Shown here: positions 1 through 64,000 of the stretch, piece by piece
How the letters are laid out: the number at the start of each line of letters is the position of its first letter
Position numbering within the stretch: the first letter of the stretch is position 1
Assembly: GCA_963698625.1 (NCBI GenBank)
Contig: CAVORK010000003.1
Coordinates: forward strand, 411,317 to 475,316
From: an uncultured Solirubrobacterales bacterium
GTDB taxonomy: Bacteria > Actinomycetota > Thermoleophilia > Solirubrobacterales > 70-9
Direction: 5' to 3'
DNA length: 64,000 nucleotides
Notes under the pieces: generated by a model
Seen by the model: only the letters and a program-made list of their open reading frames with translations
The model's database searches: none
Told to the model about the DNA's origin: nothing
Translations under genes and position numbers: made by a program

Positions 1-711
1 GGGGTCTCCCCGATCGAAGGCGCCCGAGTCCTGGCGGTACTCGGCGACTCGATCACCACCGACCACATCTCGCCCGCCGGCGCGATCAAGAAGGACAGCC
101 CGGCCGGTGCCTGGCTGATCGAACAGGGCGTGGGCCCGGCCGAGTTCAACTCCTACGGCTCCCGTCGAGGCAACCACGAGGTAATGGTGCGCGGCACTTT
201 CGCGAACATCCGGCTGCGAAACCAGCTGGTGGAGCGCTCCGGCGGCTACACACTTCACTTCCCCGAAGGCGAAGAGACCAGCATCTACGAAGCCGCGATG
301 AGCTACGCCGCCGACGGAATCCCGCTGGTCGTGCTGGCCGGCAAGGAGTACGGGTCGGGCTCATCACGCGACTGGGCAGCCAAGGGGACCAAGCTGCTCG
401 GGGTTCGCGCCGTGATCGCCGAGAGCTACGAGCGCATCCACCGTTCAAACCTGATCGGCATGGGCGTGCTGCCACTTCAGTTCCCGGAAGGCGAGAGCGC
501 CGAGTCACTCGGCTTCAACGGCGAAGAGCTGTTCACCGTCGGCGACCTTCGGGACGGCCAGGCCAAGTCGGTGACCGTGACCGCCGAACGTGACGGGGCT
601 GAACCGGTCAGCTTCGAAGCGACCGTCCGGCTGGACACCCCGAACGAGGTCCGGTACTTCCTCAACGGTGGCATCCTCCAAACGGTCCTGCGCGACATCA
701 ACGCCCGCTGA
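1..711 (+). CDS. acnA: aconitate hydratase (aconitase A), C-terminal fragment; the gene starts upstream of the window
   Basis: Frame 1 is open from base 1 to the stop at 709-711. The translation (..[89 protein letters not shown]..) is the conserved C-terminal swivel domain of aconitase A. Confidence 0.9.
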
Positions 712-763
712 ATATCGCGCGAAACAAGCGGTTTCCGGGAGAACAGCCGGACGCCGGACGCTG

Positions 764-1876
764 ATGCCCGCCGCTGACGGACCGGGCAGGGGCGACTTCA
801 AGGAGCGCATTTCGAAGGATTCCGTGGTCGGGCTGGCCGCAGATCTTCGATCGGCGTGGCCCGCTTTTCCGGAGCAGGAGTTCATCCGGCAGGCGAGCGA
901 CGGCCTTGCCGATCTGGAAATGAAGGCCCGGGTCAGCCGGGTCGCTGAATCGCTGGGACAGGCCCTGCCTCCGGATTTCGACGAAGCGGCTGCGATCATC
1001 GACAGGGCGATCGAGCAGCCGACCTTCGACGGCTGGATCGTCTTTCCTGTCAACGACTGGGTTGCCCGCTACGGCATCGACCACCCGGAAACTGCTCTGC
1101 CACTGCTCGGCCGCCTGACCTCCCGCTGGACCGCCGAGTACGCGATCCGGCCCTTCATCGAGGCCGATCAGGCTCGCACCTTCGGGCAGTTCGACGGGTG
1201 GATCGGGAGCGATGACGAGCACCGCCGGAGGCTGGTCTCGGAGGGCTCCCGACCCCGACTGCCCTGGGCGTCGCATCTGCGCCGATTCATCGAGGATCCG
1301 ACACCGACGATCACGTTGCTCGACCGGCTTGTGGACGATCCGTCGGCCTACGTGCGCAAGTCGGTGGCCAACCATCTCAATGACATCAGCAAGGACCACC
1401 CGCAGATCGCGACAGCGACTGCCTCACGCTGGCTTGGGGAAGACCCGGAATCCGAGCGTCGGCGCTGGGTTGTCTCCCACGGTCTGAGAAGCCTGGTCAA
1501 AGCAGGCGATCCGGAGGCCCTGAAACTGCTCGGCTTCGACCCCGATGCCCCGGTGTCTCTCAGTGCGTTCGAAGTCACCCCACCGACGATCCGGATCGGA
1601 GAAGCGTTGACGATGCAGTTCGCGCTCACCGCAACTGAAAGGACCCCGGTGATGGTCGACTACGCCATCCACCATGCGGGAGCCACCGGCAGGCGCTCGG
1701 CGAAGGTGTTCAAGCTGAAGCGCACCGTCCTGGAGCCAGGCATCGAGACCGCTTTCCGTCGAGAACACAGAATCCGGGAGGTCTCCGTCCGCCGAATCCA
1801 CCCGGGTCCCCACCTGATGGAGATCCAGGTGAACGGAAAAGTCCTCGCCGAAGCGACCGTAGAAGTTCTCCCCTGA
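764..1876 (+). CDS. DNA alkylation repair protein, AlkC/AlkD-like HEAT-repeat family, with a beta-rich C-terminal extension
   Basis: ORF 590..1876. The first ATG after the acnA stop is at 764. The motifs ..RRLVSEGSRPRLPWA.. and ..YVRKSVANHLNDISKDHP.. are, from memory, characteristic of the DNA_alkylation (AlkC/AlkD) family. The last ~100 aa resemble the Ig-like tail described for AlkC. Confidence 0.65.
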   Translation: MPAADGPGRGDFKERISKDSVVGLAADLRSAWPAFPEQEFIRQASDGLADLEMKARVSRVAESLGQALPPDFDEAAAIIDRAIEQPTFDGWIVFPVNDWVARYGIDHPETALPLLGRLTSRWTAEYAIRPFIEADQARTFGQFDGWIGSDDEHRRRLVSEGSRPRLPWASHLRRFIEDPTPTITLLDRLVDDPSAYVRKSVANHLNDISKDHPQIATATASRWLGEDPESERRRWVVSHGLRSLVKAGDPEALKLLGFDPDAPVSLSAFEVTPPTIRIGEALTMQFALTATERTPVMVDYAIHHAGATGRRSAKVFKLKRTVLEPGIETAFRREHRIREVSVRRIHPGPHLMEIQVNGKVLAEATVEVLP

Positions 1877-1914
1877 AACCACGCAGCGAGACTGCTTCAA
1901 CAAAGGTGGCGGGC

Positions 1915-1950
1915 GAGGGTCGCGGGAGGCAGGGGGTCCGCGCGACCCTC
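1915..1950. terminator. perfect 10-bp inverted repeat between the convergent genes (possible bidirectional terminator, no U-tract)
   Basis: GAGGGTCGCG (1915-1924) and CGCGACCCTC (1941-1950) are exact reverse complements separated by a 16-nt loop. The repeat lies between the alkylation-repair gene stop (1876) and the kgd stop (2223). Confidence 0.3.
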
Positions 1951-2222
1951 ACCACGCCTGCGCGCCGGTAGCCAGGGAGGGATGCCGACGCGAGCGCTTC
2001 CGTGGACTCATCCAGCGGAAGCGGGCTTGGAAAGTATTTTGGGTATCTGACTGTGGAACCCCTGCGGGTACCCTGCAACTAGCGATTTTTCCCTTCTCCC
2101 TTTCCGTTCTCCCAGTCCTGCTCAACGGATTCCTGAGGATCTTATACACCCACATGCTCATCGCGTCAATAGCGCGCTGCGTCAACAAGTCTGATCAGAA
2201 AACCGCAGACGGCCCCAGGTGG

Positions 2223-5200
2223 TCAGACGGTGAGCGCCGTGAGCACGATCCGCTCCTGCTCGCGAACGTGTGCGACTGAATAGCCCTCGCTCGGGCTGGC
2301 CCGCTCCGGCCGTCCGATATAGCCAGGTACGACGCCGTCCGGGACGATCTCGGGCAGGCGCCGCGACATGACGCTCCAGGCGCCCATGTTCTTCGGTTCT
2401 TCCTGCACCCAGACGACTTCTTTGAGGTTGGGGTAGGACTCGATCAGGCTGGCAAGCTGGCCCCTGGGGAAGGGGTAGAGCAGCTCGACCCGGACGACAG
2501 CCACCTTCTCGGCGGCTTCGCGCCTCGCCGACCCGTCGAGGTCGTAGTAGACGCGGCCGGAGCACAGAACCAGACGCTCGACCGTTTCCCGGCGTTCGCC
2601 GGCGCGTGGGTCGTCGAGGATGAAGTGGAAGTGCTCGTCGGTCAGCTGCTCGAGCGTGGCCGCGGCCGCCGGCTGTCGCAACTGCCCCTTCGGCGTGAAG
2701 ACCACCATCGGGCGCGGTTTCTTGATCAGCGCCTGACGGCGCAGCAGGTGGAAGTACTGGGCTGCGGTAGACGGGTTGGCGATCCGCATGTTGCCTTCCG
2801 CTGCGAGTGACAGAAAGCGCTCGATGCGGGCGCTGGAGTGCTCCGGTCCGGCGCCTTCGTGTCCGTGCGGCAGCAGCAGGGTCATTCTTGAGGTGAGGCC
2901 CCACTTCGACTCACCCGAAGCGATGAAACTGTCGATGATCACCTGGCCGGAGTTGGCGAAATCGCCGAACTGGGCTTCCCAGAGGACCAGGGACTCGGGC
3001 TTTGACGAAGCGTAGCCGTACTCGAATCCGAGGCAGGCGTTCTCGGAAAGCGGGCTGTTGTGGAGTTCGAAAGGCGCTTTGGCGTCGTCGAGGTGCTGGA
3101 TCGGCGCGTACTTGAGGCCGGTCTTTTCGTCGTGCAGCACGAGGTGACGCTGGGAGAAGGTGCCGCGCTCGGTGTCCTGACCGGTCATCCTGATGTGAAC
3201 GCCGTCGGTCAGCAGGGATGCCAGGGCTAGAGATTCGGCGTGGGCGAACTCGATGCCGCCGTTTTCGAGTGCCTCTGTGCGGCGCCCGAGCGGTTTGCGC
3301 AGTTTGCGGTGGGTCGTAAACGATGCCGGCACTTCCAGCAGGGCCTCGTTCAGTTGCTTCAGGTGCTCCGCCTTGACCGCGGTCTGAACCGGAGGACTGG
3401 CCGAGCGGTCCATTTCCCCGGTGCCGACCTGGGTGACGGTCGGATCCTCGTAGACGCCCGTGTCCATCTTCTCCCGCAGCGCGTCAAGGGTTTGTTTCAG
3501 TTCGGTGCGAAGCTCCTCGGCACCGGCGTTGACGTCCTCGCGATCGACGACCCCCTGCTCGCTCAACTGCTCGGTGTAGAGCTCCGAAACCGGGCTGTGA
3601 TTCTTGATCGTCGCTGACATCAACGGCTGGGTGTAGGCCGGCTCGTCGGTCTCGTTGTGGCCGAAGCGGCGATACCCGACAACATCGATCACGATGTCGC
3701 GGTTCCACTTTTCGCGATAGGCAACCGCCAGACGCATCGCCTGAATGCAGGACTCGGGATCGTCGGCGTTGACGTGGATTATCGGAACGTTGAAGCCCTT
3801 GGCCATGTCGGCCGCATGCGGGGTCGATCGTCCCTCCATCGGGTCGGTGGTGAACCCGATCTGGTTGTTCTCGATGATGTGGATCGTGCCGCCGACCGAG
3901 TAGCCGTCGAGGCTCTGCATGTTGAAGGTTTCGGCAACCACTCCCTGACCCGGGAAAGCGGCATCGCCGTGCAGAACCAGAGGCACCGCCCGCTTGGTGT
4001 CCTGCTCGATCCTCGGCCCGTCGATCTCGCTCTGGGAGAACCGGGTCGCGCCGGTGATCACCGGGTCAACGAACTCCAGGTGGCTCGGATTGGGGTAAAG
4101 GTGGACGGCGATCGTCTCGCCCTCGTGGTCTTCGAACGAGCCCTCATGGCCGTAGTGGTACTTGACGTCGCCGGTACCACCGTGCGGGATCGCGGCGACC
4201 CGCTTGACGTCTTCGATCCGCTTGGAGCCTTCGAACTCGGCGAAGATCGATTCCGCCGGGCGGCCGACATTGTGGGTGAGCACGGCGAGCCGTCCCCGGT
4301 GAGCCATGCCGATCACGACTTCACGGGCGCCGCTGCGGCCGGAGAGCAGGCTCAGTTCGTCAATCATCGGCACGATCGAGTCAAGCCCTTCGATCGAGAA
4401 CATCTTCTGTCCGAGATAGGCCTTTTCGATGAAGCGCTCGAACTCGAAGACCTCGATCAGGCGGCCGAGCAGTCGCTTCTGCTCTTCGGCGTCGAGTGGC
4501 TTGCGGTGGGCACCGGTCTCGATCATCTCGCGCATCCAGACCCGCTGCTGATGGGAGGAAATGTGCTCGAACTGGTAGCCGATCGTGCCTGTGTAGGCGG
4601 TGCGCATCCGCGGCAGCGCTTCGAGCAGGGTCTCGCCCGGAACGCCGATCCGCAGGATCGAGGCCGGGATCTGCGACATCAGTTCCGGAGTGAGCGCGAC
4701 CGTTTCCGGATCGAGCGCCGGATCGCCCATCGAAGCCCGTCCAAGCGGGTCGAGGTCCGCCGCGAGATGGCCATGGGTACGGAAGGCCTTGAGCAGCGAG
4801 GTCGCCGCCTGAACCGCCTGGAGCAGTTCCGGATCGGGTGCGCCGGCGATCGCCGAAGGCTGTGCCGGAATGCCCGCGGCCAGTGGTGGTGCGAGTTCCG
4901 CCTTCGGGACCGACGCCGCCAGGACGGAAGGATCGAGCCCGAGGTCAGTGGCAACCGATTCATAGAACTCGTCGTTGCCGAACAGCAGGCCTTCAAGCGT
5001 CTTGAGGAAGTTGCCGGACTCGGCGCCCTGGATGATCCGGTGGTCGTAGGTCGAGGTCAGGGTCAGCACCTTCGACACACCAAGACTCTCGATCCGGGCC
5101 GGGTCGGCGTGGACCCACTCGGGCGGGTAGGCGATCGAACCGGCGGCGACGATGGTTCCCTGGCCGGCCATCAGGCGCGGCACCGAGGCGACCGTGCCGA

Positions 5201-6179
5201 TTCCGCCGGGGTTGGTCAGGGTGATGTTCGTGCCGGCGAAGTCATCCGGCGAGAGCCGGTTCTCGCGGGTCTTGGTGATCAGGTCTTCGTAGTAGGCATG
5301 GAAGGCGGCGAAGTCCATCTTGCCGGCGCCCTTCACGGCAGGCACCATCAGACTGCGTGAGCCGTCCTTGCGCTCGACGTCGACCGCGATGCCGAGGTTG
5401 ACCTCGCCGGAATCGACTGAGTAGAGCTTGCCGTCGCGCTCTTCGAAGTGGGTCGCCATCACCGGCCACTTGCGGGCGGCGAGCACGATCGCCCAGGCGA
5501 CGAGGTGAGTGAAAGAAACCTTCATGCCGCGCTCTGCCAGGGCGGCGTTCAGTCCCTTGCGCTTGGCGTCGAGGGTATCGACCGCGATCGTGCGGAAGGA
5601 AGTTGCGGTCGGGATCGAGCGGCTTTCGTCCATCGCCTTGGCCAGCATGCCGGCCGGACCGCGCAGCACCTTCTCGCTCGCGTCGGGCGAAGCGGCGCTG
5701 CCGTCAGAGGCGGCCAGCACGTCGGCCTTGGTCACCTTGCCGCCCGGCCCGGAGCCGGAGATCGAGTCCAGGGTCAGACCCTCTGCGGCCGCAACCCGGC
5801 GAGCGACCGGAGTCGCGCGGCCCTCGCCGACATCGACCGCGATGTCTTCCGCAACCGGGGCGGAATCGCTGCCGGCATCTGCTTTCGGAGCACCTTCGGC
5901 TGCGTCGCCGGAGGAACCTCCTTCAGTATCCGAAGGGTCCAGTTCGGCCAGTCCGGCACCGACCGCGACTTCATCGTCGGGTTCGGCCAGCAGTTTCGTG
6001 ATCCGCCCCGCCTTGGGAGACGGGACCTCGGCGTCGACCTTGTCGGTCGAGACCTCGACCAGGGTCTGGCCTTCCTCGACCACATCTCCGACCGCCACGT
6101 GCCACTCGAGCACGGTTCCCTCAGTGACCGATTCACCCATCTCCGGCATCGTGACTTCGATCATTGTTGGCTCGGCCAT
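2223..6179 (-). CDS. kgd: 2-oxoglutarate dehydrogenase E1 component fused to a complete E2 (lipoyl domain + E3-binding domain + succinyltransferase core); Kgd/OdhA-type multifunctional enzyme
   Basis: Uninterrupted 1318-aa ORF. It contains an N-terminal lipoyl domain (..VEVSTDKVDAEVPSP..), a peripheral-subunit-binding domain (..ATPVARRVAAAEGLTLDSISGSGPGGKVTKADV..), an E2 core (..STYDHRIIQGAESGNFL..), and then full-length E1o (..RTHGHLAADLDPLG.., ..GMAHRGRLAVL.., ..LHGDAAFPGQGVV.., ..LLLPHGHEGAGPEHSSAR..). Confidence 0.9.
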   Translation of the reverse strand: MAEPTMIEVTMPEMGESVTEGTVLEWHVAVGDVVEEGQTLVEVSTDKVDAEVPSPKAGRITKLLAEPDDEVAVGAGLAELDPSDTEGGSSGDAAEGAPKADAGSDSAPVAEDIAVDVGEGRATPVARRVAAAEGLTLDSISGSGPGGKVTKADVLAASDGSAASPDASEKVLRGPAGMLAKAMDESRSIPTATSFRTIAVDTLDAKRKGLNAALAERGMKVSFTHLVAWAIVLAARKWPVMATHFEERDGKLYSVDSGEVNLGIAVDVERKDGSRSLMVPAVKGAGKMDFAAFHAYYEDLITKTRENRLSPDDFAGTNITLTNPGGIGTVASVPRLMAGQGTIVAAGSIAYPPEWVHADPARIESLGVSKVLTLTSTYDHRIIQGAESGNFLKTLEGLLFGNDEFYESVATDLGLDPSVLAASVPKAELAPPLAAGIPAQPSAIAGAPDPELLQAVQAATSLLKAFRTHGHLAADLDPLGRASMGDPALDPETVALTPELMSQIPASILRIGVPGETLLEALPRMRTAYTGTIGYQFEHISSHQQRVWMREMIETGAHRKPLDAEEQKRLLGRLIEVFEFERFIEKAYLGQKMFSIEGLDSIVPMIDELSLLSGRSGAREVVIGMAHRGRLAVLTHNVGRPAESIFAEFEGSKRIEDVKRVAAIPHGGTGDVKYHYGHEGSFEDHEGETIAVHLYPNPSHLEFVDPVITGATRFSQSEIDGPRIEQDTKRAVPLVLHGDAAFPGQGVVAETFNMQSLDGYSVGGTIHIIENNQIGFTTDPMEGRSTPHAADMAKGFNVPIIHVNADDPESCIQAMRLAVAYREKWNRDIVIDVVGYRRFGHNETDEPAYTQPLMSATIKNHSPVSELYTEQLSEQGVVDREDVNAGAEELRTELKQTLDALREKMDTGVYEDPTVTQVGTGEMDRSASPPVQTAVKAEHLKQLNEALLEVPASFTTHRKLRKPLGRRTEALENGGIEFAHAESLALASLLTDGVHIRMTGQDTERGTFSQRHLVLHDEKTGLKYAPIQHLDDAKAPFELHNSPLSENACLGFEYGYASSKPESLVLWEAQFGDFANSGQVIIDSFIASGESKWGLTSRMTLLLPHGHEGAGPEHSSARIERFLSLAAEGNMRIANPSTAAQYFHLLRRQALIKKPRPMVVFTPKGQLRQPAAAATLEQLTDEHFHFILDDPRAGERRETVERLVLCSGRVYYDLDGSARREAAEKVAVVRVELLYPFPRGQLASLIESYPNLKEVVWVQEEPKNMGAWSVMSRRLPEIVPDGVVPGYIGRPERASPSEGYSVAHVREQERIVLTALTV

Positions 6180-6294
6180 TTCCGGTCAGTCTATGCAAAG
6201 TCCCGCCCTGGGCAAGGCCGACCCCCGGGGGGTGCAGGCTCGCCGCCGCGGCTGGCAATGTATGTTGCCCGGAAGCGAGTTCTGAGGAGGAGCT

Positions 6295-8292
6295 GTGGAG
6301 TACTTTGTAACCGGCGGGACCGGCTTTATCGGCCGTTATTTGATCGAACGACTGCTCAAGCGCGGGGGCACCGTGAACGTGCTCGTCCGCGAAGGCTCTC
6401 GCGGACGGCTCGAAGAGCTGATCGCCGGCTGGGGGGAAACCGACGGACGGGTGCAGCCCGTGGTCGGCGATCTGACCCAGCCCGGCTTCGGGATCGCCGA
6501 GGCCGACATCGAGCAGATGACCGGCAAGATCGACCATTTCTTCCACCTCGCCGCCGTCTATGACATGGAGGCCGACGGGGAGGCGATCCGCATCGCCAAC
6601 ATCGAAGGCACGATCCACGCGGTGGAGCTGGCCAACCGTATTGACGCCGGCTGCTTCCACCTGGCCAGCTCGATCGCCGCCGCCGGCCTGTTCAAGGGCA
6701 CCTGGCGCGAAGACATGTTCGAGGAGGCCGAGGATCTCGACCGCCACCCGTACTTCCGGACCAAGCACGAGTCCGAGCGCATCGCCCGCGACCAGCTCAC
6801 GGTTCCGCTGCGCGTCTACCGGCCCGGTGTCGTGGTCGGTGACTCCCGTACCGGCGAGATGGACAAGATCGACGGCCCGTACTACTTCTTCAAGGTGATT
6901 CAGCGCCTGCGCCGCACCCTGCCACCGTGGGTACCGGTGGTCGGCGTCGAGGGCAAGCAGATCAACGTGGTGCCGGTGGATTTCGTCGCCGACGCGATCG
7001 ACCACATCAGCCACGAACCCGATCTCGACGGCAAGGTTTTCCACCTGACCGACCCGAAACCGCTTCGCGCCGGCCAGATCATCAACCTGTTCGCGAAGTC
7101 GGCCCATGCGCCCGAAGCGTCGATGCGCCTGGATCCGGCAATGCTCGACATCGTGCCGCCCGCGGTGCGCGGCGGTCTGATGATGCTGCCTCCGGTCAAG
7201 CGCATTGCCGACACGGTGCTGAACGACCTCGGCATCCCGCGCGACGTGCTGGTTTACGTCAACTACCCGACCAAGTTCGACTGCACCAACACGCTTGAGG
7301 CACTTGAAGGCACGGGCATCGCGGTTCCGCCGCTCGCGACCTACTCGGACAAGCTGTGGGACTACTGGGAGCGCAACCTCGACCCCGACCTCTACAAAGA
7401 CCGCTCGCTCGGCGGTGCGATCGGTGGCAAGGTCGTGATGATCACAGGTGCCTCTTCAGGCATCGGCCAGGCCGCTGCGATGAGGGCCGGAGAAGCCGGA
7501 GCAACCGTCCTGCTGGTCGCGCGCTCCGCCGACAAGCTGGAGGAAACGAAGGTCGAGATCGAGGAGGCCGGCGGCACCGCCGCGATCTTCCCCTGCGACC
7601 TCTCCGACACCGAAGACGTGGAGCGCATGGGCAATGAGGTCCTGCTGGCCCACGGTCACGTCGACATCCTGGTCAACAACGCGGGCCGCTCGATCCGGCG
7701 CTCGGTCGGGCTCTCATACGACCGGTTCCACGACTACGAGCGCACCATGCAGCTCAACTACTTCGGTGCGCTGAAGCTGATCCTGACCCTGCTGCCGCGC
7801 ATGCGGGAGAGGAGAAGCGGTCACATCATCAACATCAGCTCGATCGGGGTCCAGACCAATACGCCGCGATTCTCGGCCTACGTCGCCTCCAAGGCGGCAT
7901 TGGACGCATTCAGCCGGACGATCGCCTCGGAGATCATCGACGACAAGGTTCATGTCACGACGATCCACATGCCGCTGGTCCGCACCCCGATGATCGCGCC
8001 GACCACCATGTACGACGCCTTCCCGACGATCAGTCCGGACCAGGCGGCCGAGATGATCACCGACGCGATGATCACCCGGCCGAAGAAGGTCGCGACCAGG
8101 CTCGGCAACTTCGGTGAGATGCTCTACGCGATCTCGCCCAAGGCCAGCGACGCGATCCTCAACACCGGCTACAAGCTTTTCCCCGAATCCAAGGCGGCCA
8201 AGGGCGAAAAGAAGGGCGAGGGCGAAGTCGAAGCTGCTCCGACGACCGAGGCCGTAGCCTTCGCGCACCTGCTCCGTGGGGTCCACTGGTAG
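6295..8292 (+). CDS. two-domain fatty acyl-CoA reductase (Acr1/FAR-like: extended-SDR reductase domain + classical SDR domain)
   Basis: 665-aa ORF with a GTG start at 6295, preceded by GAGGAGG (6284-6290). The N-terminus has VTGGTGFIGRYL (NAD-binding reductase). The C-terminus has VVMITGASSGIGQAAA plus ..SAYVASKAALDAF.. (classical SDR YxxxK). Layout and size resemble bacterial alcohol-forming acyl-CoA reductases (M. tuberculosis Rv3391, Marinobacter Maqu_2507), as I recall them. Confidence 0.7.
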   Translation: MEYFVTGGTGFIGRYLIERLLKRGGTVNVLVREGSRGRLEELIAGWGETDGRVQPVVGDLTQPGFGIAEADIEQMTGKIDHFFHLAAVYDMEADGEAIRIANIEGTIHAVELANRIDAGCFHLASSIAAAGLFKGTWREDMFEEAEDLDRHPYFRTKHESERIARDQLTVPLRVYRPGVVVGDSRTGEMDKIDGPYYFFKVIQRLRRTLPPWVPVVGVEGKQINVVPVDFVADAIDHISHEPDLDGKVFHLTDPKPLRAGQIINLFAKSAHAPEASMRLDPAMLDIVPPAVRGGLMMLPPVKRIADTVLNDLGIPRDVLVYVNYPTKFDCTNTLEALEGTGIAVPPLATYSDKLWDYWERNLDPDLYKDRSLGGAIGGKVVMITGASSGIGQAAAMRAGEAGATVLLVARSADKLEETKVEIEEAGGTAAIFPCDLSDTEDVERMGNEVLLAHGHVDILVNNAGRSIRRSVGLSYDRFHDYERTMQLNYFGALKLILTLLPRMRERRSGHIINISSIGVQTNTPRFSAYVASKAALDAFSRTIASEIIDDKVHVTTIHMPLVRTPMIAPTTMYDAFPTISPDQAAEMITDAMITRPKKVATRLGNFGEMLYAISPKASDAILNTGYKLFPESKAAKGEKKGEGEVEAAPTTEAVAFAHLLRGVHW

Positions 8293-8308
8293 CCGGAGGG
8301 CTATCACG

Positions 8309-9992
8309 ATGTCCCGCTCCAGGCGCAAACGGAAGCACTGGGGCTGGGGCTTCGAGGACCAGCAGCGCCCGCAGCATGAACTGGAAGAGGCCGCCGTCGG
8401 GATTCGCTCGATGCTCGGTTTCGGCGGCGAGCCGGTTCCCGCCCTGCCGCTCGAGCAGGTCGAGCTTTGCGAGCCGCGACTGACGCCCCCCGGGGGGAGC
8501 TCCGGGACCGAGCCTGATCAGGCGCTGTTCACGGCCGACCGGCATGAGCGCGCCGTTCACTCGCTCGGCAAGGCCTACCGGGACATCGTGCGTGGTCATC
8601 GGGGCGAGTTCACCTGCCCGCCAGACCTGGTCGCATTCCCCGAAGACGAAGCCGGAGTGCAGCAGGTCTTCGAACGCGCGGCGGAGTGGGGGGCGGCAGT
8701 CATCCCCTTCGGTGGCGGGACCAGCGTGGTCGGCGGCGTAGAGCCGAAGCTGAAGGACCAAGACCGCCCGGTGATCAGCCTCGACCTCACCCGGCTCGAC
8801 ACCGTTTTCGAACTTGACCGCGAATCCCTCGCCGCGCGAATCGGAGGGGGCATACTGGGTCCGGCCCTGGAGAACCGTCTCCGGGCCGAAGGCCTGACCC
8901 TCCGGCATTACCCGCAATCCTTCGAGTACTCGACCCTGGGCGGCTGGATCGCGACCCGGGCCGGTGGCCACTTCGCCACCGGCGAGACCCACATCGACGA
9001 CCTGGTCGAGTCGGTCCGGGCGATCACCCCGACCGGTGAGTGGCAGAGCAGGCGGCTGCCCGGCTCCGGCGCCGGTCCCTCGCCCGACCGCATGCTGATC
9101 GGCTCGGAGGGCATCCTCGGGGTAATTACTGAAGCCTGGATGCGTATCCGGCCGCGGCCCGTCTTCAAAGCGAGCGCGACGGTCGAGTTCCCGGACTTCG
9201 TTTCGGCCGCAACCGGCGCTGTGCGTGCGATCGCGCAGTCGCGACTGGGCCCGAGCAACTGCCGGCTGATCGACCCGCTCGAGGCGGTGACCATGGGGGC
9301 CGGCGACGGATCCGCCACGCTGCTGCTGCTCGGATTCGAGTCGGCGCACGTGCCGGTGGACGGGCTGCTCGACCAGGCGGTTTCGATCGCCCGCGAGCAC
9401 GGTGGCACGGTTGCCGCCCGCAAGGTCACAGAACCCGACGGCTCCGGCCGGTCCGGCTTCGACGGGGGAGACGGCTCCGGCGCCGACCTCTGGCGAAACG
9501 CGTTCCTGATGGCCCCCTACCTGCGGGACACCTTCGTCAGCTGCGGCGTCCTGTCGGAGACTTTCGAGAGCGCGGTCACCTGGGACCGCTTCGCCGAGTT
9601 CCATGGCGAGGTGAGCGACGCGACCCGCCGCGCGGTCGCCGAGGTCTGTGGCGCACCGGCCGAAGGCGAAGGCTCACCCCGGGTCAGCTGCCGGCTCACC
9701 CACGTCTACCCCGACGGGGCGGCACCGTATTTCACGGTGATAGCTCCGGCCATGCGCGGAGGCGAGGTCGAGCAGTGGGACGAAATCAAGGCCGCGGCTT
9801 CAGAGGCGATAATCCGACTGCGGCGGCACGATCACCCACCACCACGCGGTCGGCCGGGACCACCGGCCCTGGTACGACCGCCAGCGCCCCGACGCTTTCG
9901 CTGCTGCCCTCGAAGCGGCCAAAGCCCGTCTGGACCCGGCGGCGCTGCTGAATCCGGGCGTGCTGGTCGACCCGCGGCCCCTGCCCGGCTGA
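8309..9992 (+). CDS. agpS: FAD-linked oxidase, alkyldihydroxyacetonephosphate synthase family (AgpS-like); the frame is broken once near 9815-9820 in this sequence
   Basis: ATG at 8309, preceded by GGAGGG (8295-8300), 16 nt after the reductase stop. Family hallmarks are present: N-terminal ..KHWGWGFEDQ.., the FAD-binding ..VIPFGGGTSVVGG.., and ..RHYPQSFEYSTLGGWIATRAGGH... After ..EAIIR the conserved C-terminus continues in another frame (CGGTITHHHAVGRDHRPWYDRQRPDAF..LLNPGVLVDPRPLPG, stop 9990-9992). The ORF-track extension to 10153 is therefore a frameshift artefact. Confidence 0.75.
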
Positions 9993-10283
9993 GAGCCGCC
10001 CGGCCCGCGGGGTTCGCCCGACGTGTGCCCGCGGTTCGGGAGCGCTTATCGCGCGCGGCCGCCCGTGCGTGGCAACACTCCTGCTCAAGATCAACCCACG
10101 GTGAAGGCGCAGCAGGATCCTGGCCTGCGGCCCTGCGCCGGCCCGGCAATTGACGCCTGGACGGCAATATCGGGGTCATCGGCGCCTTCCCCGCTCCCGT
10201 AGCCTCCGGACTCGGTAGCCTGCTCCCGCTGCGACTTTCCGGCCCTGCCCGGTACCCGTGATGCCGCGGCACCCCCAGAACCC

Positions 10284-11192
10284 ATGGATACCCCCGCCTC
10301 CGAACAGACCGCTCCCGAACGCTCGCCGCTGCGGGCGGCAATCAAGACCGCGCGGCCGCACGAGTGGGTCAAGAACGTCCTGGTCTTCGCCGGGCTGCTC
10401 TTTTCCGGCCAGGTGGATGATCCCTGGGCCGTGGGTCAGGCACTGCTCACTTTTGTCGCCTTCTGTGCGATTTCCAGCGCCGGCTACTTCATAAACGACC
10501 TCAACGACGTCGAACTCGACCGGGCCCACCCGAAGAAGAGGTTCCGGCCGATTGCCGCCGGCCAGCTCTCGATCGGCTCTGCCTGGGTGATTTCTGCGTT
10601 TCTTGCACTTGGTGCCCTGGCCCTTGCTTTCGCTGCGGTCAACTGGAAGGTCGGTCTGATGGTCGCGGCCTACGGCGTGATCCAGGTCGCCTACAGCTTC
10701 GGACTCAAGCAGGTCGTGATCATCGACGTAATGACCCTGGCGACGCTGTTCGTACTGAGGGTCATGGCTGGCGCGGAAGCGGTCGAGACCGCCGCGTCGG
10801 AGTGGCTGATCCTCTGTACGGGAATGCTCGCGCTGTTCCTGGGCTTCACGAAACGGCGTCAGGAAGCCGTTTCCGAGCTCCACGAAGGAACCAGCAGTAG
10901 GCCGGTCCTCGAGCACTACTCCCTCCCTTTTCTCGACCAGATGGTGGCAATGGTCACCACCGGCACCGTGATCAGCTACGCGATCTACACGGTCTACTCA
11001 CCCCTGGTCGGTAGCCGCATGATGCTGACCCTGCCACCCGTCGTATACGGGATATTCCGCTACCTGTATTTGATCTACGACCGCTCCGACGACCGCTCGA
11101 CTGCAGCAATCGTGGCCGAAGACCGCGGAGTGATCATCGCCGGAGCCGTCTTCGCCGCCACCGCATTCCTCATCTTGTACGTATTCAACTGA
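10284..11192 (+). CDS. UbiA-family prenyltransferase, decaprenyl-phosphate phosphoribosyltransferase-like (Rv3806c type)
   Basis: 302-aa polytopic membrane ORF. ..ARPHEWVKNVLVFAGLLFSG.. and ..YFINDLNDVELDRAHPKKRFRPIAAG.. match the N-terminal and first Asp-rich motifs of the DPPR synthase subfamily. Confidence 0.8.
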   Translation: MDTPASEQTAPERSPLRAAIKTARPHEWVKNVLVFAGLLFSGQVDDPWAVGQALLTFVAFCAISSAGYFINDLNDVELDRAHPKKRFRPIAAGQLSIGSAWVISAFLALGALALAFAAVNWKVGLMVAAYGVIQVAYSFGLKQVVIIDVMTLATLFVLRVMAGAEAVETAASEWLILCTGMLALFLGFTKRRQEAVSELHEGTSSRPVLEHYSLPFLDQMVAMVTTGTVISYAIYTVYSPLVGSRMMLTLPPVVYGIFRYLYLIYDRSDDRSTAAIVAEDRGVIIAGAVFAATAFLILYVFN

Positions 11193-11442
11193 GGCCGGAC
11201 GGCACCGTTTCCGGGCGGGCGACCGGTCGACCTCGATTTCGCAGCATGCCCGCCTGACGTCGAAAGTGCGCAAAATCCTGCGTCTTTTGAAAAAAAGCGC
11301 ACCCGGGATGGTCGTTTAGTACTACCCTTAGTAGTCAAATCTGTGAAGAAGGGGAACGGATGGGGGTCCTGAGAGATCCGGCAGCGCGCCGGAACGGACC
11401 TCGCAAAGCACCCCGACGGCTGTGAGTTCTCTCTGAGCAGAC

Positions 11443-11467
11443 GGACCGGACACACCGGTCTTTTCTT
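11443..11467 (+). terminator. rho-independent terminator-like hairpin with a T-tract, 250 nt downstream of ubiA and 92 nt upstream of giant gene A
   Basis: GACCGG (11444-11449), loop ACACA, CCGGTC (11455-11460), followed by TTTTCTT. Confidence 0.4.
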
Positions 11468-11558
11468 CGATTTACGGGTTGTTTAAGCAGCATGTTCGAA
11501 GCGAACGCGGAAGAGTTTTCGCGAAATTGAGAGCCGCAGACCAGCAAATGGAGACACG

Positions 11559-14500
11559 TTGAACAGAGCAGGACGAGCCGTAATCCGCTTCACAGCGCTT
11601 CTTTCCATCCTTGTTGCAGGGCTTTTCGCCGCCGCTACCGGGCCTGCGAACGCCGCCGAGCCGCCCGTGGCCTACGGGTCGGGATCGCTCGTGATCCCGA
11701 TGGATACGGATACGACGCTCAACCACACGGCCTACAACCAGAACAACGGCATGTGGAAGGCATACGGACTGCTCTACCGCCTGCTGGACAACGGCGTGCC
11801 GGTCTCCTGGGCCATAAACACGTCCAAGACCACGACCTCGACCACCGACTTCACGGTCTCCAGCGTCAAAGACCTGCAGGACGAATACCGCTCTCGGCGG
11901 CTGGGCCTACAAGGGCGGCGCCTTCGTGATCGACTCGGCCTACGCGACCCAGGCCAAATCACTGATCACCGCCTGGTGGGCCCAGAACTTGAACCTGCCT
12001 AACGTCCACGAGGCAAACACCGGCTTCACGGCTGAAGCGCCGGTGGTTCTTCGCTCACCGCCGAGGATCGCCAACGAAGAGACCAACTCCGGCATCTCGA
12101 TCGCGTACTACAACGCCGCGGGAATCCCGGATCTCCACTGGCGGTCCGTGGACCAGCAACTCGCCGAACATCCTCGACCAAGACGAAATCGCCGACGGCG
12201 GCCTGTTCACGCAGGGTGCCTGCCTCCAGAAGAGGTTCGACACCTTCGTAACGCCGCACAACGGCGGCTATTCCTACTCGCTGACCGACCCTTCGAACCT
12301 CGGCACGAGGACCTACTCACAGCTCGATACCTTCGTGAACCAGGGCGGCGGCTGGACGGCCCTCTGCCACTCGATCGAGAGCAACGAGAACGCAATGGCC
12401 GACCTGACCCGCAACGGCAGCGCTGCAGTCAAGGCACTCTTCAAGACCTCCGAGCCCGGCGGCAAGCCCGGCGGTCTGCTCACCGAGAACGGCTTCCCGG
12501 ACATCAATAACAACGGCGGCAACTGGGCCGTTCATGCTGCCGCGGCCAAGCTTCCGACGGCACAGCTCGTTCCGACCACCGGGGCCACCCAGAGTCTGCC
12601 GGGCGGTTCGGTCCAGACCTGGCCGGCACCCGGTCATCCCGGCGCCCCGACATACTGGTCCGAGACCGAACGCGTGGCTTCGTTTACCGATGGAGCCGAA
12701 GTCAGCGACCACATCATCGCCGGCACCTACCACGATGGCACCGGCGCAGGCAAGATCACCTTCGCCGGCGGCCACAGCTATTCGACCTCCGTTCCGTATT
12801 CAGGCAACGACGAGAGCCCTTACCTGCGGGCCTTCTACAACTCGCTGTTCTTCAACGGCACCGCCAAACCGCAGCTCGAGTTCTCGGCGCCGACGACGTA
12901 CCCGCAGAACGGTACCTCGACCATCCAGGCCGAGCTGAAGAACATCGGTGGCAGCACGGCTGTCAACGTGAACAACACGACTGTCGTCCTCGAGCCGGGA
13001 TTCAGCTACGTCAGCACCACCAGCGGCCCCACTCCGAGCGTCAGCGGTCAGACCCTGACTTGGCCGAACCTCGGGAACCTGCCCGGCGGCCAGACCGCCG
13101 TGACACTTGAACTCGCGGTCGCACCCTCCGTTTCTTCGACCATCGGCCAGAAGAAGATCGCCACGGTGAAAGCCGAGTACGGAGACGTATTCGGCGAGGG
13201 CTTCACCGGAGTCTTCTGCCGCGAGCTGACGATCACGCCGATCCCGGCCCCGAACGTCACCAAGACGCCCGGCAAGCCAGGGCCCCGTCGGTGCCGGAGC
13301 GCCGGTCACATGGACGATCAGCTACGGAAACACCGGTGCGGCTGCCCTGAGCGCCGCTCAGGTCGAAGATACGCTGCCCCCCGGCTTCACTTACATATCG
13401 AGCTCCTCTTCGCCTTCACTCGGCGCTCCGACTGTGATTCCGGGCCCGCAGGTCAAGGTTCGCTGGAATGCCGGCACGATTGCCGCGAACGCCCCGAATG
13501 CCGGCACCGTGACGATCACAGCCAGGGCGGGAGCAGTCACCAATGGCAGCGGGGATCCGCTCCAGCAGACCTTCACCAACACAGCCAAGCTGAGCGGTAC
13601 CGGCCCCGGCGGCCTGCCGTTCTCGGCTCAGGGCACGGCCACCGTGGTCGTCGAGCAAGGTGCCCTTTCACTGGGCAAGACCGCCGACAAGACCTCCGTC
13701 CAGACCCCGGGAACGTCACTTATACGCTGAAACCCGGCTTCAACTCCGGCGTTCAGCTCCAGAACGTCCGGGTCTTCGATCCCGCTGCCCACCGGCGTGA
13801 CTTCACCGCCGACCTCGATCGGCCAGGGCGGTACCTTCGGTCCTTACGTGCCGCTCGCCGCCGTGCCCGGCACCGATTCAGGCCCGCCGGTGCTCGATAC
13901 GGCGATGTCGGTGAGCAGCAACTTCCGCAATCAGGGCCAGTCGGTCACGGTCACGCTGAACGTCAAGAGCAGCACCGCCGTGACGACAGTATCTCCCGAT
14001 CTCAGCTCGACAGGCGGGAATGACGGCTGCGGCGCACCGGTACCCGCGACGGCCAACGTCCCGGCCGGCGGATCCGGCGTCAACTTCGTCTGGACCTGTA
14101 CCCCGGCGGACAGCGGCGAGTACGTCTTCTTCGGATCGGCCAGCAACGGCGTCGATACGGACTGGCCGCAGGCTCGCTCCTCCAGCGTGCTCGTGGCACC
14201 CGACGGTGGACCAAACGTGCGTCACCTGGAACCTCGGTTCGACCACCCAGGCCATTCCCGGCGAGACCATCATCACCGGCTACAAGGCCGGCGTTTTCGC
14301 TCTCCACGGGGACAAAGAGGTGACCTTCCGCAAGTACGAGCCCACCCCGGCCGCCTGGATCAACCGGGCCGACGCCCTGGCCGACGTCGGCAAGGGAGGC
14401 GCCCTGCCAGCGACGGAGCCGGCAAGGTCTACGCCCTGCGCGGCGACAAGACCCAGGCCTTCTGGGTCTACGACGTGACCACGAACGCCTGGACTTCGAG

Positions 14501-17500
14501 GGCCAACGTGGGCGAGCAACGTCGACGAAGGCGGTGCTCTCGTCTATCTGAACGGCTTCGTCTACGCCCTGACCGGCAAGGGAGACGGCTTCCGGCGCTA
14601 CGACCCGGGAGCCAACTCCTGGACTGCCCGGGCGGCGACCCCCGACGAACATCAAGTGGGGCGGCGCTCTGACCACCGACGGCACTTACATTTATGCCCT
14701 TCGCGGCGACGGCAAGCCCGATTTTTACCGCTACAACACGGTTTCCAATACCTGGACCTCGATGGCGAGCGCGCCGGCCAACGTCAAGGCCGGCGGCTCG
14801 CTGACCCGGATCGGCAACTACATCTACGCGGTGCAGGGCGACGGCAAGACCGGCTTCTACAGGTACGACATCTCCGCCAACACCTGGTCCACGATGGCGG
14901 TGACGCCCGGCAAAGGTCAAGGCACGGCGGAGCCCTGACGACCGACGGCACGGTGATTTACGCGCTCCAGGGCAACGGCAACGACCGGCTACTGGAAGTA
15001 CACCCCGGCCACGAACACGTGGTCGACGCTGGCGCCGACTTCGACCGACGTCAAGGACGGCGGCGCGCTCGCCTACGTGCCGGCCTCGAACCTGACCGGG
15101 CGTTTCTCCGACCTCACGCTGAACAAGTCCCTGACGTCCTCGGGCGACTCGCTGAAGATCACGATGGAATTCGCCGCGGACCCGCCGGTCAACAACATTT
15201 CACCGGGTACGCTGACGACGACAGCCACCGGCGGCGCGTCCTGTTCGAGCCTGACCGGCCCGGTCCTGGTCTCCGCCGATGACGACTCCGCCGGCACCAA
15301 CGACCCCGTGCGCTACGAGTGGACCTGCGTGGTCGCCGCCGGTACGAACCCGGGAAGTCTCAAGTTCAGCGCCAACGGCACCGGCGCCGGTCCGGCCACG
15401 TTCCCGACCGCGACCTCGAACAGCTCGATCGTCTCGCCGCTGTTGACCTTCACCGTCGGGATTCCCAATGGAGCACCGGATCCGGTGGTCAACGCCGGCG
15501 TAACCGCCTCGAAGAACTACTCGGCCGTCTCGCCGACCGTCGAAGTCGCCACCGGCAGCCCGAACCTCTCGATCGTCAAGTCGAACCACCCGACCGTCGC
15601 CACGGTGCTGAGGCCCGGCGACCAGATCGACTACACGATGGTCGTCGAGAACTCCGGAACCGCTCCGGCCACGAACGTCACTGTCTCCGACCTGGTTCCC
15701 GCGCAGGTCAGCTACGTCAGCTGCACCGGGGGCGTTTCCTGCAGCGAGTCGGCAGGCACGGTGACCTGGAACCTCGGAACGATCAACCCGGGTGACTCGC
15801 AGACGGTCACGTTCTCGGTCATCACCAAGCAGGACCTGGCCGTATCCGACACGGACTACACGGTTCGCAACAAGGCCAGCGTCGACTCGAACGAAACCGC
15901 GCCGAAGGACAGCAATGAAGTCACCAACCGGCTGCGGGTGCTGCCGACGGTGATCAAGGACGTTTCCGAGGTCGACGCGGTGGTCGGAGCAGACGCTCAC
16001 CTACACCGTCCAGGTGAACAACCCCGGTGCCGCCTTCGTCGCCAACGTCACTGACGCAATCCCGGCCGGAGCCAGCTTCAACGGAACCGGTACCTGTTCG
16101 CCGGCCTGCACTTTCGGCTCCGGGACTGTCACCTGGGCCTCGCAGAACATTCCGCCCGGAGGACCGACGACCTTCACCTTCGACGTCACCGTCACCGGAA
16201 CCCCGGGCAGTTCGATCCTCAACGAAGCCGTACTCGATCCCTCGACGCCGAACCTGGATCCGATCACCAGCAACGAGACCGAAACCGAGATCCTGGACCC
16301 GAACCTGGCCATCGACAAGTCCCACACCGGCAACTTCGCCCAGCGGCCAGATCGGCGCGACCTACACGATCGCTGGTCACCAACACCGGACCCGACGACA
16401 CGATCGGGCACGGTCACCGTCACCGACACCCTGCCCGCAGGCCTGACCGCCACCGCGATCGGCGGAGCCGGCTGGAACTGCGTGCTCGCCACTCTGACCT
16501 GCACCCGCAGCGACGTCCTGGCCAGCGGCGCCAGCTACCCGCCGATCACGCTGACGGTCAACGTCGCCAACAACGCACCGGCTCTCGGTCATCAACTCGG
16601 CGACCGCCTCCGGCGGCGGCGACCCGACCCCGGTCACCGACAACGACCCGACGATCATCGATCCGGCCAACCTGGCGATCAACAAGTCCCATACCGGCGA
16701 CTTCAGCCAGGGCCAGATCGGCGCGACCTACACGATCGCGGTGAGCAACAACGGTCCGAGCGCCACCACCGGCACCGTCACCGTCACCGACACCCTGCCC
16801 GCAGGCCTGACCGCCACCGCGATCAGCGGAGGCGGCTGGAGCTGCACGCTCGTCACCCTGACCTGCACCAGGAGCGACACCCTCGCTTCCGGATCCAGCT
16901 ACCCGGACATCACCCTGACGGTCAACGTCGCCAACAACGCCGGCAGCCCGCTGGTCAACTCGGCGACCGCTTCCGGCGGCGGCGATCCGACCCCGGTCAC
17001 CGATACCGACCCGACGGTCATCCGCTCGGTCAACCTGGCCATAGACAAGTCCCACAACGGCAACTTCGCCCGCGGCCAAAACGGAGCGACCTACAACATC
17101 GTGGTCACCAACAACGGACCTGACGCCACATCCGGCACGGTCTCGGTCACCGACTCCCTGCCGGCAGGCCTGACCGCAACCGCGATCAGCGGAGGCGGCT
17201 GGAGCTGCGTGCTCGCCACTCTGACCTGCACCAGAAGCGACGTCCTGGCCAGCGGCTCGAGCTACCCGCCGATCACCCTGACGGTCAACGTCGCCAACAA
17301 CGCACCGCTCTCGGTCATCAACTCGGCCACCGCCTCCGGCGGCGGCGATCCGACCCCGATCACCGACAACGACCCGACGGACATCGATCCGGCCAGCCTG
17401 GCGATCAACAAGTCCCATACGGGCAACTTCGCCCGCGGCCAGATCGGCGCGACCTACACGATCGCGGTCTCCAACCAGGGCCCCGGCGCCACCACCGGAC

Positions 17501-20398
17501 CGTCACCGTCACCGACACCCTGCCCGCAGGCCTGACCGCCACCGCGATCGGCGGAACCGGCTGGAGCTGCGTGCTCGGCTCCCTGACCTGCACCAGGAGC
17601 GACACCCTCGCTTCCGGATCCAGCTACCCGGACATCACCCTGACGGTCAACGTCGCCAACAACGCGCCGCGCATCGGTCATCAACTCGGCGACCGCCTCC
17701 GGCGGCGGCGACCCGACCCCGGTCACCGACGACGACCCGACGGTCATCCGCTCGGTCAACCTGGCCATCGACAAGTCCCACACCGGCAACTTCGCCCGCG
17801 GCCAAAACGGAGCGACCTACAACATCGTGGTCACCAACAACGGACCTGACGCCACATCCGGCACGGTCTCGGTCACCGACACCCTGCCGGCAGGCCTGAC
17901 CGCGACCGCGATCAGCGGCGGCGGCTGGAACTGCCTGCTCGGCACTTTGACCTGCACCAGAAGCGACGTCCTGGCCAGCGGCTCGAGCTACCCGCCGATC
18001 ACGCTGACGGTCAACGTCGCCAACAACGCGCCGGCATCGGTTATCAACTCGGCGACCGTGTGCGGCGGCGGCGATCCGACCCCGGTCACCGACAACGACC
18101 CGACAGACATCGATCCGGCCAACCTGGCGATCAACAAGTCCCATACGGGCAACTTCGCCCGCGGCCAGATCGGTGCGCACCTACACGATCGCGGTCAGCA
18201 ATACCGGTCCGGAGCCACAACCGGACCGGTCACAGTCACCGACACCCTGCCCGCAGGCCTGACCGCAACCGCGATCAGCGGACGGCTGGACCTGCGTCGC
18301 TCGGCACGCTGACCTGCACCCGTAGCGACACCCTGGCCGCCGACTCCAGCTACCCGCCGATCACGCTGACGGTCAACGTGGCCAACAACGCCGGCACTCG
18401 GCTGGTCAACTCGGCGACCGCCTCCGGCGGCGGCGATCCGACCCCGGTCACCGACGACGACCCGACCGTCGTCCGCTCGGTCAACCTGGCCATCGACAAG
18501 TCCCATACCGGCAACTTCACCCAGGGCCAGAGCGGCGCCACCTACACGATCTCGGTGACCAACAACGGTCCCGACGCCACCAGCGGCACCGTGACCGTCA
18601 CCGACACCCTGCCGGCAGGCCTGACCGCAACCGCGATCAGCGGCGGCGGCTGGAGCTGCGTGCTCGGCAACGCTGACCTGCACCCGCAGCGACTCGCTCG
18701 CCTCAGGCGCCAGCTACCCGCCGATCACGCTGACGGTCAACGTCGCCAACGACGCACCGGCATCGGTCATCAACCGCGCCACCGTCTCCGGCGGCGGCGA
18801 TCCGACCCCGGTCACCGACGACGACCCGACCACGATCGAAGAATCGGTGGCCGACGTTGCAGATCACCAAGACCGCAAGCCCCAGCGTCGTTTCTTACGG
18901 AGATACCGTCACCTACACACTGACCGCCAGGAATAACGGTCCCGGAGTGGCGAGAAACGTCGTCGTCAGCGACCCGATCCCGGCAGGTCTGACCTTTGTA
19001 TCGGCTGACGCACCGTGTGGCTTCGCCGCCGGAACCGTCAGCTGCGACCTCGGAGCCCTCAACCCGGGTCAGGAAGTAGTCCTCGAGGTCAAGGTCAAGG
19101 TCGACCCGCCGACGCCGACCGACCCGAACCTGGAACACCTGCTGGACGTCCAGAAGGTGGAGGCCCAGATCGATCTCGAAGCCGGCCAGGAGCGCACAGT
19201 CTCGGTCACCTGCCCGAGCGGATACTTCGTCTCTGACGGCTCGGTCCGGATCGACCAGATCGACCACGGCACCGGAGACTGGACCGCAGCCCAGGTTCTG
19301 TCTTCCGAAGCGAGCTCCCAGGACACCTGGCGAGGCGTCGTCAGGAACACCGCGACCGGTCGCGCCCAGGCGAAGATCTTCGCGGTCTGCATCAAGCGCA
19401 CAACCAACCAGATCGACGGCCATACGCATGATCTGACCATTTCCGGCCCGGTAGTAGTCGCCGAGACGGTCACCGCCGGTCCGCGCGAGGCGATCCTGCC
19501 CTGCCCCGCAGGCACGGTCGCAATCCAGCCCGGGTTCTCCTCCACGGCTCCCGCCGACCTGGTCTACTCGCAGCCCGAGGGCGACGGCTGGAAGTTCGTT
19601 CTCGACGTCTCGGCACCGGCTGACGTGACCTTCTCGATCCGCTGCATGTCGAGGCAGACCACCTCAAGCAACAGCCACGACCACAACCTCGACCTCAAGA
19701 GGATCTGGACCGAAGTCACGGTCCAGGGCGGCACTGTCAACGAGGCGCAGCTCACCTGCCCCGACGGCAGCAAGGGCATCGTCGCCGGCTGGGATCTCGA
19801 TCCCGGGCTGGTCAGCCTCGGAAACGACCCGCGTCCGGTTACCAGGGCCTTCAAGCTCTACAACCCGACCATGGGACCGCTTACCGCCAGGCTCAGCCTG
19901 CTTTGTCTCGGCAACATGACCAGCGGCCACAACGTCGGTCCGACCCAGATCGTCAACACGGCATACGTGTCGACTACGTCCAACGACGACAACAACGCCA
20001 ACAACCAGTCCTCCGCGACCATCACGGTCAACGCTTCGGGTACCAATAACCCCATTCCAGAGCCGGATCCGGACAAGCCGGTGGTCAACAACCCGATCGG
20101 GATGAGCCTCGGCGGCGACGTCATCTTCCGTCGCAACCGACTCACGGCAACAGTGACATGCGCGGGTGCCTGCTCGGGCAAGGCGAAGCTGTTCTCCGCC
20201 AGGACGGTCAAGGTCGGCAAGAAGAAGGTCCGCAAGGGCACCCTGCTTGCCAAAGGCACCTTCCGCTTCAACTCGGCCGGCAAGCGCCAGCTGAAGCTCA
20301 AGGTCAACCGGATCGGCCGCAAGGTCCTGAAGAAGAACGGCAAGGCCGTCCTGAAGCTCTCGTCGGGCGAGAAGAAGCTGGTCCGGGTCAGGCGCTGA
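11559..20398 (+). pseudogene. giant secreted surface protein A (~2940 aa if the frames are joined). Order: signal peptide, head type 1, Kelch-like propeller, DUF11 domains, 7 x 121-aa repeats, shared C-terminal module. The reading frame is broken at least ~20 times in this sequence.
   Basis: TTG start at 11559 with GGAGA 5 nt upstream. Signal peptide MNRAGRAVIRFTALLSILVAGLFAAATGPANA. ORF-track pieces 11559..12002, 11926..12510, 12335..14023, 13797..14672, 14656..15282, 15077..16054, 16014..17123, 16741..17535, 17827..18312, 18060..18923 and 18857..20398 are collinear with gene B and gene C protein sequence. Each break is a 1-2 nt indel, and I saw no in-frame nonsense codon. The breaks may be assembly errors rather than true decay. 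Confidence 0.6.
16302..18845 (+). repeat. tandem array of 7 x 363-bp coding repeats (121-aa CX6C unit) inside gene A
   Basis: Unit starts (the AAC/AGC CTG GCx ATx codons of N-L-A-I-[ND]-K-S-H) are at 16302, 16669, 17032, 17395, 17758, 18121 and 18483. Spacing is 363 bp, except 367 for the first unit (four 1-nt insertions) and 362 for the sixth (net -1). Confidence 0.9.
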
Positions 20399-20421
20399 TC
20401 GAGGCCGACCCCGGCCGGTTC

Positions 20422-20450
20422 CTGAAATTTGTCCCGCAATGGGTTATAAT
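20422..20450 (+). promoter_or_regulatory. candidate sigma-70-type promoter for giant gene B
   Basis: Perfect TATAAT at 20445-20450 in an AT-rich intergenic patch, with CTGAAA (20422-20427) 17 bp upstream as a weak -35. It implies a ~250-nt 5' leader. Confidence 0.35.
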
Positions 20451-20452
20451 TA

Positions 20453-20461
20453 CCGATTCAG
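20453..20461 (+). promoter_or_regulatory. conserved CCGATTCAG motif, copy upstream of gene B
   Basis: Exact 9-mer located 2 nt after the TATAAT box. A second CGATTCA occurs 18 nt downstream (20472-20478). The same 9-mer is present upstream of genes C and D. Confidence 0.45.
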
Positions 20462-20709
20462 CAGGAAATAACGATTCACTAAAGGTGGAGATGGGCAGCG
20501 ATTCGGCTCGGGTTGGCGGTGACGCCACAGACGAATCGCCATAGTGGCCCTGAGAACGGGTCGAGCCCAAGACCGTGTCTCCGAGTCTGTTGCCGGCTTT
20601 CCATGTTCATTTCATCGGCAACCGAACACTGGCAAGGATTTACTGAAACAAGCGAGAAAGCAATGAGTCAGGCACAGACTGCCATCGACTCGTGGGGGAT
20701 ACTGAAATT

Positions 20710-23700
20710 TTGAAATCTGGGAATCGTCTTGTCGTTCGTTTCACTGCGTTCATAGCCGTACTGGTCGCTGTGGCTGCCTTTGCGTTCGGTACCCAGTCGG
20801 CCACGGCCGACACGCCGGTCAGCTACGCCTCGGGATCCCTGATCATCCCGATGGACACCGATACGACGCTCAACCACACCGCTTACAACCAGAACCTGGG
20901 CATGTGGAAGGCGTTCGGACTGGTCAACCGGCTTCTTTCCAACGGCGTTCCGGTCAGATGGACCATCGATACGACCAAGACCACGACCACGACCGTGGAT
21001 TTCACGGCCAGCAGCGTCAAGGACCTGCGTACCAATACAGCGCTGGGCGGCTGGTCCTATAGAGGCGGACCGTTCGTCATCGACGCGGCCCACGCGACCG
21101 CGGCCAAGGCCCTCATAACAGCCTGGTGGGCCCAGAATTCAAACCTGCCCAACGTCCACGAGGCAAACAGCGCCTTCACCGCGGATTCTCCGGTCATTTT
21201 GCGCTCTCCGCCTCGCATTGCACAGGATGAAGCGAACGCCGGCATTACGATCGACTACTACAACGCTGCCGGGATCCCGGACTCCAACGGCAATGTCTGG
21301 ACAACCGACTCTCCCGGCGTGCTCGACGAAGCCGAGATCGCCAACGGAGACCTCTTCACCCAGGGTGCCTGCCTCGAGAAGCGCTTCGACACCTACGTAA
21401 CCCCGCACAACGGCGGATTCGGCTACTCGCTGACCGATACTGCCAACCTCGGCACCAGGGCTTACGCGCAGCTGGATACCTTCGTACATCAGGGCGGCGG
21501 CTGGACGGCTCTGTGCGCATCCATCGAAAACAACGAGAACGCTATCGCCGACCTCACTCTCAACGGCAACGCTGCCGTCAAGGCGCTTTTCAAGACATCG
21601 CTGCCCGGTGGCAAGCCCGGCGGCATGCTCACCCAGACCGGCTTCCCTGACATCAGCAACGGCGATGGCACGTGGGAGGTCAATCCTGCCAATGCCGACC
21701 TGCCTACCGCGCAGTTGGTCCCGACCACCGCGCCCAACGATCTGCCTGGCGGTTCGGTCCAGACCTGGCCTTCGCCCGGAAATCCGGACGCCCCGACCTA
21801 CTGGCCTGATACGGAAAGGGTCGCCTGGTTTGACGACGCCGGGGTCGAGAGCGATCACATCATCGCCGGCTCGTATCACGATGCAACCGGCCAGGGCAAG
21901 CTCACTTTCCTCGGCGGCCACCAGTACGACACGGACGTCCCGTATCTGGACAACGGAGAGGCTCCCTACCTGCGAGCTTTCTACAACTCGCTGTTCTTCA
22001 ACGGCACTGCGAAGCCGAAACTCGAGTTCTCCGCACCCACGACCTATCCGCAGAACGGCACCGGCAACATCCAGGCCAGCCTCAAGAACGTCGGTGGCAG
22101 CGTTGCCAACAACGTCAACAACACTACCGTCGTGCTGGAGCCCGGATTCACCTACGTAGGCACCACAAGCGGGCCGGCGCCCAGTGTCAGCGGTCAGACA
22201 CTGACCTGGTCCAGCCTTCCGGACATCCCCAGTGACGGCGAAGCAGTAACCGTCGAGCTCAGCGTCGGCCCCTCGATTTCTTCGACCACCGGCCAGAAGA
22301 AGATCGCCACGGTCAAGTCCGAGTACGGCGACCTCTTCGGCGAAGGCTTCACGGGCGTCTTCTGCCGTGAACTCACGGTCACGCCCACGCCGGTACCGAC
22401 CGTCACCAAGACGCCGCCCACCCAGGGTCCGGTTTCGCCGGGAACCCCGGTGACATGGACGATCAGCTACGGAAACACGGGTGCCGCGGCGCTGCTCAAC
22501 TCCGTGGTCGAAGACACCCTGCCCCCGGGATTCACTTACGTCTCCAGCTCCTCGTCGCCATCTCTCGGCGCTCCGACTGTGATTCCGGGCAGCCAGGTCA
22601 AGGTTCGCTGGAACAAAGGCACGATCAACGCAAATACGCCGAATTCCGGCACGGTGACGATCACCGCCAGGGCGGGCGCAGTGACCAACGGCAGCGGTGA
22701 CCCGCTTGCAGCAGACCTTCACCAATACCGGCGAGCTCCGCGGAATCGGTGCCGGAGATTTCACCTACTCGGATGAAGACACAGCGACCGTCGTCGTCGA
22801 GCAGGGAGCGCTCTCGCTCGGCAAGACGGCGAACAAGGCCTTCGTCACCCCGCCGGGTGACATCACCTACACACTGAGCCCGGACTTCAACTCGTCTGTA
22901 CAGCTCGACAACGTGCGTGTATTCGACCCGATTCCGGCCGGCGTGACTTCACCTCCGACCTCGATCGGCCAGGGCGGGACCTTCGGTCCTTACGTGCCGC
23001 TGCCAGCGGTTCCCGGAAACGACGCCGGACCACCGGTCCTTGATACGGCGATGAGCGTCAGCACCAATTTCCGCAACCAGGGCCAGTCGGTCACCGTCAC
23101 CCTGAACGTCAAGAGCAGTGTCGCGGTCCCGAACGTCACACCCAACATCACCGCCACCGGTGGCAATGAAGGTTGCGGTGCGCCGACGCCCGCCACCGCG
23201 AATGTCCCGGCGGGCGGCGTGGGAGTCAACTTCGTCTGGACCTGTACACCCGTCGACAACGGCGAATACACGTTCATCGGCGGAGCCGACGACGGCGTCG
23301 CCACGACCTGGCCTGCTGCGAGATCTTCGAGTGTTCTGGTGGTGCCGACCGGCGGCCCCGACGGAGTCCGCTGGAGCCTCGGCAGTACGACTGCGGAGAT
23401 CCCCGGCGAGATCATCAATTCCGGCTCCACCGAAGGCGTCTTCTCCTTCATCGGCGACGGAACCCAGACCTTCCGCAAGTTCGCTATCGGTACCAACAGC
23501 TGGGTCAACCGCACGAACGTGCCGTTGGCGGTCGATGCGGGCGGTGCGCTGGCCAGCGATGGAGTCGACACGGTCTACGGTATTCCAGGCGACAAAACGC
23601 AGAACTTCTACGCGTACAACGCGATCACCAACACCTGGACCGCCAGGGCGAATACCGGCGTGGACATGGACAATGGTGCCGCGCTCGTATACCTCAACGG

Positions 23701-26700
23701 ATTCGTCTATGCCACCGTTGGCAACAGCGACGAATTCCGGCGCTACAACGTCGGTACAAACAGCTGGGCGGCGCTGGCCGTAACGCCGGAGAACATCAAG
23801 GCCGGCGGAGCGCTCACGACCGACGGAACCTATGTCTACGCGCTGCGAGGAGACGGCAAGCCGGACATGTATCGGTACGACCCGGGAACGGACGCCTGGA
23901 CGACGATGGCGCCGCTGCCGCAGAATGTCAAGGACGGCGGAGCGATCACCCGGATCGGCGGCAACCTGTACGCGTGGACCGGTAACGGCAAGCAGTTCTT
24001 CTACCGCTACAGCATCTCCGGCAACAGCTGGACTGCTCTGGCCTCCACTCCGGCCCAGGTCAAGGGCGGCGGCGCGCTGACGACCGACGGCACGAACATC
24101 TACGGACTCCAGGGCAACGGACAGACGGTTTTCTGGAAATACACGGTCGCCACTGATACCTGGAGCACCCTGCCGGCGACCTCCGCCCAGGTGAAGGAAG
24201 GCGGTGCGCTCACCCACCTGCCCGACGCGGCCGTGACCGGTCAGTTCACCGACCTCAAGGTGAACAAGTCGATGGTCTCGAGCGGTGGACCGCTCTCTGT
24301 GGTGATCGAATTCAACGCCGATCCCGGCGTCAATAACGTCGTTCCCGGCGCCCTGACCACGACGGCAACCGGCGGCGCTTCCTGCTCGAGTCTGGTCGGT
24401 CCGACGCTGCTCTCGGCAAACGACGACATCACCGGCCCCGGCGATCCGGTCCGGTACGGCTGGACGTGCACGGTGGCCGCCGGTACCAACCCCGGCAGCC
24501 TCAAGTTCAGTGCCAACGGCAGCGGTGACGGGCCGACGCCCTTCCCGACTTCGACCTCCAACAGCTCGATCATCACCCCGCTGCTGACCTTCACCGTCGG
24601 CGTACCGAACGGTGCGCCGGACCCGGTTGACAATACGGCCGTGATCGGGGCAGTCGGGGTATCGGCTGCGTCGCCGACAGTCAGCGTCAACACCGGAAAC
24701 CCGGTCCTGTCGGTTACCAAGTCCAACAACCCCGGCCCACTCGCCATCCTGCGCCCGGGCGACGGCATCCAGTACACGATGGTCGTCGAGAACACCGGCA
24801 CAACGCCGGCCACCAACGCGACACTCACCGACCTCGTTCCCGCCCAGGTCAACTACGTCAACTGCACGGGAGGCACCTCCTGCAGCGAATCTGCCGGCAC
24901 GGTCACCTGGAACCTCGGAACGATCAATCCCGGCGGGTCCCAGACCGTCACCTTCACCGTGATCGCCAAGAGCGGTCTGGCCGTATCCGATACCGATTAC
25001 ACGATTTCCAACAAGGCCGTTATCGATTCCGATCAGACTTCTCCGGTCGACAGCAATACGGTGACCAACAAACTGCGTGTCCTGCCTACGGTGACTAAGG
25101 GAGTCTCCGATGTGGACGCCGTGGTCGGCCAGGTTCTGACCTACACGGTCAACGTCAACAACCCCGGCGCGGCATTCACCGCCACCGTGACCGATGCCAT
25201 CCCGGCGGGCGCCAGCTTCAACGGCACTGGCACGTGTTCCCCGGCCTGCACGTTCGGTTCAGGCACCGTCACCTGGGCCGCCCAGAACATTCCGGCCGGA
25301 GGACCGACCTCCTTCTCCTTCGACGTCACCGTGACCGGTGCTCCGGGGACCTCGGTCTTCAACGAAGCCGTACTCGACCCCTCGACGCCGAACCTCACCC
25401 CGATCACCAGCAACGAGACCGAGACCACGATCCTCGACCCGAACCTGGCGATCAACAAGTCCCATACCGGCAACTTCACCCAGGGCCAGACCGGTGCTAC
25501 CTACAACATCGAGGTCAGCAACAACGGCCCCGACCAGACCGAAGGACTTGTAACCGTCACCGACACCCTGCCGGCCGGCCTGACCGCCACCGCGATCAAC
25601 GGCACCGGCTGGACCTGCGTGCTCGGAACCCTGACCTGCACCCGCAGCGACCAGCTGAGCTCCGGCGACAGCTACCCGCCGATCACCCTGACAGTGGATG
25701 TCGCGGCCAACGCGCCGGCATCGGTGATCAACTCGGCCGCGGCAAGCGGCGGCGGCGATCCCACCCCGGTAACCGACAACGACCCCACCACCATCGACGG
25801 AGTCAACCTGGCGATCAACAAGTCCCACACCGGCGACTTCCGCCAGGGCCAGACCGGAGCCACCTACACGATCGAAGTCAGCAATAGCGGCCCGAGCGCG
25901 ACTTCGGGCACCGTCACCGTCACTGACGCCCTGCCGGCAGGCCTGACCGCCACGGCGATTGCCGGAACCGGCTGGACCTGCACCCTCGGCACCCTGACCT
26001 GTACGCGCAGCGATTCGCTGGCCAACGGTGCCAGCTACCCCGACATCACGCTGACGGTAAACGTGGCCAACAACGCCGGTACTCCGTTGACCAACTCGGC
26101 CACGGCCAGTGGCGGTGGAGATCCGACCCCGGTCACCGATGACGACCCGACCACTGTGCTCTCGACCAACCTGGCGATCAACAAGTCCCACACCGGCGAC
26201 TTCCGCCAGGGCCAGACCGGCGCCACCTACACGCTGGCCGTGACCAACAACGGCCCCGACGCCTCGACCGGACTGGTCACAGTCACCGACACCCTGCCGG
26301 CCGGTCTCACCGCCACCGCCATTTCCGGCACGGGCTGGACCTGTGTGCTCGGGACGCTGACCTGCACCCGCTCCGACGTCCTGGCCAACGGTGCCAGCTA
26401 CCCGGACATCACCCTGACCGTTGACGTCGCCAACAACGCCGGTACTCCGTTGACCAACTCGGCCACGGCCAGTGGCGGTGGAGATCCGACCCCGGTCACC
26501 GATGACGATCCGACCACTGTGCTCTCGACCAACCTGGCCATCAACAAGTCCCACACCGGCGACTTCCGCCAGGGCCAGACCGGTGCCCAGTACACGCTGG
26601 CCGTGACCAACAACGGCCCCGACGCCTCAACCGGCACGGTCACCGTCACCGACGCACTGCCAGTGGGTCTCACCGCCACCGCAATCAGCGGAACAGGCTG

Positions 26701-29700
26701 GACCTGTGTTCTCGGAACTCTCACCTGTACCCGTTCGGACTCCCTGGCCAACGGCGCCAGCTACCCCGATATCACGCTGACCGTTGACGTGGCAAACAAC
26801 GCCCCGGCCAGCGTCACCAACTCCGGCACCGTCTCCGGCGGTGGAGACCCGACGCCGAGCACCGCCAACGACCCGACGACCGTTCTGTCGACCAACCTGG
26901 TCATCAACAAGTCCCACACCGGAGACTTCCTCCAGGGCCAGACCGGCGCGCAGTACACGATCTCGGTCACCAACAACGGCCCCGACGCCTCAACCGGACT
27001 GGTCACGGTCACCGACGCCCTGCCGACCGGCCTCACCGCCACCGGCATCTCCGGTTCCGGCTGGAACTGTGTTCTCGGCACCCTGACTTGTACGCGCAGC
27101 GATTCGCTGGCCAACGGCGCCAGCTACCCCGACATCACGCTGACCGTCGACGTGGCTAACAACGCACCGGCCAGCGTCACCAACTCCGGCACCGTCTCCG
27201 GCGGCGGCGACCCGACACCGAGCACGGACGACGATCCGACCACCATCAAGAGCATCAACCTGGCGATTGCCAAGAGCCACACCGGCAACTTCCGTCAGGG
27301 CCAGACCGGTGCCACCTACATGATCGCCGTGACCAACAACGGCCCCGACGCAACCACCGGTCAGGTCACAGTCACCGACGCCCTGCCGGCCGGCCTCACC
27401 GCCACGGCAATCAGCGGCACCGGCTGGACCTGCAGCCTCGGAACCCTGACCTGTACGCGCAGCGATTCGCTGGCCAACGGCGCCAGCTACCCCGACATCA
27501 ACCTGACCGTCGACGTGGCGAACAACGCCCCGGCCAGCGTCACCAACTCGGCGACCGTCTCCGGCGGCGGCGACCCGACGCCCAGCACGGACGACGATCC
27601 GACCACCGTGCTCTCGACCAACCTGGCCATCAACAAGTCCCACACCGGCGACTTCCTCCAGGGCCAGACCGGCGCGCAGTACACGATCTCGGTCACCAAC
27701 AACGGTCCTGACGCCTCGACCGGCACGGTCACGGTCACCGACGCCCTGCCGACCGGCCTCACCGCCACGGCAATCAGCGGCACCGGCTGGACCTGTGTTC
27801 TCGGCACCCTGACTTGTACGCGCAGCGATTCGCTGGCCAACGGCGCCAGCTACCCCGACATCACCCTGACAGTTGACGTCGCCAACAATGCGCCGGCCAG
27901 CGTCACCAACTCCGGCACCGTCTCCGGCGGAGGAGACCCGACCCCGAGCACGGACGACGATCCGACCACCATCAAGAGCATCAACCTGGCGATTGCCAAG
28001 AGCCACACCGGCAACTTCCGACAGGGACAGACAGGCGCGCAGTACGCGGTGACAGTTACCAACAACGGCCCCGACGCAACTACCGGCCAGGTCTCTGTTA
28101 CCGACAGCCTGCCGACCGGCCTGACCGCCACCGCCATCGCCGGCACCGGCTGGAACTGTGTGCTCGGAACTCTCACATGTACCCGCTCGGATGTCCTGAC
28201 CAACGGTGCCAGCTACCCGAACATCGTCCTGACCGTCGACGTGGCCAACAACGCCCCGGCTTCGGTGACCAACTCCGCGACGGTCACCGGTGGCGGCGAC
28301 CCGACGCCGAGCACCGCCAACGACCCGACGACCGTTCTGTCGACCAACCTGGTCATCAACAAGTCCCACACCGGAGACTTCCTCCAGGGCCAGACCGGCG
28401 CGCAGTACACGATCTCGGTCACCAACAACGGCCCCGACGCCTCAACCGGACTGGTCACGGTCACCGACGCCCTGCCGACCGGCCTCACCGCCACCGGCAT
28501 CTCCGGTTCCGGCTGGAACTGTGTTCTCGGAACACTGACCTGTACCCGCTCGGACTCGCTGGCCAACGGCGCCAGCTACCCGGACATCATCCTGACGGTC
28601 AACGTTGCCAACAACGCCCCTGCCTCGGTTATCAACAGCTCGACCGTAAGCGGCGGCGGCGATCCGACGCCGGCCACCGACAACGACCCGACCACGATCC
28701 GCTCGATCAACCTGGCCATCGACAAGTCTCATACGGGCAACTTCACTCGCGGCCAGACTGGCGCCACCTACACGATTGCCAGTCACCAACAACGGCCCCG
28801 ATGCGACCTCCGGCCTCGTGACTGTGACTGACAACCTGCCCGCCGGCCTGACCGCCACCGCCATCGGCGGCAGCGGTTGGAGCTGCAGCCTCGGCACCCT
28901 GACCTGCACCCGTTCCGACTCCCTCGCCAACGGTGCCAGCTACCCGGACATCACCCTGACGGTCGACGTCGCGTCCAACGCGCCCTCCTCGGTGACCAAC
29001 TCCTCCACAGTCGCGGGCGGTGGAGACCCGACCCCGAGCACCGATGACGATCCGACCACGGTGATCGACCCGGCCACCCCGAACCTGATCATCAACAAGT
29101 CGCATACCGGCGACTTCACCCGCGGCCAGACCGGCGCCACCTACACGCTCGCCGTGACCAACCAGGGACCGGCAGCAACCACCGGCACCGTCACAGTCAC
29201 CGACGCCCTGCCGAGTGGCCTGACCGCCACCGCGATCGCCGGTACCGGCTGGAACTGCACGCTCGGAACGCTGACCTGCACCCGCTCCGACGTCCTGGCC
29301 AACGGCGCCAGCTACCCGGACATCACCTTGACGGTTGACGTAGCGGCGAACGCCCCCGCATCGGTGACCAACACCGGAACGGTCAGCGGCGGCGGCGACC
29401 CGACCCCGGCCAGCGACGACGATCCGACCAATATCCTCACGGCCAACCTGGCCATCGACAAGGCTCACACCGGCAACTTCCGCCAGGGCCAGACCGGCGC
29501 TCAGTACACGCTGGCAGTAACCAACAACGGACCGGCCGCAACCACCGGCACCGTCACGGTCACGGACACCCTGCCGGCTGGCCTCACCGCAACCGCGATC
29601 AACGGAACCGGCTGGAGCTGCGTCCTCGGCACCCTGACCTGCACCCGCTCGGACTCCCTGGCCAACGGCGCCAGCTACCCCGACATCACCCTGACCGTTG

Positions 29701-32700
29701 ACGTGGCAAACAACGCCCCGGCCAGCGTCACCAACTCGGGCACCGTCTCCGGCGGTGGCGACCCGACCCCGAGCACGGACGACGACCCGACCACCGTCCT
29801 GTCGACGAACCTTGCCATCGACAAGTCACACATCGGCGACTTCCGCCAGGGCCAGACCGGCGCGCAGTACACGATCTCGGTCACCAACACCGGCCCCGAT
29901 CCGACTGCTGGTCAGGTTTCGGTCACCGACGCCCTGCCGGCCGGCCTGACCGCAACCGCGATCAACGGCACCGGCTGGACCTGTGTTCTCGGCACCCTGA
30001 CCTGTACCCGCAGCGACGTACTGGCTGCGAACGCCAGCTACCCGAACATCACCCTGACCGTGGACGTGGCGAACAATGCCCCGGCAACTGTGATCCAGAG
30101 CGCGACTGTCTCCGGCGGCGGCGATCCGACGCCGAGCACGGACGACGACCCGACCACCGTCAAGAGCATCAACCTGGCGATCAACAAGTCCCATACCGGC
30201 GACTTCCGCCAGGGCCAGACCGGCGCCACCTACACGCTGGCGGTAACCAATAACGGCCCCGACGCATCGACCGGCACGGTCACAGTCACCGACGCACTGC
30301 CCGCAGGCCTGACCGCCACCGCGATCGCCGGAACCGGCTGGACCTGCACCCTCGGCACACTTACCTGCACCCGTTCGGACTCCCTGGCCAACGGCGCCAG
30401 CTACCCGGACATCAACCTGACCGTCGACGTTGCCAACAACGCGCCGGCTTCAGTGACAAACAGCGGGACCGTCTCAGGCGGCGGCGACCCGACTCCGAGT
30501 ACGGACGACGACCCGACCACTGTGCTCTCAACCAACCTGGCCATCAACAAGTCCCACACCGGCGACTTCCGCCAGGGCCAGACCGGTGCCCAGTACACGC
30601 TGGCCGTGACCAACAACGGCCCCGACGCCTCAACCGGCACGGTCACAGTCACCGACGCACTGCCAGTGGGTCTCACCGCCACCGCAATCAGCGGAACAGG
30701 CTGGACCTGTGTTCTCGGAACGCTGACTTGTACCCGTTCCGACGTCTTGGCCAACGGCGCCAGTTACCCCGACATCACCCTGACCGTCGACGTGGCCAAC
30801 AACGCCCCGGCCAGCGTCACCAACTCGGGCACCGTCTCCGGCGGTGGAGACCCGACCCCGAGCACGGACGACGACCCGACCACCGTGCTCTCGACCAACC
30901 TGGCGATCAGCAAGTCCCACACCGGCGACTTCATCCAGGGCCAGACCGGCGCCACCTACACGCTGGCCGTGACCAACAACGGCCCCGACGCCTCGACCGG
31001 CACCGTCACCGTCACCGACGCACTGCCGGCCGGCCTGACCGCAACCGCGATCAGCGGCAACCGGCTGGACCTGTGTGCTCGGCACCCTGACCTGTACCCG
31101 CTCGGACTCGCTGGCCAACGGCGCCAGCTACCCCGACATCACGCTGACCGTTGACGTCGCCAACAACGCACCGGCCAGCGTCACCAACTCCGGCACCGTC
31201 TCCGGCGGTGGAGACCCGACCCCGAGCACGGACGACGATCCGACCGCGATCAAGAGCATCAACCTGGCGATCGACAAGTCCCACACCGGCAACTTCACAC
31301 AGGGCCAGACCGGCGCGCAGTACACGATTTCGGTCAGCAACACCGGCCCCGATCCGACTGTTGGTCAGGTTTCGGTCACCGATGCCCTGCCAGTAGGCCT
31401 CACCGCCACAGCCATTAACGGCAGCGGCTGGAACTGCACGCTCGGAACCCTGACCTGTACCCGTAGCGACGTACTGGCTGCGAACGCCAGCTACCCGAAC
31501 ATCACGCTGACGGTCAATGTCGCCAACAACGCCGGCAGCCCGCTGGTCAACTCGGCGACCGTTTCCGGCGGCGGCGACCCGACCCCGTCCACCGACGACG
31601 ACCCGACTGTCGTGCGCTCGGTCAACCTCGCAATCGACAAGTCCCACACCGGAGACTTCACGCAGGGCCAGGTCGGGGCCGAGTACACGATTTCGGTCAC
31701 CAACAATGGCCCTGACAGCACGTCAGGCCAGGTCTCTGTCACGGATGCGCTGCCGAGCGGCCTGATCGCAACCGCGATCAACGGCACCGGCTGGAACTGT
31801 GTACTTGGAACGCTGACCTGCACGCGCTCCGACGTCCTGCCGGCCAGCACCAGCTACCCGGATATCACCCTGACTGTGGACGTTGCCAACAACGCGCCGG
31901 CTTCAGTGATCCAGAGCGCGACCGTTTCCGGCGGCGGAGACCCGACCCCGAGCACCGACGACGATCCGACCACGATCAAGAGCATCAACCTGGCGATCAA
32001 CAAGTCGCACACCGGCAACTTCACCCGCGGCCAGACCGGCGCCACCTACACGATTGCCGTCACCAACAACGGCCCCGACGCAACCACCGGTCAGGTCACC
32101 GTCACCGACACCCTGCCGGCAGGCCTGACCGCAACCGCTATCAACGGAACCGGCTGGAGCTGCACGCTCGGAACGCTGACCTGCACCCGCTCGGACTCCC
32201 TGGCCAACGGTGCCAGCTACCCCGACATCACTCTGACCGTCGACGTCGCAGCCAACGCGCCTTCGAGTGTCATCAACTCCGCGACCGCCTCGGGCGGCGG
32301 CGATCCGACCCCGGTCACCGACAACGACCCGACCACGGTGATCGACCCGGCCACGCCGAACCTGATCATCAACAAGTCGCATACCGGCGACTTCACCCGC
32401 GGCCAGACCGGCGCCACGTACACGCTCGCCGTGACCAACAACGGCCCGCCCGCCACCAGCGGCACCGTGACCGTCACCGACACCCTGCCGAGCGGTCTGA
32501 CCGCCACCGCGATTGCCGGAACCGGCTGGAACTGCACGCTCGGAACGCTGACCTGCACCCGCAGCGACTCGCTCGCCGCCGGCAACAGCTACCCGGACAT
32601 CACCTTGACGGTTGACGTAGCGGCGAACGCCCCCGCATCGGTGACGAACACCGGAACGGTCAGCGGCGGCGGCGATCCGACCCCGGACAGCGATGATGAC

Positions 32701-35700
32701 CAGACCAACATTCTCACGGCCAACCTGGCCATCGACAAGGCTCACACCGGCAACTTCCGCCAGGGCCAGACCGGCGCTCAGTACACGCTGGCAGTAACCA
32801 ACAACGGGCCGGCCGCAACCACCGGCACCGTCACGGTCACGGACACCCTGCCGGCTGGCCTGACCGCAACCGCGATCAACGGCACCGGCTGGAACTGCGT
32901 GCTCGGCACCCTGACCTGCACCCGCTCGGACTCCCTGGCGAACGGTGCCAGCTACCCGAACATCGTTCTGACGGTCGACGTCGCCAACAACGCCCCGGCC
33001 AGCGTCACCAACTCCGCCACCGCTTCGGGCGGCGGCGATCCCACTCCGACCACCGATAACGATCCGACCATCATCCTGTCGACCAACCTGGCCATCGACA
33101 AGGCTCACACCGGCGACTTCATCCAGGGTCAGACCGGCGCGCAGTACACGATCTCGGTCACCAACAACGGCCCCGATCCGACCGTCGGACAGGTCTCGGT
33201 CACCGACAACCTGCCGACCGGCCTGACCGCCACCGCGATCAGCGGCACCGGCTGGACCTGTGTTCTCGGAACCCTGACCTGCACGCGCTCCGATGTGCTC
33301 GCCGCCAACGCCAGCTACCCGGACATCACCCTGACTGTGGATGTCGCCAACGACGCGCCGGCAACTGTGATCCAGAGCGCGACCGTCTCCGGCGGTGGCG
33401 ACCCGACCCCGAGCACCGACGACGACCCGACCACGGTCAAGAGCATCAACCTGGCCATCGACAAGTCGCACACCGGCGACTTCCGTCAGGGCCAGACGGG
33501 TGCCCAGTACACGATCTCCGTGACGAACAATGGTCCCGACGCCTCGACCGGCCTCGTGGCGGTCACGGATGCCCTGCCGCCCGGCCTGACCGCCACCGCG
33601 ATCACCGGAACCGGCTGGACCTGCACGCTCGGAACCCTGACCTGCACCCGCTCGGACTCGCTGGCCAACGGCGCCAGCTACCCGAACATCACCCTGACTG
33701 TGAACGTCGCCAACAACGCTCCGGCTTCGGTCATCAACTCCTCCACCGTCAGCGGCGGAGGAGACCCGACTCCGAGTACGGACAACGATCCGACCGTGGT
33801 CCGCTCGATCAACCTCGCGATCAACAAGAGCCATACCGGCAACTTCACCCAGGGCCAGACCGGCGCGCAGTACACGCTCTCGGTCACCAACAACGGCCCC
33901 GATTCCTCGACCGGACTGGTCACAGTCACCGACACCCTGCCGGCCGGCCTCACCGCAACCGCGATCAACGGAACCGGCTGGAGCTGCGTGCTCGCCACCC
34001 TGACCTGCACCCGCTCCGACGTCCTGGCCAACGGCGCCAGCTACCCCGACATCACCCTGACAGTCGACGTCGCCAACAACGCCCCGGCCAGCGTCACCAA
34101 CTCCGGCACCGTCTCCGGCGGCGGCGATCCGACTCCGAGCACCGACGACGATCCGACCACCATTGACACCGACGTCAATCTCGCCATCAACAAGAGCCAT
34201 ACAGGTGACTTCACCCAGGGACAGACCGGTGCCTCGTACACCCTGGCCGTCACCAACAACGGTCCGAGTGCGACAACCGGACTGGTCACAGTCACCGACA
34301 CCCTGCCGGCCGGCCTCACCGCAACCGCGATCAACGGAACCGGTTGGAGCTGCGTGCTCGCCACCCTGACCTGCACCCGCTCCGACGTCCTGGCCAACGG
34401 CGCCAGTTACCCGACGATCACCCTGACCGTCGACGTTGCCAACAACGCCCCGGCGTCAGTCACCAACTCCGGCACAGTCACCGGCGGTGGAGACCCGACC
34501 CCGAGCACAGACGACGACCCGACCACGGTCAAGAGCATCAACCTCGCGATCGACAAGTCCCACACCGGCAACTTCACCCGCGGCCAGACCGGCGCCACCT
34601 ACACAATCGCCGTCACCAACAACGGTCCCGACGCAACCACCGGTCAGGTCACAGTCACCGACACCCTGCCGGCCGGCCTGACCGCAACCGCGATCACCGG
34701 AACCGGCTGGAACTGCACGCTCGGAACACTGACCTGCACCCGCTCGGACTCCCTGGCCAACGGCGCCAGCTACCCGGACATCACGATGACCGTCAACGTC
34801 GCAGCCAACGCTCCGTCGAGCGTCATCAACTCCGCGACGGTCTCCGGCGGCGGCGACCCGACCCCGGCCACCGATAACGATCCGACCACGGTGATCGACC
34901 CGGCCACCCCGAACCTGACGATCAACAAGTCCCACACCGGCAACTTCCGCCAGGGCCAGACCGGAGCCACCTACACGCTGGCCGTGACCAACAACGGCCC
35001 GCCCGCCACCACCGGCACCGTCACAGTCACCGACACCCTGCCGGCCGGCCTCACCGCAACCGCGATCAACGGAACCGGCTGGAGCTGCGTCCTCGGCACC
35101 CTGACCTGCACCCGCTCGGACTCCCTGGCCAACGGCGCCAGCTACCCGCCGATCACCCTGACCGTCGACGTTGCCAACAACGCCCCGGCGTCAGTCACCA
35201 ACTCCGGCACAGTCACCGGAGGCGGCGACCCGACCCCGGATACCTCGGACGACCCGACCACGGTGCTCTCAACCAGCCTGGCGATCAACAAGTCCCATAG
35301 CGGTGACTTCACCCAGGGCCAGACCGGCGCGCACCTACACGCTCTCGGTCACCAACAACGGTCCCGATTCCTCGACCGGACTGGTCACAGTCACCGACAC
35401 CCTGCCGGCAGGCCTCACCGCAACCGCGATCAACGGAACCGGCTGGAACTGCGTGCTCGCAACCCTGACCTGCACCCGCTCCGACGTCCTGGCCAACGGC
35501 GCCAGCTACCCCGACATCACCCTGACCGTCGACGTCGCCAACAACGCCCCGGCTTCAGTCACCAACTCCGGCACAGTCACCGGCGGCGGAGACCCGACCC
35601 CGAGCACCGACGACGACCCGACCACGGTCAAGAGCATCAACCTCGCGATCGACAAGTCCCACACCGGCAACTTCACCCGCGGCCAGACCGGCGCCACCTA

Positions 35701-38700
35701 CACAATCGCCGTCACCAACAACGGTCCCGACGCAACCACCGGTCAGGTCACAGTCACCGACACCCTGCCGGCCGGCCTGACCGCAACCGCGATCACCGGA
35801 ACCGGCTGGAGCTGCACGCTCGGAACACTCACCTGCACCCGCTCGGACTCCCTGGCCAACGGCGCCAGCTACCCGGACATCACGATGACCGTCAACGTCG
35901 CAGCCAACGCTCCGTCGAGCGTCATCAACTCCGCGACGGTCTCCGGCGGCGGCGACCCGACCCCGGCCACCGATAACGATCCGACCACGGTGATCGACCC
36001 GGCCACCCCGAACCTGACGATCAACAAGTCCCACACCGGCAACTTCCGCCAGGGCCAGACCGGCGCCACCTACACGCTGGCGGTGACCAACAACGGCCCG
36101 CCCGCCACCACCGGCACCGTCACCGTCACCGACACCCTGCCGGCAGGCCTCACCGCAACCGCGATCAACGGAACCGGCTGGAGCTGCGTCCTCGGCACCC
36201 TGACCTGCACCCGCTCGGACTCCCTGGCCAACGGCGCCAGCTACCCCGACATCACCCTGACCGTCGACGTCGCCAACAACGCACCGGCCAGCCGTCACCA
36301 ACTCCGGCACAGTTACCGGAGGCGGCGATCCGACCCCGGATACCTCCGACGACCCGACCACGGTGCTCTCGACCAACCTGGCGATCAACAAGTCCCATAC
36401 CGGTGACTTCACCCAGGGCCAGACCGGCGCGCACCTACACGCTCTCGGTCACCAACAACGGCCCCGATTCCTCGACCGGACTGGTCACAGTCACCGACAC
36501 CCTGCCGGCCGGCCTCACCGCCACCGCGATCAACGGAACCGGCTGGAACTGCGTGCTCGGCACACTGACCTGCACCCGCTCCGACTCCCTGGCCAACGGC
36601 GCCAGCTACCCGCGACGATCACCCTGACGGTCGACGTCGCCAACAACGCCCCGGCGTCAGTCACCAACTCCGGCACAGTCACCGGCGGCGGAGACCCGAC
36701 CCCGAGCACCGACGACGACCCGACCACGGTCAAGAGCATCAACCTCGCGATCAACAAGTCCCACACCGGTGACTTCACCCAGGGCCAGACCGGTGCGCAC
36801 GTACACGATCACGGTTTCGAACAACGGGCCGGATTCGACTATCGGCCTCGTCACCGTGACCGACACCCTGCCCGCCGGCCTGACCGCCACCGCGATTGGC
36901 GGAACCGGCTGGAGCTGCACGCTGGCCACACTCACCTGCACCCGCTCCAACTCGCTGGGGATCGGCAACAACTACCCGACGATCACCATGACGGTCGATG
37001 TGGCGGCCAACGCTCCGGCATCGATCATCAACACCGCCACAGTCTCCGGCGGCGGCGATCCGACCCCGGCCACCGATGACGATCCGACGACTGTCATTCC
37101 GACAGCACCCGATGTGAACCTCTCGATCGAGAAGTCACACACCGGCAACTTCACCCAGGGCCAGGTCGGAGCCACCTACACGATCCAGGTCACGAACGAC
37201 GGGCCCGACGCCACCACCGGTCTGGTGACGGTGACGGACAACCTGCCCGCCGGCCTGACCGCGACAGCGATCACCGGAACCGGCTGGAACTGCGTGCTCG
37301 CCACCCTGACCTGCACCCGCTCCAACACCCTCGGCGCGGGCAACGACTACCCGCCGATCACCCTGACTGTGAACGTCGCGGCGAACGCACCGGCATCGGT
37401 CATCCAGCGGGCGACCGTCAGCGGAGGCGGCGATCCGACCGACAGCGAAGATGAGGATCCGACCACGATCGTGCCCACCGGCAGCGACGTCAACCTTGCG
37501 ATCGACAAGTCCCACACCGGCAACTTCACCCAGGGCCAGACCGGAGCCACCTACACGATCCAGGTCAGCAACAACGGACCTGACTCGACGAGCCGGTCAG
37601 GTATCGGTCACCGACTCCCTGCCCGCAGGCCTGACCGCAACCGCCATCGGCGGCAAGGGCTGGAGCTGTGCTCTGGCCACCCTGACCTGCACCCGCTCGA
37701 ACACGCTGGGGACCGGCAACAACTACCCGCCGATCACCCTCACGGTTGACGTGGCAGCCGATGCCCCGGCATCGGTGGTCAACAGCGCCACCGTCTCCGG
37801 CGGTGGCGATCCGACCCCGGCTACCGATAACGATCCGACCACGATCGAGCCCGAAACGCTGGACGTCAACCTCTCGATCGAGAAGTCACACACCGGCGAC
37901 TTCGCCCAGGGCGAGATCGGCGCGACCTACTCGATCGTCGTTTCCAACGACGGCCCCGACGCAACGGCCGGTCTGGTCACCGTGACCGACACCCTGCCGA
38001 CCGGCTTGACCGCGACGGCGATCACCGGTAGCGGTTGGAACTGTGTGCTCGCCACCCTGACCTGCACCCGTTCGAACACGCTCTCGGTCGGCAACGACTA
38101 CCCGACGATCACGCTGACCGTCGATGTTGCCGCTGACGCACCGGCCTCTGTGGTCCAGCGCGCCACTGTCACCGGTGGCGGCGATCCCGACCCGACCCCG
38201 GTAGACGACCCGACCACGATCATCCCCTCGGACCTCACCGCGGACCTGGCGCTGACGAAGTCGGCACCTGCCACCGCGAAGGTCGGAGACCAGTTCGCCT
38301 ACACGATGGTCGTCGAGAACAAGGGTCCGGCCACGGCGACCGATGTCGAGATCGCCGACCCGCTTCCGACGGGGCTCACCTTCGTCTCTTCGGCTGACTG
38401 CAACGCGGTCATGGTCTGCAACCTCGGATCCATTGCGTCGGGCGACAGCAGGACGGTTGAAGTGACCGTCGAAGCCACCGATGTGACAGCCGGCACGACG
38501 GTCGTCAACACGGCGGTTGTCAACGCCGAGGAGTTCGATCCGAACCCCGACGACAACACTGCCACTGCTGAGACCGACATCGATCCGTTGTCCGATCTCA
38601 AGGTGACCAAGACCGGTCCCGCGTCCATCCAGGCCGGCAGCACAATCGGCTGGGAAATCCTGGTTGAAAACGCCGGTCCGAGCGCGGCCGAGGACGTCGA

Positions 38701-39724
38701 AATGGACGACCCGCTGCCCGCCGGACTGACCAACCCCACGGTCACGACCGAACAGGGAACCTGCGATCTCACCGTCAGCTGCTCACTCGGCACGATCCCG
38801 GCGAACGGTTCGGTGCTCGTCCTCATTGAAGCTGACATCCCGGCCGACGCAGTTGTCGGAAGCACGGTCAGCAACACGGTCACGGTGACTACCACCACTG
38901 ATGACAAGGATCCTGATGACAACACGTCTACTTCGACCACGACTGTGTCGCCGCCCACTCCGGGCAAGGCGGAGATCGCGATCACCAAGAAGCTCAGCAA
39001 CCAGAAGGTCACCCTGGGTGACATCGTCACCTTCAAGCTGACCGCCAGAAACAGCGGCGACGCTGCGGCGAAGAACGTCGTGATCAAGGACACCCTGAGC
39101 TCCAAGCTGAAGTACGTCAGCTCGAAGATCCCGGGCGGCAACTGCTCGGTCCAGGGCGCAACCGTCACCTGCAAGGTGTCGAAGCTGGCCGCCGGCAAGT
39201 CAGTGACCGCGACGATCAAAGCGCGGGCGATCGAGCCTGGGCAGGTGGCCAATACCGGCACAATCCAGGCCGACGACAGCAAGATCACGAAGCGCAAGTC
39301 GACTATCAAGTTCCCGGTCGACAAGGGCCAGACGAAGATCGGCATCGTCAAGACCGCCCTACGCAAGAAGACCAGGGATGGCAGCCGGGTCTCGTTCCGT
39401 ATCGAGATCACCAACCTGACCAACCAGGCAGCTACGGATGTCGAGATCTGCGACATCCTGCCGGGCAAGACCACGATCATCCGGTCCAAGGAAGGACGCA
39501 AGATGTCCGGAGGCAAGCTCTGCTGGACAATCGACTACCTGCCCGGTGGAGCCGTGCGGGGTGCATGGGTGACCCTCAGGGTTGACAACTTCACCTCACT
39601 GGATGAGCTGACCAACATCGGAACGGTCACTGCCGGCAATACGAAGGGCAAGAAGAAGTCGTCGGCAAAGGTGAAGCTGGTCCAGCGGACCAGCTCGGCA
39701 CGAGGCGGCGGTGTCACCGGTTAG
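20710..39724 (+). CDS. giant secreted surface protein B (~6330 aa). Order: signal peptide, head type 1, Kelch-like propeller, DUF11 domains, 35 x 121-aa repeats, 4 DUF11 domains (the last two lysine-rich). About 9 frame breaks in this sequence.
   Basis: The ORF opens at 20692. TTG 20710 gives MKSGNRLVVRFTAFIAVLVAVAAFAFGTQSATA, which is residue-for-residue parallel to the gene A N-terminus. ORF pieces 20692..22776, 22697..28831 (2044 aa), 28776..31154, 31075..35976, 35171..36406, 36363..37079, 36769..37749 and 37451..39724 are contiguous in protein sequence. Indels lie at about 22708, 28781, 31060, 35332, 36292, 36432, 36612 (+2), 36798 and 37592. DUF11-like signatures include ..LSVTKSNNPGPLAILRPGDGIQYTMVVENTGTTPATNATLTDLVPAQV... 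Confidence 0.8.
23435..24216 (+). other. Kelch-like six-bladed beta-propeller region within gene B (the equivalent region in gene A is ~14270-15060)
   Basis: Six ~45-aa repeats of the pattern GGAL.TDG..[IV]YAL.G.G...F..Y.....W. Examples: GGALTTDGTYVYALRGDGKPDMYRYDPGTDAWTTMAPLPQNVKD and GGALTTDGTNIYGLQGNGQTVFWKYTVATDTWSTLPATSAQVKE. Confidence 0.65.
25442..38242 (+). repeat. tandem array of 35 x ~363-bp coding repeats (121-125-aa CX6C unit) inside gene B, with higher-order duplications
   Basis: Unit starts are at 25442, 25805, 26168, 26531, 26894, 27257, 27620, 27983, 28346, 28709, 29082, 29445, 29808, 30171, 30534, 30897, 31261, 31624, 31987, 32359, 32722, 33085, 33448, 33811, 34177, 34540, 34912, 35275, 35639, 36011, 36375, 36741, 37117, 37492 and 37868. 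The array ends where ..DLALTKSAP.. begins at 38243. Confidence 0.9.
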
Positions 39725-40445
39725 CAGGATTCTGAGCGCCGCCCTGGTCCTGTCAGCACTCTGGCTGGGCCCGGTCGGCGTGGCTTCAGCCGGCACCACG
39801 GCCAACTACACGGGCGTGACCGGCAAGAGCTCCTGGTCGGCGCGCATCATGATTCGGACGAAGGCCTGGAGCCGGCCGGGCAACCGGGGTCGTGTCCGGA
39901 CGACCCTGCAGACGCAGTCAACCTGGGCCAAGGGTCCCCAGCACCTTCTGGTTCTGAACTCGGCCCAGGTGAAAGGCAGGACCTGGATCAAGGTCCGCCT
40001 GGCCTCCCGGCCCAACGCCGCTTCGGCCTGGATCCCTGCGAACCGCGCCCGGGTGGTCCGGAATCCGTGGCGGGTTCTGATCTCGAGGGGGGACCGCAAG
40101 GTGACTGTTTTCAAGTCGGGCAAGCCGGTGGTCAGGTTCCGGTCCGTTATCGGTGCCCCTGAGACTCCGACGCCCAAGGGTCTCTTCGCGATCTACGAAA
40201 AGGTGAGGCAGGTGCCTTCAAACGGCTTCCTCGGCCCGTTCGCTCTACACCTGACCGCGCATTCGAACGTGCTCGACAATTACGGGGGAGGCCCCGGGCG
40301 GGTCGCAATCCATGGCCGCGACGGCCTGTCCCTGCTCGACCCGCTCGGCACGGCACGTTCCCACGGCTGCATTCGGGTCAACAACAGCAGGATCAGGTTC
40401 CTGGCGAAGAAGCTGCCACTCGGCACCCCGGTGAGGATCCGCTAG
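39711..40445 (+). CDS. secreted L,D-transpeptidase (YkuD domain) with an N-terminal SH3-like region, overlapping the end of gene B
   Basis: GTG at 39711 with GAGG at 39702-39705. It overlaps the gene B stop (39722-39724) by 14 nt. Signal peptide ..ILSAALVLSALWLGPVGVASA. Catalytic motif ..IHGRDGLSLLDPLGTARSHGCIRVNN.. (the SHGC[IV]R signature of YkuD enzymes). Confidence 0.85.
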   Translation: MSPVSRILSAALVLSALWLGPVGVASAGTTANYTGVTGKSSWSARIMIRTKAWSRPGNRGRVRTTLQTQSTWAKGPQHLLVLNSAQVKGRTWIKVRLASRPNAASAWIPANRARVVRNPWRVLISRGDRKVTVFKSGKPVVRFRSVIGAPETPTPKGLFAIYEKVRQVPSNGFLGPFALHLTAHSNVLDNYGGGPGRVAIHGRDGLSLLDPLGTARSHGCIRVNNSRIRFLAKKLPLGTPVRIR

Positions 40446-40516
40446 GCACTGCCGGAGGGCGGTACTCGGCTGGTCCGCGCAATTGGCCGGATTCCTGCCG
40501 TTTCGTCCGAGTCTTG

Positions 40517-40525
40517 CCGATTCAG
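40517..40525 (+). promoter_or_regulatory. conserved CCGATTCAG motif, copy upstream of gene C
   Basis: Exact 9-mer 213 nt upstream of ATG 40738. It is preceded by GAGTCT (40509-40514, an xAxxxT -10-like hexamer) with the same 2-nt gap seen upstream of gene B. Confidence 0.4.
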
Positions 40526-40737
40526 GGAAAATCCCGTACCTTCACTTGATTGGTGAAAAAGGGAGACGGGTGGGAATTCCGTGAGCACCGGCCTCAACGC
40601 CGGGATGGAATCCGCAAAAACGCCCTGAAGACTGCGAATGCTCACCGAGCAGTCATCCTGGCCCCTGAAGGCTTTCCCACTACTTTCGAGAATCCAAGGG
40701 TAATGTTGAGGTCTTTCGGAAGGTTTTGGCGTCTGTG

Positions 40738-43700
40738 ATGTCCAAAAGGAAAATCTCGGAGAACAAATTGAAGTCCGTCGCCCGTACTGCCATCCGTTTC
40801 GCGCCAGTCATTGCGGTTCTCGCCGCTGGCCTGGCGGCGGCTGCTCCCGCTCAGGCGGATCGTGCTTTCAGCTTGCGTTTCTCGGCTACTGAAGCCGGAA
40901 GCATCGGCGGCATCGCCAACAGCAACATGAGCTGCTCCACGGCCAGTGGCGATTTTGGAGCCAGCACCTGTGTGGATGCCCGCAACGCCGCCGTCACTGA
41001 CTCGGTCGACAGCTCTACCAACTGGCGGAACAACAACGCGCACACGATGACTTACGTCGATGTGGATGGCGTGGCTTCAACCTTCAACTCGTCGTCGGCG
41101 AATCAGTCGCTTCCTGCGGGCTCGACGATTCTCTATGCAGCCCTCTATTGGGGAGGGCACTATGCCGGTGCCACCAGCCCCGCCAATCAGAACATTCGCG
41201 ACCAGGTGAAGTTCAGGGTCCCCGGTGCTACGGGCTATCAGACAGTTACTGCTTCCACTGTTGATGACGGGGTCGGCGGCAATGCCGGGCGGTATCAGGC
41301 ATTCGCCAATGTGACCAGTCTGGTGCAAACGCTGCCGAATTCCGGCAACGGGACATACACCGTCGCCGACATTCAGTCTGCGGTCGGTAGCGACCGCTAC
41401 TCGGGATGGAGCCTGATCGTCTCCTACAAGAACCCCTCCGAGACCGTAAAGAACATGACGATCTATGACGGCCTGGTTTCGATTTCAGGAACGACGACGG
41501 CCGACATTCCGATTTCCGGCTTCCTCACTCCGCCAGCCGGTCCGGTCAACGCTGAGGTGGGCTTCGTGGCCTGGGAAGGTGACCTGGCCCTGATCGGTGA
41601 TCGGGCGCAGCTCAATGGTCAGTTCCTGTCTGACGCGCAGCATCCGTCGAACAACTTCTTCAATTCCAGAATCTCCCAGAACGGAGTCCTGTTCACCGAT
41701 CGAAATCCGTCGTACCCGAATTCACTCGGTATGGATGCGCTCCGTACTCCGGCCCCGGCGGGGTCGGTCACCAACTCGCAGACTTCGGCGACGGTGAGGG
41801 TCCGCAGTGACGGTGATTTCTACCTGCCAGGGGTCATCACTTTCCAGGTCGAGGTCTACTCACCGAAGGTTGACCAGCTGAAGTCGGTGGTCGATGACAA
41901 CGGCGGTGTTGTCGAGCAAGGCGACACCCTTACCTACAAGATCTCCGGCAAGAACAATGGCCTGGACGGCACGGCCAACTTCGTGCTGAGAGACCCGATC
42001 CCGCCGAACACGACTTACGTGCCCGGTTCGATCAACGTGGTCAAGAATACGAATGCTTCCACCGGAGTCCGGACTGACGCGTTCGCTGACGACATCGCCG
42101 AGTTCGACTCTCCCAACAACCGGATCATCGCTCGCCTCGGTGAAGGATCAAATGCCTCAACCGGAGGCAACGTCAAGCCAGGCAATGAATACGAGGTGAC
42201 CTTCAAGGTCAAGGTCAATGGACCGAGTCCGAACCCGGTGGCAAACGACACCGTCCTGACCAATACGGCGACCGCAAGCTTCCTGAGCCAGACGACGTCA
42301 AGCCCGCTGAACACAGCTTCGACGGTGGATGCGACCGTCAAGACTCCGGACTTGACGATCAACAAGTCGCATTCCGGAAACTTCCGCCAGGGCCAGACGG
42401 GCGCCCAGTACTCCCTCGCGGTGACCAACCAGGGCCCGGCCGGCACAAACGGCCAGGTCAGCGTCACCGACAACCTGCCGACCGGCCTGACCGCCACCGC
42501 CATTTCCGGCACCGGCTGGAACTGCGTGCTCGCATCTCTGACCTGCACCCGCTCGGACGTCCTGGCCGCCAACGCCAGCTACCCGCCGATCACGATGACC
42601 GTCAATGTGGCCAACAACGCGCCTGCTTCGGTGATCAACAGCGGAACGGTGAGCGGCGGTGGAGACCCCACCCCGAGCACGGCCAACGATCCGACCACCA
42701 TCCTCAGCACCAACCTGGTCATCGACAAGTCCCATACCGGTGACTTCCGCCAGGGACAGACGGGTGCCACCTACACGCTGGCCGTGACCAACAGCGGCCC
42801 GGACCCGACAACCGGAACCGTCACCGTCACCGACGCCCTGCCCGCAGGCCTCACAGCCACCGCGATCAGCGGAACCGGCTGGAACTGCGTGCTCGCAACT
42901 CTGACCTGCACCCGCTCGGACGTCCTGGCAGCCAACGCCAGCTACCCGCCGATCACGATGACCGTCAATGTGGCCAACAACGCGCCGGCATCGGTGATCA
43001 ACGGCGGAACGGTGAGCGGCGGCGGCGATCCGACCCCGAGCACCGACAACGATCCGACCACGATCAAGTCGATCAATCTCGTGATTGCCAAGAGCCATAC
43101 CGGCAACTTCCGCCAGAGCCAGACCGGCGCCCAGTACACGATCGCGGTCACCAATAGCGGACCCGATCCGACCCAGGGCCAGGTCTCAGTCACCGACACC
43201 CTGCCGACCGGCCTGACCGCCACCGCGATCAGCGGCACCGGCTGGAACTGCACGCTCGCAACCCTGACCTGCACCCGCTCGGACGTCCTGGCCGCCAACG
43301 CGAGTTACCCGAACATCACGATGACCGTGAACGTGGCCAACGACGCGCCGGCCAGCGTCGTCAACTCCGGCACCGTTACCGGCGGTGGAGACCCCACCCC
43401 GAGCACGGCCAACGATCCGACCACGATCCTCAGCACCAACCTGGTCATCGACAAGAGTCATAGCGGCAACTTCACCCAGGGCCAGACCGGGGCTCACGTA
43501 CACACTCTCGGTCACCAACAGCGGCCCCGACGCCTCGACCGGCCTCGTGACCGTGACGGACTCGCTGCCGGCCGGTCTGACCGCCACCGCAATAGGCGGC
43601 ACCGGCTGGAACTGCACCCTTGCCACGCTGACCTGCACCCGAAGCGACGCACTGGCCGCCAACGCCAGCTACCCGAACATCACCCTGACCGTCAACGTCG

Positions 43701-46700
43701 CGAACAACGCACCGGCCAACGTTGTCAACTCCGGAACCGTTACCGGCGGCGGAGACCCAACGCCTTCGACCGATGTCGATCCGACCGACATCGGTACCGA
43801 TGTGAATCTGGTCATCAACAAGTCCCACAGCGGCAACTTCCGCCAGGGCCAGACCGGCGCCCAGTACACGATCGCGGTGACCAACAACGGACCGAGCGCC
43901 ACAACCGGACAGGTCTCGGTCACCGATGCGCTTCCCACCGGGCTGACCGCAACTGCGATCAGCGGCACCGGCTGGAACTGCACCCTCGCCACACTCACCT
44001 GCACCCGTAGTGACGTGCTCGCAGGAAACGCCAGCTACCCGACGATCACGATGACCGTGGACGTGGCCAACGACGCCCCGGGCTCGGTTATCAACTCGGC
44101 CGCGGTCTCCGGCGGCGGAGACCCGACCCCGAGCACCGACAACGACCCGACCACGATCCTTTCGACCAACCTGGTCATCGACAAGGCCCACAGCGGCAAC
44201 TTCCGTCAGGGACAGACCGGCGCCCAGTACACACTCTCGGTCACCAGCAACGGCCCCGATGCCTCGACCGGACAGGTCTCGGTCACCGACGCCCTGCCCG
44301 CAGGGCTGACCGCCACCGCCATCTCAGGCTCTGGCTGGAACTGCGTGTTCGCAACCCTGACCTGCACCCGTTCGGACGTCCTGGCCGCCAACGCCAGCTA
44401 CCCACCGATCACGATGACCGTGAATGTGGCCAACAACGCGCCGGCGTCGGTGATCAACAGCGGAACTGTCTCCGGCGGCGGAGACCCGACCCCGAGCACC
44501 GACAACGACCCGACCACCATCCTTTCGACCAACCTGGTCATCGACAAGAGCCACAGCGGCGACTTCACCCAGGGCCAGACCGGGGCTCAGTACACGCTCG
44601 CGGTCACGAACAATGGCCCCGACCCCACCGTCGGCCAGGTCTCGGTCACCGACAACCTGCCGGCCGGTCTCAGCACAACCGCGATCAGCGGCACCGGCTG
44701 GAACTGCACGCTTGCCACGCTCACCTGCACCCGCTCTGACGTGCTCGCGGCAAACGCCAGCTACCCACCGATCACGCTAACCGTCAACGTCGCCAACAAC
44801 GCGCCGTCGTCAGTCATCAACTCCGGCACGGTCAGCGGAGGCGGAGACCCGACCCCGAGCACAGACGACGATCCGACCACGGTCAAGAGCGATCAACCTC
44901 GCGATCAACAAGTCCCACACCGGCAACTTCACCCAAGGCCAGACAGGTGCGACCTACACCCTGCTGGTGACCAATAGCGGCCCTGATGCCACAAACGCGC
45001 CGGTTGCCGTAACTGATGCCCTGCCCTCCGGCCTGACCGCGACCGACATCGCCGGCCCGGGCTGGAACTGCGTGCTCGCAACTCTGACCTGCACCCGAAG
45101 CGACGCCCTCGCGGCCAACGCCAGCTACCCGAACATCACCCTGACCGTCAACGTCGCCAACAACGCACCGGCGAACGTCATCAACTCCGGCACCGTTACC
45201 GGCGGTGGCGACCCGACGCCCAACACCGATGTCGATCCGACCGACATCGGTACTGACGTCAACCTCGCGATCGACAAGTCCCACAGCGGCAACTTCCGTC
45301 AGGGCCAGACCGGCGCCCAGTACACGATCGTCGGTGACCAACAACGGACCGAGCGCCACAACCGGCCAGGTGTCGGTCACCGACGCCCTGCCCACCGGGC
45401 TGACCGCAACTGCGATCAGCGGCACCGGCTGGAACTGCGTTTTCGCAACACTGACCTGCACCCGCAGTGACGTACTGGCTGCCAACGCGAGCTACCCGCC
45501 GATCACGATGACCGTGAACGTCGCGAACAACGCCCCGGCGTCGCTCGTCAATTCGGCGTCAGTTTCAGGCGGCGATGACCCCACCCCGAGCACGGACGTC
45601 GACCCGACCACGGTCCTGTCAACCAACCTGGTCATCAACAAGTCCCATAGCGGCGACTTCCGCCAGGGCCAGACCGGCGCTACTTACACGCTCTCTGTCA
45701 CCAACAGCGGCCCCGACGCCTCGACCGGACAGGTCACAGTCACCGACTCCCTGCCGTCGGGCCTCACCGCGACCAACATCGACGGCCCGGGCTGGAACTG
45801 CGTACTCGCAACCCTGACCTGCACCCGTTCGGACTCGCTGGCCGCCAACGCCAGCTACCCGCCGATCACCCTGACCGTCAACGTCGCCAACAACGCGCCG
45901 TCGTCAGTCACCAACTCCGGCACGGTCAGCGGAGGCGGCGACCCGACCCCCAACACCGATGACGACCCGACCACGATCCGCTCGATCAACCTCGCGATCA
46001 ACAAGTCCCACACCGGCAACTTCACCCAGGGCCAGAGCGGAGCGAGCTACACGATCTCGGTCACCAACAACGGCCCCGACCCCACCGTCGGCCAGGTCTC
46101 GGTCACCGACAACCTGCCGGCCGGTCTCAGCGCAACCGCAATCAGCGGCAGCGGCTGGAACTGCGTGCTGGCCACGCTCACCTGCACCCGGTCGGACTCG
46201 CTGGTCGCCAATGCCAGCTACCCGCCGGTCATCATCACTGTAGATGTCGCAGGCAACGCCCCGGCATCAGTGGTCAACAGCGCCACCGTCACAGGCGGTG
46301 GAGACCCGACGCCGAACACCGACGACGACCCGACCACGATCGAGGAATCGGTGGCCGACGTCGAGATCACCAAGACCGCCAACCCGACCACCGTCTCCTA
46401 CGGCGACACGGTCACCTACACGCTGAAAGCCAAGAACAACGGTCCCGGCAAGGCCAACAACGTCACCATCACCGACCCGCTGCCGTCCGGCGTCAGCTTC
46501 GTATCCGCCGACGCCCCATGCCTCAACGCTTCGGGCACGGTCACCTGCCAGCTTGGAACGCTCCAGCCCGGCGATGAGGTCACGCTTCAGGTCACGGTCA
46601 AGGTCGACCCGGCGGCGCCGAGCGACCCGAACCTCGAGCACCTGCTCGACGTCCAGAAGGCCGAAGCACAGATCGATCTGAATCCCGGCGAGCAGAAGAC

Positions 46701-47904
46701 CGTCTCGGTCACCTGCCCGAGTGGCTACTTTGCCTCCGACGGCTCGGTCCGGATCGACCAGATCGACCACGGAACCGGTGACTGGCCGACGCAGCAGGTA
46801 CTCGAGTCCAGGGCCAGTTCGCTCGACACCTGGCAGGGCACCGTAAAAAACACCGCCACCGGTCGCGCCCAGGCCAAGATCTTCGCCGTCTGCATCAAGC
46901 AGACGACCAACCAGATCGACGGACACACCCATGATCTGATCGTCTCGGCACCGGTTACGGTCACCGCGGCGGTTCCTGCCGGCCTCCACGAGGAGACCCT
47001 CGCCTGCCCCGCAGGTACGGTTGCGATCCAGCCCGGCTTCAGCTCGACCGCTCCCGCCGACCTCGTCTACAGCGAGCCTGAAGGCAGCGGCTGGAAGTTC
47101 AGGCTTGACGTGAGCGCCGATGCCGACGTCACCTTCTCGATCCGCTGCATGTCGAGGCAGACCACCTCAAGCAGCGGCCACGACCATAACCTCGATCTAC
47201 AGCACATCGTTGCCGAGGTCACGGTCGAAGGCATGACCGTCAACGAGGCCCAGCTCACCTGCTCCGATGGCTACAAGGGCATCGTCGCCGACATGGACCT
47301 CGACCCCGGACTGGTCAGCCTCGGTAGCGACCCGCGTCCGGTGACCAGGGCCTTCAAGCTCTACAACCCGACCATGGGCCCGCTCAAGGCACGCATCAGC
47401 CTGCTTTGCCTGGGCAACATGACGAGCGGCCACAACATCGGTCCGGTTCAGATCGTCAATACCGCCTACATCACGACCACCTCCAACGACGAGACCCCGG
47501 CCAACAACCAGTCCTCGGCGACCATCACGGTGAACGCCACCGGCACCAACAACCCGATTCCGAACCCGGACCCGGACAAGCCGGTCGTCAACAACCCGAT
47601 CGGCATGAGCATCGGCGGAAGCGATGTTGCCCTGCGTGGCAACCGCGCCCTGGTGACGGTGAACTGCTCAGGTGCCTGCTCCGGCAAGGCCAGGCTGTTC
47701 TCAGCCAGGACGGTCAAGGTCGGCAAGAAGAAGGTCGGCAAGGGCACTCTGCTCGCCAAAGGCACCTTCCGCTTCAACTCGGCCGGCAAGCGCAAGCTGA
47801 AGCTGAAGGTCAACCGGACCGGTCGCAAGGTCCTGAGCAGAGGCGGCAAGGCCCTGCTCAAGCTCTCCTCGGGAGAGAAGAAGCTGGTGCGCATCAAGCG
47901 CTGA
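40738..47904 (+). CDS. giant secreted surface protein C (~2385 aa). Order: signal peptide, head type 2, DUF11 domain, 11 x 121-aa repeats, shared C-terminal module. About 3 frame breaks.
   Basis: ATG at 40738 (the ORF track opens at TTG 40726). Signal peptide ..ARTAIRFAPVIAVLAAGLAAAAPAQA. ORF pieces 40726..44010, 43385..44977, 44967..45470 and 45205..47904 are contiguous in protein sequence, with indels at about 43495, 44891 and 45330. The C-terminal 515 aa are closely similar to the end of gene A. Confidence 0.8.
42349..46356 (+). repeat. tandem array of 11 x 363-bp coding repeats (121-aa CX6C unit) inside gene C
   Basis: Unit starts are at 42349, 42712, 43075, 43438, 43805, 44168, 44531, 44895, 45261, 45625 and 45988. 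Spacing is 363 bp, or 364-367 where there are indels or a 1-aa longer linker. Confidence 0.9.
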
Positions 47905-48007
47905 GCGTCTTCTGGCAGGTCTTTCTCACAGGCCTCACAGTCCTGGTCCGGTAACGGGACGGCTTAAAGCCGCTTTACCTGAGCTTGTTACCTTTAATAC
48001 TCGGCCG

Positions 48008-48031
48008 ACCGGCCTCGCAAGGCCGGTTTTT
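48008..48031 (+). terminator. rho-independent terminator after gene C
   Basis: ACCGGCC (48008-48014), loop TCGCAA, GGCCGGT (48021-48027), running into TTTTT (48027-48031). Confidence 0.6.
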
Positions 48032-48063
48032 CGCTTCTGTAAAGAAGAAAAGCGAATCTTCCG

Positions 48064-48083
48064 CCGATTCAGACTGTTGAATC
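48064..48083 (+). promoter_or_regulatory. conserved CCGATTCAG motif embedded in a perfect palindrome, 19 nt upstream of the gene D start
   Basis: CCGATTCAG at 48064-48072. GATTCA (48066-48071) and TGAATC (48078-48083) are exact inverted repeats separated by 6 nt, an operator-like architecture. Confidence 0.45.
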
Positions 48084-48101
48084 AACAGAAAGCTTTACAC
48101 C

Positions 48102-51100
48102 TTGAGCCCTGCGATCAAAACACCTCTGTCTCTTCTTGCGGCCATTTTGGCTCTGCTTATGGGCCTGGCCTTCGCGTCGACCGCTCAGGCAGCCGGTACG
48201 CCCGATGTCCAGCTGGCCGCGAACGCGGGCAGTCCTCTCTACGGCCAAGCCGGGACGTCTTCGTCTACCGCGGCTCTTGGAAACGGTCAGCCGAGCGGCT
48301 ACAACCTCAGCTTTCGTGCCGTCCTGCCGGCCGGCATCTCCTACACCGGCGGCGCTGTGTTCCCGCCCCAGGTGATCAACAACGCTCCTGCAACCGGTCA
48401 GACCACGCTGGTCTTCTCAAATGTCTCAGACCTGGTCGCGAATTCGCAGCAGGGCATCGCGCTGAACCTGGCGCATGACCAGAGCATCTACGGGGTCGGC
48501 GACAGTTACGCGATCACCTGGCAGGCCTTCGTCAACTCGGATCCGCGCACGCTGCCGAAATTCAGCGCGAGCGGGGTGCCGGACCCCGCCTCCTTCACCG
48601 GATCCGCCACCGCCTCCGCAACTGCTCAGATCCTCGCGATCAAACTCTCCAAGTCCGAGCCAAGCCGTGAAGGCGAGATCCTCCGTGGGGTTCACGACAA
48701 CCAGACCGTTTACACGCTGACCCTCCAGAACAATTCGGTCAACCCGACCGCGGCGACGACCATCGACGATTACCTGCCTGCCGGCCTCGAGTTCCTCGGC
48801 TGCACCGGTACCCCTGACAGCACGACCGATGCCCCGACCAACCCGGGCAGTTCGCAGGAGTACCCCGGTTCGGGTCCGATCGTGGTCAATGCCGTTCCGG
48901 ACTGCTTCTCCCCGGTGCTGGTCGAGACGGTCCAGACCGACCCCGACCTCGCCGGTCCGATGCCATTCGCCGTATATACGCATGTGCGCTGGAACACAGG
49001 AACCCTGGCGCCGTCCCAGCAGATCACCTACCGCTATCGCGCAGCAGTTCCGCTGGCCGCGAACACCCTCACCTGGAGCGGCTCCCAGCCGACCGCTGCC
49101 TCGGGCCTGCAGGCCGCCAACCTGGACAACAACTCCGGTCCCGAGATCACCGATGAGCAGGACCTGACCAACTACGCCGCGGCGGCCGGTACCTACCAGG
49201 GCACCGGGGGAGACCTGAGCGTCGCTTCGGACGCGAGGTTGAGCCGCACCGCCGAGGACCTGGTGGTCTACAAGAGCGGCAGTTCGGGCAGCCTCGGCCA
49301 GGGGAACATCACGCAGTGGGAGCTGAAGTTCCGGACCGGCGAGTACCGCTACAGCGATGACATCGTCGTCACCGACACCCTGCCCAGTGGTCTCTGCCCG
49401 CTCGGACCGGTCAACTACACGACCGGAAACGACCCCAGCGACAGCGAGTGCGCGCCGACCGGCGACGATCCCAGCGTCCCCTACCAGTCGGTGACCGAGA
49501 ACAGCGACGGCACTTTCACGATCACCTGGGACAAGAGCAAGCTCGCCAAGCTCGGCCACACCAATGTGAACGACGAGTTCGTAATCACTTTCCCGACCAG
49601 GACCCGCAACAGCTTCCAGAGCAACTTCCTGCCGACAACACCCATTCTCGCGATGGACTCGGTCTCGAACAAGGTCGATCTCACGGGAAACGCTTTCTCA
49701 AGGTGCGTCGCGCCCGGCACTCCCGACTGCTCGACCACCGGCCCGCGAATCTGGAGTGATGCCGGTCAGCCTGAACCGGTCGTGGACGCCTCTGCCGCCG
49801 GCCAGACCGCTCCGCAGGTGGTTCTCAAGAAGGAAGTCGCCGCCACCGGCACCAACTGCCAGGCGGTCACCTACGGCAACACCGTTCCGGTCTACCACCC
49901 CGGTGACAGGCTTTGCTGGCGACATCACGGTCGACTTCCCCGCGAAAGTCGATACGAAGGGTTTCGTAGCGACCGACTTCCTGCCGCTGAACTCGACCTA
50001 CGTTTCGGGGAGCGCACAGGATACGGCGGCCAATACGACCACGAACACGCTTGACGACAGCGCCGCTTCAGCCGGCCTGCTCAACTGGACGATCGACGGC
50101 GGGGTCGTTCCGACCGGCGGCCGGAAGTTCCAGGTCACCTTCGCCACCAACCTGATGCCGGTCGGCATCATCGACAGTTCCGACATCAAGGGCAATCTGC
50201 TCAAGTTCGGGATTCAGAACACTCCGGGGCAGGCCTTCCCGCTGCGTGATCAGGCGGAATTCGAGACAGTGCCGGTAACGGTCGGGATCAAGAAGGGCGT
50301 GCGCCAGGTAAACAGCGGCGCGATCCAGGATCCGCCGGCTGACGGCCTCACGGTGCGCGCGGGAGACATCGCGACCTACCAGGTTGACGTCAAGTCAACC
50401 GGTGACAGCAAGGAAGTTCAGGTCTGGGACCGGCTTCCCGCTGCCTTCGACTGCACTGCGGTGAGCGTGATCTCGGACGGCGGCGTCTGCGTCGACGGTG
50501 GCACCGGTCGCGACGTGATCAAATGGACCGTTCCGGCGATCAACGACGGCGCGACCAAGGTCTCTGACCTACAAGGTCCAGATCCCGTCCGACGTCGGGC
50601 CGGAGAACACCTACACCAACGAATCCGGTGTACGCGAGTACAAAGCGGAGACCAACATCGGCACGCTGTTCACCTACACGCCGGAAAACAACATCGACCC
50701 GGCGAACCCGAATACGCCGAACATCGCCCGGGTTGATGACCCGAGTGACGTCAACACTCCCGTCGTCGCGATCTCCAAGAGCCGCAGTACCTCGATCACC
50801 GAGGCCGGCAACAGCAATTCGCAGGCAACGATCGGGGAGACCATCAACTACACGGTCACGACCACGCTGCCCGCCGGCACGACGATGGGGACCAACGCGA
50901 GCATCGTCGACACTCCCAACTCGGCCGCCACCCAGCCGATCGTCGGCACGCCGACGGCGCTGCTCAACGGCAACCCGCTGCCCCCGGATTGGACCATCAC
51001 CACGTCTGGTCAGGTAGTCACCGTCCGCATGCCAGACAACTACGTCATCCCGAACGGCAGCAACCACGTCGTCACGATGTTTATCTCGACTCGCGTCGCC

Positions 51101-54100
51101 AACACGAGCAACAACGCCAACCGTCGCGGTCAAAGCCGGACCAACCAGGCCACGGTCAGCTGGACCGACGGAATCCCTTACAGCGCCGACTCGAATCAGG
51201 TGTCGACGACTATTGTCGAGCCGCTCATCTCCCAGAGCAAGACGAACTCGGTCCAGCCAGGCTCGGCCCTGCCCGGAGATACCGTCACCTACACGCTGGT
51301 CACCAGGAACTCCGGTTCTTCCAACGTCAGCATCGCTCACGACACGGTGATTCGCGACGTCGTACCCGTCGGAATGACGCCGGTCGATGCCGGTGGCAGT
51401 CCGCTGGCTGACGGAGTCCTCGTACCCGGAACCGGGGGCTCAACCTGGAACCTCGGCGAGCCGTACGATCACCTCACCGGCGGTTGACATCAATCCCGGT
51501 GCCAACGTGACCTGGAGCTACAAGGCGAAGATCGACAGCCCCGCCATCGCGGGCGCCAGCCTGGTCAACACGGCTGATGCGAAGACGACGTCGATCAGCG
51601 GCAGTGATCCGAACGAGCGCACCTCCGCCAGCCCATACAACACCGGTTACGTCGCGTCCTCGAGCAGCGCCGTGAAAGTCACCGGGGCAACGGTGGCCAA
51701 AGCGGTCGACCCGGCCTGGGCCACAATCGGCACGCCGCTGACCTACACGGTCGACCTGACCATCCCGAAGAATCTGACCATGTTCGACCTGACCGCGGTC
51801 GACACACTGCCGGACTCGCTCGACTTCGACAGTTACACCTCGGCGACCTGTGTTTCCGGCTGCCCGGCCAACCCCGCCCCGACAGTTCAGACCTACGACC
51901 CGGTGATCACGCCTTCGTCGACCACGATCGCCTGGGACCTCGGCAACATCACGCCGGGTACCACCGACCGCGTCATCCGCTTCACCTTCAGGGCGCATGT
52001 GCGTGACACGTACCGCTCCAGTGGTGCCAAGGTCAAGGCCGGGGACAACATCGTCAACGTGGTGCGCGCCCAGTCGAACCTGAGCGACAAGTTCACCTTC
52101 AACCCCGCCAGCCTGCCTGCCGTCAACACCTTTGACTACGTATCGCCGAACGCGACCGTGAGCACCCCGGTTCGCGAGCCGAACATCGCGCTCGACAAGA
52201 AGGTGAAGGTCAACTCCGGTTCCTTCGTGGACGGGCCGGTTCAGAGCCAGCCCGGCGACACGCTGACCTACAGCCTCGCCGTGAAGAACAACGGCTCCAG
52301 CGCCGCCTATGACATGGTCGTGACCGACAAGCCAGATACGAAGATCACGAACGTGGTTCTCGCTCAGGGCGCAGCTTTCAACACTGACGGATGGACCCAG
52401 GCCGACCCGACCATGAAGTGGACCATCCCCGGTCCGATCGCGCCCGGTGAGACGGTGACCCTGACCTACACCGCCGAGCCGCTGCCCTCAGCCCAGCTTC
52501 AGGCCGGCGACAGGGCGATCAACACCGCCGGCTCAAATTACTGGGGCCTGCCGTCTTCCGAGCGGAGCAACCCGTGGACCTACCGCAACTACGACAGCAA
52601 CAACGACACCGTGCGTGTCAACTTCGACTTCCCGGAGATCTCGGTCAACAAGACGACCACGGCCCCGGGTTTCCCGGACATCGCCGATGCTCCGGTGCTG
52701 CAGCCCTTCGGCTGGAGGATCGTCGTCAGGAACAACGCGACCACCGCCAGGGCGCTCGACACCGTGGTCAAGGACACTCTGCCGCCGGCATGGACCTATG
52801 ACGCCGGTTCGACCGCGATCACCGGAGCCGTCACCGCCGAGCCATCCGTCGTGACCAACCCGGCCGGCGACGCGCTGACCTGGGACTTCACAGGTCAGAC
52901 GATCCAGCCTGGTGCCAGCGTGACGATCACCTTCACTGCCACCCCGCAGCTCGCTGCGCGCCTGAACCCGCCGGTCCAGGTCAACGACGCGCACGCCGAC
53001 GCCAGGGACGCCAGCGGTAGCGACCGCAACCTCGACGGCCCCTACACCGACGAAGACGACGCCAGGGCGACACTGAAATTCCCGAAGAACGACCTCGAGA
53101 TCGACAAGAGCGCCCCGGCGGTCGTCGAGTCGCAGGCGACCTTCGACTACACGATGAAGGTGACCAACAACGGACCTGACCCTGCGACCGGCGTGGTCAT
53201 CAACGACCCGCTGCCCGCCGGCCTGACCTTCATCAGCTCCGGCGACTGCAGCCCGGCCATGGTCTGCAACCTCGGATCGCTCGCAGTCGGGGCCAGCAAG
53301 ACCGTCACCGCTCAGGTCAAGGCGACTTACGCCGTTGCCGGCACGATCGTGGTCAACACCGCGGTGGTCACCGGCAACGAGTTCGAGACCAACATCGACA
53401 ACAACACCGACACGGTCGAGACCAAGGTTCTCGGCGAGCCCGATGTCAAGATCACCAAGACCGCGATGCCGACCAACCCGCGTCCGGGCGACATCATCAC
53501 CTACAGGCTCAAGGCCGAGAACGTCGGTACCGCGATCGCCGAGAACGTGGTCGTCACCGACACCCTCCCGGTCGGAGTCACCTTCGTCTCCGCCGACTCG
53601 CCCTGTGTCGAGAACGCCGGCAACATCAGCTGTGAGACTCGGCTCGATGACCCCGGGTGACGTGATCTGGCTCGAAGTCAAGGTCAAGGTCGACACCTGG
53701 GGCAACGCCAACACCGACGGCCGACCACCTGATCGACGTCCAGAAGGTCGAAGCACAGATCGACCTCGAAGCCGGAGAACAGAAGACCGTCTCGGTCACC
53801 TGCCCGTCCGGATACTTCGTCTCCGACGGCTCGGTCCGGATCGACCACATCGATCAGGGCACCGGCGACTGGACCGCGCCGCAGGTTCTCGAATCGCGGG
53901 CATCGAGCCTCGATACCTGGCAGGGAACCGTGAAGAACACCGCCACGGGCCGCGCCCAGGCCAAGATCTTCGCGGTCTGCATCTCGAAGAAGACGGTCGA
54001 TGTACGACGACCACAGCCACGACCTGATCACGAGCGACCAGATCTTCGTCAATCACGAAGCCCTAGCCGGCAAGGACGAGGCTACGCTCCAGTGCGGACC

Positions 54101-54995
54101 CGGCCAGATCGCGATCCAGCCCGGCTTCAACTCGACCGCCCCGGCCGACCTCGTCTACAGCGAACCCGAGGGCAACGGCTGGAAGTTCATCCTCGACCTC
54201 AAGGCCGACGGCTGACGTCACCTACTCGATCCGCTGCATGACCCGCCAGGTCTCGGTTGTCAACGGCCATACCCATGACCTCAAGCTTGAGCACCTGGTC
54301 AACGAGGTCACGATCCAGGGCAACACGGTCAACGAGGCCCAGCTCACCTGCGCCGACGGCTACAAGGGCATCGTCGCCGACATGGACCTCGACCCCGGAC
54401 TGGTCAGCCTCGGCAACGATCCGCGTCCGGTGACCAGGGCCTTCAAGATCTACAACCCGACCGATCGGGCCCGCTCAACGCAAGGATCAGCCTGCTCTGC
54501 CTGGGCACGAGGACCGGTGGCGAGCACCTGCCGCCAAAGGTTCTGGTCAACAGCGCTCACATCACGACGACCACGTTCGAGACCGTCACGAGCAACAACA
54601 TGTACTCGGCCACGGTCATCGCGGAGGACACCGACAACCACACCCCGGTGACTCCGAAGCCTCCGGTCAAGCCGACCCCGAACAACCCGATCGGCATGAG
54701 CATCGGCGGAAGTGACGTCGCCTTCCGCGGCAGCGAGGGTCCTGGCCACGGTCAAGTGCACCGGAGCCTGCTCACGGCAAGGCCAGGCTGGTCTCGGTCA
54801 AGACGGTCAAGGTCGGCAGGAAGAAGTTCCGCAGGGGCACCGTGCTCGCCAAGGGCAGCTTCAGGTTCAACACGGCCGGCAGGCGCAAGCTGAACCTCAA
54901 GGTCAACGAAGAAGGGCCGCAAGGTCCTCAAGCAGACCCCCAAGGCCCTGCTGAAGCTCTCCTCAGGCAAGCAGAAGCTCGTCCGCATCCGGTAG
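48102..54995 (+). CDS. giant secreted surface protein D (~2295 aa). Order: signal peptide, multiple DUF11-type domains (no 121-aa repeats), shared C-terminal module. At least 10 frame breaks, concentrated after 53.6 kb.
   Basis: TTG at 48102. Signal peptide MSPAIKTPLSLLAAILALLMGLAFASTAQA. ORF pieces 48102..50054, 49756..50736, 50885..51487 and 51387..53660, plus short pieces to 54995, are contiguous in protein sequence. DUF11-like units include ..DLEIDKSAPAVVESQATFDYTMKVTNNGPDPATGVVINDPLPAGLTFISSGDC... The end, ..GRRKLNLKVNEEG / RKVLKQTPKALLKLSSGKQKLVRIR (stop 54993-54995), parallels the tails of genes A and C. Confidence 0.7.
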
Positions 54996-55020
54996 CCATC
55001 TGCGTCACATTCAGTTTGGA

Positions 55021-55051
55021 AGAGCCCCGGACTTCCGGGGCTCTTTCATTT
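55021..55051 (+). terminator. strong rho-independent terminator closing the giant-gene locus
   Basis: AGAGCCCCGG (55021-55030), loop ACTT, CCGGGGCTCT (55035-55044): a perfect 10-bp stem followed by TTCATTT. Confidence 0.8.
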
Positions 55052-55079
55052 CCGGATGTCGGACCGGAGCGGTCGGGGG

Positions 55080-55396
55080 CTACTCGTGGATTTCGAGTTC
55101 CGAGGCGAGTTCGGTCTTGCCGTCTCTGGTGAACTGGACGTCGACCGTTTCGTTCTTGCGGTAGGTGCCGAAGAAGCCGAGGTACATCGCCAGCCAGCGG
55201 GACATGCCGATCTCCTCCTTGATGATCTCGCGGGTGAAGACGATCTCGCTGCCTTCGAACGTTGTAGTCCTTGCCGGCGGTCTGGGTGACACCGTTGATG
55301 AAGACGATGATCGGTTCGGTCGCGCCCTGCGGCAGCCTGACCCGGCGGCCGGCCGCGTACGAGCCCTTGGGGACCTCTTTCTTCGGATTCGCTCAT
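55080..55396 (-). CDS. small hypothetical protein (~105 aa), frame broken twice
   Basis: ATG (complement of 55394-55396) overlaps the stop of the upstream small ORF in an ATGA arrangement. The joined translation is MSES/KKEVPKGSYAAGRRVRLPQGATEPIIVFINGVTQTAGKDYNV/FEGSEIVFTREIIKEEIGMSRWLAMYLGFFGTYRKNETVDVQFTRDGKTELASELEIHE. I do not recognise a family. Confidence 0.4.
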
Positions 55397-55739
55397 CGCT
55401 GGAGAGTCTCCCTCATCGATTCGACGATCTGCTTTGCCGTCTCACCTTCCAGCGGTTTGCGGCTGACCCCGCCGGAGAAGCCGAGCAGGGAATTGTCGCC
55501 GCGGATGTCGACCCCGGCGGTGGGCGGGGAGATGAATCCCTTGCCGGACATCTCGATCCTGGCTTTGACCAGCTGCTCCGGCTCGTAGTCGCGAATCGCG
55601 CTTGACCGAGTCCAGCGGGGCGTCAGCGGCGATCGCTTCGATGCTGACCCCGGGCCGCTTCGAGCGCGGAGTCGAGATCGTCGAACTTGACCCGGCTCAC
55701 GTCGGAGCCATTGCGGACTGTCAGCTTCCAGGCGGCCAA
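55393..55739 (-). CDS. small hypothetical protein (~115 aa), frame broken once
   Basis: Possible TTG start just after the citrate synthase stop. Joined translation: MAAWKLTVRNGSDVSRVKFDDLDSALEAARG/SIEAIAADAPLDSVKRAIRDYEPEQLVKARIEMSGKGFISPPTAGVDIRGDNSLLGFSGGVSRKPLEGETAKQIVESMRETLQR. The stop is coupled (ATGA) to the next ORF. Confidence 0.35.
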
Positions 55740-55757
55740 ACCGGTGGCAGGCGTTGC

Positions 55758-57180
55758 TCAGGGACTCGGGCGCCTGGCCGGCGGACCGTCGATCCGGTCA
55801 CCGCCGCTGCGCTCGCCGATCGGTACGTAGTCGGCCTCGCGGGCGCCGGTGTAGATCTGGCGTGGACGCGAGATCTTCTTCTCGGGATCGTCGGTCATCT
55901 CCATCCACTGGGAGATCCAGCCGGCGGTGCGGGGGATGGCGAAGATCACAGTGAACATTTCCGGCGGGATCTTCAGCGCTTCGTAGATGATGCCGGAGAA
56001 GAAGTCGACGTTCGGGAAGAGCTTGCGCGAGGTGAAGAAGTCGTCGTCGAGGGCGCGCTTCTCGAGTTCGGTCGCGATCTCGACCAGCGGGTTGTACTCG
56101 GTCGCTTCGAGCACACCGTCGGCATGCTCCTTGATGATCGCGGCGCGCGGGTCGTAGTTCTTGTAGACCCGGTGGCCGAAGCCCATCAGCTTCTCTTCGC
56201 GGTTCTTGACCTTCTCGAGGAAGTCGGGAATGTTCTCGACGGTGCCGATGTGGCGCAGCATCTTGAGCACGGCTTCGTTGGCACCGCCGTGAAGGCGGCC
56301 GTAGAGCGCGGCGATGCCGGCGGCGACCGCCGAGTACGGGTCGACGTCGGAGGAGCCGACTCCGCGCACGGCGCTGGTCGAGCAGTTCTGCTCGTGGTCG
56401 GCGTGGAGGATGAAGAGGACGTCGAGCGCCCGGGCCAGACGGGGATCCGGGTCGTACTTCGCCTCGGTCATCTTGAACATCATCGAGAGGAAGTTCTCCG
56501 AGTAGGAGAGGTCGTTGTCCGGGTAGACGTATGGCAGGCCCATGTTGTGGCGGTACGAGAAGGCCGCCAGGGTCGGCATCTTGGCGATCAGGCGGATCGT
56601 CGCCAGGTAGCGCTCGACCGGGTCGTTGATCTGGTTGGAGTCCGGGTAGAAGGTCGAGAGCGCACCGGTCGAGGCGAGCAGCATGCCCATCGGGTGGGCG
56701 TCGTAGCGGAAGCCGGTGAGGAACTTCTTGATGTCCTCGTGGACGAAGGTGTGGTGGGTGACGTCGTGGACCCAGGACTCGAGCTGCGGGCGGGTCGGCA
56801 GCTCGCCGAAGACCAGCAGGTAGGCGACTTCGAGGTAGGTCGACTGCTCGCAGAGCTGTTCGATCGGGATGCCGCGGTGCTCGAGGATCCCGGCCTCGCC
56901 GTCGATGTAGGTGATCGAGGAGCGGCAGGAGGCGGTATTGGTGAAGGCCGGGTCGTAGGCCATCATGCCGAAGTCGTCTTCTTTGACCTTGATCTGGCGG
57001 AGGTCCATCGCCCGGATCGTGTCGTCTTCGATCGGCAGTTCGTAAGATGCGGCCGGTGCGGTTGTCGGTGACGGTGAGCGAGTCGTTCGACACTTCGGGG
57101 CCGGCTCCGTTTCCGTCCGTTCCGGCTACATCGGCGACATCGCCCTCGGCAGCATCGTCAGTCTTTTCCTCGGTACCCAT
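55758..57180 (-). CDS. gltA: citrate synthase (type II), frame broken once near 57040
   Basis: ORF 55758..57008 carries canonical citrate synthase sequence (..ITYIDGEAGILEHRGIPIEQL.., ..LFILHADHEQNCSTSAVR.., ..GFGHRVYKNYDPRA..). The N-terminus (MGTEEKTDD..SLTVTDNRTGR) lies in the frame of ORF 55798..57180 and joins ..SYELPIEDDTIRAMDLRQIKV after a 1-nt indel. Confidence 0.9.
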
Positions 57181-57265
57181 CCAGCATCTCCTGAGATTCT
57201 CTTCGCTCTTTTTCTTTCCGGGTCAGTATCGCAGCTTGACGCTCTGCGTCGGCACTGCAGGCCGT

Positions 57266-58190
<925 letters not shown>

Positions 58191-58259
58191 GGTGGTCCCT
58201 TTCGGTGCGGGTTACGGACTCCGCCATCCTACGGACATTCGGAGTGCGAGAATGAGCCA

Positions 58260-59218
58260 GTGAAAGCAATCCAGATCACCGAATTCGGCGGACCGGAAGT
58301 GCTCGAGCTGGTCGAGCTCCCGGACCCGGAGCCCGGCGCGGGTGAAACCGTGGTCACGATCGCGCCGGACCGGGGTCAACTTCGCCGATACCCATGCGAC
58401 CCGCAACGACTACCTGGCCAAGCAGAGCTCTGCCGCTTCATCCCCGGGGTGGAACTGACCGGGGTGAACCGAAGACGGTCGCCGGGTCGCCGCGGTTGTT
58501 CCCAGCGGAGCCTACGCCGAGAAGGTCGCGGTGCCGAGTGAGCGCGCTGGTGCGAGGTCCCCGACGGGTCGATGACGACCAGGCCGCCGGCCTGCTGATC
58601 CAGGGCCTTACCGCCGATGCGATCCTGCGGATCTCGGCCAACATGCAGCCGGGCGAGAGCGTGGTGATCAACGCCGCCGCCGGTGGAACCGGCAGCCTCG
58701 CGGTCCAGATCGCGCGTTCGATGGGGGCCGGCCGGATCATCGCGCTGGCCTCGACGCGCCGACAAGCGGGCGCTGACCCTCGAGCTCGGGGCCGATGTCG
58801 CGCTCGATTCGCGCAGTGAGACCCTGAGCGAGGATCTGATCGAGGCCAACGGACGGTGAGCCGGTCGATGTGGTGCTCGAGATGGCCGGCGGCGCGGCCT
58901 TCGACCACTGCCTCAAAGCGCTCGCTCCGTTCGGACGACTGGTCACATTCGGGATCGCCTCGGCCGAGCAGAATACGGTCAGAACCGGCTCTCTGATGCG
59001 GAACAGCCGTTCCGTGGTCGGTTTCTGGATCAACCACCTTCTGGCCCGGCCGGACCTCGCGCGGGAGCTCGAGCGAGCGGGTTCTCGGGGCCGCGGCGCG
59101 GGGTGAGCTGAAGACGGTGATCGGCGGCACCTACCCGCTGGAAGAGGCCGCCGAGGTCCACCGGATGATGGCCGGGCGACGTACGATCGGGAAAATGCTG
59201 TTGGATCCCTCTCAGTGA
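58260..59218 (+). CDS. NADPH:quinone oxidoreductase / zeta-crystallin-type medium-chain dehydrogenase, frame broken at least 5 times
   Basis: GTG at 58260. Recognisable segments are spread over three frames: VKAIQITEFGGPEVLELVELPDPEPGAGETVV.., ..GLTADAILRISANMQPGESVVINAAAGGTGSLAVQIARSMGAGRIIALAS.., ..VDVVLEMAGGAAFDHCLKALAPFGRLVTFG.. and ..LKTVIGGTYPLEEAAEVHRMMAGRRTIGKMLLDPSQ (stop 59216-59218). Confidence 0.75.
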
Positions 59219-60822
59219 CTGAAAACAGCGTTACCTTCAAGGACCTCGGGCTCTCCCCGGAAATACAGCAGGCAATCGACGAACTCGGCTTCGAAGATCC
59301 GAGCCCGATCCAGGCGGAGGGCATCCCGCCGCTGCTCGCCGGCCATGACGTGATCGGCCAGGCGCAGACCGGGACCGGCAAGACTCTGGCCTTCGGCATC
59401 CCGATGCTCCAGTACCTCGACCCGGATAACGACGAGGTCCAGGCAGTCGTGCTCGACCCCGACCCGCGAGCTCTGCATCCAGGTCACCCAGGCGCTGCGC
59501 ACTTACGCCGAGCACCTCGACATCGAGATCGTCGCCGTCTTCGGTGGCGCCCCGATCCGGAGCCAGCAGTCCCAGCTGCGGTCTGGTGCACACGTGGTGG
59601 TCGCGACGGTCGGCCGGATGAAGGACCTGATCTCCCGCCGCTCGCTGGTACTGACCGCGGCCCGCTTCATCGTGCTCGACGAGGCTGACGAGATGCTCGA
59701 CCTCGGCTTCCTCGAAGACGTCGAGAAGATCCTGCGCATGTGCCCCAGCGGCCGCCAGACGGCGCTGTTCTCGGCGACCATGCCGCCGCCGATCCAGAAG
59801 CTGGCCGAGGGCTACATGTACGACCCGGTCACGGTCAAGATCACCCCGAAGACAGCTGACCGTCGACGCGATCCGCCAGGCCTACGTCGAGGTGCCCGGC
59901 CGAGGCAAGACCGAAAAGCTGATCGAGATCCTCAAGGCCGAGGACCCGGAGCAGGCGATCCTGTTCTGCCGCACCAAGATCGGTGCCTCGCGGCTCGAGC
60001 GCGACCTCAAGAATCGTGGACTGGACGTCAAGGCGCTCCACGGCGACCTCAGCCAGGGCGCCCGCGACGGCGTGATGATCGCCTTCAAGGGACACCGGGT
60101 GAAGCTGCTGGTCGCGACCGACATCGCCGCCCGCGGACTCGACATCGAGCACGTCACCCACATCATCAACTACGACCTGCCGAACTCCTCGGAGACCTAC
60201 GTCCACCGGATCGGCCGTACCGGCCGCGCCGGGCGCACCGGTCGGGCGATCACTTTCGTCACGCCGGAGCAGCGCAAGGACCTGGTCCAGATCGAGAAGG
60301 ACGCCAGCACGACGATCACCGCCTGGGAGTCGCCCGAGGAGCGGATCGAGCACGCCCCGCCGCCCCGCCGTCGCCGCCGCAGTGGCCACGATCCGGCACC
60401 GCTGGACAAGGAGGACGACGAGCAGCGAGATGCGAGGACCCGCAGCCACGGAAGCATCCGCAGGCTGCGGCCGGGCCTGAAGTCTGCAGCCGAAGCTGAA
60501 ACCACGCCGGACGCCCGAGGTTGACGAAGCCGAATCCGGTGAGGCCGGGGAGCGCAGCAGCGAGGTGCCCGAGGTCGCGGACGGCGATCGCCAAGCTGTT
60601 TCGTCAATCGCGGCAGCCGCAGCGGCATCGACCGAAGACGATCTGCGCTGGGCACTGCGCGAAGGCGCGGTGCTGCGCGACGAGAAGATCGTCTCGGTCC
60701 GTGTGCTCGACCGGTTTTCCTTCGTCGAGATCGACGCCGATCAGGCCGAGCGAACGGTCGAGTTCCTCGACGGCTCGAAGCTCAAGGGCTCCGAGATCAG
60801 GGTCGAGGTCGCTCGCCGGTAA
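59215..60822 (+). CDS. DEAD-box ATP-dependent RNA helicase with a DbpA/CsdA-like C-terminal RNA-binding domain, frame broken at least 4 times
   Basis: GTG at 59215 overlaps the preceding stop (GTGA). Motifs: Q-motif ..FEDPSPIQ.., AQTGTGKT, VLDEADEML, SAT, ..ARGLDI.., HRIGRTGRAG. The C-terminal ..EDDLRWALREGAVLRDEKIVSVRVLDRFSFVEIDADQAERTVEFLDGSKLKGSEIRVEVARR ends at 60822. Confidence 0.85.
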
Positions 60823-61174
60823 GCGCCTGATCGCGGCGAGCAGTTCGGAGAAGTCGATCGGCTTGGTCACGTAGCCGTCAGCCCGGCCGAACTCGTCGGA
60901 CTGGTCGAGGTCGGGAATGGCACTGACCACCAGGACCGGGGTCTCGGGGAGAATCAGACTTGACCTGTTCGAGGACCTCGGCGCCACTGCGACGCGGCAT
61001 CATCGCGTCGAGCAGCATCAGGTCCGGCCGCTCGTCGTCCTCGAGCGATTCGAATCGCTCGATCGCGTCGGCGCCGTCACGGGCTTCGATCACTTCGTGA
61101 CCGGCCATCTCCAGCCGTCGCCGGAGCAGCAGCCGGATCGAAGCCGAATCTTCCGCGACCATGACCAGGCTCAT
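60797..61174 (-). CDS. stand-alone response-regulator receiver protein (CheY-like); the 3' end is uncertain because of indels
   Basis: MSLVMVAEDSASIRLLLRRRLEMAGHEVIEARDGADAIERF..PDLMLLDAMMPRRSGAEVLEQVK.. continues in another frame as ..PETPVLVVSAIPD..ADGYVTKPIDFSELLAAIRRL. The start ATG (complement of 61172-61174) overlaps the kinase stop (ATGA). Confidence 0.75.
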
Positions 61175-62250
61175 GCCGGTCCCGGAGATATCAGGGTGTA
61201 CGTGTTGGCGCGATCGAGCGGCAGCCAGACCTCGAAACGGCTGCCCTCGCCCTCGCTGGACTGGACCGAGATCAGCCCGCGGTGAAGTTCGGTCACCCGC
61301 TTGGCCACGGTCAGGCCGATTCCAGATCCGGTGAATTCCTCGGGTTGACAGTGCCCGCGTGGCGGAAGCTCGAAAACGCGTCGTCAGGATTCTCGAAAGG
61401 CAGGCCGGGTCCGTCGTCGGCGACCACGATCGAGATGCCCTCGTCCCGGATCCGGGCCGACACACAGATCGTCGTACCGGGCTCGGTGTGAATGTTCGCG
61501 TTGTGGATGATGTTCTGGAGCACCTGCCTGAGACGGCGCCCGTCCGCCTCGATCTCGGGCAGATCCGGATCGACGTCGACCAGCAGCGTCTGGTCTCGGT
61601 CCTCGATCCTGCCGGAAAGCGATTCCGTCACTTCACGGACGACCGTCGACGATCGAAGTCGGGCCGAGTTCCAGCATCAGTTCCCCGAAGCTGTTGGCGG
61701 TCAGGTCGAGGATGTCGTTGACCAGGCTCTGCAGGTAGAGCGCATTGGTGCGGATCATCTCCGTCGCCTCCTCCTGGAACGGGGTCAGGTTGGCGCGCTC
61801 CATTTCGAGGATCTCGGTGAATCCGATAAGCGCGGTAAGGGGTGACTTCAGTTCATGCGCGGCGGCCATCGAAAAGGTCGCCCTGCGCTGAAGCATCTGG
61901 TCGGTTAGGCCGGGTCCCAGGCCATGATCAATCGGTCTCCGTTCGAGACCGTTTCGTCATGGACCACCCACTCGAGGATCGGATGCTGCGGACCCGGCGC
62001 TGAACATCACCTTTTCGCTCTTGAGCAGCAGCCGGTCGATCTTCTCCTCGTTGGCGAACGGGACCAGAGCGTCGTAGAGGTTCTTTCCGGGCGCAGCACC
62101 GGGCGCGTAGTGCTCTGCCGTACGGTTTCGCCAGGACACATCGAACTGCGGCGAGTAGGCGATCATCGCTCCGGGCTGCAGGTCCATTACCTCTTCGAGA
62201 TAGTCGGGCTCTCCATCAACCCTCACGTTATCGACGTTGCCCATGTCCAC
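61171..62250 (-). CDS. soluble sensor histidine kinase (PAS-like N-terminus, HisKA, HATPase_c), frame broken at least 3 times
   Basis: H-box ..FSMAAAHELKSPLTALIGFTEIL... ATPase segments ..LRQVLQNIIHNANIHTEPGTTICVSA..IVVADDGPGLP.. and ..EEFTGSGIGLTVAKRVTELHRGLISVQSSEGEGSRFEVWLPL... N-terminal piece MDMGNVDNVRVDGEPDYLEEV... No transmembrane segment is evident. Confidence 0.75.
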
Positions 62251-62288
62251 AGACCCCGATCCGCTCCGGCCGCATAAGCTGTCCAGCG

Positions 62289-63328
62289 ATGAATGCTGAA
62301 TCGGAGGGAATTTCGCGGGGACCTCTGGAAGAGTGGTTCCGCGACCGCGTGCCCGAGCTTGAGGCGCCTCTCGACTACGAGAAGATTCACGGTGGCCTGT
62401 CCAACCTGACTTTTCTGGTCACCGATCAGGCGGTTCCCGCTGGGTTCTGCGCCGGCCGCCACTGGGCGCGCGACTGGGCTCGGCCCACGACATGGGCCGC
62501 GAGGTCAAGGTCGTAACTGCGCTCGCCGGGACCCCGGTTCCGGTCCCGCCGGTAGTCGGCTTTTGCGATGACGAGTCCGTGACCGGTGCGCCCGTTCTAT
62601 GTGATGGAGTTCGTCGAGGGACCGGTCCTCCGCTCATCCGATGAGGCGGCGCTCTTTCCCGGTCCGGACCAGCGCCGGCGGATCGGCGAGGGCCTGGTCG
62701 AGACGATGGTCCGAGATCCACTCGCTCGACCCGGACGCGATCGGCCTGGGTGAGCTGGGACGTCGCGAGGGCTACGTCGCCCGACAGTTGAAGCGCTGGT
62801 CGGGACAGTGGGAGAAGTCGAAGACGCGTGAACTTGAAACAGTCGAGCAGGTACACGCGAAACTGCTCGCCTCGATTCCCGAGCAGACCGAGACGACGAT
62901 CGTGCATGGCGATTACCGGCTTGACAATGTGATCTACAGCCCGCTGGGCGAGGTTGCCGCGGTCGTCGACTGGGAGCTCTGCACTCTGGGCGATCCACTC
63001 GCCGACCTCGGCCTGCTGATGGTCTACTGGGCCGAGCCCGAGGATGACTCGATCCCGCTGCTTCGCCCGGCCACGGTTGAACCGGGCTTTCCGTCTCGCG
63101 CTGAACTTGCGGCCCACTACGCAGCGGTATCCGGCCGGGACATCTCGAAGCTCGACTACTTCGTCGCGCTCGGATACTGGAAGCTGGCGGTCATCCTCGA
63201 GGGCGTGCTCGCCAGGTTCCGCAACGGACAGTACGGCGAGGAGGCCCGCGATGGCGGCGAGGAATTCGCCTCAGCGGTCGAGCAACTCGCCGAGGCGGCT
63301 TCCGGGCGATCGGCCGATACGAAGGCTG
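62289..63328 (+). CDS. APH/choline-kinase-fold phosphotransferase (the type found beside acyl-CoA dehydrogenases), frame broken about 3 times; the true stop is probably ~63326-63328
   Basis: ..YEKIHGGLSNLTFLVTD.., ..FYVMEFVEGPVL.., and the catalytic ..IVHGDYRLDNVIYSP..AAVVDWELCTLGDPLADLG... The ORF-track extension to 63654 runs antisense into the convergent ACAD gene. An alternative frame gives ..RAIGRYEG followed by a stop at 63326-63328. Confidence 0.7.
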
Positions 63329-63336
63329 AAGCCGGC

Positions 63337-64000
63337 TCAGCCGGCTGCAGCTTCGCGCTTCTTCAGTTGCCTGCCGACCTCGCGGCGGGCGATCACCATC
63401 TTGTGAACTTCGTCGGGGCCGTCGACCAGCTTCAGCATCCGGCTGAAGCGCCACATCGCAGCCAGCGGCAGCTCGTCGGACATGCCGAGGCCGCCGTGAA
63501 CCTGAAGCGAGCGGTCGAGCACGTTCATCACCATGTTCGCGGCGACAACCTTGATCATCGAGATCTCCTGGCGGGCGGCGCGCTTGCCGACTGCGTCCAT
63601 TTTCCAGGCGGCGTTCAGGGTCAGCATCCTTGCCTGATCGATCTCCATGCGTGAAAGCGCGATGAAGTCCTGGACGAACTGCTTCTCTGCCAGCGGACCG
63701 CCGAAGGCCTCGCGGTCGGCGGCTCGCAGGCACATCATTTCCAGCGCCCGTTCAGCCGTGCCGATCGCCCTCATGCAGTGGTGGATTCGCCCGGGACCGA
63801 GGCGGTCCTGAGCGATCAGGAAGCCGGCGCCGCGGTGTCCGAGCAGGTTGGCCTGGGGTACCCGGCAGTTGTCGAAGCGCACCTCCCAGTGCCCCGGACC
63901 GGCCGAGTGTCCCATGACCGAGATCGGCCGCACCGGCACGAAGCCGGGGGCATCGGCCGGAACACAGATCATCGAGGCGCGCGCGTAGGGGTTGCCTTCG
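63337..64000 (-). CDS. acyl-CoA dehydrogenase, C-terminal part (the gene continues beyond the window end)
   Basis: ..GPGRIHHCMRAIGTAERALEMM..AADREAFGGPLAEKQFVQDFIA..EISMIKVVAANMVMNVLDRSLQVHGGLGMSDELPLAAMWR..RMLKLVDGPDEVH.. is typical of ACAD middle and C-terminal domains. Confidence 0.85.
   Translation of the reverse strand, partial: EGNPYARASMICVPADAPGFVPVRPISVMGHSAGPGHWEVRFDNCRVPQANLLGHRGAGFLIAQDRLGPGRIHHCMRAIGTAERALEMMCLRAADREAFGGPLAEKQFVQDFIALSRMEIDQARMLTLNAAWKMDAVGKRAARQEISMIKVVAANMVMNVLDRSLQVHGGLGMSDELPLAAMWRFSRMLKLVDGPDEVHKMVIARREVGRQLKKREAAAG

What the first reader, a model, noticed from the sequence alone, without database searches (positions are those of the whole stretch)
11559..54995. 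43-kb locus of four co-oriented giant secreted repeat proteins assembled from shuffled modules
Four same-strand genes lie between ubiA (ends 11192) and a strong terminator (55021-55051). After joining frameshifted ORF pieces they measure ~8.8, ~19.0, ~7.2 and ~6.9 kb. Each opens with a Sec-type signal peptide: A MNRAGRAVIRFTALLSILVAGLFAAATGPANA, B MKSGNRLVVRFTAFIAVLVAVAAFAFGTQSATA, C ..ARTAIRFAPVIAVLAAGLAAAAPAQA, D MSPAIKTPLSLLAAILALLMGLAFASTAQA. A, B and C share an R-x-x-[IV]-R-F n-region. The proteins are mosaics of a few modules. Heads: type 1 plus Kelch-like propeller (A, B), type 2 (C), DUF11-only (D). Stalks: 121-aa CX6C repeats (A x7, B x35, C x11, D none). Tails: C-terminal module X (A, C, D) versus a lysine-rich DUF11 foot (B). 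Two thirds of the window goes to one paralogous family with module exchange, no recognisable sorting signal, and one embedded cell-wall enzyme. This looks like a dedicated, uncharacterised cell-surface fibre/adhesin system.
Basis: partly seen in the sequence, partly recalled or inferred. Interest (0 to 1): 0.75.

Follow-up and report, generated by a model that had tools for sequence, protein, structure and literature searches.

The report
Giant surface-fibre genes with transpeptidase anchor
Four neighbouring giant genes of a soil actinobacterium (class Thermoleophilia) encode long surface fibres built from a known bead-like domain, and the largest ends in a conserved GGVTG tail that is almost always encoded next to a cell-wall cross-linking enzyme, which suggests an undescribed way of fixing proteins to the cell wall.

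Summary
Four co-oriented genes lie between ubiA and a terminator: A 11559-20398, B 20710-39724, C 40738-47904 and D 48102-54995. All have Sec signal peptides and are broken by 1-2-nt frameshifts. The frameshifts look like long-read assembly errors, because a syntenic MAG carries an intact 2,269-aa D orthologue.

The 121-aa "CX6C" repeats (7, 35 and 11 copies) are themselves DUF11, now named CLIPPER. This is the characterised isopeptide stalk domain of fibrillar adhesins. Lys and Asp are kept in 53/53 repeats and Asn in 48/53. Giant CLIPPER proteins are common, so the class is known.

New here:
- Two head modules and C-terminal module X have no family or solved relative.
- B ends in GGVTG-COOH, and the YkuD L,D-transpeptidase gene overlaps its stop by 14 nt.
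- Among tail loci found without reference to the enzyme, 8 of 10 carry the same transpeptidase subfamily next door. About 114 chance-match control loci carry none.

I infer a sortase-like anchoring step, which is untested. A, C and D lack this motif and end in a strongly basic domain. None of the four has LPXTG.

The parts
11559..20398 (+). Gene A, about 2,950 aa after frameshift correction. It has a signal peptide, head type 1 (N-domain plus Kelch propeller), 7 CLIPPER repeats, a split CLIPPER carrying module X, and a basic C-terminal domain ending KKLVRVRR.
16302..18830 (+). A stalk array: 7.0 copies of a 363-bp (121-aa) CLIPPER/DUF11 unit
20710..39724 (+). Gene B, about 6,340 aa. It has a signal peptide, head type 1, 35 tandem CLIPPER units plus further CLIPPER domains, and a Lys-rich terminal CLIPPER 'foot' ending ...SSARGGGVTG.
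20809..22398 (+). Head type 1 N-terminal module of B: an alpha/beta domain followed by an Ig-like domain. It matches no Pfam or NCBIfam family. Cys236, Glu243 and His371 are conserved.
23430..24270 (+). Kelch-type beta-propeller of B (about six blades; coordinates approximate)
25442..38070 (+). B stalk array: 34.6 copies of the 363-bp CLIPPER unit
39326..39724 (+). Terminal CLIPPER domain of B with the invariant C-terminal GGVTG-COOH motif
39711..40445 (+). YkuD L,D-transpeptidase, 244 aa, with a signal peptide, an N-terminal domain and the catalytic motif HG...SHGCIRV. Its GTG start overlaps B's stop by 14 nt.
40738..47904 (+). Gene C, about 2,390 aa. It has a signal peptide, head type 2 (340 aa without a family, then an isopeptide-type domain), 11 CLIPPER units, module X and a basic C-terminal domain ending KKLVRIKR.
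42375..46341 (+). C stalk array: 10.9 copies of the 363-bp CLIPPER unit
46354..47601 (+). Split CLIPPER domain of C carrying module X. X is an insertion of about 290 aa made of three Cys-bracketed beta modules with GHxHxL motifs. After it come the last CLIPPER strands (the NTA motif) and a Pro-rich linker.
47602..47904 (+). Basic C-terminal beta domain of C: 100 aa with 28 Lys/Arg against 2 Asp/Glu. The same domain ends A and D.
48007..48028 (+). Terminator-like hairpin between C and D
48102..54995 (+). Gene D, about 2,300 aa. It has a signal peptide and heterogeneous CLIPPER-like domains without a tandem array, then module X and a basic tail ending KLVRIR. It is orthologous to an intact 2,269-aa gene in L004.
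55020..55051 (+). GC-rich hairpin plus T-run closing the locus

Best explanation
The locus encodes four Sec-exported giant surface-fibre proteins of a monoderm Thermoleophilia (Actinomycetota) bacterium. They belong to the fibrillar-adhesin / grappling-hook class.

Each protein has three parts:
- A distal N-terminal head. Type 1 has a novel alpha/beta domain with a conserved Cys/His/Glu, followed by a Kelch propeller. Type 2 and D's head are different.
- A stalk of CLIPPER/DUF11 Ig-like beads. Each bead is probably locked by a Lys-Asn isopeptide bond and a CX6C disulfide.
- A proximal C-terminal anchoring module.

Heads, stalk lengths and tails have been recombined among the paralogues.

Two anchoring modes are inferred. 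B ends in GGVTG-COOH. It is probably attached covalently to peptidoglycan by the L,D-transpeptidase that is translationally coupled to it. In this model the L-Thr-Gly-COOH end mimics the L-centre-D-Ala-COOH end of a stem tetrapeptide. The catalytic Cys releases Gly, and the Thr carbonyl is passed to a stem-peptide amine, as a sortase does with LPXT|G. A, C and D end in module X plus a very basic beta domain that probably binds the anionic cell wall non-covalently.

Shown: gene structure, domain homology, conservation of the catalytic and isopeptide residues, and the GGVTG-transpeptidase gene pairing.

Inferred: surface display, adhesion, the isopeptide bonds themselves, and both anchoring chemistries.
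For: Architecture: signal peptides; DUF11 hits of 389, 307, 187 and 177 bits; tandem arrays.

Stalk: a profile of the repeats matches the CLIPPER crystal structure 9IFR (E=5.9e-5), with Lys, Asp and Asn aligned, and the GhpA grappling-hook protein 9FLP (E=2.5e-8). Across the 53 repeats Lys is kept in 53, Asp in 53, Asn in 48, and the Cys pair in 52 and 53. CLIPPER is documented as the isopeptide stalk of fibrillar adhesins (PMC12617251).

Module exchange. The positional counterpart of C in L004 has a third head type.

GGVTG-transpeptidase pairing:
- In the window the two genes overlap by 14 nt.
- Homologues of the terminal domain end in GGVTG in 22 of 23 sequences read out.
- Loci found through the tail alone (L016, L017, L018, L019) all have an adjacent YkuD gene 47-75% identical to the window's.
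- In a DNA-pattern scan, four of six true tail loci have it (L023, L034, L050, L114). None of about 114 chance-match loci does.
- Loci found through the enzyme (L005 Gaiella, L006 Thermoleophilaceae) have GGVTG proteins next door.

Enzyme: it has a signal peptide and the HG...SHGCIRV motif.

Against a Lys-acceptor model: 15 of 33 tails have no Lys in the last 30 residues.

No LPXTG and no C-terminal hydrophobic segment in any of the four proteins.

Basic tail: 28 Lys/Arg against 2 Asp/Glu in 100 aa; predicted beta domain with pLDDT 85-93.
Against: There is no experimental evidence of any kind, and the organism is an uncultured MAG.

Every L,D-transpeptidase-mediated protein attachment listed in the December 2025 review uses the protein as acceptor, through a Lys or an N-terminus, and occurs in diderm bacteria. 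A protein C-terminus acting as acyl donor has no precedent that I could find.

Three close homologues of the enzyme (L007, L008, L013) have no GGVTG gene within 10 kb. Two tail loci (L099, L035) and one variant tail (L020...GNGVTG) show no transpeptidase in the DNA available.

The GGVTG word may itself have helped retrieve candidates.

The function of the heads is unknown. Head 1 may be an enzyme rather than an adhesin.

Gene A carries about 22 frameshifts and could be decaying.
Confidence: 0.55

Rival explanations
1. The transpeptidase acts on B in the known Lpp-like direction: peptidoglycan is the acyl donor and a Lys of the Lys-rich foot is the acceptor. Alternatively, it only remodels the wall locally so that giant fibres can pass. 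In either case GGVTG is a docking or structural motif and not a cleavage site.
For: All documented protein attachments by L,D-transpeptidases use the protein as acceptor. B's last 120 residues contain 12 Lys. The enzyme subfamily also occurs without a GGVTG neighbour.
Against: The conserved element is the extreme C-terminus GGVTG, which has no amine side chain. The residue before it is usually Arg, not Lys. 15 of 33 family tails lack any Lys in their last 30 residues, and 3 lack Lys in all the sequence examined, up to 120 residues. A purely structural motif would not need to sit exactly at the C-terminus in every member read.
Confidence: 0.2
2. The proteins are subunits of multimeric grappling-hook-type filaments used to catch other cells, like GhpA and GhlA. 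They are not monomeric adhesins.
For: B's size and plan resemble GhpA and GhlA: about 6,340 aa, a head of about 1,500 aa and about 45 Ig-like domains. GhpA has 5,898 aa, a 1,400-aa hook and 52 Ig-like repeats, with its anchor genes encoded downstream. GhlA has 6,596 aa and 49 DUF11 domains. The repeat profile hits GhpA.
Against: Head 1 has no sequence match among solved structures, and no 9FLP chain is among the 50 best fold matches shown. Oligomerisation cannot be tested here. Thermoleophilia are not known predators (my own knowledge). This rival is compatible with the main explanation apart from stoichiometry and use.
Confidence: 0.15
3. The frameshifts are real and the locus is a set of decaying pseudogenes, so no functional system exists in this organism.
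For: There are about 44 frame changes in 43 kb, and they are unevenly spread: A about 2.5 per kb, B and C about 0.45 per kb, and none in the 11-kb left flank.
Against: No in-frame stop remains after correcting single-base shifts, and conserved residues read straight through the shifts. D keeps 77% identity over its full length to an intact 2,269-aa orthologue, from which it differs by about ten 1-2-nt indels. Flanking housekeeping genes, such as the DEAD-box helicase, are also shifted. Related contigs with Flye-style names from the same ENA series show the same fragmentation, including in their transpeptidase genes.
Confidence: 0.08
4. The arrays are assembly chimeras or mis-sized repeat collapses, so the gene lengths and the number of genes are artefacts.
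For: The 363-bp tandem repeats span up to 12.6 kb. The syntenic short-read MAG L004 has only two genes and four repeats at this site.
Against: Units within an array are only about 78% identical in DNA and about 79% in protein, so they are distinguishable to an assembler. A second contig (L002, 88% identical) independently shows the same order of an A-like gene followed by a B-like gene. Both flanks are syntenic with L004. It is the short-read assembly that is more likely to be collapsed.
Confidence: 0.05

Closest known systems
CLIPPER (DUF11, PF01345) fibrillar adhesins, for example Acinetobacter silvestris B9T28_05395 (PDB 9IFR; Costa et al. 2025, PMC12617251)
   Same: Signal peptide, N-terminal head, tandem CLIPPER stalk and C-terminal anchor. 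The Lys/Asp/Asn isopeptide triad aligns, and each domain also carries a disulfide.
   Different: That protein has 2,129 aa, comes from a diderm and is anchored by an OmpA-like domain, with CshA-like heads. Here the proteins reach about 6,340 aa, come from a Gram-positive lineage, have heads and tails without any family, and carry the disulfide as CX6C in mid-domain rather than as a C-terminal CTTC.
Grappling-hook proteins GhpA (Aureispira, PDB 9FLP) and GhlA (Litorilinea aerophila)
   Same: Single polypeptides of about 6,000 aa made of about 50 Ig-like or DUF11 beads, with a large N-terminal terminal structure and a C-terminal sorting element. In GhpA the anchoring genes lie directly downstream.
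   Different: GhpA is a type 9 secretion substrate anchored through PorP/PorE homologues in an outer membrane, and it forms heptamers. GhlA is reported to lack a signal peptide. The heads here are unrelated, and the downstream gene is an L,D-transpeptidase.
Sortase / LPXTG anchoring of Gram-positive surface proteins
   Same: The proposed chemistry is the same: a Cys transpeptidase cleaves a Thr-Gly bond at the C-terminus and links the Thr to a peptidoglycan amine, and the enzyme gene lies beside the substrate gene. Many other giant CLIPPER proteins do use LPXTG: at least 23 of the 150 best representatives.
   Different: There is no LPXTG, no hydrophobic segment and no charged tail. The motif sits at the very C-terminus. 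The enzyme has a YkuD fold, not a sortase fold.
L,D-transpeptidase-mediated tethering of Lpp, OutB and beta-barrel outer-membrane proteins (review PMC12729407)
   Same: A YkuD enzyme is dedicated to linking a protein covalently to peptidoglycan, and a short terminal motif on the protein is recognised.
   Different: The known cases are in diderms and use a protein Lys or N-terminal amine as the acceptor. Here the conserved tail has no amine, which implies either the reverse (donor) role or another function.

Membership tests
CLIPPER / DUF11 (PF01345, TIGR01451) | Profile match above the curated cut-off | tested here: met
   Pfam DUF11 scores of 389.1, 307.4, 187.0 and 176.5 bits against a cut-off of 24.6. 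TIGR01451 scores 121 bits on B's tail.
CLIPPER / DUF11 (PF01345, TIGR01451) | Lys / catalytic Asp / Asn isopeptide triad at the positions of 9IFR Lys715, Asp748 and Asn806 | tested here: met
   The profile-to-9IFR alignment places the repeat's K6, D41 and N97 on these residues. Lys is kept in 53/53 repeats, Asp in 53/53 and Asn in 48/53, with Gln in the other 5. Whether the bond actually forms cannot be tested here.
Fibrillar adhesins (as defined in PMC9210967 and PMC12617251) | Signal peptide plus a stalk of tandem repeat domains | tested here: met
Fibrillar adhesins (as defined in PMC9210967 and PMC12617251) | A recognised adhesive domain at the distal end | tested here: inconclusive
   There is a Kelch propeller (Kelch_6 34.7 bits against a cut-off of 25.3) and weak AgI/II-C2-like and RrgB-like hits. 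The head N-domains match no family and no solved structure.
Fibrillar adhesins (as defined in PMC9210967 and PMC12617251) | Demonstrated surface location and binding | not testable with these tools
   This needs proteomics, microscopy or binding assays in a cultured relative.
Sortase substrates (LPXTG cell-wall sorting signal) | [quoted passage not shown] | tested here: not met
   No L[PAS]x[TAS]G occurs in the last 200 residues. The longest hydrophobic run in the last 100 residues is 5 or fewer in all four proteins.
Lpp-type L,D-transpeptidase acceptors | C-terminal or near-terminal Lys that is linked to mDAP | tested here: not met
   B ends in ...GGVTG. In the family the residue before the motif is mostly Arg, and 15 of 33 tails have no Lys in the last 30 residues. 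A and D end in RR and IR. Only C has a Lys, at position -2.
YkuD L,D-transpeptidases (PF03734) | Profile match above the cut-off and a catalytic His/Cys motif | tested here: met
   69.9 bits against a cut-off of 23.4. IHGR...SHGCIRV is conserved in the window and in most aligned homologues; the exceptions look frameshifted.
Grappling-hook proteins (GhpA/GhlA) | Homologous hook-forming N-terminal region and oligomeric stem | tested here: not met
   Only the Ig-like/CLIPPER beads match 9FLP. The head profile finds nothing in the PDB, and no 9FLP chain is among the 50 best fold matches shown. Oligomerisation is not testable here.

The most novel reading that the evidence does not exclude
GGVTG-COOH together with the adjacent YkuD enzyme is a previously unrecognised protein-sorting system of Thermoleophilia. 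In it an L,D-transpeptidase works like a sortase. It takes the protein's L-Thr-Gly-COOH end as acyl donor in place of a stem tetrapeptide, releases Gly, and links the Thr to peptidoglycan. This would be the first L,D-transpeptidase-dependent anchoring of a Gram-positive surface protein, and the first case in which the protein is the donor.
Probability: 0.35. Interest if true: 0.85.

Novelty: new variant of a known kind. Interest (0 to 1): 0.64.

Why it matters
Sortase/LPXTG is the textbook route for fixing proteins covalently to Gram-positive walls. L,D-transpeptidases are known to tether proteins only in diderm bacteria, and only with the protein as acceptor. A conserved C-terminal GGVTG tail that is nearly always encoded beside one transpeptidase subfamily gives a concrete, cheaply testable candidate for a second, sortase-independent anchoring chemistry. 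One enzyme, one heptapeptide and muropeptide mass spectrometry would suffice.

If it holds:
- It widens the substrate range of a drug-target enzyme family.
- It explains how an abundant but little-studied soil lineage displays fibres that could be around 200 nm long (my estimate).
- It could provide a new peptide-ligation tool.

The locus also supplies three sizeable domain families with no annotation: the head-1 N-domain, the head-2 N-domain and module X. It is in addition a clear natural example of head, stalk and tail shuffling in giant adhesin genes.

Tried and rejected
- Exact-sequence look-ups of ubiA, the transpeptidase and the deposited B fragment found nothing.
- A single-sequence search of two stalk repeats against the PDB found nothing. 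A profile was needed.
- Profiles of head 1 and module X find no solved relative beyond the host CLIPPER domain. Head 2 finds none either.
- Fold searches of the two AlphaFold models returned mostly generic Ig-like hits. The only suggestive ones were OST48-like or TRAP-like matches for head 1 (TM about 0.3) and the PCSK9 C-terminal domain for module X (TM about 0.3). I do not treat these as homology.
- The exhaustive profile search with the GGVTG tail domain was swamped by generic multi-CLIPPER giants. It says little about the motif beyond three further -VTG ends.
The DNA pattern needed a fixed TGA stop, so TAG and TAA tails, such as the window's own, were not sampled, and most of the 120 hits were chance.
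- A Tat signal was considered for the R-x-x-[IV]-R-F n-region and rejected because there is no twin arginine.
- LPXTG/sortase anchoring and Lpp-like Lys anchoring were tested and not met.
- No NCBIfam or Pfam model covers the GGVTG tail, module X or the head N-domains.
- Literature searches for GGVTG and for YkuD with sortase-like anchoring found nothing relevant.
- Promoter and terminator scans of the intergenic gaps were uninformative, apart from a hairpin after C and a promoter-like site before B.


Full report
**1. What is in the sequence**

The window has about 65% G+C. Between ubiA (10284-11192, PF01040) and a GC-rich hairpin with a T-run at 55020-55051, the + strand carries one long run of coding sequence that keeps changing frame.

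A codon-usage Viterbi path that allows 1-2-nt shifts joins the pieces into four genes with no in-frame stop:

| Gene | Start | Stop | Length | Frame shifts |
|---|---|---|---|---|
| A | 11559 | 20398 | ~2,950 aa | ~22 |
| B | 20710 | 39724 | ~6,340 aa | ~9 |
| C | 40738 | 47904 | ~2,390 aa | 3 |
| D | 48102 | 54995 | ~2,300 aa | ~10 |

- A ends ...KKLVRVRR.
- B ends ...SSARGGGVTG.
- C ends ...KKLVRIKR.
- D ends ...KLVRIR.

Tandem Repeats Finder gives 363-bp arrays of 7.0, 34.6 and 10.9 copies. A 244-aa YkuD L,D-transpeptidase gene (39711-40445; 69.9 bits against a cut-off of 23.4) starts 14 nt before B's stop codon.

**2. Are the frameshifts real?**

Probably not.
- The 668-aa first fragment of B exists with 100% identity as a called protein on a 565,556-bp public contig, so the shifts are in the deposited assembly.
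- Close relatives come from one ENA series with Flye-style contig names. They are fragmented in the same way, including in their transpeptidase genes.
- Related MAGs carry the 'MFD' label. I take this to mean long-read soil MAGs, which is my own inference.
- A syntenic MAG, L004 (GCA_942491915.1), is about 80% identical in DNA across the left flank. It has an intact 2,269-aa D orthologue that is 77% identical over its full length.
- Against that orthologue, the window's D shows about ten persistent frame changes caused by 1-2-nt indels.
- Housekeeping genes on the right flank, such as the DEAD-box helicase at about 59.3-60.5 kb, are also shifted.

One point is unexplained. The shift density is very uneven: A about 2.5 per kb, D about 1.5 per kb, B and C about 0.45 per kb, and none in the 11-kb left flank. 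Real decay of A cannot be excluded.

An assembly chimera is unlikely. Units within an array are only about 78% identical in DNA and about 79% in protein. An independent contig (L002, 88% identical) shows the same order of an A-like gene followed by a B-like gene.

**3. The modules**

*Stalk.* The '121-aa CX6C repeats' are DUF11 domains (PF01345; 389 bits on one B fragment). Newer Pfam annotation calls this family CLIPPER. Costa et al. 2025 (PMC12617251) showed it to be a CnaA-like Ig domain that carries a Lys-Asn isopeptide bond catalysed by an Asp. [quoted passage not shown]
- A profile of the repeats matches that crystal structure (9IFR, E=5.9e-5), with the three residues aligned.
- It also matches the Aureispira grappling-hook protein GhpA (9FLP, E=2.5e-8).
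- Across all 53 repeats, Lys is kept in 53, Asp in 53 and Asn in 48 (Gln in the other 5). The two Cys are kept in 52 and 53.

*Head type 1 (A and B, 72% identical).* It begins with a domain of about 430 aa that matches no Pfam or NCBIfam family.
- Its homologues are other Thermoleophilia-like proteins and, more distantly, Myxococcota proteins that carry a MYXO-CTERM sorting domain.
- AlphaFold gives a confident alpha/beta domain followed by an Ig-like domain (pLDDT 87).
- It has no convincing solved relative.
- A Cys on a strand-Cys-helix elbow, a Glu and a His are conserved across the family. The domain may therefore be catalytic.
- After it come a DUF11 domain and a Kelch propeller of about six blades.

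*Head type 2 (C).* It has 340 residues without any family or solved relative, followed by an isopeptide-type domain.

*D.* It is a chain of divergent CLIPPER-like domains without a tandem array.

*Module X (A, C and D; 57-65% identical).* It belongs to a family found in Solirubrobacterales and other Actinomycetota MAGs and in Nocardioides pacificus.
- The alignment and the Pfam coordinates show an insertion of about 290 aa into the last CLIPPER domain. The DUF11 profile matches positions 1-85 before the insertion and 89-114 after it.
- The insertion consists of three Cys-bracketed beta modules with GHxHxL motifs.
- After it come a Pro-rich linker and a beta domain of about 100 aa with 28 Lys/Arg against 2 Asp/Glu.

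**4. Evidence for module exchange**

Within the window the combinations are:
- head 1 with tail X (A);
- head 1 with the GGVTG tail (B);
- head 2 with tail X (C);
- D's own head with tail X (D).

The same chromosomal site in L004 is bounded by ubiA on one side and by citrate synthase and PfkB on the other, as in the window. It holds only two genes. One is the D orthologue. The other has a third head type joined to four repeats and a tail 84% identical to C's. L004 looks like a short-read assembly, which is my inference, so its repeat count may be collapsed.

**5. The C-terminus of B and the transpeptidase**

*Searching with the enzyme.* Searching genomes with the window's transpeptidase found homologues in Gaiella, Thermoleophilaceae and Solirubrobacteraceae MAGs.
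- In L005 the gene just upstream ends ...GRPGGVTG.
- In L006 the gene just downstream ends ...QRPGGVTG.

*Searching with the tail.* A profile of the three tails retrieved 32 proteins. Of the 23 read out, 22 end in [RK][PG]GGVTG. All of these are terminal CLIPPER domains with an extra Cys pair.

*Loci reached through the tail alone.* All four have a YkuD gene next door that is 47-75% identical to the window's:
- L016: the enzyme gene starts 24 nt after the stop.
- L017: two GGVTG proteins and three YkuD genes lie within 9 kb.
- L018: the enzyme gene starts 31 nt after the stop.
- L019: the two genes overlap by 14 nt, exactly as in the window.

*DNA-pattern scan.* A pattern for R-[PG]-G-G-V-T-G-TGA scanned over the metagenome collection returned 120 loci, most of them chance matches in short open frames.
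- Of the six with a true tail, four have the enzyme overlapping or adjacent (L023, L034, L050, L114).
- L099 has none within 10.6 kb downstream.
- L035 has only 577 nt downstream.
- None of the roughly 114 chance loci has this enzyme at all.

*One variant tail.* A protein ending ...ARGNGVTG from a Solirubrobacteraceae MAG has no enzyme within 5 kb downstream.

*Summary of the pairing.* 8 of 10 independently retrieved strict-motif loci have the enzyme adjacent. If a genome carries a handful of such enzymes, the chance of adjacency is well under 1% per gene. This last figure is my estimate, not a computed statistic.

*The converse is weaker.* Three close enzyme homologues (L007, L008, L013) have no GGVTG neighbour. 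Nothing in the alignment separates them from the associated enzymes.

**6. Mechanism**

*Shown.*
- The enzyme has a signal peptide and the His/Cys catalytic motif.
- The tail motif is invariant and sits at the extreme C-terminus.
- The two genes are translationally coupled or adjacent.

*Established knowledge (my own, plus the review PMC12729407).* YkuD enzymes attack the carbonyl of the L-centre residue at position 3 of a stem tetrapeptide. They release the terminal D-Ala and pass the acyl group to an amine. They can also exchange that terminal residue, and they tether certain proteins to peptidoglycan.

*Inference.* L-Thr-Gly-COOH could occupy the donor site, because Gly has no side chain and can stand in for D-Ala. 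The enzyme would then release Gly and link the Thr to a stem-peptide amine. This is the same product chemistry as sortase acting on LPXT|G.

*The alternative.* The Lpp-like direction, with a protein Lys as acceptor, fits the literature. It fits the motif poorly:
- GGVTG has no amine side chain.
- The preceding basic residue is mostly Arg.
- 15 of 33 tails have no Lys in their last 30 residues.

B's Lys-richness is therefore particular to B and is not a family trait.

*A, C and D.* I propose non-covalent binding of the very basic terminal domain to the anionic wall. This rests only on composition and position. No conserved enzyme neighbour was seen for module X genes.

**7. Comparison with what is known**

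The class is known.
- CLIPPER-stalk fibrillar adhesins are described in PMC12617251.
- Giant DUF11 fibres have been imaged. [quoted passage not shown] GhlA has 6,596 aa and 49 DUF11 domains and forms fibres of about 180 nm.
- An exhaustive profile search shows that such giants are common. 85,675 representatives hit the profile, and the best 150 have 2,000-7,600 aa and 15-61 domains. At least 23 of those end in LPXTG plus a membrane segment.

So neither the size nor the repeat count of these genes is exceptional.

What differs here:
- The head-1 and head-2 N-domains and module X are unannotated.
- There is no sortase signal.
- The GGVTG-transpeptidase pairing is new as far as I could check. No NCBIfam or Pfam model covers it, and I found no paper on it. 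The 2025 review lists protein tethering by these enzymes only in diderms, with the protein as acceptor.

**8. Verdict**

- The locus is a new variant of a known kind.
- Most of the interest lies in the testable anchoring hypothesis. I put it at roughly one in three for the specific donor-mode mechanism. The probability is higher for some functional link between the tail and the enzyme.

Noticed in passing
window 6295-11192: Three genes lie in a row: a fatty-acyl-reductase-like (NAD_binding_4) plus short-chain dehydrogenase fusion, an FAD_binding_4/FAD-oxidase_C protein (the Pfam pair seen in alkyl-DHAP synthases), and a UbiA prenyltransferase. The same order occurs in L004. This may be an ether-lipid or prenyl-lipid cluster.
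   Followed up: no
window 2223-6179 (-): A 1,318-aa protein fuses a lipoyl domain, an E3-binding domain, an E2 acyltransferase and a 2-oxoglutarate dehydrogenase E1 in one OdhA-like polypeptide. It is conserved in L004.
   Followed up: no
window 20809-22100 (B) and the equivalent region of A: The head-1 N-domain has a conserved Cys on a strand-Cys-helix elbow, an invariant Glu seven residues later, and an invariant His in a GGH motif. This looks like a catalytic site rather than a lectin. Distant homologues are Myxococcota proteins with MYXO-CTERM.
   Followed up: partly
window 11559-54995 against 1-11200: Frameshift density is very uneven: about 2.5 per kb in A, 1.5 in D, 0.45 in B and C, and none in the 11-kb left flank. 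Random read error does not obviously explain this. It may reflect systematic consensus errors, or real decay of A.
   Followed up: partly
window, B repeats 13, 18, 22, 33 and 35: Five of B's 35 stalk units have Gln where the isopeptide-forming Asn should be. These beads may lack the cross-link.
   Followed up: no
L017 1-8500: Two CLIPPER proteins ending in (A/P)GGVTG and three YkuD genes cluster within about 9 kb. This looks like an expanded version of the pair seen in the window.
   Followed up: partly
window 46630-47400 (module X of C): Three Cys-bracketed beta modules with GHxHxL motifs are inserted inside a CLIPPER domain. The nearest fold match is the Cys/His-rich C-terminal domain of PCSK9, with TM about 0.3, which is too weak to call homology.
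   Followed up: partly
L004 7792-11737: The positional counterpart of gene C in the syntenic MAG has a different N-terminal head with no family hit in its first ~430 aa, and only four repeats. It also has one frame break at about 10000-10023.
   Followed up: partly
window 55150-60520: The right flank holds citrate synthase and a PfkB-family kinase on the minus strand, as in L004. It also holds a DEAD-box helicase on the plus strand that needs two frame corrections.
   Followed up: partly

What the first reader, a model, noticed from the sequence alone, without database searches (positions are those of the whole stretch)
25442..38242. 35-unit, 12.8-kb tandem coding array with nested higher-order repeats inside a ~19-kb gene
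Gene B contains 35 consecutive 363-bp units, extending to 372-376 bp where the linker is 3-4 aa longer. Larger periodicities are superimposed. First, a 233-bp perfect match at 26846-27078 = 28298-28530 (offset 1452 bp = 4 units). Second, 34177-35275 is almost identical to 35275-36375 (offset ~1099 bp = 3 units). Third, the units starting at 29082/29445/29808/30171 are collinear with those at 32359/32722/33085/33448 (offset 3277 bp = 9 units, including the distinctive ..IDPATPNLIINKSH.. and ..NILTANLAIDKAH.. linkers). This is the footprint of repeated unequal recombination. It predicts rapid copy-number (stalk-length) variation between strains or within a population.
Basis: seen in the sequence. 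Interest (0 to 1): 0.6.

Follow-up and report, generated by a model that had tools for sequence, protein, structure and literature searches.

The report
35-domain adhesin stalk with nested repeats
A giant surface-adhesin gene of an uncultured soil actinobacterium really holds 35 head-to-tail copies of a 121-residue stalk domain with a few larger duplicated blocks, but most copies are old and diverged, and the reading-frame breaks in it look like assembly errors, so this is a large, ordinary example of a known kind.

Summary
There are 35 consecutive 363-bp units at 25442-38242, and all three larger periodicities are present and non-random.

Three corrections:
- The "almost identical" 3-unit block is 95% identical. 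It is a 1099-bp higher-order repeat in about 2.3 copies (34278-36800).
- The 9-unit-offset block covers three units, not four.
- The 233-bp perfect match is an isolated patch, so it looks like gene conversion rather than a block duplication.

Each unit is a CLIPPER (DUF11, PF01345) stalk domain of a fibrillar adhesin. As assembled, the "19-kb gene" is not one ORF: nine insertions (eight +1, one +2) break the frame. I read these as consensus errors. They are all insertions, there are no nonsense codons, and the repaired units are perfectly conserved. The whole 8-contig MAG shows a +1-biased excess of frame breaks, including in gyrB and murJ.

"Unequal recombination" is partly supported. "Rapid copy-number variation" is not supported by the sequence:
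- Median synonymous divergence between units is 0.59.
- Units within the array are barely more alike than units of different genes.
- The longest exact repeat is 233 bp.

Only the 3-unit block near the 3' end looks recombination-prone.

The parts
20692..39724 (+). Gene B. Conceptually about 6,340 aa: signal peptide, about 690-aa head, Kelch-like propeller region, divergent DUF11 domains, the 35-unit array, four divergent DUF11 domains and a basic tail ending in VTG. As assembled it is cut into eight frame segments.
   Evidence: ORF and frame maps. N- and C-terminal translations. Pfam DUF11 and Kelch hits. Homologues P0002-P0009 carry the head and propeller in one ORF.
25442..38242 (+). Array of 35 tandem CLIPPER/DUF11 units, 121-125 aa each.
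   Evidence: TRF, blastn unit map, alignment. Repaired translations have no stop codons, and K6, D41, the GW-C-x6-C-TRS motif and GGGDP are conserved.
34278..36800 (+). Higher-order repeat, period 1099 bp (3 units), about 2.3 copies. Unit identities: 26/29 99%, 27/30 95-96%, 28/31 95-96%, 25/28 89-90%.
   Evidence: dS is 0.01, 0.14, 0.09 and 0.29 for these pairs.
29062..30190 (+). Three-unit block (units 11-13), older copy 1 of the pair at offset 3277 bp.
   Evidence: Sliding identity of 87-98% to 32339-33467. Unit identities 0.90, 0.91 and 0.88. dS 0.23-0.38.
32339..33467 (+). Three-unit block (units 20-22), partner of 29062-30190.
26846..27078 (+). Exact 233-bp tract spanning the junction of units 4 and 5, identical to 28298-28530. 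Candidate gene-conversion patch.
   Evidence: exact, not extendable. Flanks fall to 70-87% identity.
28298..28530 (+). Partner of the 233-bp tract, at the junction of units 8 and 9.
26525..26900 (+). Unit 4, 94% identical to unit 15 (30534-30896) at an offset of 11 units. Single-unit patch.
22708..22708 (+). Extra G in the head. It shifts frame 1 to frame 2. Removing it restores ...GDPLQQTFTN..., as in the homologues.
   Evidence: One search compared with P0002/P0003.
28779..28779 (+). +1 insertion in unit 10 (alignment column 72, also hit in units A01 and C09).
31059..31059 (+). +1 insertion in unit 16: GGCAACC, where other units read GGCACC or GGAACC.
35332..35332 (+). +1 insertion in unit 28 (column 58: GCGCGCACCTAC).
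36288..36288 (+). +1 insertion in unit 30 (column 286, also hit in A01 and A04).
36432..36432 (+). +1 insertion in unit 31, the same site and sequence as in unit 28.
36611..36612 (+). +2 insertion in unit 31.
36798..36798 (+). +1 insertion in unit 32 (column 58).
37592..37592 (+). +1 insertion in unit 34 (column 103, also hit in A01).

Best explanation
Region 25442-38242 is the stalk of one giant fibrillar adhesin, gene B (20692-39724, about 6,340 aa once nine inserted bases are discounted). The organism is an uncultured Thermoleophilia-type actinobacterium.

The stalk is 35 tandem CLIPPER (DUF11) beta-sandwich domains. By analogy with the solved CLIPPER domain, each is probably locked by a Lys-Asn isopeptide bond and a CX6C disulfide. 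Together they would hold the N-terminal head tens of nanometres from the wall (inferred).

The array arose by unit duplication long ago and has since diverged under purifying selection. A few later events are superimposed:
- an older 3-unit block duplication at an offset of 9 units;
- a younger tandem 3-unit duplication near the 3' end (1099-bp period, about 2.3 copies);
- short gene-conversion patches (the 233-bp exact tract; unit 4 with unit 15).

The frame breaks are consensus errors of a noisy long-read metagenome assembly, not gene decay. The unit count of 35 is probably right, with least certainty in the 3-unit block. Only that block has enough DNA identity to gain or lose units easily.
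For: Domain identity.
- Pfam DUF11 hits.
- AlphaFold model with pLDDT 95.6.
- Best full-length fold match is 9ifr, the CLIPPER domain, with TM 0.72/0.71.
- K6 and D41 are invariant and N97 is present in 30/35 units. This parallels K715/D748/N806 of the 121-residue CLIPPER construct (PMC12617251).

Gene unity. Homologues P0002-P0009 have the same head and propeller in one ORF. A signal peptide and a single stop at 39724 are seen.

Age and selection.
- Median dS 0.59 and dN/dS 0.26.
- B-B identity 0.789, against A-B 0.775 and B-C 0.762.
- Units of a different lineage (L093) are 80-83% identical to window units, as close as window units are to each other.

Nested events.

Frame breaks as artefact.
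- All 9 events in gene B are insertions. Across the three arrays there are 19 insertions against 3 deletions, and 13 of the 19 fall on 4 recurrent alignment columns.
- There are no nonsense codons, and the repaired units are fully conserved.
- 8 of 17 insertions look like two unit variants kept side by side, against 17% expected for random insertions.
- Selection stayed purifying after the duplication that carries the shared insertion: dN/dS is 0.32 for units 28/31 and 0.10 for units 27/30.
- Genome-wide there are 172 candidate frame breaks, 128 of +1 type against 44.
- murJ is split at Pfam profile positions 231/238 of 451. gyrB is split between the GGLHGVG and EGDSAGG motifs.
- The genome is a MAG, 89.5% complete, in 8 contigs.
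- The tail-sharing relative L093 has an intact 2,635-aa ORF.

Count robustness. The longest exact repeat is 233 bp and mean unit identity is 77-79%. The two higher-order copies differ at 51 of 1101 aligned positions.
Against: - No reads could be examined, so neither the insertions nor the unit count is directly verified.
- The same +1 insertion in units 28 and 31 could have been inherited through the duplication. That would make it a real mutation.
- Six of the nine events cluster in 35.3-37.6 kb. The assembly is therefore least trustworthy exactly where the youngest repeat lies.
- Another contig (C2) ends inside a similar array, so this assembly did fail on at least one such array.
- The 'two variants kept' test explains only about half of the insertions.
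- The isopeptide bond, the rod shape and the adhesive function are inferred, not shown.
Confidence: 0.72

Rival explanations
1. Gene B, with genes A, C and D, is a real pseudogene: a decaying adhesin cluster whose frameshifts exist in the DNA.
For: - Nine frame breaks in B, and more in A, C and D.
- By the same detector, break density in the adhesin cluster is about 4 times the rest of the genome: 282 against 67 per Mb.
- Units 28 and 31 share one identical insertion.
Against: - There are no deletions and no nonsense codons in B, whereas bacterial gene decay is usually deletion-biased (general knowledge).
- dN/dS is 0.26 overall, and 0.10-0.32 between the post-duplication copies.
- The insertions recur at four columns in three genes.
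- Essential genes gyrB and murJ carry the same kind of +1 break.
- The genome-wide +1 bias is 128 against 44.
Confidence: 0.13
2. The array length or its higher-order blocks are assembly artefacts: units collapsed, expanded, or strain variants stitched in tandem.
For: - The assembly has many consensus errors.
- Errors cluster in the 1099-bp repeat.
- Contig C2 breaks inside a paralogous array.
- Tandem repeats are a known source of assembly error (PMC6868369, title and abstract seen).
Against: - Units differ at more than 20% of bases and the longest exact repeat is 233 bp, so multi-kb reads place uniquely.
- The two copies of the 3-unit block differ at about 5% of positions, mostly synonymous. 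That is not what a spurious duplication of one template gives.
- All 35 repaired units are distinct and well formed.
Confidence: 0.1
3. One reading: the whole array is a fast 'Periscope'-type length-variable stalk, shaped by frequent unequal crossing-over and differing between strains.
For: - Protein identity of adjacent units averages 82.8%, above the 80% screen used for Periscope Proteins (PMC8201768).
- Nested blocks exist.
- Relatives have 4, 5 or 7 units.
Against: - DNA identity is only 77-79%, dS is 0.59, and within-array similarity shows almost no excess over between-gene similarity.
- Per the Periscope paper, extreme variation goes with the highest repeat identity.
- No strain comparison was possible.
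Confidence: 0.15

Closest known systems
CLIPPER (DUF11, PF01345) stalk domains of fibrillar adhesins; crystal structure 9IFR of Acinetobacter silvestris B9T28_05395 (Costa et al. 2025, PMC12617251)
   Same: - A 121-residue CnaA-like beta-sandwich, repeated in tandem between a signal peptide plus head and a C-terminal anchor region.
- Lys, Asp and Asn sit at matching positions.
- A disulfide accompanies the putative isopeptide bond, as reported for many actinobacterial members.
- The fold match has TM 0.72.
   Different: - Only 28% identity to 9IFR, and no sequence-level PDB hit.
- The disulfide is a CX6C hairpin in the middle of the domain, not the C-terminal CTTC motif.
- 35 consecutive copies, whereas the best-scoring 150 proteins of a 1.84-billion-protein library have at most 27 matched stretches.
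- Five units have Gln in place of the presumed bond-forming Asn.
Periscope Proteins (SasG/Aap, Rib, Sgo_0707 SHIRT, Esp, CdrA; Whelan et al. 2021, PMC8201768)
   Same: A long rod of tandem folded domains that would set how far a head projects. Repeat protein identity is about 81-83%. The array contains multi-unit duplications.
   Different: In Periscope Proteins, near-identical DNA repeats drive strain-to-strain number changes. Here the DNA has diverged to 77-79% (dS 0.59), and only a 2.5-kb sub-block is 95-99% alike. Variation among strains is untested.
Higher-order repeat structure produced by unequal crossing-over and gene conversion in tandem arrays (classical model; coding examples in surface-protein genes)
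   Same: Multi-unit periodicities (3 units; a 9-unit offset) overlie the basic period. Short perfect tracts lie inside diverged units.
   Different: Only a minority of the array is involved. There is no array-wide homogenisation.
L093 (JGI contig Ga0209490_10003341): adhesin sharing the tail (70% identity) and the downstream L,D-transpeptidase (76% identity)
   Same: Same unit type (CX6C CLIPPER, 363 bp), same tail, same downstream gene with the same overlap.
   Different: An intact 2,635-aa ORF with an unrelated head. It has only 4 units, which are 87% alike.

Membership tests
CLIPPER / DUF11 (PF01345) | Match to the Pfam model above the gathering score | tested here: met
   The flanking divergent domains score 37-262 bits against a cut-off of 24.6. 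The unit profile finds 14,830 representative proteins.
CLIPPER / DUF11 (PF01345) | CnaA-like Ig beta-sandwich fold | tested here: met
   AF2 model of pLDDT 95.6 with nine strands. Foldseek gives 9ifr with TM 0.72/0.71 and E 1.6e-5.
CLIPPER / DUF11 (PF01345) | Intramolecular Lys-Asn isopeptide bond with a catalytic Asp | tested here: inconclusive
   K6 and D41 are present in 35/35 units, and N97 in 30/35 with Gln in 5. The positions parallel K715/D748/N806. Side-chain geometry was not measured and there is no experiment.
Fibrillar adhesin | Signal peptide, distal non-repeat head, repetitive stalk, C-terminal anchoring region in one protein | tested here: inconclusive
   The signal-peptide-like N-terminus, head, stalk and basic tail are all seen. 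They form one protein only if the nine insertions are discounted. There is no LPXTG motif. The anchor mode (VTG end plus an adjacent L,D-transpeptidase) is unproven.
Periscope Proteins | [quoted passage not shown] | tested here: met
   Adjacent units average 82.8% protein identity, 21 of 34 pairs are at 80% or more, and all pairs average 80.8%. This is borderline.
Periscope Proteins | [quoted passage not shown] | tested here: not met
   Mean DNA identity is 77-79%, the longest exact tract is 233 bp, and median dS is 0.59. The feature is met only within 34278-36800.
Periscope Proteins | Repeat number differs between closely related strains | not testable with these tools
   No orthologue in 24 same-genus species genomes. 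The nearest head homologue is 58% identical.
Pseudogene | Relaxed selection and mixed lesions (deletions, nonsense codons) | tested here: not met
   Only insertions, no stop codons, and dN/dS of 0.26.
Pseudogene | Lesions present in the DNA of the organism | not testable with these tools
   Reads were unavailable. Indirect evidence points to assembly error.

The most novel reading that the evidence does not exclude
The recurrent +1 insertions may be real. Column 58 is hit in five units of three genes, and columns 72, 103 and 286 are hit two or three times each. They could arise when heteroduplex forms between two codon variants (GCG-CAG against GCC-ACC) during gene conversion between units, and the mismatches are repaired as a bulge. 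Recombination inside the arrays would then itself switch these giant adhesins off and on. That would be a recombination-driven form of phase variation.
Probability: 0.05. Interest if true: 0.6.

Novelty: new member of a known kind. Interest (0 to 1): 0.27.

Why it matters
This array has more consecutive CLIPPER domains (35, plus about 7 divergent ones in the same protein) than any of the 150 best-scoring proteins in a search of 1.84 billion representative proteins, which reach at most 27. The gene takes about 0.8% of a 2.4-Mb genome.

It is also a clean case of protein-level repeat similarity (81-83%) maintained while the DNA has diverged. That is the opposite of the Periscope pattern and suggests a long but stable stalk.

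Practically, it shows how such genes get shattered in long-read MAGs. Automated annotation will list seven or more fragments instead of one 6,340-residue protein.

Tried and rejected
No read support, spanning-read count or pile-up at the insertion sites could be obtained, and read laying was therefore unusable.
- Rfam found nothing in the window.
- Sequence search of the PDB with one unit and with a 25-unit profile found nothing meaningful. Only the fold search found the CLIPPER structure.
- Orthologue search for copy-number comparison failed. No head orthologue was found in 40 relatives or in genome contigs. The nearest protein is 58% identical.
- The metagenome scan with the tail gave one useful locus, L093. 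It has a different head, so it is not a strict orthologue.
- The built-in repeat finder output was dominated by the basic period and did not resolve the blocks. I used my own unit matrix and sliding identity instead.
- The idea that the frame breaks are caused only by read mis-mapping among repeats was weakened. The gyrB-gyrA region, which is not repetitive, is just as error-dense.
- Programmed frameshifting was considered and rejected. The sites have heterogeneous contexts, and the same type of break occurs in housekeeping genes.


Full report
**What is there.** The window is C3:411317-475316 of a 2.44-Mb, 8-contig, 65% G+C genome. The tool rates this genome 89.5% complete, so it is a MAG. 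Its 2-oxoglutarate dehydrogenase is closest (69-70%) to Thermoleophilia/Solirubrobacterales MAGs.

The plus strand carries three arrays of a 363-bp coding unit:
- A, 16302-18846, 7 units;
- B, 25442-38242, 35 units;
- C, 42349-46350, 11 units.

**Observation check.** The three superimposed periodicities are also real.
- The 233-bp tract 26846-27078 = 28298-28530 is exact and cannot be extended.
- 34177-35274 and 35275-36374 are 95.0% identical.
- 29082-30533 and 32359-33810 are 87.7% identical without gaps, against a background of 77-79%.

When unit order is permuted, the number of collinear high-identity pairs (6) is reached in 1 of 5000 trials, against a mean of 1.05.

Sliding identity refines the picture.
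- The 1099-bp period is a tandem higher-order repeat of about 2.3 copies over 34278-36800.
- The 3277-bp offset block covers three units (29062-30190), not four.
- The 1452-bp offset is only the isolated 233-bp patch.
- A further single-unit patch links unit 4 to unit 15 (94%).

Linker types show a recurring module, IDPATP-(ILTA)-LST-KSI, at units 10-13, 19-22, 26-28 and 29-31.

**What the unit is.** The flanking divergent copies hit Pfam DUF11. An AlphaFold model built from 25 in-frame units has pLDDT 95.6. Its best full-length structural match is 9ifr, the recently solved CLIPPER domain, with TM 0.72/0.71. CLIPPER is the new name for DUF11. It is a 121-residue CnaA-like stalk domain of fibrillar adhesins with a Lys-Asn isopeptide bond (PMC12617251).

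In the 35 units K6 and D41 are invariant. N97 is present in 30 units and replaced by Gln in 5. That these residues form the bond is an inference from position.

Gene B starts with a signal-peptide-like N-terminus at 20692 and ends at 39724 in ...GGGVTG. An overlapping L,D-transpeptidase gene follows. Homologues with the same head and Kelch-like region in one ORF (P0002-P0009) show that 20692-22776 and 22697 onward belong to one gene.

**The gene is not open as assembled.** Nucleotide alignment of the units shows eight insertion events in the array and no deletions. Seven are +1 and one is +2. A ninth insertion, a G at 22708, lies in the head. Removing it restores GDPLQQTFTN, as in the homologues.

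Across arrays A, B and C there are 19 insertions against 3 deletions. Thirteen of the 19 fall on four alignment columns. After the extra bases are removed, all 53 units translate without a stop and keep every conserved residue.

Several insertions look like two unit variants kept side by side. For example, GGCAACC occurs where other units read GGCACC or GGAACC. Formally, 8 of 17 insertions allow two different one-base repairs that each match another unit, against 17% for random insertions.

**Are the frame breaks real?** I scanned the genome with a codon-position HMM and asked whether the upstream frame's stop codon lies near each frame change.
- This gives 172 candidate breaks, 128 of +1 type against 44. 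Ordinary gene junctions show the opposite bias.
- Checked examples are genuine. murJ is split at Pfam profile positions 231/238 of 451.
- PhoX is split likewise.
- gyrB changes frame between its GGLHGVG and EGDSAGG motifs.

Essential genes broken in the same insertion-biased way mean that the assembly, not the organism, carries these errors. The adhesin cluster is about four-fold enriched by the same detector, but the non-repetitive gyrB-gyrA region is just as dense.

Selection also argues against decay. dN/dS is 0.26 across units. It is 0.32 and 0.10 between the copies of the young duplication that share an insertion. The tail-sharing relative L093 has an intact 2,635-aa ORF.

I therefore read gene B as an intact gene of about 6,340 codons (probability about 0.8) and the breaks as consensus artefacts.

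**Is the unit count trustworthy?**
- Units are only 77-79% alike, and the longest exact repeat in 13.6 kb is 233 bp. Reads of a few kb therefore place uniquely.
- The two copies of the 3-unit block differ at 51 of 1101 aligned positions.
- The weakest part is 35.3-37.6 kb, where six of the nine errors cluster.
- Another contig, C2, ends inside a paralogous array.

**How the array evolved.**
- Median dS between B units is 0.59 (mean pS 0.40). That equals the pS between units of different genes, 0.37-0.43.
- DNA identity within B (0.789) barely exceeds A-B (0.775) or B-C (0.762).
- Units of another lineage (L093) are 80-83% identical to window units.

So most units are old, and there is little concerted evolution. 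The later events are few:
- the 9-unit-offset block (dS 0.23-0.38);
- the 3-unit tandem block (dS 0.01-0.29, uneven, suggesting later conversion);
- short exact patches.

Unequal crossing-over explains the tandem 3-unit block. The isolated patches are better explained by gene conversion.

The prediction of rapid copy-number change is thus supported only for 34.3-36.8 kb. Over long times the number does change. The tail-sharing L093 protein has 4 units. Three related proteins whose heads are 81-84% identical have 7, 5 and 7 units, alternating with a second domain.

**Comparison with known systems.** The array passes the Periscope Protein screen on protein identity. That screen asks for repeats longer than 50 aa with at least 80% identity (PMC8201768). 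Adjacent units here average 82.8%. The array lacks the high DNA identity that the Periscope model relies on, and strain variation is untested.

In a profile search of 1.84 billion representative proteins, 14,830 carry the unit. The best 150 have at most 27 matched stretches. Thirty-five is therefore at the upper end, with the caveat that giant genes are often fragmented in such data.

**Verdict.** The array is real and large, and it has real nested repeats. It is a new, very long member of a known class. The frame breaks are most likely assembly errors, and the claim of rapid length variation is unproven and, for most of the array, unlikely.

Noticed in passing
window 16302-18846: Array A is a two-unit higher-order repeat. 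Odd units (1, 3, 5, 7) and even units (2, 4, 6) form two classes, 0.85-0.94 alike within a class, with alternating IDPA and IRSV linkers. It also carries 8 insertions and 3 deletions in 7 units.
   Followed up: partly
genome contig C7 ~540746; contig C3 255577-256748: Essential genes murJ and gyrB are each split by a +1 frame break. Genome-wide there are about 170 candidate breaks with a 3:1 bias to +1. C3:255-293 kb, which holds gyrB-gyrA, is as error-dense as the adhesin cluster.
   Followed up: partly
genome contig C2 2-3210 (minus strand): A fifth giant-adhesin paralogue. Its head is 65-70% identical to gene B's head, and its DUF11 array runs off the contig end after about 1.3 units, so the assembly broke inside that array.
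   Followed up: no
L093 3941-12572: A JGI metagenome contig has the same tail (70%) and the same overlapping L,D-transpeptidase gene (76%). The adhesin is intact (2,635 aa), has an unrelated head and has only four CX6C CLIPPER units. Tail plus transpeptidase thus travel together while heads and stalks are swapped.
   Followed up: partly
proteins P0006, P0007, P0008: Homologues with the same head use the same CX6C unit alternating with a TIGR02543-type domain (FPL..V.G.G.V....G...C). This gives a two-domain super-repeat present 7, 5 and 7 times.
   Followed up: partly
window units 13, 18, 22, 33, 35 (e.g. 30093-30098): Five of the 35 units have Gln instead of the Asn presumed to form the isopeptide bond (VIQSA / VIQRA). 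These units may lack the cross-link.
   Followed up: no
window 48081-53660: Gene D also changes frame three times, each time by +1 (frame 3 to 1 to 2 to 3), outside any 363-bp array.
   Followed up: no
window 37117-38242: The last four units (32-35) are the most divergent (65-80% to the rest). They have longer 8-residue linkers (PTAPDV, PTGSDV, PETLDV, PSDLTA) and TRSN instead of TRSD. They form a distinct tail-proximal sub-type.
   Followed up: no

Follow-up and report, generated by a model that had tools for sequence, protein, structure and literature searches.

A conserved gene pair of Thermoleophilia, encoding a giant adhesin and a YkuD-type L,D-transpeptidase, points to a possible sortase-free route of cell wall fastening

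The window, i.e., the whole analyzed stretch of 64,000 nt from an uncultured Solirubrobacterales bacterium, carries a row of four adjoining genes for giant CLIPPER proteins (genes A to D). Gene B (positions 20692-39724, + strand; approximately 6340 codons) was distinguished from the list of open reading frames (ORFs) and their translations as a secreted giant CLIPPER/DUF11 fibrillar adhesin. Its translated N-terminus has a signal-peptide-like segment, and its head domain shows no match to any Pfam family. The stalk is composed of CLIPPER repeats (25442-38070, + strand), among which Tandem Repeats Finder recognized 34.6 copies of a 363-nt (121-aa) unit (78% matches, score 11289). The last 757 aa match DUF11 of Pfam in 6 stretches (E = 6e-93), and the protein also matches the TIGR01451 repeat. 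Tandem domains within a long secreted protein are what defines a CLIPPER/DUF11 fibrillar adhesin, and gene B, with its signal peptide, head, about 35 repeats and terminal CLIPPER-like domain (compare PDB 9ifr), is a textbook case. In a survey of CLIPPER proteins, sorting domains occurred among the neighboring domains, and intramolecular Lys-Asn isopeptide bonds were not present in every DUF11 domain (bioRxiv 10.1101/2025.04.25.650565).

A previous inspection of this DNA, made from the letters and ORF translations (hereafter the sequence-only reading), had treated gene B as one gene. The gene is present, but not as one clean ORF: in the present assembly it is spread over at least 7 reading frames. 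The assembly most likely introduced these breaks as indel errors, since a housekeeping gene of the window, encoding a DEAD-box helicase (59215-60524), is split likewise, and the gene B ortholog in a JGI assembly of other source (locus L004) is an intact 2635-aa gene. For the same reasons, pseudogenisation of gene B is unlikely.

In the AF2 model of the C-terminal part of gene B, which was built on a thinner alignment, the last 140 aa form 9 strands (pLDDT approximately 80-90). This region contains a terminal CLIPPER-like beta-sandwich domain (39338-39679, + strand), whose best PDB match is a CLIPPER domain (9ifr; E = 3.6e-7, TM 0.67/0.75) and whose cysteine pair (VCD...CW; C41 and C65) is invariant in 51 partner proteins from the loci described below. 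The model assigns no secondary structure to the tail that follows, VQRTSSARGGGVTG (39680-39721, + strand; mean pLDDT of the last 10 residues, 55), which is predicted to be an unstructured, flexible extension. The final codons, CGA GGC GGC GGT GTC ACC GGT TAG, read R-G-G-G-V-T-G-stop, and the protein end is ...ARGGGVTG. As the sequence-only reading had stated, this end has no LPXTG-type signal: Val-Thr-Gly (VTG) is directly followed by the stop codon (39713-39724, + strand), and we propose it as a recognition/cleavage motif. The sortase motif TLxTC is absent from every ORF of the window with 120 aa or more, and the window holds no LPXTG with a hydrophobic tail. The sole LPXTG-like match in the window is antisense to gene D.

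The other three giant proteins are built differently at this end. Genes A, C and D share a basic C-terminal domain, distinct from that of gene B, which ends with ...LVR(V/I)(R/K)R; none of the three has a VTG end or a partner enzyme, and the earlier suggestion that their tails may be tethered in the same way as gene B finds no support.

Directly downstream of gene B lies a gene (39711-40445, + strand) for a secreted L,D-transpeptidase of 244 aa, assigned to the YkuD family by Pfam. Its GTG start codon (39711-39713) is preceded, 5 nt upstream, by a Shine-Dalgarno-like GAGG (39702-39705, + strand), and it overlaps gene B by 14 nt because the stop codon of the latter is at 39722-39724. All of these features had been read correctly from the sequence. 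The genes had also been called co-translated; the coupling stands, the correct term being translationally coupled. No promoter or terminator signals were found on the + strand between the two genes or after them.

The enzyme begins with a signal-peptide-like segment of 27 aa, MSPVSRILSAALVLSALWLGPVGVASA (39711-39791, + strand), which has a ...VASA/G cleavage-type end and no lipobox cysteine. Residues 1-30 are of low pLDDT in the AF2 model (84.9 for the whole model), and homologues have an equivalent hydrophobic segment. Two domains follow: (i) an all-beta domain (residues 41-118; 39831-40064, + strand) of 7 strands (AF2, pLDDT >90), for which Pfam gave no match even at E ≤ 5, and (ii) the YkuD catalytic domain (residues 121-243; 40071-40439, + strand), aligned with positions 3-146 of the 146 positions of PF03734 (E = 4.6e-19; 69.9 bits, cut-off 23.4). 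The alignment of 36 homologues revealed invariant residues in both: W92, L97, R100-P101-N102 and W107 in the former, a possible docking module for the wall or the partner protein, and H201, S217, H218, G219, C220 and R222 in the latter. The predicted catalytic residues are His201 (CAT; 40311-40313, + strand) and Cys220 (TGC; 40368-40370, + strand) of the motif S-H-G-C-I-R. Sequence and model agree that this is a YkuD-fold protein with these residues intact, and transpeptidase activity is predicted.

The nearest solved structure is that of Bacillus subtilis YkuD (1y7m; profile E = 2.5e-12, Foldseek E = 2.3e-8), followed in the Foldseek ranking by Ldtfm and LdtMt1/2. The active site HxG...SHGC(I)R is the same as in B. 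subtilis YkuD, Ldtfm and LdtMt1-5. In contrast to B. subtilis YkuD, whose N-terminal domain is LysM, the enzyme carries the 80-residue beta domain, invariant insertions (LDNYGGGPG and DPLG) and a dedicated partner gene.

A search at E ≤ 1e-5 yielded 1483 homologues of the enzyme. Orthologs of 82, 76 and 65% identity are each encoded directly 3' of a giant DUF11 protein ending with RGGGVTG, and the genes flanking these modules differ from locus to locus. The comparison was extended to 80 loci from GTDB species genomes of Thermoleophilia (enzyme identity 47-65%); these are the best 80 of 322 by similarity to the enzyme of the window, so the pairing may be more or less frequent across the family at large. 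An automatic test (upstream ORF with a minimum of 150 aa, or truncated at a contig edge) found an adjoining ORF ending with VTG-stop in 54 of the 80 loci, and one further pairing, in locus L024, was hidden by a frameshift. A DUF11 protein with VTG-stop directly 5' of the enzyme is present in about 55 of 78 informative loci. In other loci the terminal domain is present in a broken frame (3 loci), the tail is a variant (1 locus) or the VTG protein is placed at 1-4 kb from the enzyme (4 loci). One Gaiellales clade of the enzyme subfamily (8 loci) and scattered other members are without a partner, and the enzyme can therefore work without an adjoining VTG protein.

The pairing is also apparent from the side of the tail. 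Among 2651 ORFs of 200 aa or longer, 67 have a VTG end, compared with an estimated chance expectation of approximately one, and all 67 sit in enzyme loci. A metagenome scan with the DNA motif GGGVTG-TAG, which is independent of the enzyme, gave mostly noise (about 113 of 120 stretches) and 7 true tails, each with the enzyme downstream. A large protein database, searched with a profile that covers the terminal domain and the tail, gave 9 short gene calls, too few for a census, all with the VTG end. The heads of the partner proteins vary (CLIPPER arrays, choice-of-anchor A with E about 1e-48, Big_9 and cadherin-like domains), and these proteins share the same terminal domain and tail; elsewhere, choice-of-anchor A proteins carry LPXTG, PEP-CTERM or T9SS anchors (bioRxiv 10.1101/2023.03.06.531300). 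At least three genomes have two copies of the enzyme subfamily, both of them paired in one case, with different tail types, and across the tree the tail type follows the enzyme clade. Gene B and the next gene therefore represent a conserved two-gene module of Thermoleophilia. Co-occurrence in other genomes had been suggested as a check of the sequence-only reading, which an adjacency confined to one genome would have contradicted; instead, the adjacency is kept across the class, down to 47% enzyme identity, in varied contexts and with differently built partners.

No conserved third gene was found at these loci, including downstream of the enzyme. At one locus only, that of Conexibacter stalactiti, the VTG protein and the enzyme are separated by an inserted PBP-like gene (SxxK and KTG motifs). 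Two observations led us to reject a programmed frameshift fusing the adhesin to the enzyme: the enzyme carries a signal peptide of its own, and many loci are gapped, by up to 88 nt or more.

Among 56 distinct tails, V, T and G are each found in 56, always directly followed by the stop codon; the linker in front is rich in P/G/A/R, with a frequent basic residue at position -7 (R in 27 tails, K in 7). The stop-to-start spacing extends from -86 nt to +88 nt and beyond. In 18 of 52 distinct pairs the overlap exceeds 4 nt, which places the GTG start within the GGT-GTC codons. This overlap, together with the presence of several YkuD paralogs per actinobacterial genome, would suit a reading of the adjacency as chance or functionless synteny and of VTG as a by-product of the enzyme start. 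However, in the remaining 34 pairs (overlap of up to 4 nt, or a gap) V-T-G is invariant and its codons vary: GTC/GTG/GTT for Val, ACC/ACG/ACA/ACT for Thr and all four codons for Gly. This synonymous variation in non-overlapping loci led us to reject the idea that the motif is a side effect of a start or ribosome-binding site lying across it, and the codon pattern indicates that VTG is kept by selection at the protein level. With the differing flanking genes, the seven-for-seven result of the reverse scan and the excess of VTG ends, the comparative data already refute chance adjacency, which we regard as extremely improbable.

Covalent display of surface proteins is at present accounted for by two routes: sortases in monoderm bacteria, and L,D-transpeptidases acting on a protein amine, of Lys or of the N-terminus, in diderm bacteria. 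The second was the model for the sequence-only reading, in which the enzyme would anchor gene B independently of sortases through a "lysine-rich foot". The link of the enzyme to gene B is upheld by the conserved pairing, while the proposed Lys chemistry is not: Lys is absent from the last 2 and the last 5 residues of all 56 tails and appears in the last 10 residues of 10 and the last 20 of 25. The closest counterparts are E. coli LdtA/LdtB/LdtC (ErfK/YbiS/YcfS) acting on Lpp and Dickeya Ldt03/Ldt84 acting on Lpp/OutB. There, as in the module, a Cys-His YkuD enzyme is tied to an envelope protein with a short signal at the extreme C-terminus, and a covalent link between protein and peptidoglycan is expected. 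In contrast to the module tail, which lacks Lys, Lpp and OutB end with Lys-Arg or Lys-Lys, the Lys epsilon-amine being the acceptor, and the known C-terminal substrates of protein-attaching L,D-transpeptidases have Lys within the last two residues (PMC12729407). The Lpp-type enzymes belong to diderm hosts and are not encoded beside their substrates, whereas the module enzyme is encoded directly downstream, coupled, in Thermoleophilia (Actinomycetota). The NCBIfam equivalog models give the module enzyme 15-19 bits against cut-offs of 480-583 (PRK10260, 19.4 against 583; LdtE, 16.9 against 480; PRK10190, 15.2 against 517).

An Lpp-like attachment, with the stem tetrapeptide as donor, a Lys of the basic foot or the N-terminal amine of the adhesin as acceptor and VTG serving for docking only, is consequently rather improbable. 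It is the sole documented chemistry of YkuD protein tethering, which in all documented cases uses a protein amine as the acceptor and occurs in diderm bacteria (PMC12729407), and it would suit the Lys-rich last strand of the clade of the window, NTKGKKKSSAKVKL, and the basic residue at -7. That residue is mostly Arg, however, which is not a known acceptor, and the invariant V, T and G offer no amine. Brucella Ldt4 (Alphaproteobacteria) and Coxiella Ldt2 are specialized YkuD paralogs that serve protein-wall tethering and not cross-linking, as is proposed for the module enzyme; they differ in acceptors (N-terminal Gly or Ala amines, or internal Lys) and in substrates (beta-barrel proteins and lipoproteins of diderm bacteria), with no C-terminal motif and no gene pairing (PMC12729407, PMC8263019).

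Since the tail lacks an amine, it is suggested that the enzyme runs the reaction in reverse, with the protein as the acyl donor. To accommodate the conserved gene pair, a flexible tail that ends in an invariant motif and an enzyme whose catalytic residues are intact, we propose the following scheme. The gene B product would be secreted by the Sec system and display a CLIPPER/DUF11 last domain, a short flexible linker and the end ...(G/P)(G/T)-Val-Thr-Gly-COOH. The dedicated YkuD enzyme, with its extra N-terminal beta domain, would link this C-terminus covalently to peptidoglycan: G-V-T-G would fill the donor site in place of the usual L-Ala-D-iGlu-mDAP-D-Ala, its achiral C-terminal Gly taking the position of D-Ala; Cys220 would attack the Thr carbonyl, Gly would leave, and a diaminopimelate of the wall would resolve the thioester with its free side-chain amine. 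That the adhesin is attached covalently, that its tail acts as the donor and that this amine is the acceptor is what we infer here. That a dedicated YkuD enzyme of a coupled module fastens the adhesin to the wall by a tail mimicking the stem tetrapeptide has, in our estimate, slightly less than an even chance of being correct; the more specific claim of a sortase analogue, which cuts Thr-Gly via a Cys thioester and ligates the new C-terminal Thr to the diaminopimelate amine, is held more tentatively. We know of no YkuD enzyme that uses a protein as the acyl donor.

The overall chemistry would be sortase-like (T|G cleavage, Cys-His catalysis) on a YkuD fold. Sortase A with LPXTG proteins and the class C pilus sortases resemble the module in several respects: the C-terminal ...T-G of secreted adhesins with isopeptide-type Ig-like domains, the Cys-His transpeptidase, the proposed cut between T and G that passes the protein on to an amine of the wall and, for pilus sortases, an enzyme often encoded beside its substrate. 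Unlike sortases, the module enzyme has the unrelated YkuD fold and implies no role of lipid II; unlike LPXTG, VTG is the very end of the protein, without a subsequent hydrophobic segment and basic tail, and therefore a single Gly would leave instead of a 30-residue anchor peptide. We rejected a ubiquitin-like activation of the C-terminal Gly on two grounds, the secretion of the protein and the lack of linked ATP-dependent machinery.

YkuD-fold active sites are known to handle the type of bond proposed to be cut. E. coli LdtD places Gly at position 4 of the stem, and DpaA (LdtF/YafK) cuts the resulting mDAP-Gly bond, so that sites of this fold accept an L-center-Gly-COOH substrate and both make and cut its bond (PMC8263019); in these cases Gly is on a muropeptide, and in the module it is on a protein. 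Removal of Gly by DpaA and the carboxypeptidase activity of LdtCd2 (PMC12729407) are also consistent with C-terminal processing only, an L,D-carboxypeptidase-like removal or exchange of Gly with no transfer to the wall. In favor of transpeptidation, the transpeptidase-type Arg of HGCIR (R222) is invariant in the 36 homologues, whereas the detaching amidase DpaA, a hydrolase, lacks it (PMC12729407), and it is hard to see what an adhesin of 6000 residues would gain from losing one Gly; we consider trimming alone improbable, a little more so than the Lpp-like attachment.

Two features count against the proposed scheme: the Thr that would occupy "position 3" bears very little resemblance to diaminopimelate, and a soluble substrate that no membrane-retention segment holds back might be lost by diffusion before capture. 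Moreover, linkage of the genes alone fits anchoring, trimming and local wall remodeling equally. The last of these, in which there is no covalent enzyme-substrate relation, is unlikely, yet the strongest of the alternatives. Ordinary 3-3 cross-links or local remodeling would let the large adhesin insert or stay, and the tail would be read by a C-terminus-binding protease, by a chaperone or, non-covalently, by the N-terminal domain of the enzyme. The typical YkuD catalytic domain, nearest to that of B. subtilis, and the partner-less clades are consistent with it, as is the PBP-like gene of C. stalactiti, which ties the module to wall synthesis. That insertion is unique, however, and no conserved third gene was found that could read the tail; the pairing outlasts domain shuffling of the partners and duplication within genomes. 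Remodeling also leaves unexplained why the motif sits exactly at the free C-terminus and why the last residue is always Gly, the sole achiral amino acid.

The Thr carbonyl could instead be joined to a Lys of another CLIPPER protein, giving pilus-like fibers. CLIPPER has a CnaA-like fold, as do Gram-positive pilins (bioRxiv 10.1101/2025.04.25.650565), and four giant CLIPPER proteins adjoin in the window. Most modules elsewhere, in contrast, have one partner and no neighboring CLIPPER genes, and the alignment of partner proteins displayed no conserved pilin-type Lys motif; such polymerization is hence very improbable.

In the literature searched we found no VTG or GGVTG sorting motif, no L,D-transpeptidase-based anchoring in Gram-positive bacteria and no CLIPPER adhesin that has both a VTG-COOH end free of amines and an L,D-transpeptidase as its partner. 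The adhesin-enzyme pairing thus points to a so far undescribed, sortase-free route of wall fastening. If the proposal is correct, protein anchoring by the YkuD family would reach Actinomycetota and would constitute a third, evolutionarily independent solution for covalent wall sorting of surface proteins, as well as the first YkuD-family case with a protein as the acyl donor. The enzyme might then be a small new peptide ligase reading a three-residue C-terminal tag, and such a minimal ligation tag would be of biotechnological interest. Carbapenems and copper inhibit enzymes of this kind and could strip adhesins from such bacteria. The rule "CLIPPER domain plus VTG-stop" would let wall-anchored proteins be annotated in genomes of Thermoleophilia, an abundant soil lineage that has hardly been studied. 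The enzyme is of 25-kDa size and the tail is short enough for a synthetic peptide, which makes the reaction cheap to assay; the module is also present in the cultured Solirubrobacter soli.

Directly downstream of the giant gene B (20692-39724, + strand) lies a gene encoding a 244-aa L,D-transpeptidase of the YkuD family (39711-40445, + strand; hereafter the enzyme), whose GTG start codon is preceded, at a distance of 5 nt, by a GAGG sequence (39702-39705, + strand). The last codons of gene B are CGA GGC GGC GGT GTC ACC GGT TAG (R-G-G-G-V-T-G-stop), and since the stop codon occupies positions 39722-39724, the two genes overlap by 14 nt. This arrangement, as well as the secreted character of the enzyme, had been described in a sequence-only reading and was confirmed in the sequence. 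The enzyme is followed by a 280-nt non-coding gap (40446-40725), presumably containing the promoter of the next giant gene, C; a search of its + strand gave no terminator-like site.

The enzyme matches the Pfam YkuD family with an E-value of 4.6e-19, far over the curated cut-off. Its N-terminus resembles a signal peptide (MSPVSRILSAALVLSALWLGPVGVASA|G) and has no lipobox cysteine, while the catalytic His201 and the S-H-G-C220-I-R222 motif are present and invariant in 36 homologues. The AlphaFold model (pLDDT 84.9) comprises an N-terminal beta domain of seven confidently predicted strands (residues 41-118), which matched no Pfam family, and a catalytic domain, whose top match among solved structures is YkuD of Bacillus subtilis (1y7m). 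In comparison with the latter, the homologue alignment revealed two invariant insertions specific to the enzyme subfamily (window positions 40245-40300, + strand): S-N-V-L-D-N-Y-G-G-G-P-G, placed before the catalytic His, and D-P-L-G, placed before SHGC. Model confidence is low for the loop near residues 191-193, which could form a lid over the substrate site.

Orthologs of the enzyme with 82, 76, and 65% identity are each encoded directly 3' of a giant DUF11 protein ending with RGGGVTG, in loci that differ in their flanking genes (e.g., UbiA upstream in one and an aminotransferase downstream in another). When GTDB was scanned with one genome for each species, 322 relatives of the enzyme were obtained, of which the best 80 (47-65% identity) were analyzed. 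Their hosts are all Thermoleophilia (Solirubrobacterales and Gaiellales), including the cultured Solirubrobacter soli DSM 22325 and S. phytolaccae, or metagenome-assembled genomes (MAGs) labeled only to the class or phylum level within Actinomycetota. Using an automatic criterion (an upstream ORF ending with Val-Thr-Gly-stop beside the enzyme gene, either 150 aa or longer or truncated at the edge of a contig), a partner with such a VTG tail was identified in 54 of these 80 loci, which are the nearest to the enzyme of the window, so that the frequency may not generalize. A comparison of this adjacency with other genomes had been called for in the sequence-only reading; it is conserved across Thermoleophilia. 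Moreover, the 1.3 Mb examined contain 2651 ORFs (stop to stop) of 200 aa or more, of which 67 end with VTG, all of them in enzyme loci; by our own estimate, about one would be expected by chance. In the enzyme tree the pairing occurs in almost every clade, and tail types follow the clades. Two copies of the enzyme subfamily are present in each of three MAGs, one of which has a partner for both copies, with tails of different types. No third conserved gene was found alongside the pair in these loci.

Many of the loci originate from MAGs with apparent frameshift breaks, as in the window, by which partners are hidden and fragmented. Among the 26 loci (designated L with a number) that failed the automatic test, the tail is present behind a frameshift in L024, the terminal domain is present in a broken frame in L057, L073 and L084, and L030 and L081 lie at contig edges. 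In L011, L032, L045 and L088 a VTG protein is encoded 1-4 kb from the enzyme. The last of these, from Conexibacter stalactiti KCTC 39840, is the only one of all the loci compared in which a gene for a 599-aa PBP-like protein with STFK and KTG motifs (5980-7779) is inserted between a VTG-ended CLIPPER protein, which stops at 5870, and the enzyme, whose start it overlaps by 4 nt. The partner in L082 carries six CLIPPER-type domains and ends with GRPGGAGG (about 7880-7906) instead of GGVTG, which reflects either natural variation of the motif or an error in sequencing. The clear partner-less exceptions are a few scattered loci and one Gaiellales clade of eight (L012, L013, L015, L017, L018, L027, L029 and L031), which has downstream gene families common to 7-8 loci and appears to be an orphaned or repurposed lineage of the subfamily. 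The enzyme is therefore able to function without an adjacent VTG gene. A rival reading of the whole system is that the enzyme remodels the wall locally, with no covalent link to the adhesin.

The pairing was also approached from the tail, by scanning metagenome contigs for DNA coding for GGGVTG directly before a TAG stop, without the enzyme as a query. Most of the 120 stretches obtained were noise. Six terminate ORFs fitting the terminal-domain profile, and one further match, a short fragment at a contig edge, has the typical strand-plus-linker tail; the enzyme is encoded directly downstream of all seven of these true tails, and none of the remaining long ORFs fit the profile. When a large protein database was searched with the same profile, all nine hits ended with VTG.

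In 56 of 56 distinct tails the last three residues are V, T and G. The preceding positions are less strict: -4 is G (45/56) or P (7/56), -5 is G (36/56) or T (10/56), -6 is P (21/56) or G (20/56), and -7 is R (27/56) or K (7/56). The tail classes include GGVTG, TPVTG and TGVTG. The partner stop and the enzyme start lie -86 to +88 nt or more apart: 30 pairs overlap, 15 are separated by 0-30 nt and 9 by a longer gap. In the 34 distinct pairs that are separated by a gap or overlap by no more than 4 nt, synonymous changes occur in all three VTG codons; it is therefore the peptide that is under selection and not the enzyme start region, which rules out VTG as a by-product of the latter.

DUF11 domains were detected within the final 400 residues of 50 of the 54 partners. 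The last domain contains an invariant cysteine pair, VCD...CW (all 51 partners aligned), and is followed by a P/G/A/R-rich linker of 8-14 residues and the C-terminus. In gene B this CLIPPER-like domain (39338-39679, + strand) has its own V-C-D...C-W pair, in contrast to the stalk repeats (25442-38070), whose pattern is C..LGTLTC, and may be part of the recognition target of the enzyme. The final 140 residues of gene B were modeled by AlphaFold as a nine-stranded sandwich (top PDB match: CLIPPER structure 9ifr), with the last 14 residues unstructured. The N-terminal parts of partners vary and include giant CLIPPER arrays, Big_9, cadherin-like domains, DUF5979 and pAdhesive_15. The Solirubrobacter-clade partner is a small protein (approximately 530 aa) composed of a signal peptide, a choice-of-anchor A adhesive domain (TIGR04215, E about 1e-48), a Pro/Thr linker and one DUF11/CLIPPER domain ending with GGGVTG; it occurs in L020, L022, L023, L037 and L040, and the 525-aa partner of S. 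soli DSM 22325 (L020, 6253-7830) offers a tractable model in a cultured strain. Choice-of-anchor A proteins are named after the LPXTG, PEP-CTERM or T9SS anchors found in other bacteria (bioRxiv 10.1101/2023.03.06.531300), and in these partners the CLIPPER-plus-VTG unit occupies the usual place of the anchor signal.

These comparisons show a dedicated enzyme-partner pair with a signal required at a free, Gly-ended C-terminus. The functional link between the enzyme and protein B, claimed in the sequence-only reading, is strongly backed by comparative genomics; the proposed chemistry, i.e., tethering of a lysine-rich foot to the wall, was not upheld, as Lys is absent from the final five residues of all 56 tails (present in the final ten of 10). 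Documented protein tethering by L,D-transpeptidases is limited to Gram-negatives, in which a protein amine (C-terminal or internal Lys, or the N-terminus) is the acceptor for the diaminopimelate carbonyl (PMC12729407). An analogous attachment of the Lpp type, via either a non-conserved Lys or the N-terminus of the adhesin, fits poorly, because the VTG end has no amine and the nearby lysines are not conserved.

We favor a scheme in which the VTG tail would serve as the acyl donor. The G-V-T-G end would mimic the donor stem L-Ala-D-iGlu-mDAP-D-Ala, with Gly as the sole ribosomal residue able to occupy the D-Ala pocket and a free terminal carboxylate as in the tetrapeptide. Cys220 would attack the Thr carbonyl with Gly as the leaving group, and the thioester would be resolved by a wall diaminopimelate amine. 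The walls of cultured Solirubrobacter and Conexibacter contain meso-diaminopimelate. There is precedent for the type of bond that would be cleaved: Gly is installed at stem position 4 by LdtD of Escherichia coli, and the mDAP-Gly bond is cut by the YkuD-fold DpaA (PMC8263019). Two rival readings are that the enzyme simply trims the terminal Gly and that it mediates pilus-like polymerization; the invariant Arg222 probably marks a transpeptidase, not a DpaA-like amidase. The outcome of the acyl-donor scheme would resemble that of sortases (cleavage between Thr and Gly, a Cys-His pair and a wall amine acceptor), whose fold is unrelated to YkuD. Gene B was correctly described as devoid of LPXTG, and neither an LPXTG-type signal nor a sortase motif was found within the 64-kb window. 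From the sequence comparisons, the module is best described as a new, conserved pair of an adhesin tail and an L,D-transpeptidase of Thermoleophilia, and is a putative new form in which this enzyme family tethers proteins; there is a substantial likelihood, though clearly less than even, that the YkuD fold serves here in a new, sortase-like role. Literature searches revealed no published description of a VTG-tail and L,D-transpeptidase module.

Protein B consists of a signal-peptide-like start, a head domain without a family match, an array of approximately 35 tandem CLIPPER/DUF11 repeats of 363 nt (25442-38070, + strand) and more DUF11 domains up to its end. DUF11 was lately renamed CLIPPER; in fibrillar adhesins it forms the stalk, is CnaA-like and contains an isopeptide bond (bioRxiv 10.1101/2025.04.25.650565). 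On the opposite strand of the array (26398-34397), TTG-initiated antisense ORFs of 117-118 aa occur at intervals of 363 nt or multiples thereof; they arise mechanically from the repeats and are not genes. In the assembly, gene B is spread over at least seven frames with no single clean ORF, and genes A (about 11500-20398), C (40726-47904) and D (48102 to about 55000), all on the + strand, are likewise split. Indel errors are a likelier cause of the breaks in gene B than pseudogenization, because a housekeeping DEAD-box helicase gene (59215-60524, + strand) is similarly broken into three reading frames and gene B has an unbroken ortholog (2635 aa) in a metagenome assembly from JGI. Indel errors thus appear to be frequent in this assembly, and ORF-based gene calls of the window unreliable.

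Anchoring by the enzyme had also been suggested for the polybasic tails of A, C and D. This extension was not supported, since none of the three ends with VTG, B being the sole VTG-tailed protein of the locus, and all share a different C-terminal domain (19949-20395, 47452-47901 and 54543-54992, respectively, + strand), ending with ...FSARTVKVGKKKV...LVR(V/I)(R/K)R. This very basic domain of approximately 150 aa (...CSGKA(K/R)LFSARTVKVGKKKV.KGTLLAKGTFRFNSAGKR.LKLKVNR.GRKVL...LVR(V/I)(R/K)R), which is 82% identical between A and C, is unrelated to the VTG tail of B and may constitute a second, different device for wall or surface retention.

Follow-up and report, generated by a model that had tools for sequence, protein, structure and literature searches.

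A YkuD-type L,D-transpeptidase encoded beside secreted proteins ending in Thr-Gly: a candidate protein-sorting system in Actinomycetota

How a giant secreted protein might be held on the cell wall is the question raised by a 64,000-nucleotide stretch of DNA (the window) from an uncultured Solirubrobacterales bacterium, in which the gene of an L,D-transpeptidase (LDT) overlaps the 3' end of gene B, encoding a giant surface protein. The established covalent wall-attachment route of monoderm bacteria is that of sortase and LPXTG. To our knowledge, protein tethering by LDTs is known from Gram-negative bacteria and the protein is always the acceptor. No sortase (PF04203) was found in this genome by profile search (assembly 89.5% complete), and one of the 24 further genus members had a sortase hit versus 11 of 16 genomes from other families of the order; with this genome counted in, 24 of the 25 genus members searched gave no hit. 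An earlier note on this DNA, made from the sequence alone, had proposed a sortase-independent anchoring, and this agrees with the absence of PF04203 hits in this genome and in 23 of the 24 other genus members. The LDT itself is not of the sortase fold, only a YkuD domain and no PF04203 being present, and the tripartite sorting signal (LPXTG, hydrophobic stretch and basic tail) is absent from gene B, which stops at a Gly.

The transpeptidase gene and the end of gene B

The features of the locus are listed in Table 1. Judged from its sequence, the 244-residue protein is a secreted YkuD-type LDT with an intact active site and predicted transpeptidase activity. It matched the Pfam YkuD profile over residues 121-243 (PF03734, E = 4.6e-19, 69.9 bits at a cut-off of 23.4), and its active site, H201 followed by S217-H218-G219-C220-I-R-V-N-N, follows the pattern H-x(14-17)-[ST]-H-G-C-x-R-x-x-N, in which the His, SHGC, the Arg and the second Asn were invariant across two homologue alignments. 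By inspection, the signal-peptide site (ASA before G) points to an extracytoplasmic enzyme, and the aligned homologues have hydrophobic N-termini too. The AF2 model (maf45d0fa8fbe, pLDDT 91) had the LDT fold and its best Foldseek matches were YkuD (1y7m, 4a1i), LdtMt1, LdtMt2 and Ldtfm. The N-terminal domain was modelled as beta strands at pLDDT >90 and gave no specific fold match in the Foldseek search against the PDB, in which only the catalytic domain had clear matches. NCBIfam held no specific model for the LDT subfamily or the partner tails, and the E. coli LDT equivalogs in it (PRK10260, PRK10190, LdtE) gave 15-19 bits against cut-offs of 480-583. The earlier note had described a secreted YkuD LDT with the motif SHGCIRVNN, started by a GTG behind a GAGG and overlapping gene B by 14 nt, and each of these elements was recovered, with the gene B frame stopping at a TAG (39722-39724). 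The gene B/LDT junction was also spanned by an independent short-read contig (39597-39821) with one mismatch and no gap. When 39400-40900 was scanned for terminators and promoters, the + strand gave nothing beyond shuffled expectation.

Table 1. Positions of gene B, the LDT gene and their parts in the window.
Feature	Position	Strand	Remarks
Gene B, giant secreted surface protein with DUF11 repeats	20692..39724	+	roughly 6,300 codons when joined across its frame breaks (at least 7)
Final Ig-like (DUF11-type) domain and C-terminal tail of gene B	39332..39721	+	AF2 m778c81e05302; alignment with 23 homologous tails
Flexible 14-residue gene B tail (QRTSSARGGGVTG region), presents the C-terminus	39680..39721	+	AF2
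LDT ribosome-binding site GAGG	39702..39705	+	inside gene B, 5 nt before GTG; read from sequence
LDT gene	39711..40445	+	244 aa; GTG start; 14-nt overlap with 3' end of gene B
LDT signal peptide MSPVSRILSAALVLSALWLGPVGVASA	39711..39791	+	residues 1-27, ASA before G; sequence inspection
V-T-G codons, last three gene B residues; proposed sorting/recognition signal [VF]TG-COOH	39713..39721	+	tail alignment
LDT N-terminal all-beta domain	39828..40070	+	about residues 40-120; conserved W..VRL..RPN...WIP motif in alignments
YkuD catalytic domain of LDT	40071..40439	+	residues 121-243; Pfam PF03734
S-H-G-C of LDT with catalytic cysteine Cys220	40359..40370	+	sequence and alignment

A signal peptide at 20692 and multiple DUF11 repeats place gene B with the DUF11-repeat secreted surface proteins; the last piece of the gene alone matched DUF11 (PF01345, E = 6e-93, six stretches) and TIGR01451 (E = 1.5e-41). 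Its product ends ...NTKGKKKSSAKVKLVQRTSSARGGGVTG (C-terminus ...ARGGGVTG). In the AF2 model the last domain is a beta-sandwich over residues 3-116 (pLDDT mostly >90) and the last 14 residues have no secondary structure (pLDDT about 55); in the tail alignment the linker before the C-terminus of the relatives is variable and 8-12 residues long. A complex prediction of the mature LDT with this domain and its tail scored 0.00 and was counted neither for nor against binding.

The earlier note had seen in gene B a single giant ORF lacking LPXTG and a C-terminal transmembrane helix; its end indeed has neither LPXTG nor a hydrophobic tail, whereas the ORF itself lies here in at least eight pieces (20692-22776, 22697-28831, 28776-31154, 31075-35976, 35171-36406, 36363-37079, 36769-37749 and 37451-39724). 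Every break shifts the frame by +1, and wherever paralogous repeats allowed mapping, the break was a one-base insertion outside homopolymers. In short-read contigs of soil and sediment metagenomes there is no extra base at 36292/36294 or at 36431 and two bases are absent at 36614, and relatives have unbroken ORFs of at least 1309 to 1968 codons at the position of gene B. This indicated that the breaks are probably consensus errors of the long-read assembly, a reading that stays short of proof because the region is repetitive. The metagenome runs matching the locus came from soil and sediment (shares of at most 0.19) and the use of their contigs was confined to the junction and the three indel sites; the closest metagenome relative (L093), with an LDT 79% identical, could not serve for a base-by-base check of the frameshifts since its DNA is only 72-78% identical.

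A conserved pairing with proteins ending in Thr-Gly

A pair was defined as a secreted protein ending in [VFIY]-T-G-stop whose gene lies directly upstream of an LDT of the two-domain subfamily, on the same strand and either a few nucleotides apart or overlapping. Gene B and the LDT of the window form such a pair (VTG 39713-39721, stop 39722-39724, LDT start 39711). Among 79 genome loci with the closest LDT relatives, a [VF]TG-stop ORF was found directly upstream of the LDT in 33, and in about nine further loci a TG-ended ORF adjoined the LDT in other arrangements; 43 of the 45 ORFs ending in [VFIL]TG within these 79 loci adjoined the LDT. The arrangement was replicated in metagenomes, with a [VF]TG-stop ORF directly upstream of the LDT in 38 of 64 evaluable loci. 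The background is given by this genome, in which 15 of 12,140 ORFs (about 0.1%) end in [VFIL]TG, and by 30 loci that surround a housekeeping LDT and served as controls, in which one of 1069 ORFs (about 0.1%) ends likewise, this sole case lying just upstream of its control LDT. Ten of the 12,140 ORFs end in VTG; three of these are DUF11 proteins and each of the three precedes an LDT of the same subfamily, one of these LDTs being decayed.

All the same-genus homologue loci retrieved (L002-L009) have an upstream ORF ending ...(P)VTG-stop, the one in another family of the order (G040) ends ...QFTG, and the pairing ranges over Thermoleophilia, Acidimicrobiia, Microbacteriaceae and Paraconexibacter. 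Roughly 40-55% of the close LDT relatives have no TG neighbour, some of their loci being truncated or holding second tandem copies. When the phylum was sampled evenly, a TG neighbour was present at only 2 of the 25 top loci that could be evaluated and most adjoined a gene ending ...CPKCQS, so that the LDT family with these two domains has no exclusive tie to TG proteins.

The partners belong to unrelated families (DUF11 giants, ferritin-like Ferritin_2 proteins, acidic proteins and proteins without a Pfam family) and range in size from 221 residues to thousands of residues, and all those inspected have signal peptides. A Ferritin_2 paralogue of Paraconexibacter that is encoded beside an LDT carries an extension of about 20 residues ending SVTG, and its tandem twin ends ...ATGFIQ. 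Among genes A, B, C and D of the window only B ends in VTG; the other three end in a different, common module (...KKLVRVRR, ...KKLVRIKR) for which a search of the ESM Atlas gave no usable match. The extension of the anchoring to A, C and D, which the earlier note had considered, is unsupported because these genes have no VTG.

When the end of gene B was aligned with 23 homologous tails, no column was invariant except those of the V, T and G that close the sequence. Among 71 distinct tails, T and G were present in all, position -2 was V in 52 and F in 16, positions -3 and -4 were G or P, with many tails reading P-V-T-G, and position -6 was R or K in 46, mostly Arg. It was considered whether VTG is kept merely through its overlap with the LDT start and ribosome-binding site, and this was rejected since in many loci the stop lies before both and VTG is present without any overlap. 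A fused substrate-LDT protein made by read-through was rejected as well, given that the genes are about 70-85 nt apart in the low-GC Acidimicrobiales loci; about one third of the substrate/LDT arrangements are in frame, which equals the chance expectation.

As the pairing is conserved with unrelated partners that share only the C-terminal T-G, these sequence data strongly support a functional link between the LDT and its substrate, with the LDT being more than a bystander of gene B. The functional tie to gene B put forward in the earlier note is thus borne out by an arrangement that is kept across several lineages, recurs in metagenomes and is nearly absent from control loci, and the adjacency, which the note would have taken as refuting if unique to this genome, clearly extends beyond it.

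Possible role of the Thr-Gly terminus

The LDT is a YkuD-family enzyme, its gene overlaps gene B, and its relatives are paired with TG-ended secreted proteins irrespective of partner family. To account for this pairing we propose, as a reading evenly poised between right and wrong, that the LDT is dedicated to the protein encoded upstream, which it would recognize by a flexible [VF]-Thr-Gly-COOH tail and join by its Thr to the wall with release of Gly. The substrate would be the exported product of the upstream gene, bound through its flexible tail and free carboxylate. Thr-Gly-COOH may imitate the L-centre-to-D-Ala (mDAP-D-Ala) end of the tetrapeptide stem, given that Gly is achiral and that YkuD-fold enzymes handle Gly at position 4, E. 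coli LdtD swapping D-Ala4 for Gly and the YkuD-fold DpaA cleaving mDAP-Gly (PMC8263019). The catalytic Cys would then attack the Thr-Gly bond, yielding free Gly and a protein-Thr thioester, and an amine of the peptidoglycan, for which the free amine of the position-3 diamino acid is a candidate, would resolve the thioester. The resulting protein would be amide-linked to the wall via its C-terminal Thr, which is the type of product that sortase forms by cutting LPXTG between Thr and Gly, made here by another fold.

More tentatively, these LDTs may constitute an undescribed protein-sorting system of Actinomycetota, in which a YkuD lineage would act as sortase analogues, TG-COOH as a pseudo-stem-peptide acyl donor and the Thr would be ligated to peptidoglycan. 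Full-text searches, with most subscription journals outside their coverage, gave no description of LDTs paired with TG-ended proteins. Against the mechanism counts that a protein as LDT acyl donor is unprecedented; in all known LDT protein attachments the protein is the amine acceptor and the peptidoglycan stem the donor (PMC8263019). Thr is also not a diamino acid, so that its fit at the LDT donor site is only putative. The close LDT relatives without a TG neighbour and the frame breaks of gene B in this assembly count against the mechanism too.

The earlier note had suggested attachment in the manner of Lpp. In such a model a tetrapeptide stem would pass from the acyl-enzyme onto a lysine epsilon-amine in the basic gene B tail and VTG would be a docking motif only. 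This is the only experimentally established kind of LDT protein attachment (PMC8263019), and the tails of Thermoleophilia are rich in Lys and Arg, with KGKKKSSAKVK in gene B 17-27 residues from the end; the basic residue common at position -6 would fit too, but in most cases this is Arg, and Arg does not act as acceptor. Lys is not conserved, with just 31 of 76 tails having one among their last 15 residues, the Acidimicrobiia tails (DDPIEGSPLFTG) are acidic and Lys-free, those of Microbacteriaceae (NRAATFTG) have no Lys nearby, the invariant free TG would be superfluous for an acceptor, and the LDT scores far below the cut-offs of the E. coli equivalog models. With V, T and G as the sole invariants, the lysine-rich foot found no support as an Lpp-like acceptor, and we regard this explanation as unlikely. 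The LDT might instead couple one TG-ended protein to the next, or to a different protein, in a pilus- or sheath-like structure, the Lys of the next subunit resolving the Thr acyl. Pilus sortases polymerize subunits via LPXTG, which is the same reaction, and besides the Lys-rich Thermoleophilia tails there are matches of DUF11 partners to TIGR04226, a model of isopeptide-forming fimbrial domains (E = 1e-10 to 1e-13 on genes C and D and 7e-5 on B). Since the Ferritin_2 and small acidic partners are not pilin-like and the tails show no conserved Lys motif that could act as acceptor, such polymerization appears very unlikely.

It could also be that nothing is ligated and that the LDT either trims the terminal Gly as a carboxypeptidase, for maturation or control of release, or acts as a local 3-3 cross-linker by which peptidoglycan is opened or repaired where the protein is inserted. 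Pure-hydrolase YkuD-fold enzymes exist, as exemplified by DpaA (PMC8263019), and family members without a TG neighbour presumably act on peptidoglycan, but wall remodelling would leave an invariant TG-COOH on partners of such different sizes unexplained, and from trimming alone no gain is obvious in having one enzyme per substrate; we hold this to be quite unlikely. The simplest reading, an ordinary peptidoglycan cross-linking LDT that lies by chance among surface-protein genes, could draw on the five YkuD genes of this genome and on the frequency of short overlaps between neighbouring genes. It is contradicted by the comparative data, in which the paired loci exceed both the background and the control ORFs and span several classes and unrelated partner families, and is extremely improbable.

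If ligation through the Thr-Gly tail is true, the pairing of LDT and TG-COOH would explain how giant adhesin-like proteins are retained on the cells of a soil genus, and a new C-terminal sorting signal would join the known set. If the protein is the donor, LDT chemistry would be widened by the first LDT with a protein in this role, and the minimal three-residue tag could possibly serve as a very short tag for enzymatic ligation. The pairing would also offer an annotation rule for hundreds of 'hypothetical' LDT/surface-protein pairs. The idea is open to direct testing because cultured carriers exist (Solirubrobacter deserti, Patulibacter defluvii, Paraconexibacter sp., Subtercola vilae and Glaciihabitans sp.), and L,D-transpeptidases are targets of carbapenems.

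Comparison with known systems

The system closest in outline is that of Lpp and LdtA/LdtB/LdtC (ErfK, YbiS, YcfS), where a YkuD-fold Cys transpeptidase likewise acts on an envelope protein with its determinant at the extreme C-terminus (PMC8263019), the linkage being proposed in the present case. Lpp ends in a Lys that provides the epsilon-amine acceptor, whereas gene B and all 71 partner tails end in Thr-Gly; the organism here is an actinobacterium of Thermoleophilia and there a proteobacterium; and here the genes of enzyme and substrate are adjacent, with one enzyme per substrate and equivalog scores far under the cut-off. Lpp is attached via its C-terminal Lys, LimB via an internal Lys and outer-membrane proteins via an N-terminal Gly/Ala (PMC8263019). 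The tethering of outer-membrane beta-barrels and LimB in Alphaproteobacteria and Coxiella is similar in that an LDT acts on a protein other than Lpp (PMC8263019), as proposed here, but it relies on N-terminal Gly/Ala or an internal Lys, and neither a C-terminal TG signal nor gene pairing is described there.

The closest solved relatives are B. subtilis YkuD (PDB 1y7m; sequence E = 1.8e-21, Foldseek E = 1.9e-8) and the mycobacterial and enterococcal LDTs, which have the same catalytic motif; the present subfamily differs from these in its distinct N-terminal beta domain, which stands where they have LysM or Ig-like domains, and in insertions around the active site that are conserved (..YDGGPG.. 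and ..ASL.DPLG..). DpaA (LdtF), a YkuD-fold amidase and mDAP-Gly carboxypeptidase, has an active site that accepts an L-centre-Gly-COOH terminus (PMC8263019), as would be needed here, but it is a hydrolase on muropeptides and the Lpp link and is unpaired with a TG-ended protein.

Sortase and LPXTG share with the proposed system a Cys transpeptidase and a C-terminal signal, the P-V-T-G tails reproducing the PXTG core with a putative scissile Thr-Gly bond, and the proposed product, a Thr amide-linked to a wall amine, is the same in a genus nearly without detected sortase. They differ in that the enzyme here has the YkuD fold instead of PF04203, the signal stops at the Gly carboxylate with no hydrophobic segment or charged tail and no Leu at -4, and enzyme and substrate genes are locally paired, whereas a sortase serves dispersed substrates.

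The gene B/LDT junction and the assembly of the giant genes

The junction between gene B, which encodes a giant surface protein, and the gene for the secreted YkuD L,D-transpeptidase (LDT) was found as the earlier note described it, with GAGG ahead of a GTG start lying inside the upstream frame (14-nt overlap). The upstream frame ends in ...NTKGKKKSSAKVKLVQRTSSARGGGVTG, and inspection of this C-terminus revealed no LPXTG and no hydrophobic tail. Given that a short-read metagenome contig (run X4, record 23) spans the junction with one mismatch and no gap, the junction is not a peculiarity of the assembly. An AlphaFold2 (AF2) model of the last 130 residues of gene B gave a confident beta-sandwich followed by 14 unstructured residues (pLDDT about 55).

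Coordinates of features in the window and in related loci
Feature	Position	Strand	Remarks
Gene B	20692-39724		
GAGG ahead of LDT start	39702-39705		
LDT gene	39711-40445	+	244 residues; GTG at 39711
Stop codon (TAG) of upstream frame	39722-39724		
Short-read contig over junction	39597-39821		
Giant DUF11 genes B, C and D	20692-55100		
Examples of frame breaks	28781, 31060, 35331, 36291, 36431, 36797, 44891, 45331		
Gene C, as described	40726-44010		starts 280 nt past the LDT
C-terminal module of genes A, C and D	18857-20398, 46615-47904, 53660-55000		about 420 aa
Third DUF11/LDT locus (L174)	C7:1094158-1101000		
Second DUF11/LDT locus (L175)	C2:25749-34196		LDT decayed
Paraconexibacter Ferritin_2 locus	L080:4185-5606		

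Gene B is not an intact single reading frame as assembled, but consists of at least eight overlapping ORFs, and genes C and D are split likewise. The frame shift at each break is +1. Where comparison with paralogous repeat units allowed the breaks to be mapped (in genes B and C, but not in gene D), each proved to be one surplus base outside homopolymers. In short-read contigs of soil and sediment metagenomes, one base fewer stands at 36292/36294 and at 36431 and two fewer at 36614; at the position of gene B, relatives have unbroken ORFs with lengths of 1309 to 1968 codons or more; and the ordinary genes of the window are intact. The extra bases, the short reads and the relatives suggest that the breaks are systematic consensus errors of long-read assembly in near-identical repeats and not pseudogenisation, which is probable rather than proven since other repeat copies, or relatives, could be the source of the short-read contigs. 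Read through, gene B would encode a secreted protein with DUF11/TIGR01451 repeats, about 6,300 residues long.

Every testable feature of the YkuD family was found in the LDT. Residues 121-243 match Pfam YkuD (PF03734, E 4.6e-19, 69.9 bits, cut-off 23.4) and the catalytic signature is whole (H201, then S217-H218-G219-C220-I-R-V-N-N). A putative signal peptide (residues 1-27, MSPVSRILSAALVLSALWLGPVGVASA) is separated from the catalytic domain by some 80 residues that form an all-beta domain. The AF2 model, built from 33 homologues, has a mean pLDDT of 91, and the solved structures closest to it are those of B. subtilis YkuD (1y7m) and of mycobacterial and enterococcal LDTs. Judged from its sequence, the LDT is a secreted enzyme with a complete catalytic motif.

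Pairing of the LDT with TG-ended proteins

The names of its relatives place the genome to which the window belongs in class Thermoleophilia, near Solirubrobacterales. In this genome (2.44 Mb, 8 contigs, 89.5% complete), 10 of 12,140 stop-to-stop ORFs of at least 100 aa end in VTG. Three of these are DUF11 surface proteins, each followed by an LDT of the same subfamily, located in the window (gene B only, not A, C or D), on contig C7 and on contig C2. At the C7 locus the DUF11 gene, which is frameshifted and ends ...GGGNTPVTG, overlaps the LDT. Beyond the LDT come a regulator with a LuxR-type HTH and then a second paralogue of the LDT, which in relatives has a partner of its own, ending ...RRPTPVTG. 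At the C2 locus a 2175-aa DUF11 ORF with a gene-D-like N-terminus precedes a piece that ends in ...NNSARGGGVTG and shares its last eight residues with gene B. The LDT there is a C-terminal remnant (about 45-60 last residues recognisable) reading SHGRIRV, in which Arg stands in place of Cys, and housekeeping genes lie beyond it, so that this VTG protein would need an LDT encoded elsewhere. At all homologue loci retrieved for other species in the genus (L002-L009) the LDT lies directly 3' of an ORF ending in VTG on the same strand (GRVTRVTG, GKKTPVTG, ARRPTPVTG, ARRETPVTG, ARRVTPVTG, RPKRVPVTG, KKKKVPVTG), and in a genome from another family of the order the partner ends RRGPSQFTG.

Species-representative genomes were scanned with the LDT alignment and the best 80 of 255 relatives were kept as loci. 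An ORF ending [VF]TG (in one case FAG) stops just before the LDT in 33 of the 79 usable loci, and at about nine others a TG-ending ORF is directly downstream or divergent. Endings of the type [VFIL]TG occur in 45 of the 3,814 ORFs in these loci and 43 of them adjoin the LDT. The remaining two ORFs are themselves LDTs and end in ITG (in an uncultured Intrasporangiaceae, L088, and a Frankia sp., L089), which may be coincidence or substrates of their own kind. The pairing was replicated when JGI metagenome contigs were scanned separately (38/64 evaluable loci), where one locus with an LDT 79% identical to that of the window has an unbroken upstream ORF of at least 1309 aa ending AARGGGVTG. As a negative control, 30 loci from the same relatives, centred on a conserved 'housekeeping' YkuD, were examined; only one of 1,069 ORFs ended in [VFILY]TG, just upstream of the control LDT, and it seems to be an out-of-frame reading. 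These counts exclude chance adjacency and bear out, in other genomes, the co-occurrence of LDT and surface-protein gene raised in the earlier note.

The association has phylogenetic limits. In a tree of the 80 LDTs, TG-linked genes occur in many clades, interspersed with genes for which no TG neighbour was detected. At E <=1e-30 a two-domain LDT profile gave 1,431 representative clusters; among 301 Actinomycetota genomes drawn evenly it matched 83 (a tally that includes the unpublished genomes G127 and G087, whose publication needs the depositors' permission and on which no other claim rests). Given that, of the 25 top loci of this even sample that were evaluable, only two had a TG neighbour, the partnership belongs to particular lineages, above all the closest relatives of the window LDT, and not to the whole two-domain family. 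Most of the 25 loci follow a gene ending ...CPKCQS. In one large actinobacterial family (f16) the two-domain LDT comes directly after a gene ending ...YYCPKCQS and has no TG partner (L208, L214-L216, L220-L222, L224, L225, L227, L228, L230 and L233); this ending presumably resembles the zinc-finger end of Fpg/Nei-type glycosylases.

Partner proteins and their tails

The partners belong to several families: DUF11 giants in Thermoleophilia, Ferritin_2 (PF13668) proteins in Paraconexibacter, proteins of 350-414 aa with no Pfam or NCBIfam match in Microbacteriaceae (Glaciihabitans, Subtercola vilae) and small acidic proteins in Acidimicrobiia (tails such as DDPIEGSPLFTG and PRPGVPNFTG). All partners inspected start with a signal peptide. 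When 24 DUF11-type C-termini were aligned, the only invariant columns were V, T and G at the extreme end; before them come an Ig-like domain and then 8-12 residues of variable linker. All 71 distinct tails have Gly at position 0 and Thr at -1; position -2 is V in 52, F in 16, I in 2 and Y in 1, positions -3 and -4 are G or P in most, and 46 tails have R or K at -6. VTG is also kept at loci where stop and start do not overlap, and therefore gene overlap does not impose it. The pairing with exported proteins whose flexible tails end [VF]-T-G-COOH is conserved, independent of partner family.

In Paraconexibacter (L080 and L083) tandem Ferritin_2 paralogues were found, of which only the LDT-adjacent copy carries an Ala/Ser/Pro/Gly extension of about 20 residues ending SVTG, while its twin ends ...ATGFIQ. 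The corresponding contrast in the window is between gene B and genes A, C and D, which share a C-terminal module (...DPNLEHLLDVQK.EAQIDLE...), without a match in Pfam or the ESM Atlas, that ends in a Lys/Arg-rich beta-like tail (KKLVRVRR or KKLVRIKR) without VTG. Both within-locus contrasts fit a transferable signal. Gene C has its own signal peptide and an N-terminal domain (about 380 aa) unmatched in Pfam, after which come an isopeptide-type domain (TIGR04226, E 1e-13) and then DUF11 repeats.

Candidate mechanism and known systems

The comparative evidence is both strong and replicated; that the TG-ended tail is a substrate of the LDT is an inference. That the protein has to end precisely at Gly hints at recognition of the free carboxylate, by analogy with a tetrapeptide stem ending L-centre-D-Ala-COOH. 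Glycine is achiral, and YkuD-fold enzymes handle it at the D-Ala position: E. coli LdtD swaps D-Ala4 for Gly and DpaA cleaves mDAP-Gly (PMC8263019). On this basis we favour a sortase-like cycle with the protein as donor, in which Cys220 would attack the Thr-Gly bond, Gly would be released, and the resulting protein-Thr thioester would be resolved by a peptidoglycan amine. Such chemistry, if true, would be new for LDTs.

The earlier note had proposed that the LDT links a lysine in the tail, as with Lpp. This model has the only precedent (PMC8263019), but it requires a conserved Lys, and Lys is found among the last 15 residues of only 31 of 76 tails; it is probably wrong, as is its extension to genes A, C and D, given that their shared module does not end in VTG. 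Polymerisation of the TG-ended proteins, a role of the LDT in trimming only and local wall remodelling by it are possible alternatives to the donor cycle. What stands of the earlier interpretation, on the conserved pairing, is a dedicated link between LDT and surface protein, possibly as a sortase substitute. No sortase was found in the window's genome (89.5% complete), and PF04203 was found in 1 of 24 other genomes of the genus (1/25 with this one) versus 11 of 16 from other families of the order; the genus thus seems to be without sortase, as judged from the genomes searched.

A search of full-text literature found no LDT lineage paired gene by gene with TG-COOH-ended proteins in Actinomycetota, and no NCBIfam model covers the pairing; the tethering of proteins by LDTs and sorting signals at the C-terminus are each of a known kind. 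The window LDT is not a member of the Lpp-anchoring LDT equivalogs, against which it scores 15-19 bits (cut-offs 480-583), and the substrate of those enzymes ends in Lys, whereas its own presumed substrate does not. Nor is it a sortase. The PXTG core of sortase signals matches the P-V-T-G of many TG tails, which is a resemblance and not a test.

Follow-up and report, generated by a model that had tools for sequence, protein, structure and literature searches.

A YkuD-family L,D-transpeptidase paired with secreted proteins ending in Thr-Gly: a possible sortase-like wall-anchoring route in Thermoleophilia

Introduction

In the sortase A/LPXTG system, a dedicated Cys transpeptidase acts on a C-terminal Thr-Gly signal carried by secreted surface proteins, cleaving the Thr-Gly bond to give a Thr-acyl-enzyme from which the protein is passed to a peptidoglycan amine. 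Proteins are also attached to peptidoglycan by YkuD-family L,D-transpeptidases (LDTs): LdtA, LdtB and LdtC of E. coli (ErfK/YbiS/YcfS) attach Lpp to stem peptides, as Ldt03 and Ldt84 of D. dadantii do with OutB (PMC12274547), and LDTs of Brucella, Agrobacterium and Coxiella attach β-barrel outer-membrane proteins (OMPs) through the N-terminal amine and LimB through an internal Lys, with specialised LDT paralogs for each substrate class (reviewed in PMC12729407). In every described case, whether Lpp, OutB, the OMPs of Brucella, Agrobacterium and Coxiella, or LimB, it is the protein that supplies the accepting amine (PMC12274547, PMC12729407). A paired processing enzyme and a short C-terminal signal, found by co-occurrence, also define the rhombosortase/GlyGly-CTERM, exosortase/PEP-CTERM, archaeosortase/PGF-CTERM and myxosortase/MYXO-CTERM systems, in which the motif is followed by a transmembrane (TM) helix and a basic tail and the processing is done by membrane proteases from other families.

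The locus described here, in which the gene for a secreted LDT adjoins that of a giant adhesin (gene B), has in common with the sortase A system a dedicated Cys transpeptidase, a C-terminal Thr-Gly signal on secreted surface proteins and, in the mechanism that we propose, Thr-Gly cleavage with transfer from a Thr-acyl-enzyme to a peptidoglycan amine; the xPVTG ending found among the partner proteins resembles LPXTG at P-3, T-1 and G0. It differs in that the enzyme is an LDT of the YkuD fold in a genome without sortase, in that the motif forms the extreme end of the protein and is followed by neither a hydrophobic TM segment nor a basic tail, and in that the genes for the enzyme and its putative substrate adjoin each other and are translationally coupled. 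Dedicated LDTs that anchor specific envelope proteins are likewise a feature of Brucella, Agrobacterium and Coxiella, but these are Proteobacteria, and their substrates are outer-membrane proteins that serve as acceptors through an N-terminal or Lys amine; Lpp and OutB are also acceptors, through the ε-amine of a C-terminal Lys, in Gram-negative diderms. Here, by contrast, the C-terminus is Thr-Gly, the cell is apparently monoderm, and the partners are secreted surface adhesins, unlike the outer-membrane substrates of the Lpp/OutB/OMP type; neither that type's amine-acceptor substrate nor its outer-membrane substrate is seen. From the CTERM systems (GlyGly, PEP, PGF, MYXO and JDVT) the locus is set apart by the lack of a TM segment after the motif and by its paired enzyme, an LDT. 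The literature searched described no pairing of an LDT with a sorting motif at the C-terminus and contained no work on sortase in Thermoleophilia, and the view of a preliminary description of this DNA, that such an anchoring route is undescribed, agrees with the lack of a published precedent there. By its enzyme family the locus belongs with the YkuD LDTs that attach proteins, and it could prove to be a route with a new mechanism, should the donor chemistry be confirmed.

Results

The host genome lacks sortase and Omp85/BamA

The window, that is, the whole 64,000-nucleotide stretch analysed, spans positions 411317-475316 of contig C3 of a genome of 8 contigs and 2.44 Mb that is 89.5% complete; coordinates below are window positions on the forward strand unless stated otherwise. 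Its GC content is ~65%, dipping to 0.605-0.635 around the LDT gene (38000-42000) as against ~0.65-0.69 elsewhere in the window. The cumulative GC skew stops falling at ~54000-58000 and is slightly positive beyond ~55 kb, a hint that the direction of replication changes close to the window end. The reverse strand at 2223-6179 encodes a 2-oxoglutarate dehydrogenase of the OdhA type, in which the E2 and E1 domains are fused; such enzymes are typical of Actinomycetota. The nearest named relatives of the LDT are from Thermoleophilia (Gaiella, Thermoleophilaceae, Solirubrobacteraceae) and from Acidimicrobiales metagenome-assembled genomes (MAGs). A search of sequencing runs for the window genome returned only relatives, which came from soil and sediment metagenomes and shared at most 16% of the sampled words.

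A genome-wide search found no sortase (PF04203) in the window genome, and Omp85/BamA is likewise absent from it. Because the window genome has no Omp85/BamA, the cell is probably monoderm, with peptidoglycan as its outermost layer, and the lack of both proteins makes sortase-independent anchoring to peptidoglycan a reasonable hypothesis. That part of the preliminary description stands, whereas the mechanism that it offered, attachment through a lysine-rich foot, finds no support (see below). Among same-genus genomes, sortase was found in 1 of 36, and it was not found in the genomes searched from one other family (f5); in three further families (f2-f4) it is present alongside partnered LDTs.

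A secreted L,D-transpeptidase overlaps the end of a giant adhesin gene

The LDT gene (39711-40445, GTG start; ORF, Pfam and model) encodes 244 residues and, by its sequence, a secreted YkuD-family enzyme with intact catalytic residues. Alignment, Pfam and the model place a Sec signal peptide at residues 1-27 (MSPVSRILSAALVLSALWLGPVGVASA), a β domain at ~41-120 and the YkuD catalytic domain at 121-243 (PF03734, E=4.6e-19). The catalytic His and Cys of the H...SxGCxR motif are intact (...HGRD...SHGCIRVNN), with His201 encoded at 40311-40313 and Cys220 at 40368-40370, and both residues are unchanged in 30 of 30 LDT homologs (alignment A2); in the same alignment W92, R100 and W107 of the β domain, which is SH3b-like, are invariant in the subfamily. 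An AlphaFold model (pLDDT 86, pTM 0.81) confirms the predicted YkuD fold, the closest PDB structures being B. subtilis YkuD and mycobacterial LDTs, including the M. tuberculosis Ldts.

The start of the LDT gene overlaps the end of gene B by 14 nt. The TAG stop of gene B lies at 39722-39724, the codons of its C-terminal GGGVTG together with the stop occupy 39704-39724, and a Shine-Dalgarno-like GAGG for the LDT GTG (39702-39705) falls within its final codons. The LDT reading frame, its GTG, the GAGG, the overlap and the SHGCIRVNN motif had all been reported in the preliminary description, and each is present in the sequence. Gene overlaps of such length are common in bacteria; what carries this case beyond chance is that the pairing with a C-terminal motif is kept across genomes. 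The C-terminus of gene B reads ...KVKLVQRTSSARGGGVTG (ending ...ARGGGVTG), as had been quoted, and has no LPXTG, no hydrophobic C-terminal TM helix and no known CTERM signal (NCBIfam). The region that precedes it (39362-39703), consisting of a diverged DUF11/Ig-like domain and a basic linker, is conserved in same-genus partner proteins (alignment A1).

Coupling of the LDT to the largest surface protein of the locus, as described earlier, holds with one correction: the ORF labelled gene B (37451-39724) encodes 757 aa and is just the final piece of a ~19-kb DUF11-repeat gene that begins at 20692. In full (20692-39724; ORFs and Pfam), gene B encodes a giant secreted DUF11/CARDB-repeat adhesin with an N-terminal Sec signal peptide, and +1 frame breaks within near-identical repeats divide it into 8 or more ORFs; its product would be ~6,300 aa long if the breaks are errors. 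The breaks are single-base indels between repeat units (for example, GCCAG-CGTC versus GCCAGCCGTC near 31110), and may be repeat-assembly errors, or real frameshifts or pseudogenes. Altogether the locus, at 12-54 kb of the window, encodes four giant DUF11 proteins (A-D), and genes C (40726-47904) and D (48102 to ~54000) are similarly split by +1 frame breaks. Genes A (end at ~18857-20398) and C (end at 45205-47904) share a polybasic C-terminal domain of ~70 aa (...KLFSARTVKVGKKKV...KKLVR[V/I][R/K]R) that carries no xTG motif and is unlike the end of gene B.

LDTs of this subfamily are paired with Thr-Gly-ending proteins across genomes

The loci compared were 11 from genome contigs, 30 from 61 LDT relatives and 14 wider upstream loci, covering the window genome, 35 same-genus MAGs, other families of the order, Gaiella, Thermoleophilaceae, Solirubrobacterales and Acidimicrobiales; the 41 LDTs counted are the subfamily in Thermoleophilia-like genomes and Acidimicrobiales. 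At 27 of these 41 LDTs, we found a secreted neighbour ending in [P/G/T]-[V/F]-T-G-COOH, mostly directly upstream and either overlapping or no more than 30 nt away (in most loci 10-29 nt separate the partner stop from the start of the LDT gene that follows), and once downstream. Genes ending in [VFIL]TG make up 0.37% of those in the window genome; with a chance rate of 0.75% in the partner test and both neighbours counted, 0.3 partnered LDTs would be expected against the 27 of 41 observed (P≈1e-47), and the pairing keeps P≈1e-17 if only 8 lineages are taken as independent. In our judgement the pairing is almost certainly both real and functional. The functional tie between the LDT and gene B put forward in the preliminary description is borne out to this extent, the same arrangement recurring in about two-thirds of the LDT subfamily and in several families, and the adjacency is not peculiar to the window genome.

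The window genome itself contains three partner-LDT pairs. In addition to the pair in the window, there is one on contig C7 at ~1.097 Mb, whose partner ends ...GGGGNTPVTG and overlaps its LDT by 32 nt, and one on contig C2 (~26.3-27.7 kb), whose partner ends ...RINNSARGGGVTG; the LDT of the C2 pair is degraded, with Cys replaced by Arg (SHGRIR) and its upstream part garbled, and from its sequence this pair looks like a decaying copy. None of the other five [VFIL]TG-ending ORFs of the window genome adjoins an LDT. A reverse-strand ORF elsewhere on contig C3 (G000:C3:398799-399959) ends ...FQNVLTG, has an LVAC lipobox-like sequence and no adjoining LDT; its predicted product is a probable lipoprotein and a candidate in-trans substrate.

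About one-third of the subfamily LDTs lack a neighbouring partner gene. Partner status is scattered on the LDT tree, with 11 changes where 14.4 are expected, which fits an old association followed by several losses. Compared residue by residue, partnered and unpartnered LDTs showed no positions specific to either group, and for this reason LDTs of the subfamily may also perform ordinary 3-3 cross-linking. Distant LDT homologs, from families elsewhere in the class and phylum, lacked a partner at 19 of 20 loci, which points to a system confined to particular lineages; the TG motif does occur in one distant family (locus L074). At an Acidimicrobiales locus (L006), two tandem small acidic-repeat partners (1101-1787 and 1808-2665) precede a single LDT, suggesting that one LDT can serve several substrates.

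The partners are unrelated secreted proteins with a common C-terminal motif

All of the partners are secreted proteins with Sec signal peptides, and they are otherwise unrelated. Those of the same genus are giant DUF11/VWA/CARDB/TRAP-β adhesins with a common C-terminal DUF11-like domain and basic linker, those of other families of the order include ice-binding-like proteins (PF11999) ending ...RFRxCAA...[VF]TG, and partners of 80-290 aa carry acidic (T/S)EDDPxE repeats and end ...DDPIEGSPLFTG (Acidimicrobiales), ...DANFTG or ...RKSANFTG; Pfam assigned no domain to the small partners of the Acidimicrobiales type. The topology is that of sortase substrates: a Sec signal peptide opens the protein, adhesin or ice-binding domains follow, and the protein closes with a C-terminal signal.

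At the partner C-termini only the final Thr and Gly are invariant, with Val or Phe at position -2 (alignment A1); the endings are xPVTG, GGVTG and GFTG, always at the extreme C-terminus with nothing after them, and no NCBIfam CTERM model matches the tail. The Thr and Gly codons differ synonymously between loci while the residues are fixed, which indicates selection at the protein level. We considered whether the motif might reflect a DNA-level constraint imposed by the ribosome-binding site of the LDT, and rejected this both because the motif codons lie outside the Shine-Dalgarno region in most loci and because of the synonymous codon variation.

Discussion

A proposed donor reaction

The invariant C-terminal Thr-Gly has no free amine, and we infer from this, as the most economical reading, that the protein would be the acyl donor. 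In general, LDTs cleave the last peptide bond of their donor (DAP3-D-Ala4) and accept Gly at position 4. We suggest that the secreted LDT would use Cys220 to attack the carbonyl of the penultimate Thr in ...[PG][VF]-T-G-COOH, releasing the terminal Gly, which would stand in for D-Ala4 of the tetrapeptide donor, and forming a Thr-thioester acyl-enzyme on Cys220. [quoted passage not shown] Translational coupling of the two genes would supply the LDT and its substrate in roughly equal amounts, about one enzyme for each substrate. Donor cleavage and acyl-enzyme formation by LDTs have been described (reviewed in PMC12729407).

The donor reading is drawn from comparative evidence throughout. A Thr-terminated protein as LDT donor is, to our knowledge, unprecedented, no LDT being known to use one, and gene B itself may be broken, in which case its frame breaks would weigh against the reading. 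On balance, whether gene B and the LDT are a dedicated substrate-enzyme pair, among numerous such pairs in the lineage, that anchors the protein covalently to peptidoglycan, in the manner of a sortase, appears to us an evenly poised question on the sequence comparisons. The broader proposal, that LDTs act as 'sortases' on proteins serving as acyl donors with a [PG][VF]TG tail, in an undescribed sorting system of monoderm Actinomycetota that lack sortase (Thermoleophilia and some Acidimicrobiia), is tentative, with a likelihood that falls just short of even.

Alternative roles for the LDT

The extreme C-terminal position of the motif also bears on whether the protein is joined covalently to the wall at all. 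The LDT could bind the tail, possibly by means of its SH3b-like N-terminal domain, and remodel or cross-link the peptidoglycan beneath the adhesin, with the protein being held non-covalently or by other means. The conserved tail motif, the extra β-domain of the LDT and the tight gene coupling are all compatible with such an arrangement, but holding a protein in this way needs no invariant Thr-Gly carboxyl end, and a motif placed exactly at the C-terminus is typical of cleavage sites; we consider this explanation unlikely. A complex prediction between LDT residues 28-244 (A2) and the partner C-terminal region (A1) gave a score of 0.01, which was counted neither way.

The mechanism favoured in the preliminary description was an Lpp-like one, in which the protein is the acceptor and the LDT links a Lys ε-amine in the basic foot of gene B, and those in the polybasic tails of A, C and D, to stem peptides. 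Known LDTs do attach proteins through Lys ε-amines (Lpp, OutB and, at an internal Lys, Coxiella LimB), and K/R-rich linkers stand just before the motif in gene B and in the same-genus partners. However, the lysines are not conserved among the partners, and the last 60 residues of the ice-binding partners L051 and L055 contain no lysine; moreover, the residues that are conserved, the terminal Thr and Gly, offer no free amine and cannot be the acceptor. Neither do the other giant proteins of the locus conform, with A and C ending in a different polybasic domain that lacks the motif and D not indicated as a substrate. A Lys acceptor thus seems quite improbable, and the proposal that A, C and D are substrates is not supported.

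If the donor reaction does begin as we propose, the acyl-enzyme could also be hydrolysed, the LDT then acting as a C-terminal L,D-carboxypeptidase that trims Gly to mature or release the protein without anchoring it. LDTs are able to hydrolyse their own acyl-enzyme (L,D-carboxypeptidase activity; PMC12729407), but transpeptidation to peptidoglycan is its usual fate, and we see no reason for dedicated trimming across such diverse substrates; processing alone is very improbable. Least probable of all is a pilus-like polymerisation, in which the LDT would join the Thr of one subunit to a Lys amine of another as pilus-specific sortase C does, for although some partners contain pilin-like SpaA/prealbumin-like and RrgB-type isopeptide Ig domains, many of the candidate substrates are either small single proteins (~80-290 aa) or ice-binding proteins that lack a pilin motif, and no pilin-motif lysine is conserved.

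Implications for wall anchoring

If the donor reading of the LDT/partner pairs is correct, they would represent a third route of wall anchoring besides sortase and tethering of the LDT-Lpp type, and its chemistry would be the reverse of that in every known LDT-protein attachment. Whether LDTs can perform sortase-like chemistry is a long-standing question that is now directly testable. The partner tail would add a C-terminal sorting signal, of a 'TG-CTERM'-like kind, that current annotation overlooks, and anchoring would be open to drug inhibition through the carbapenem sensitivity of LDTs. For the organisms themselves, such a system would account for the surface display of giant adhesins and ice-binding proteins by monoderm Actinomycetota that lack sortase.
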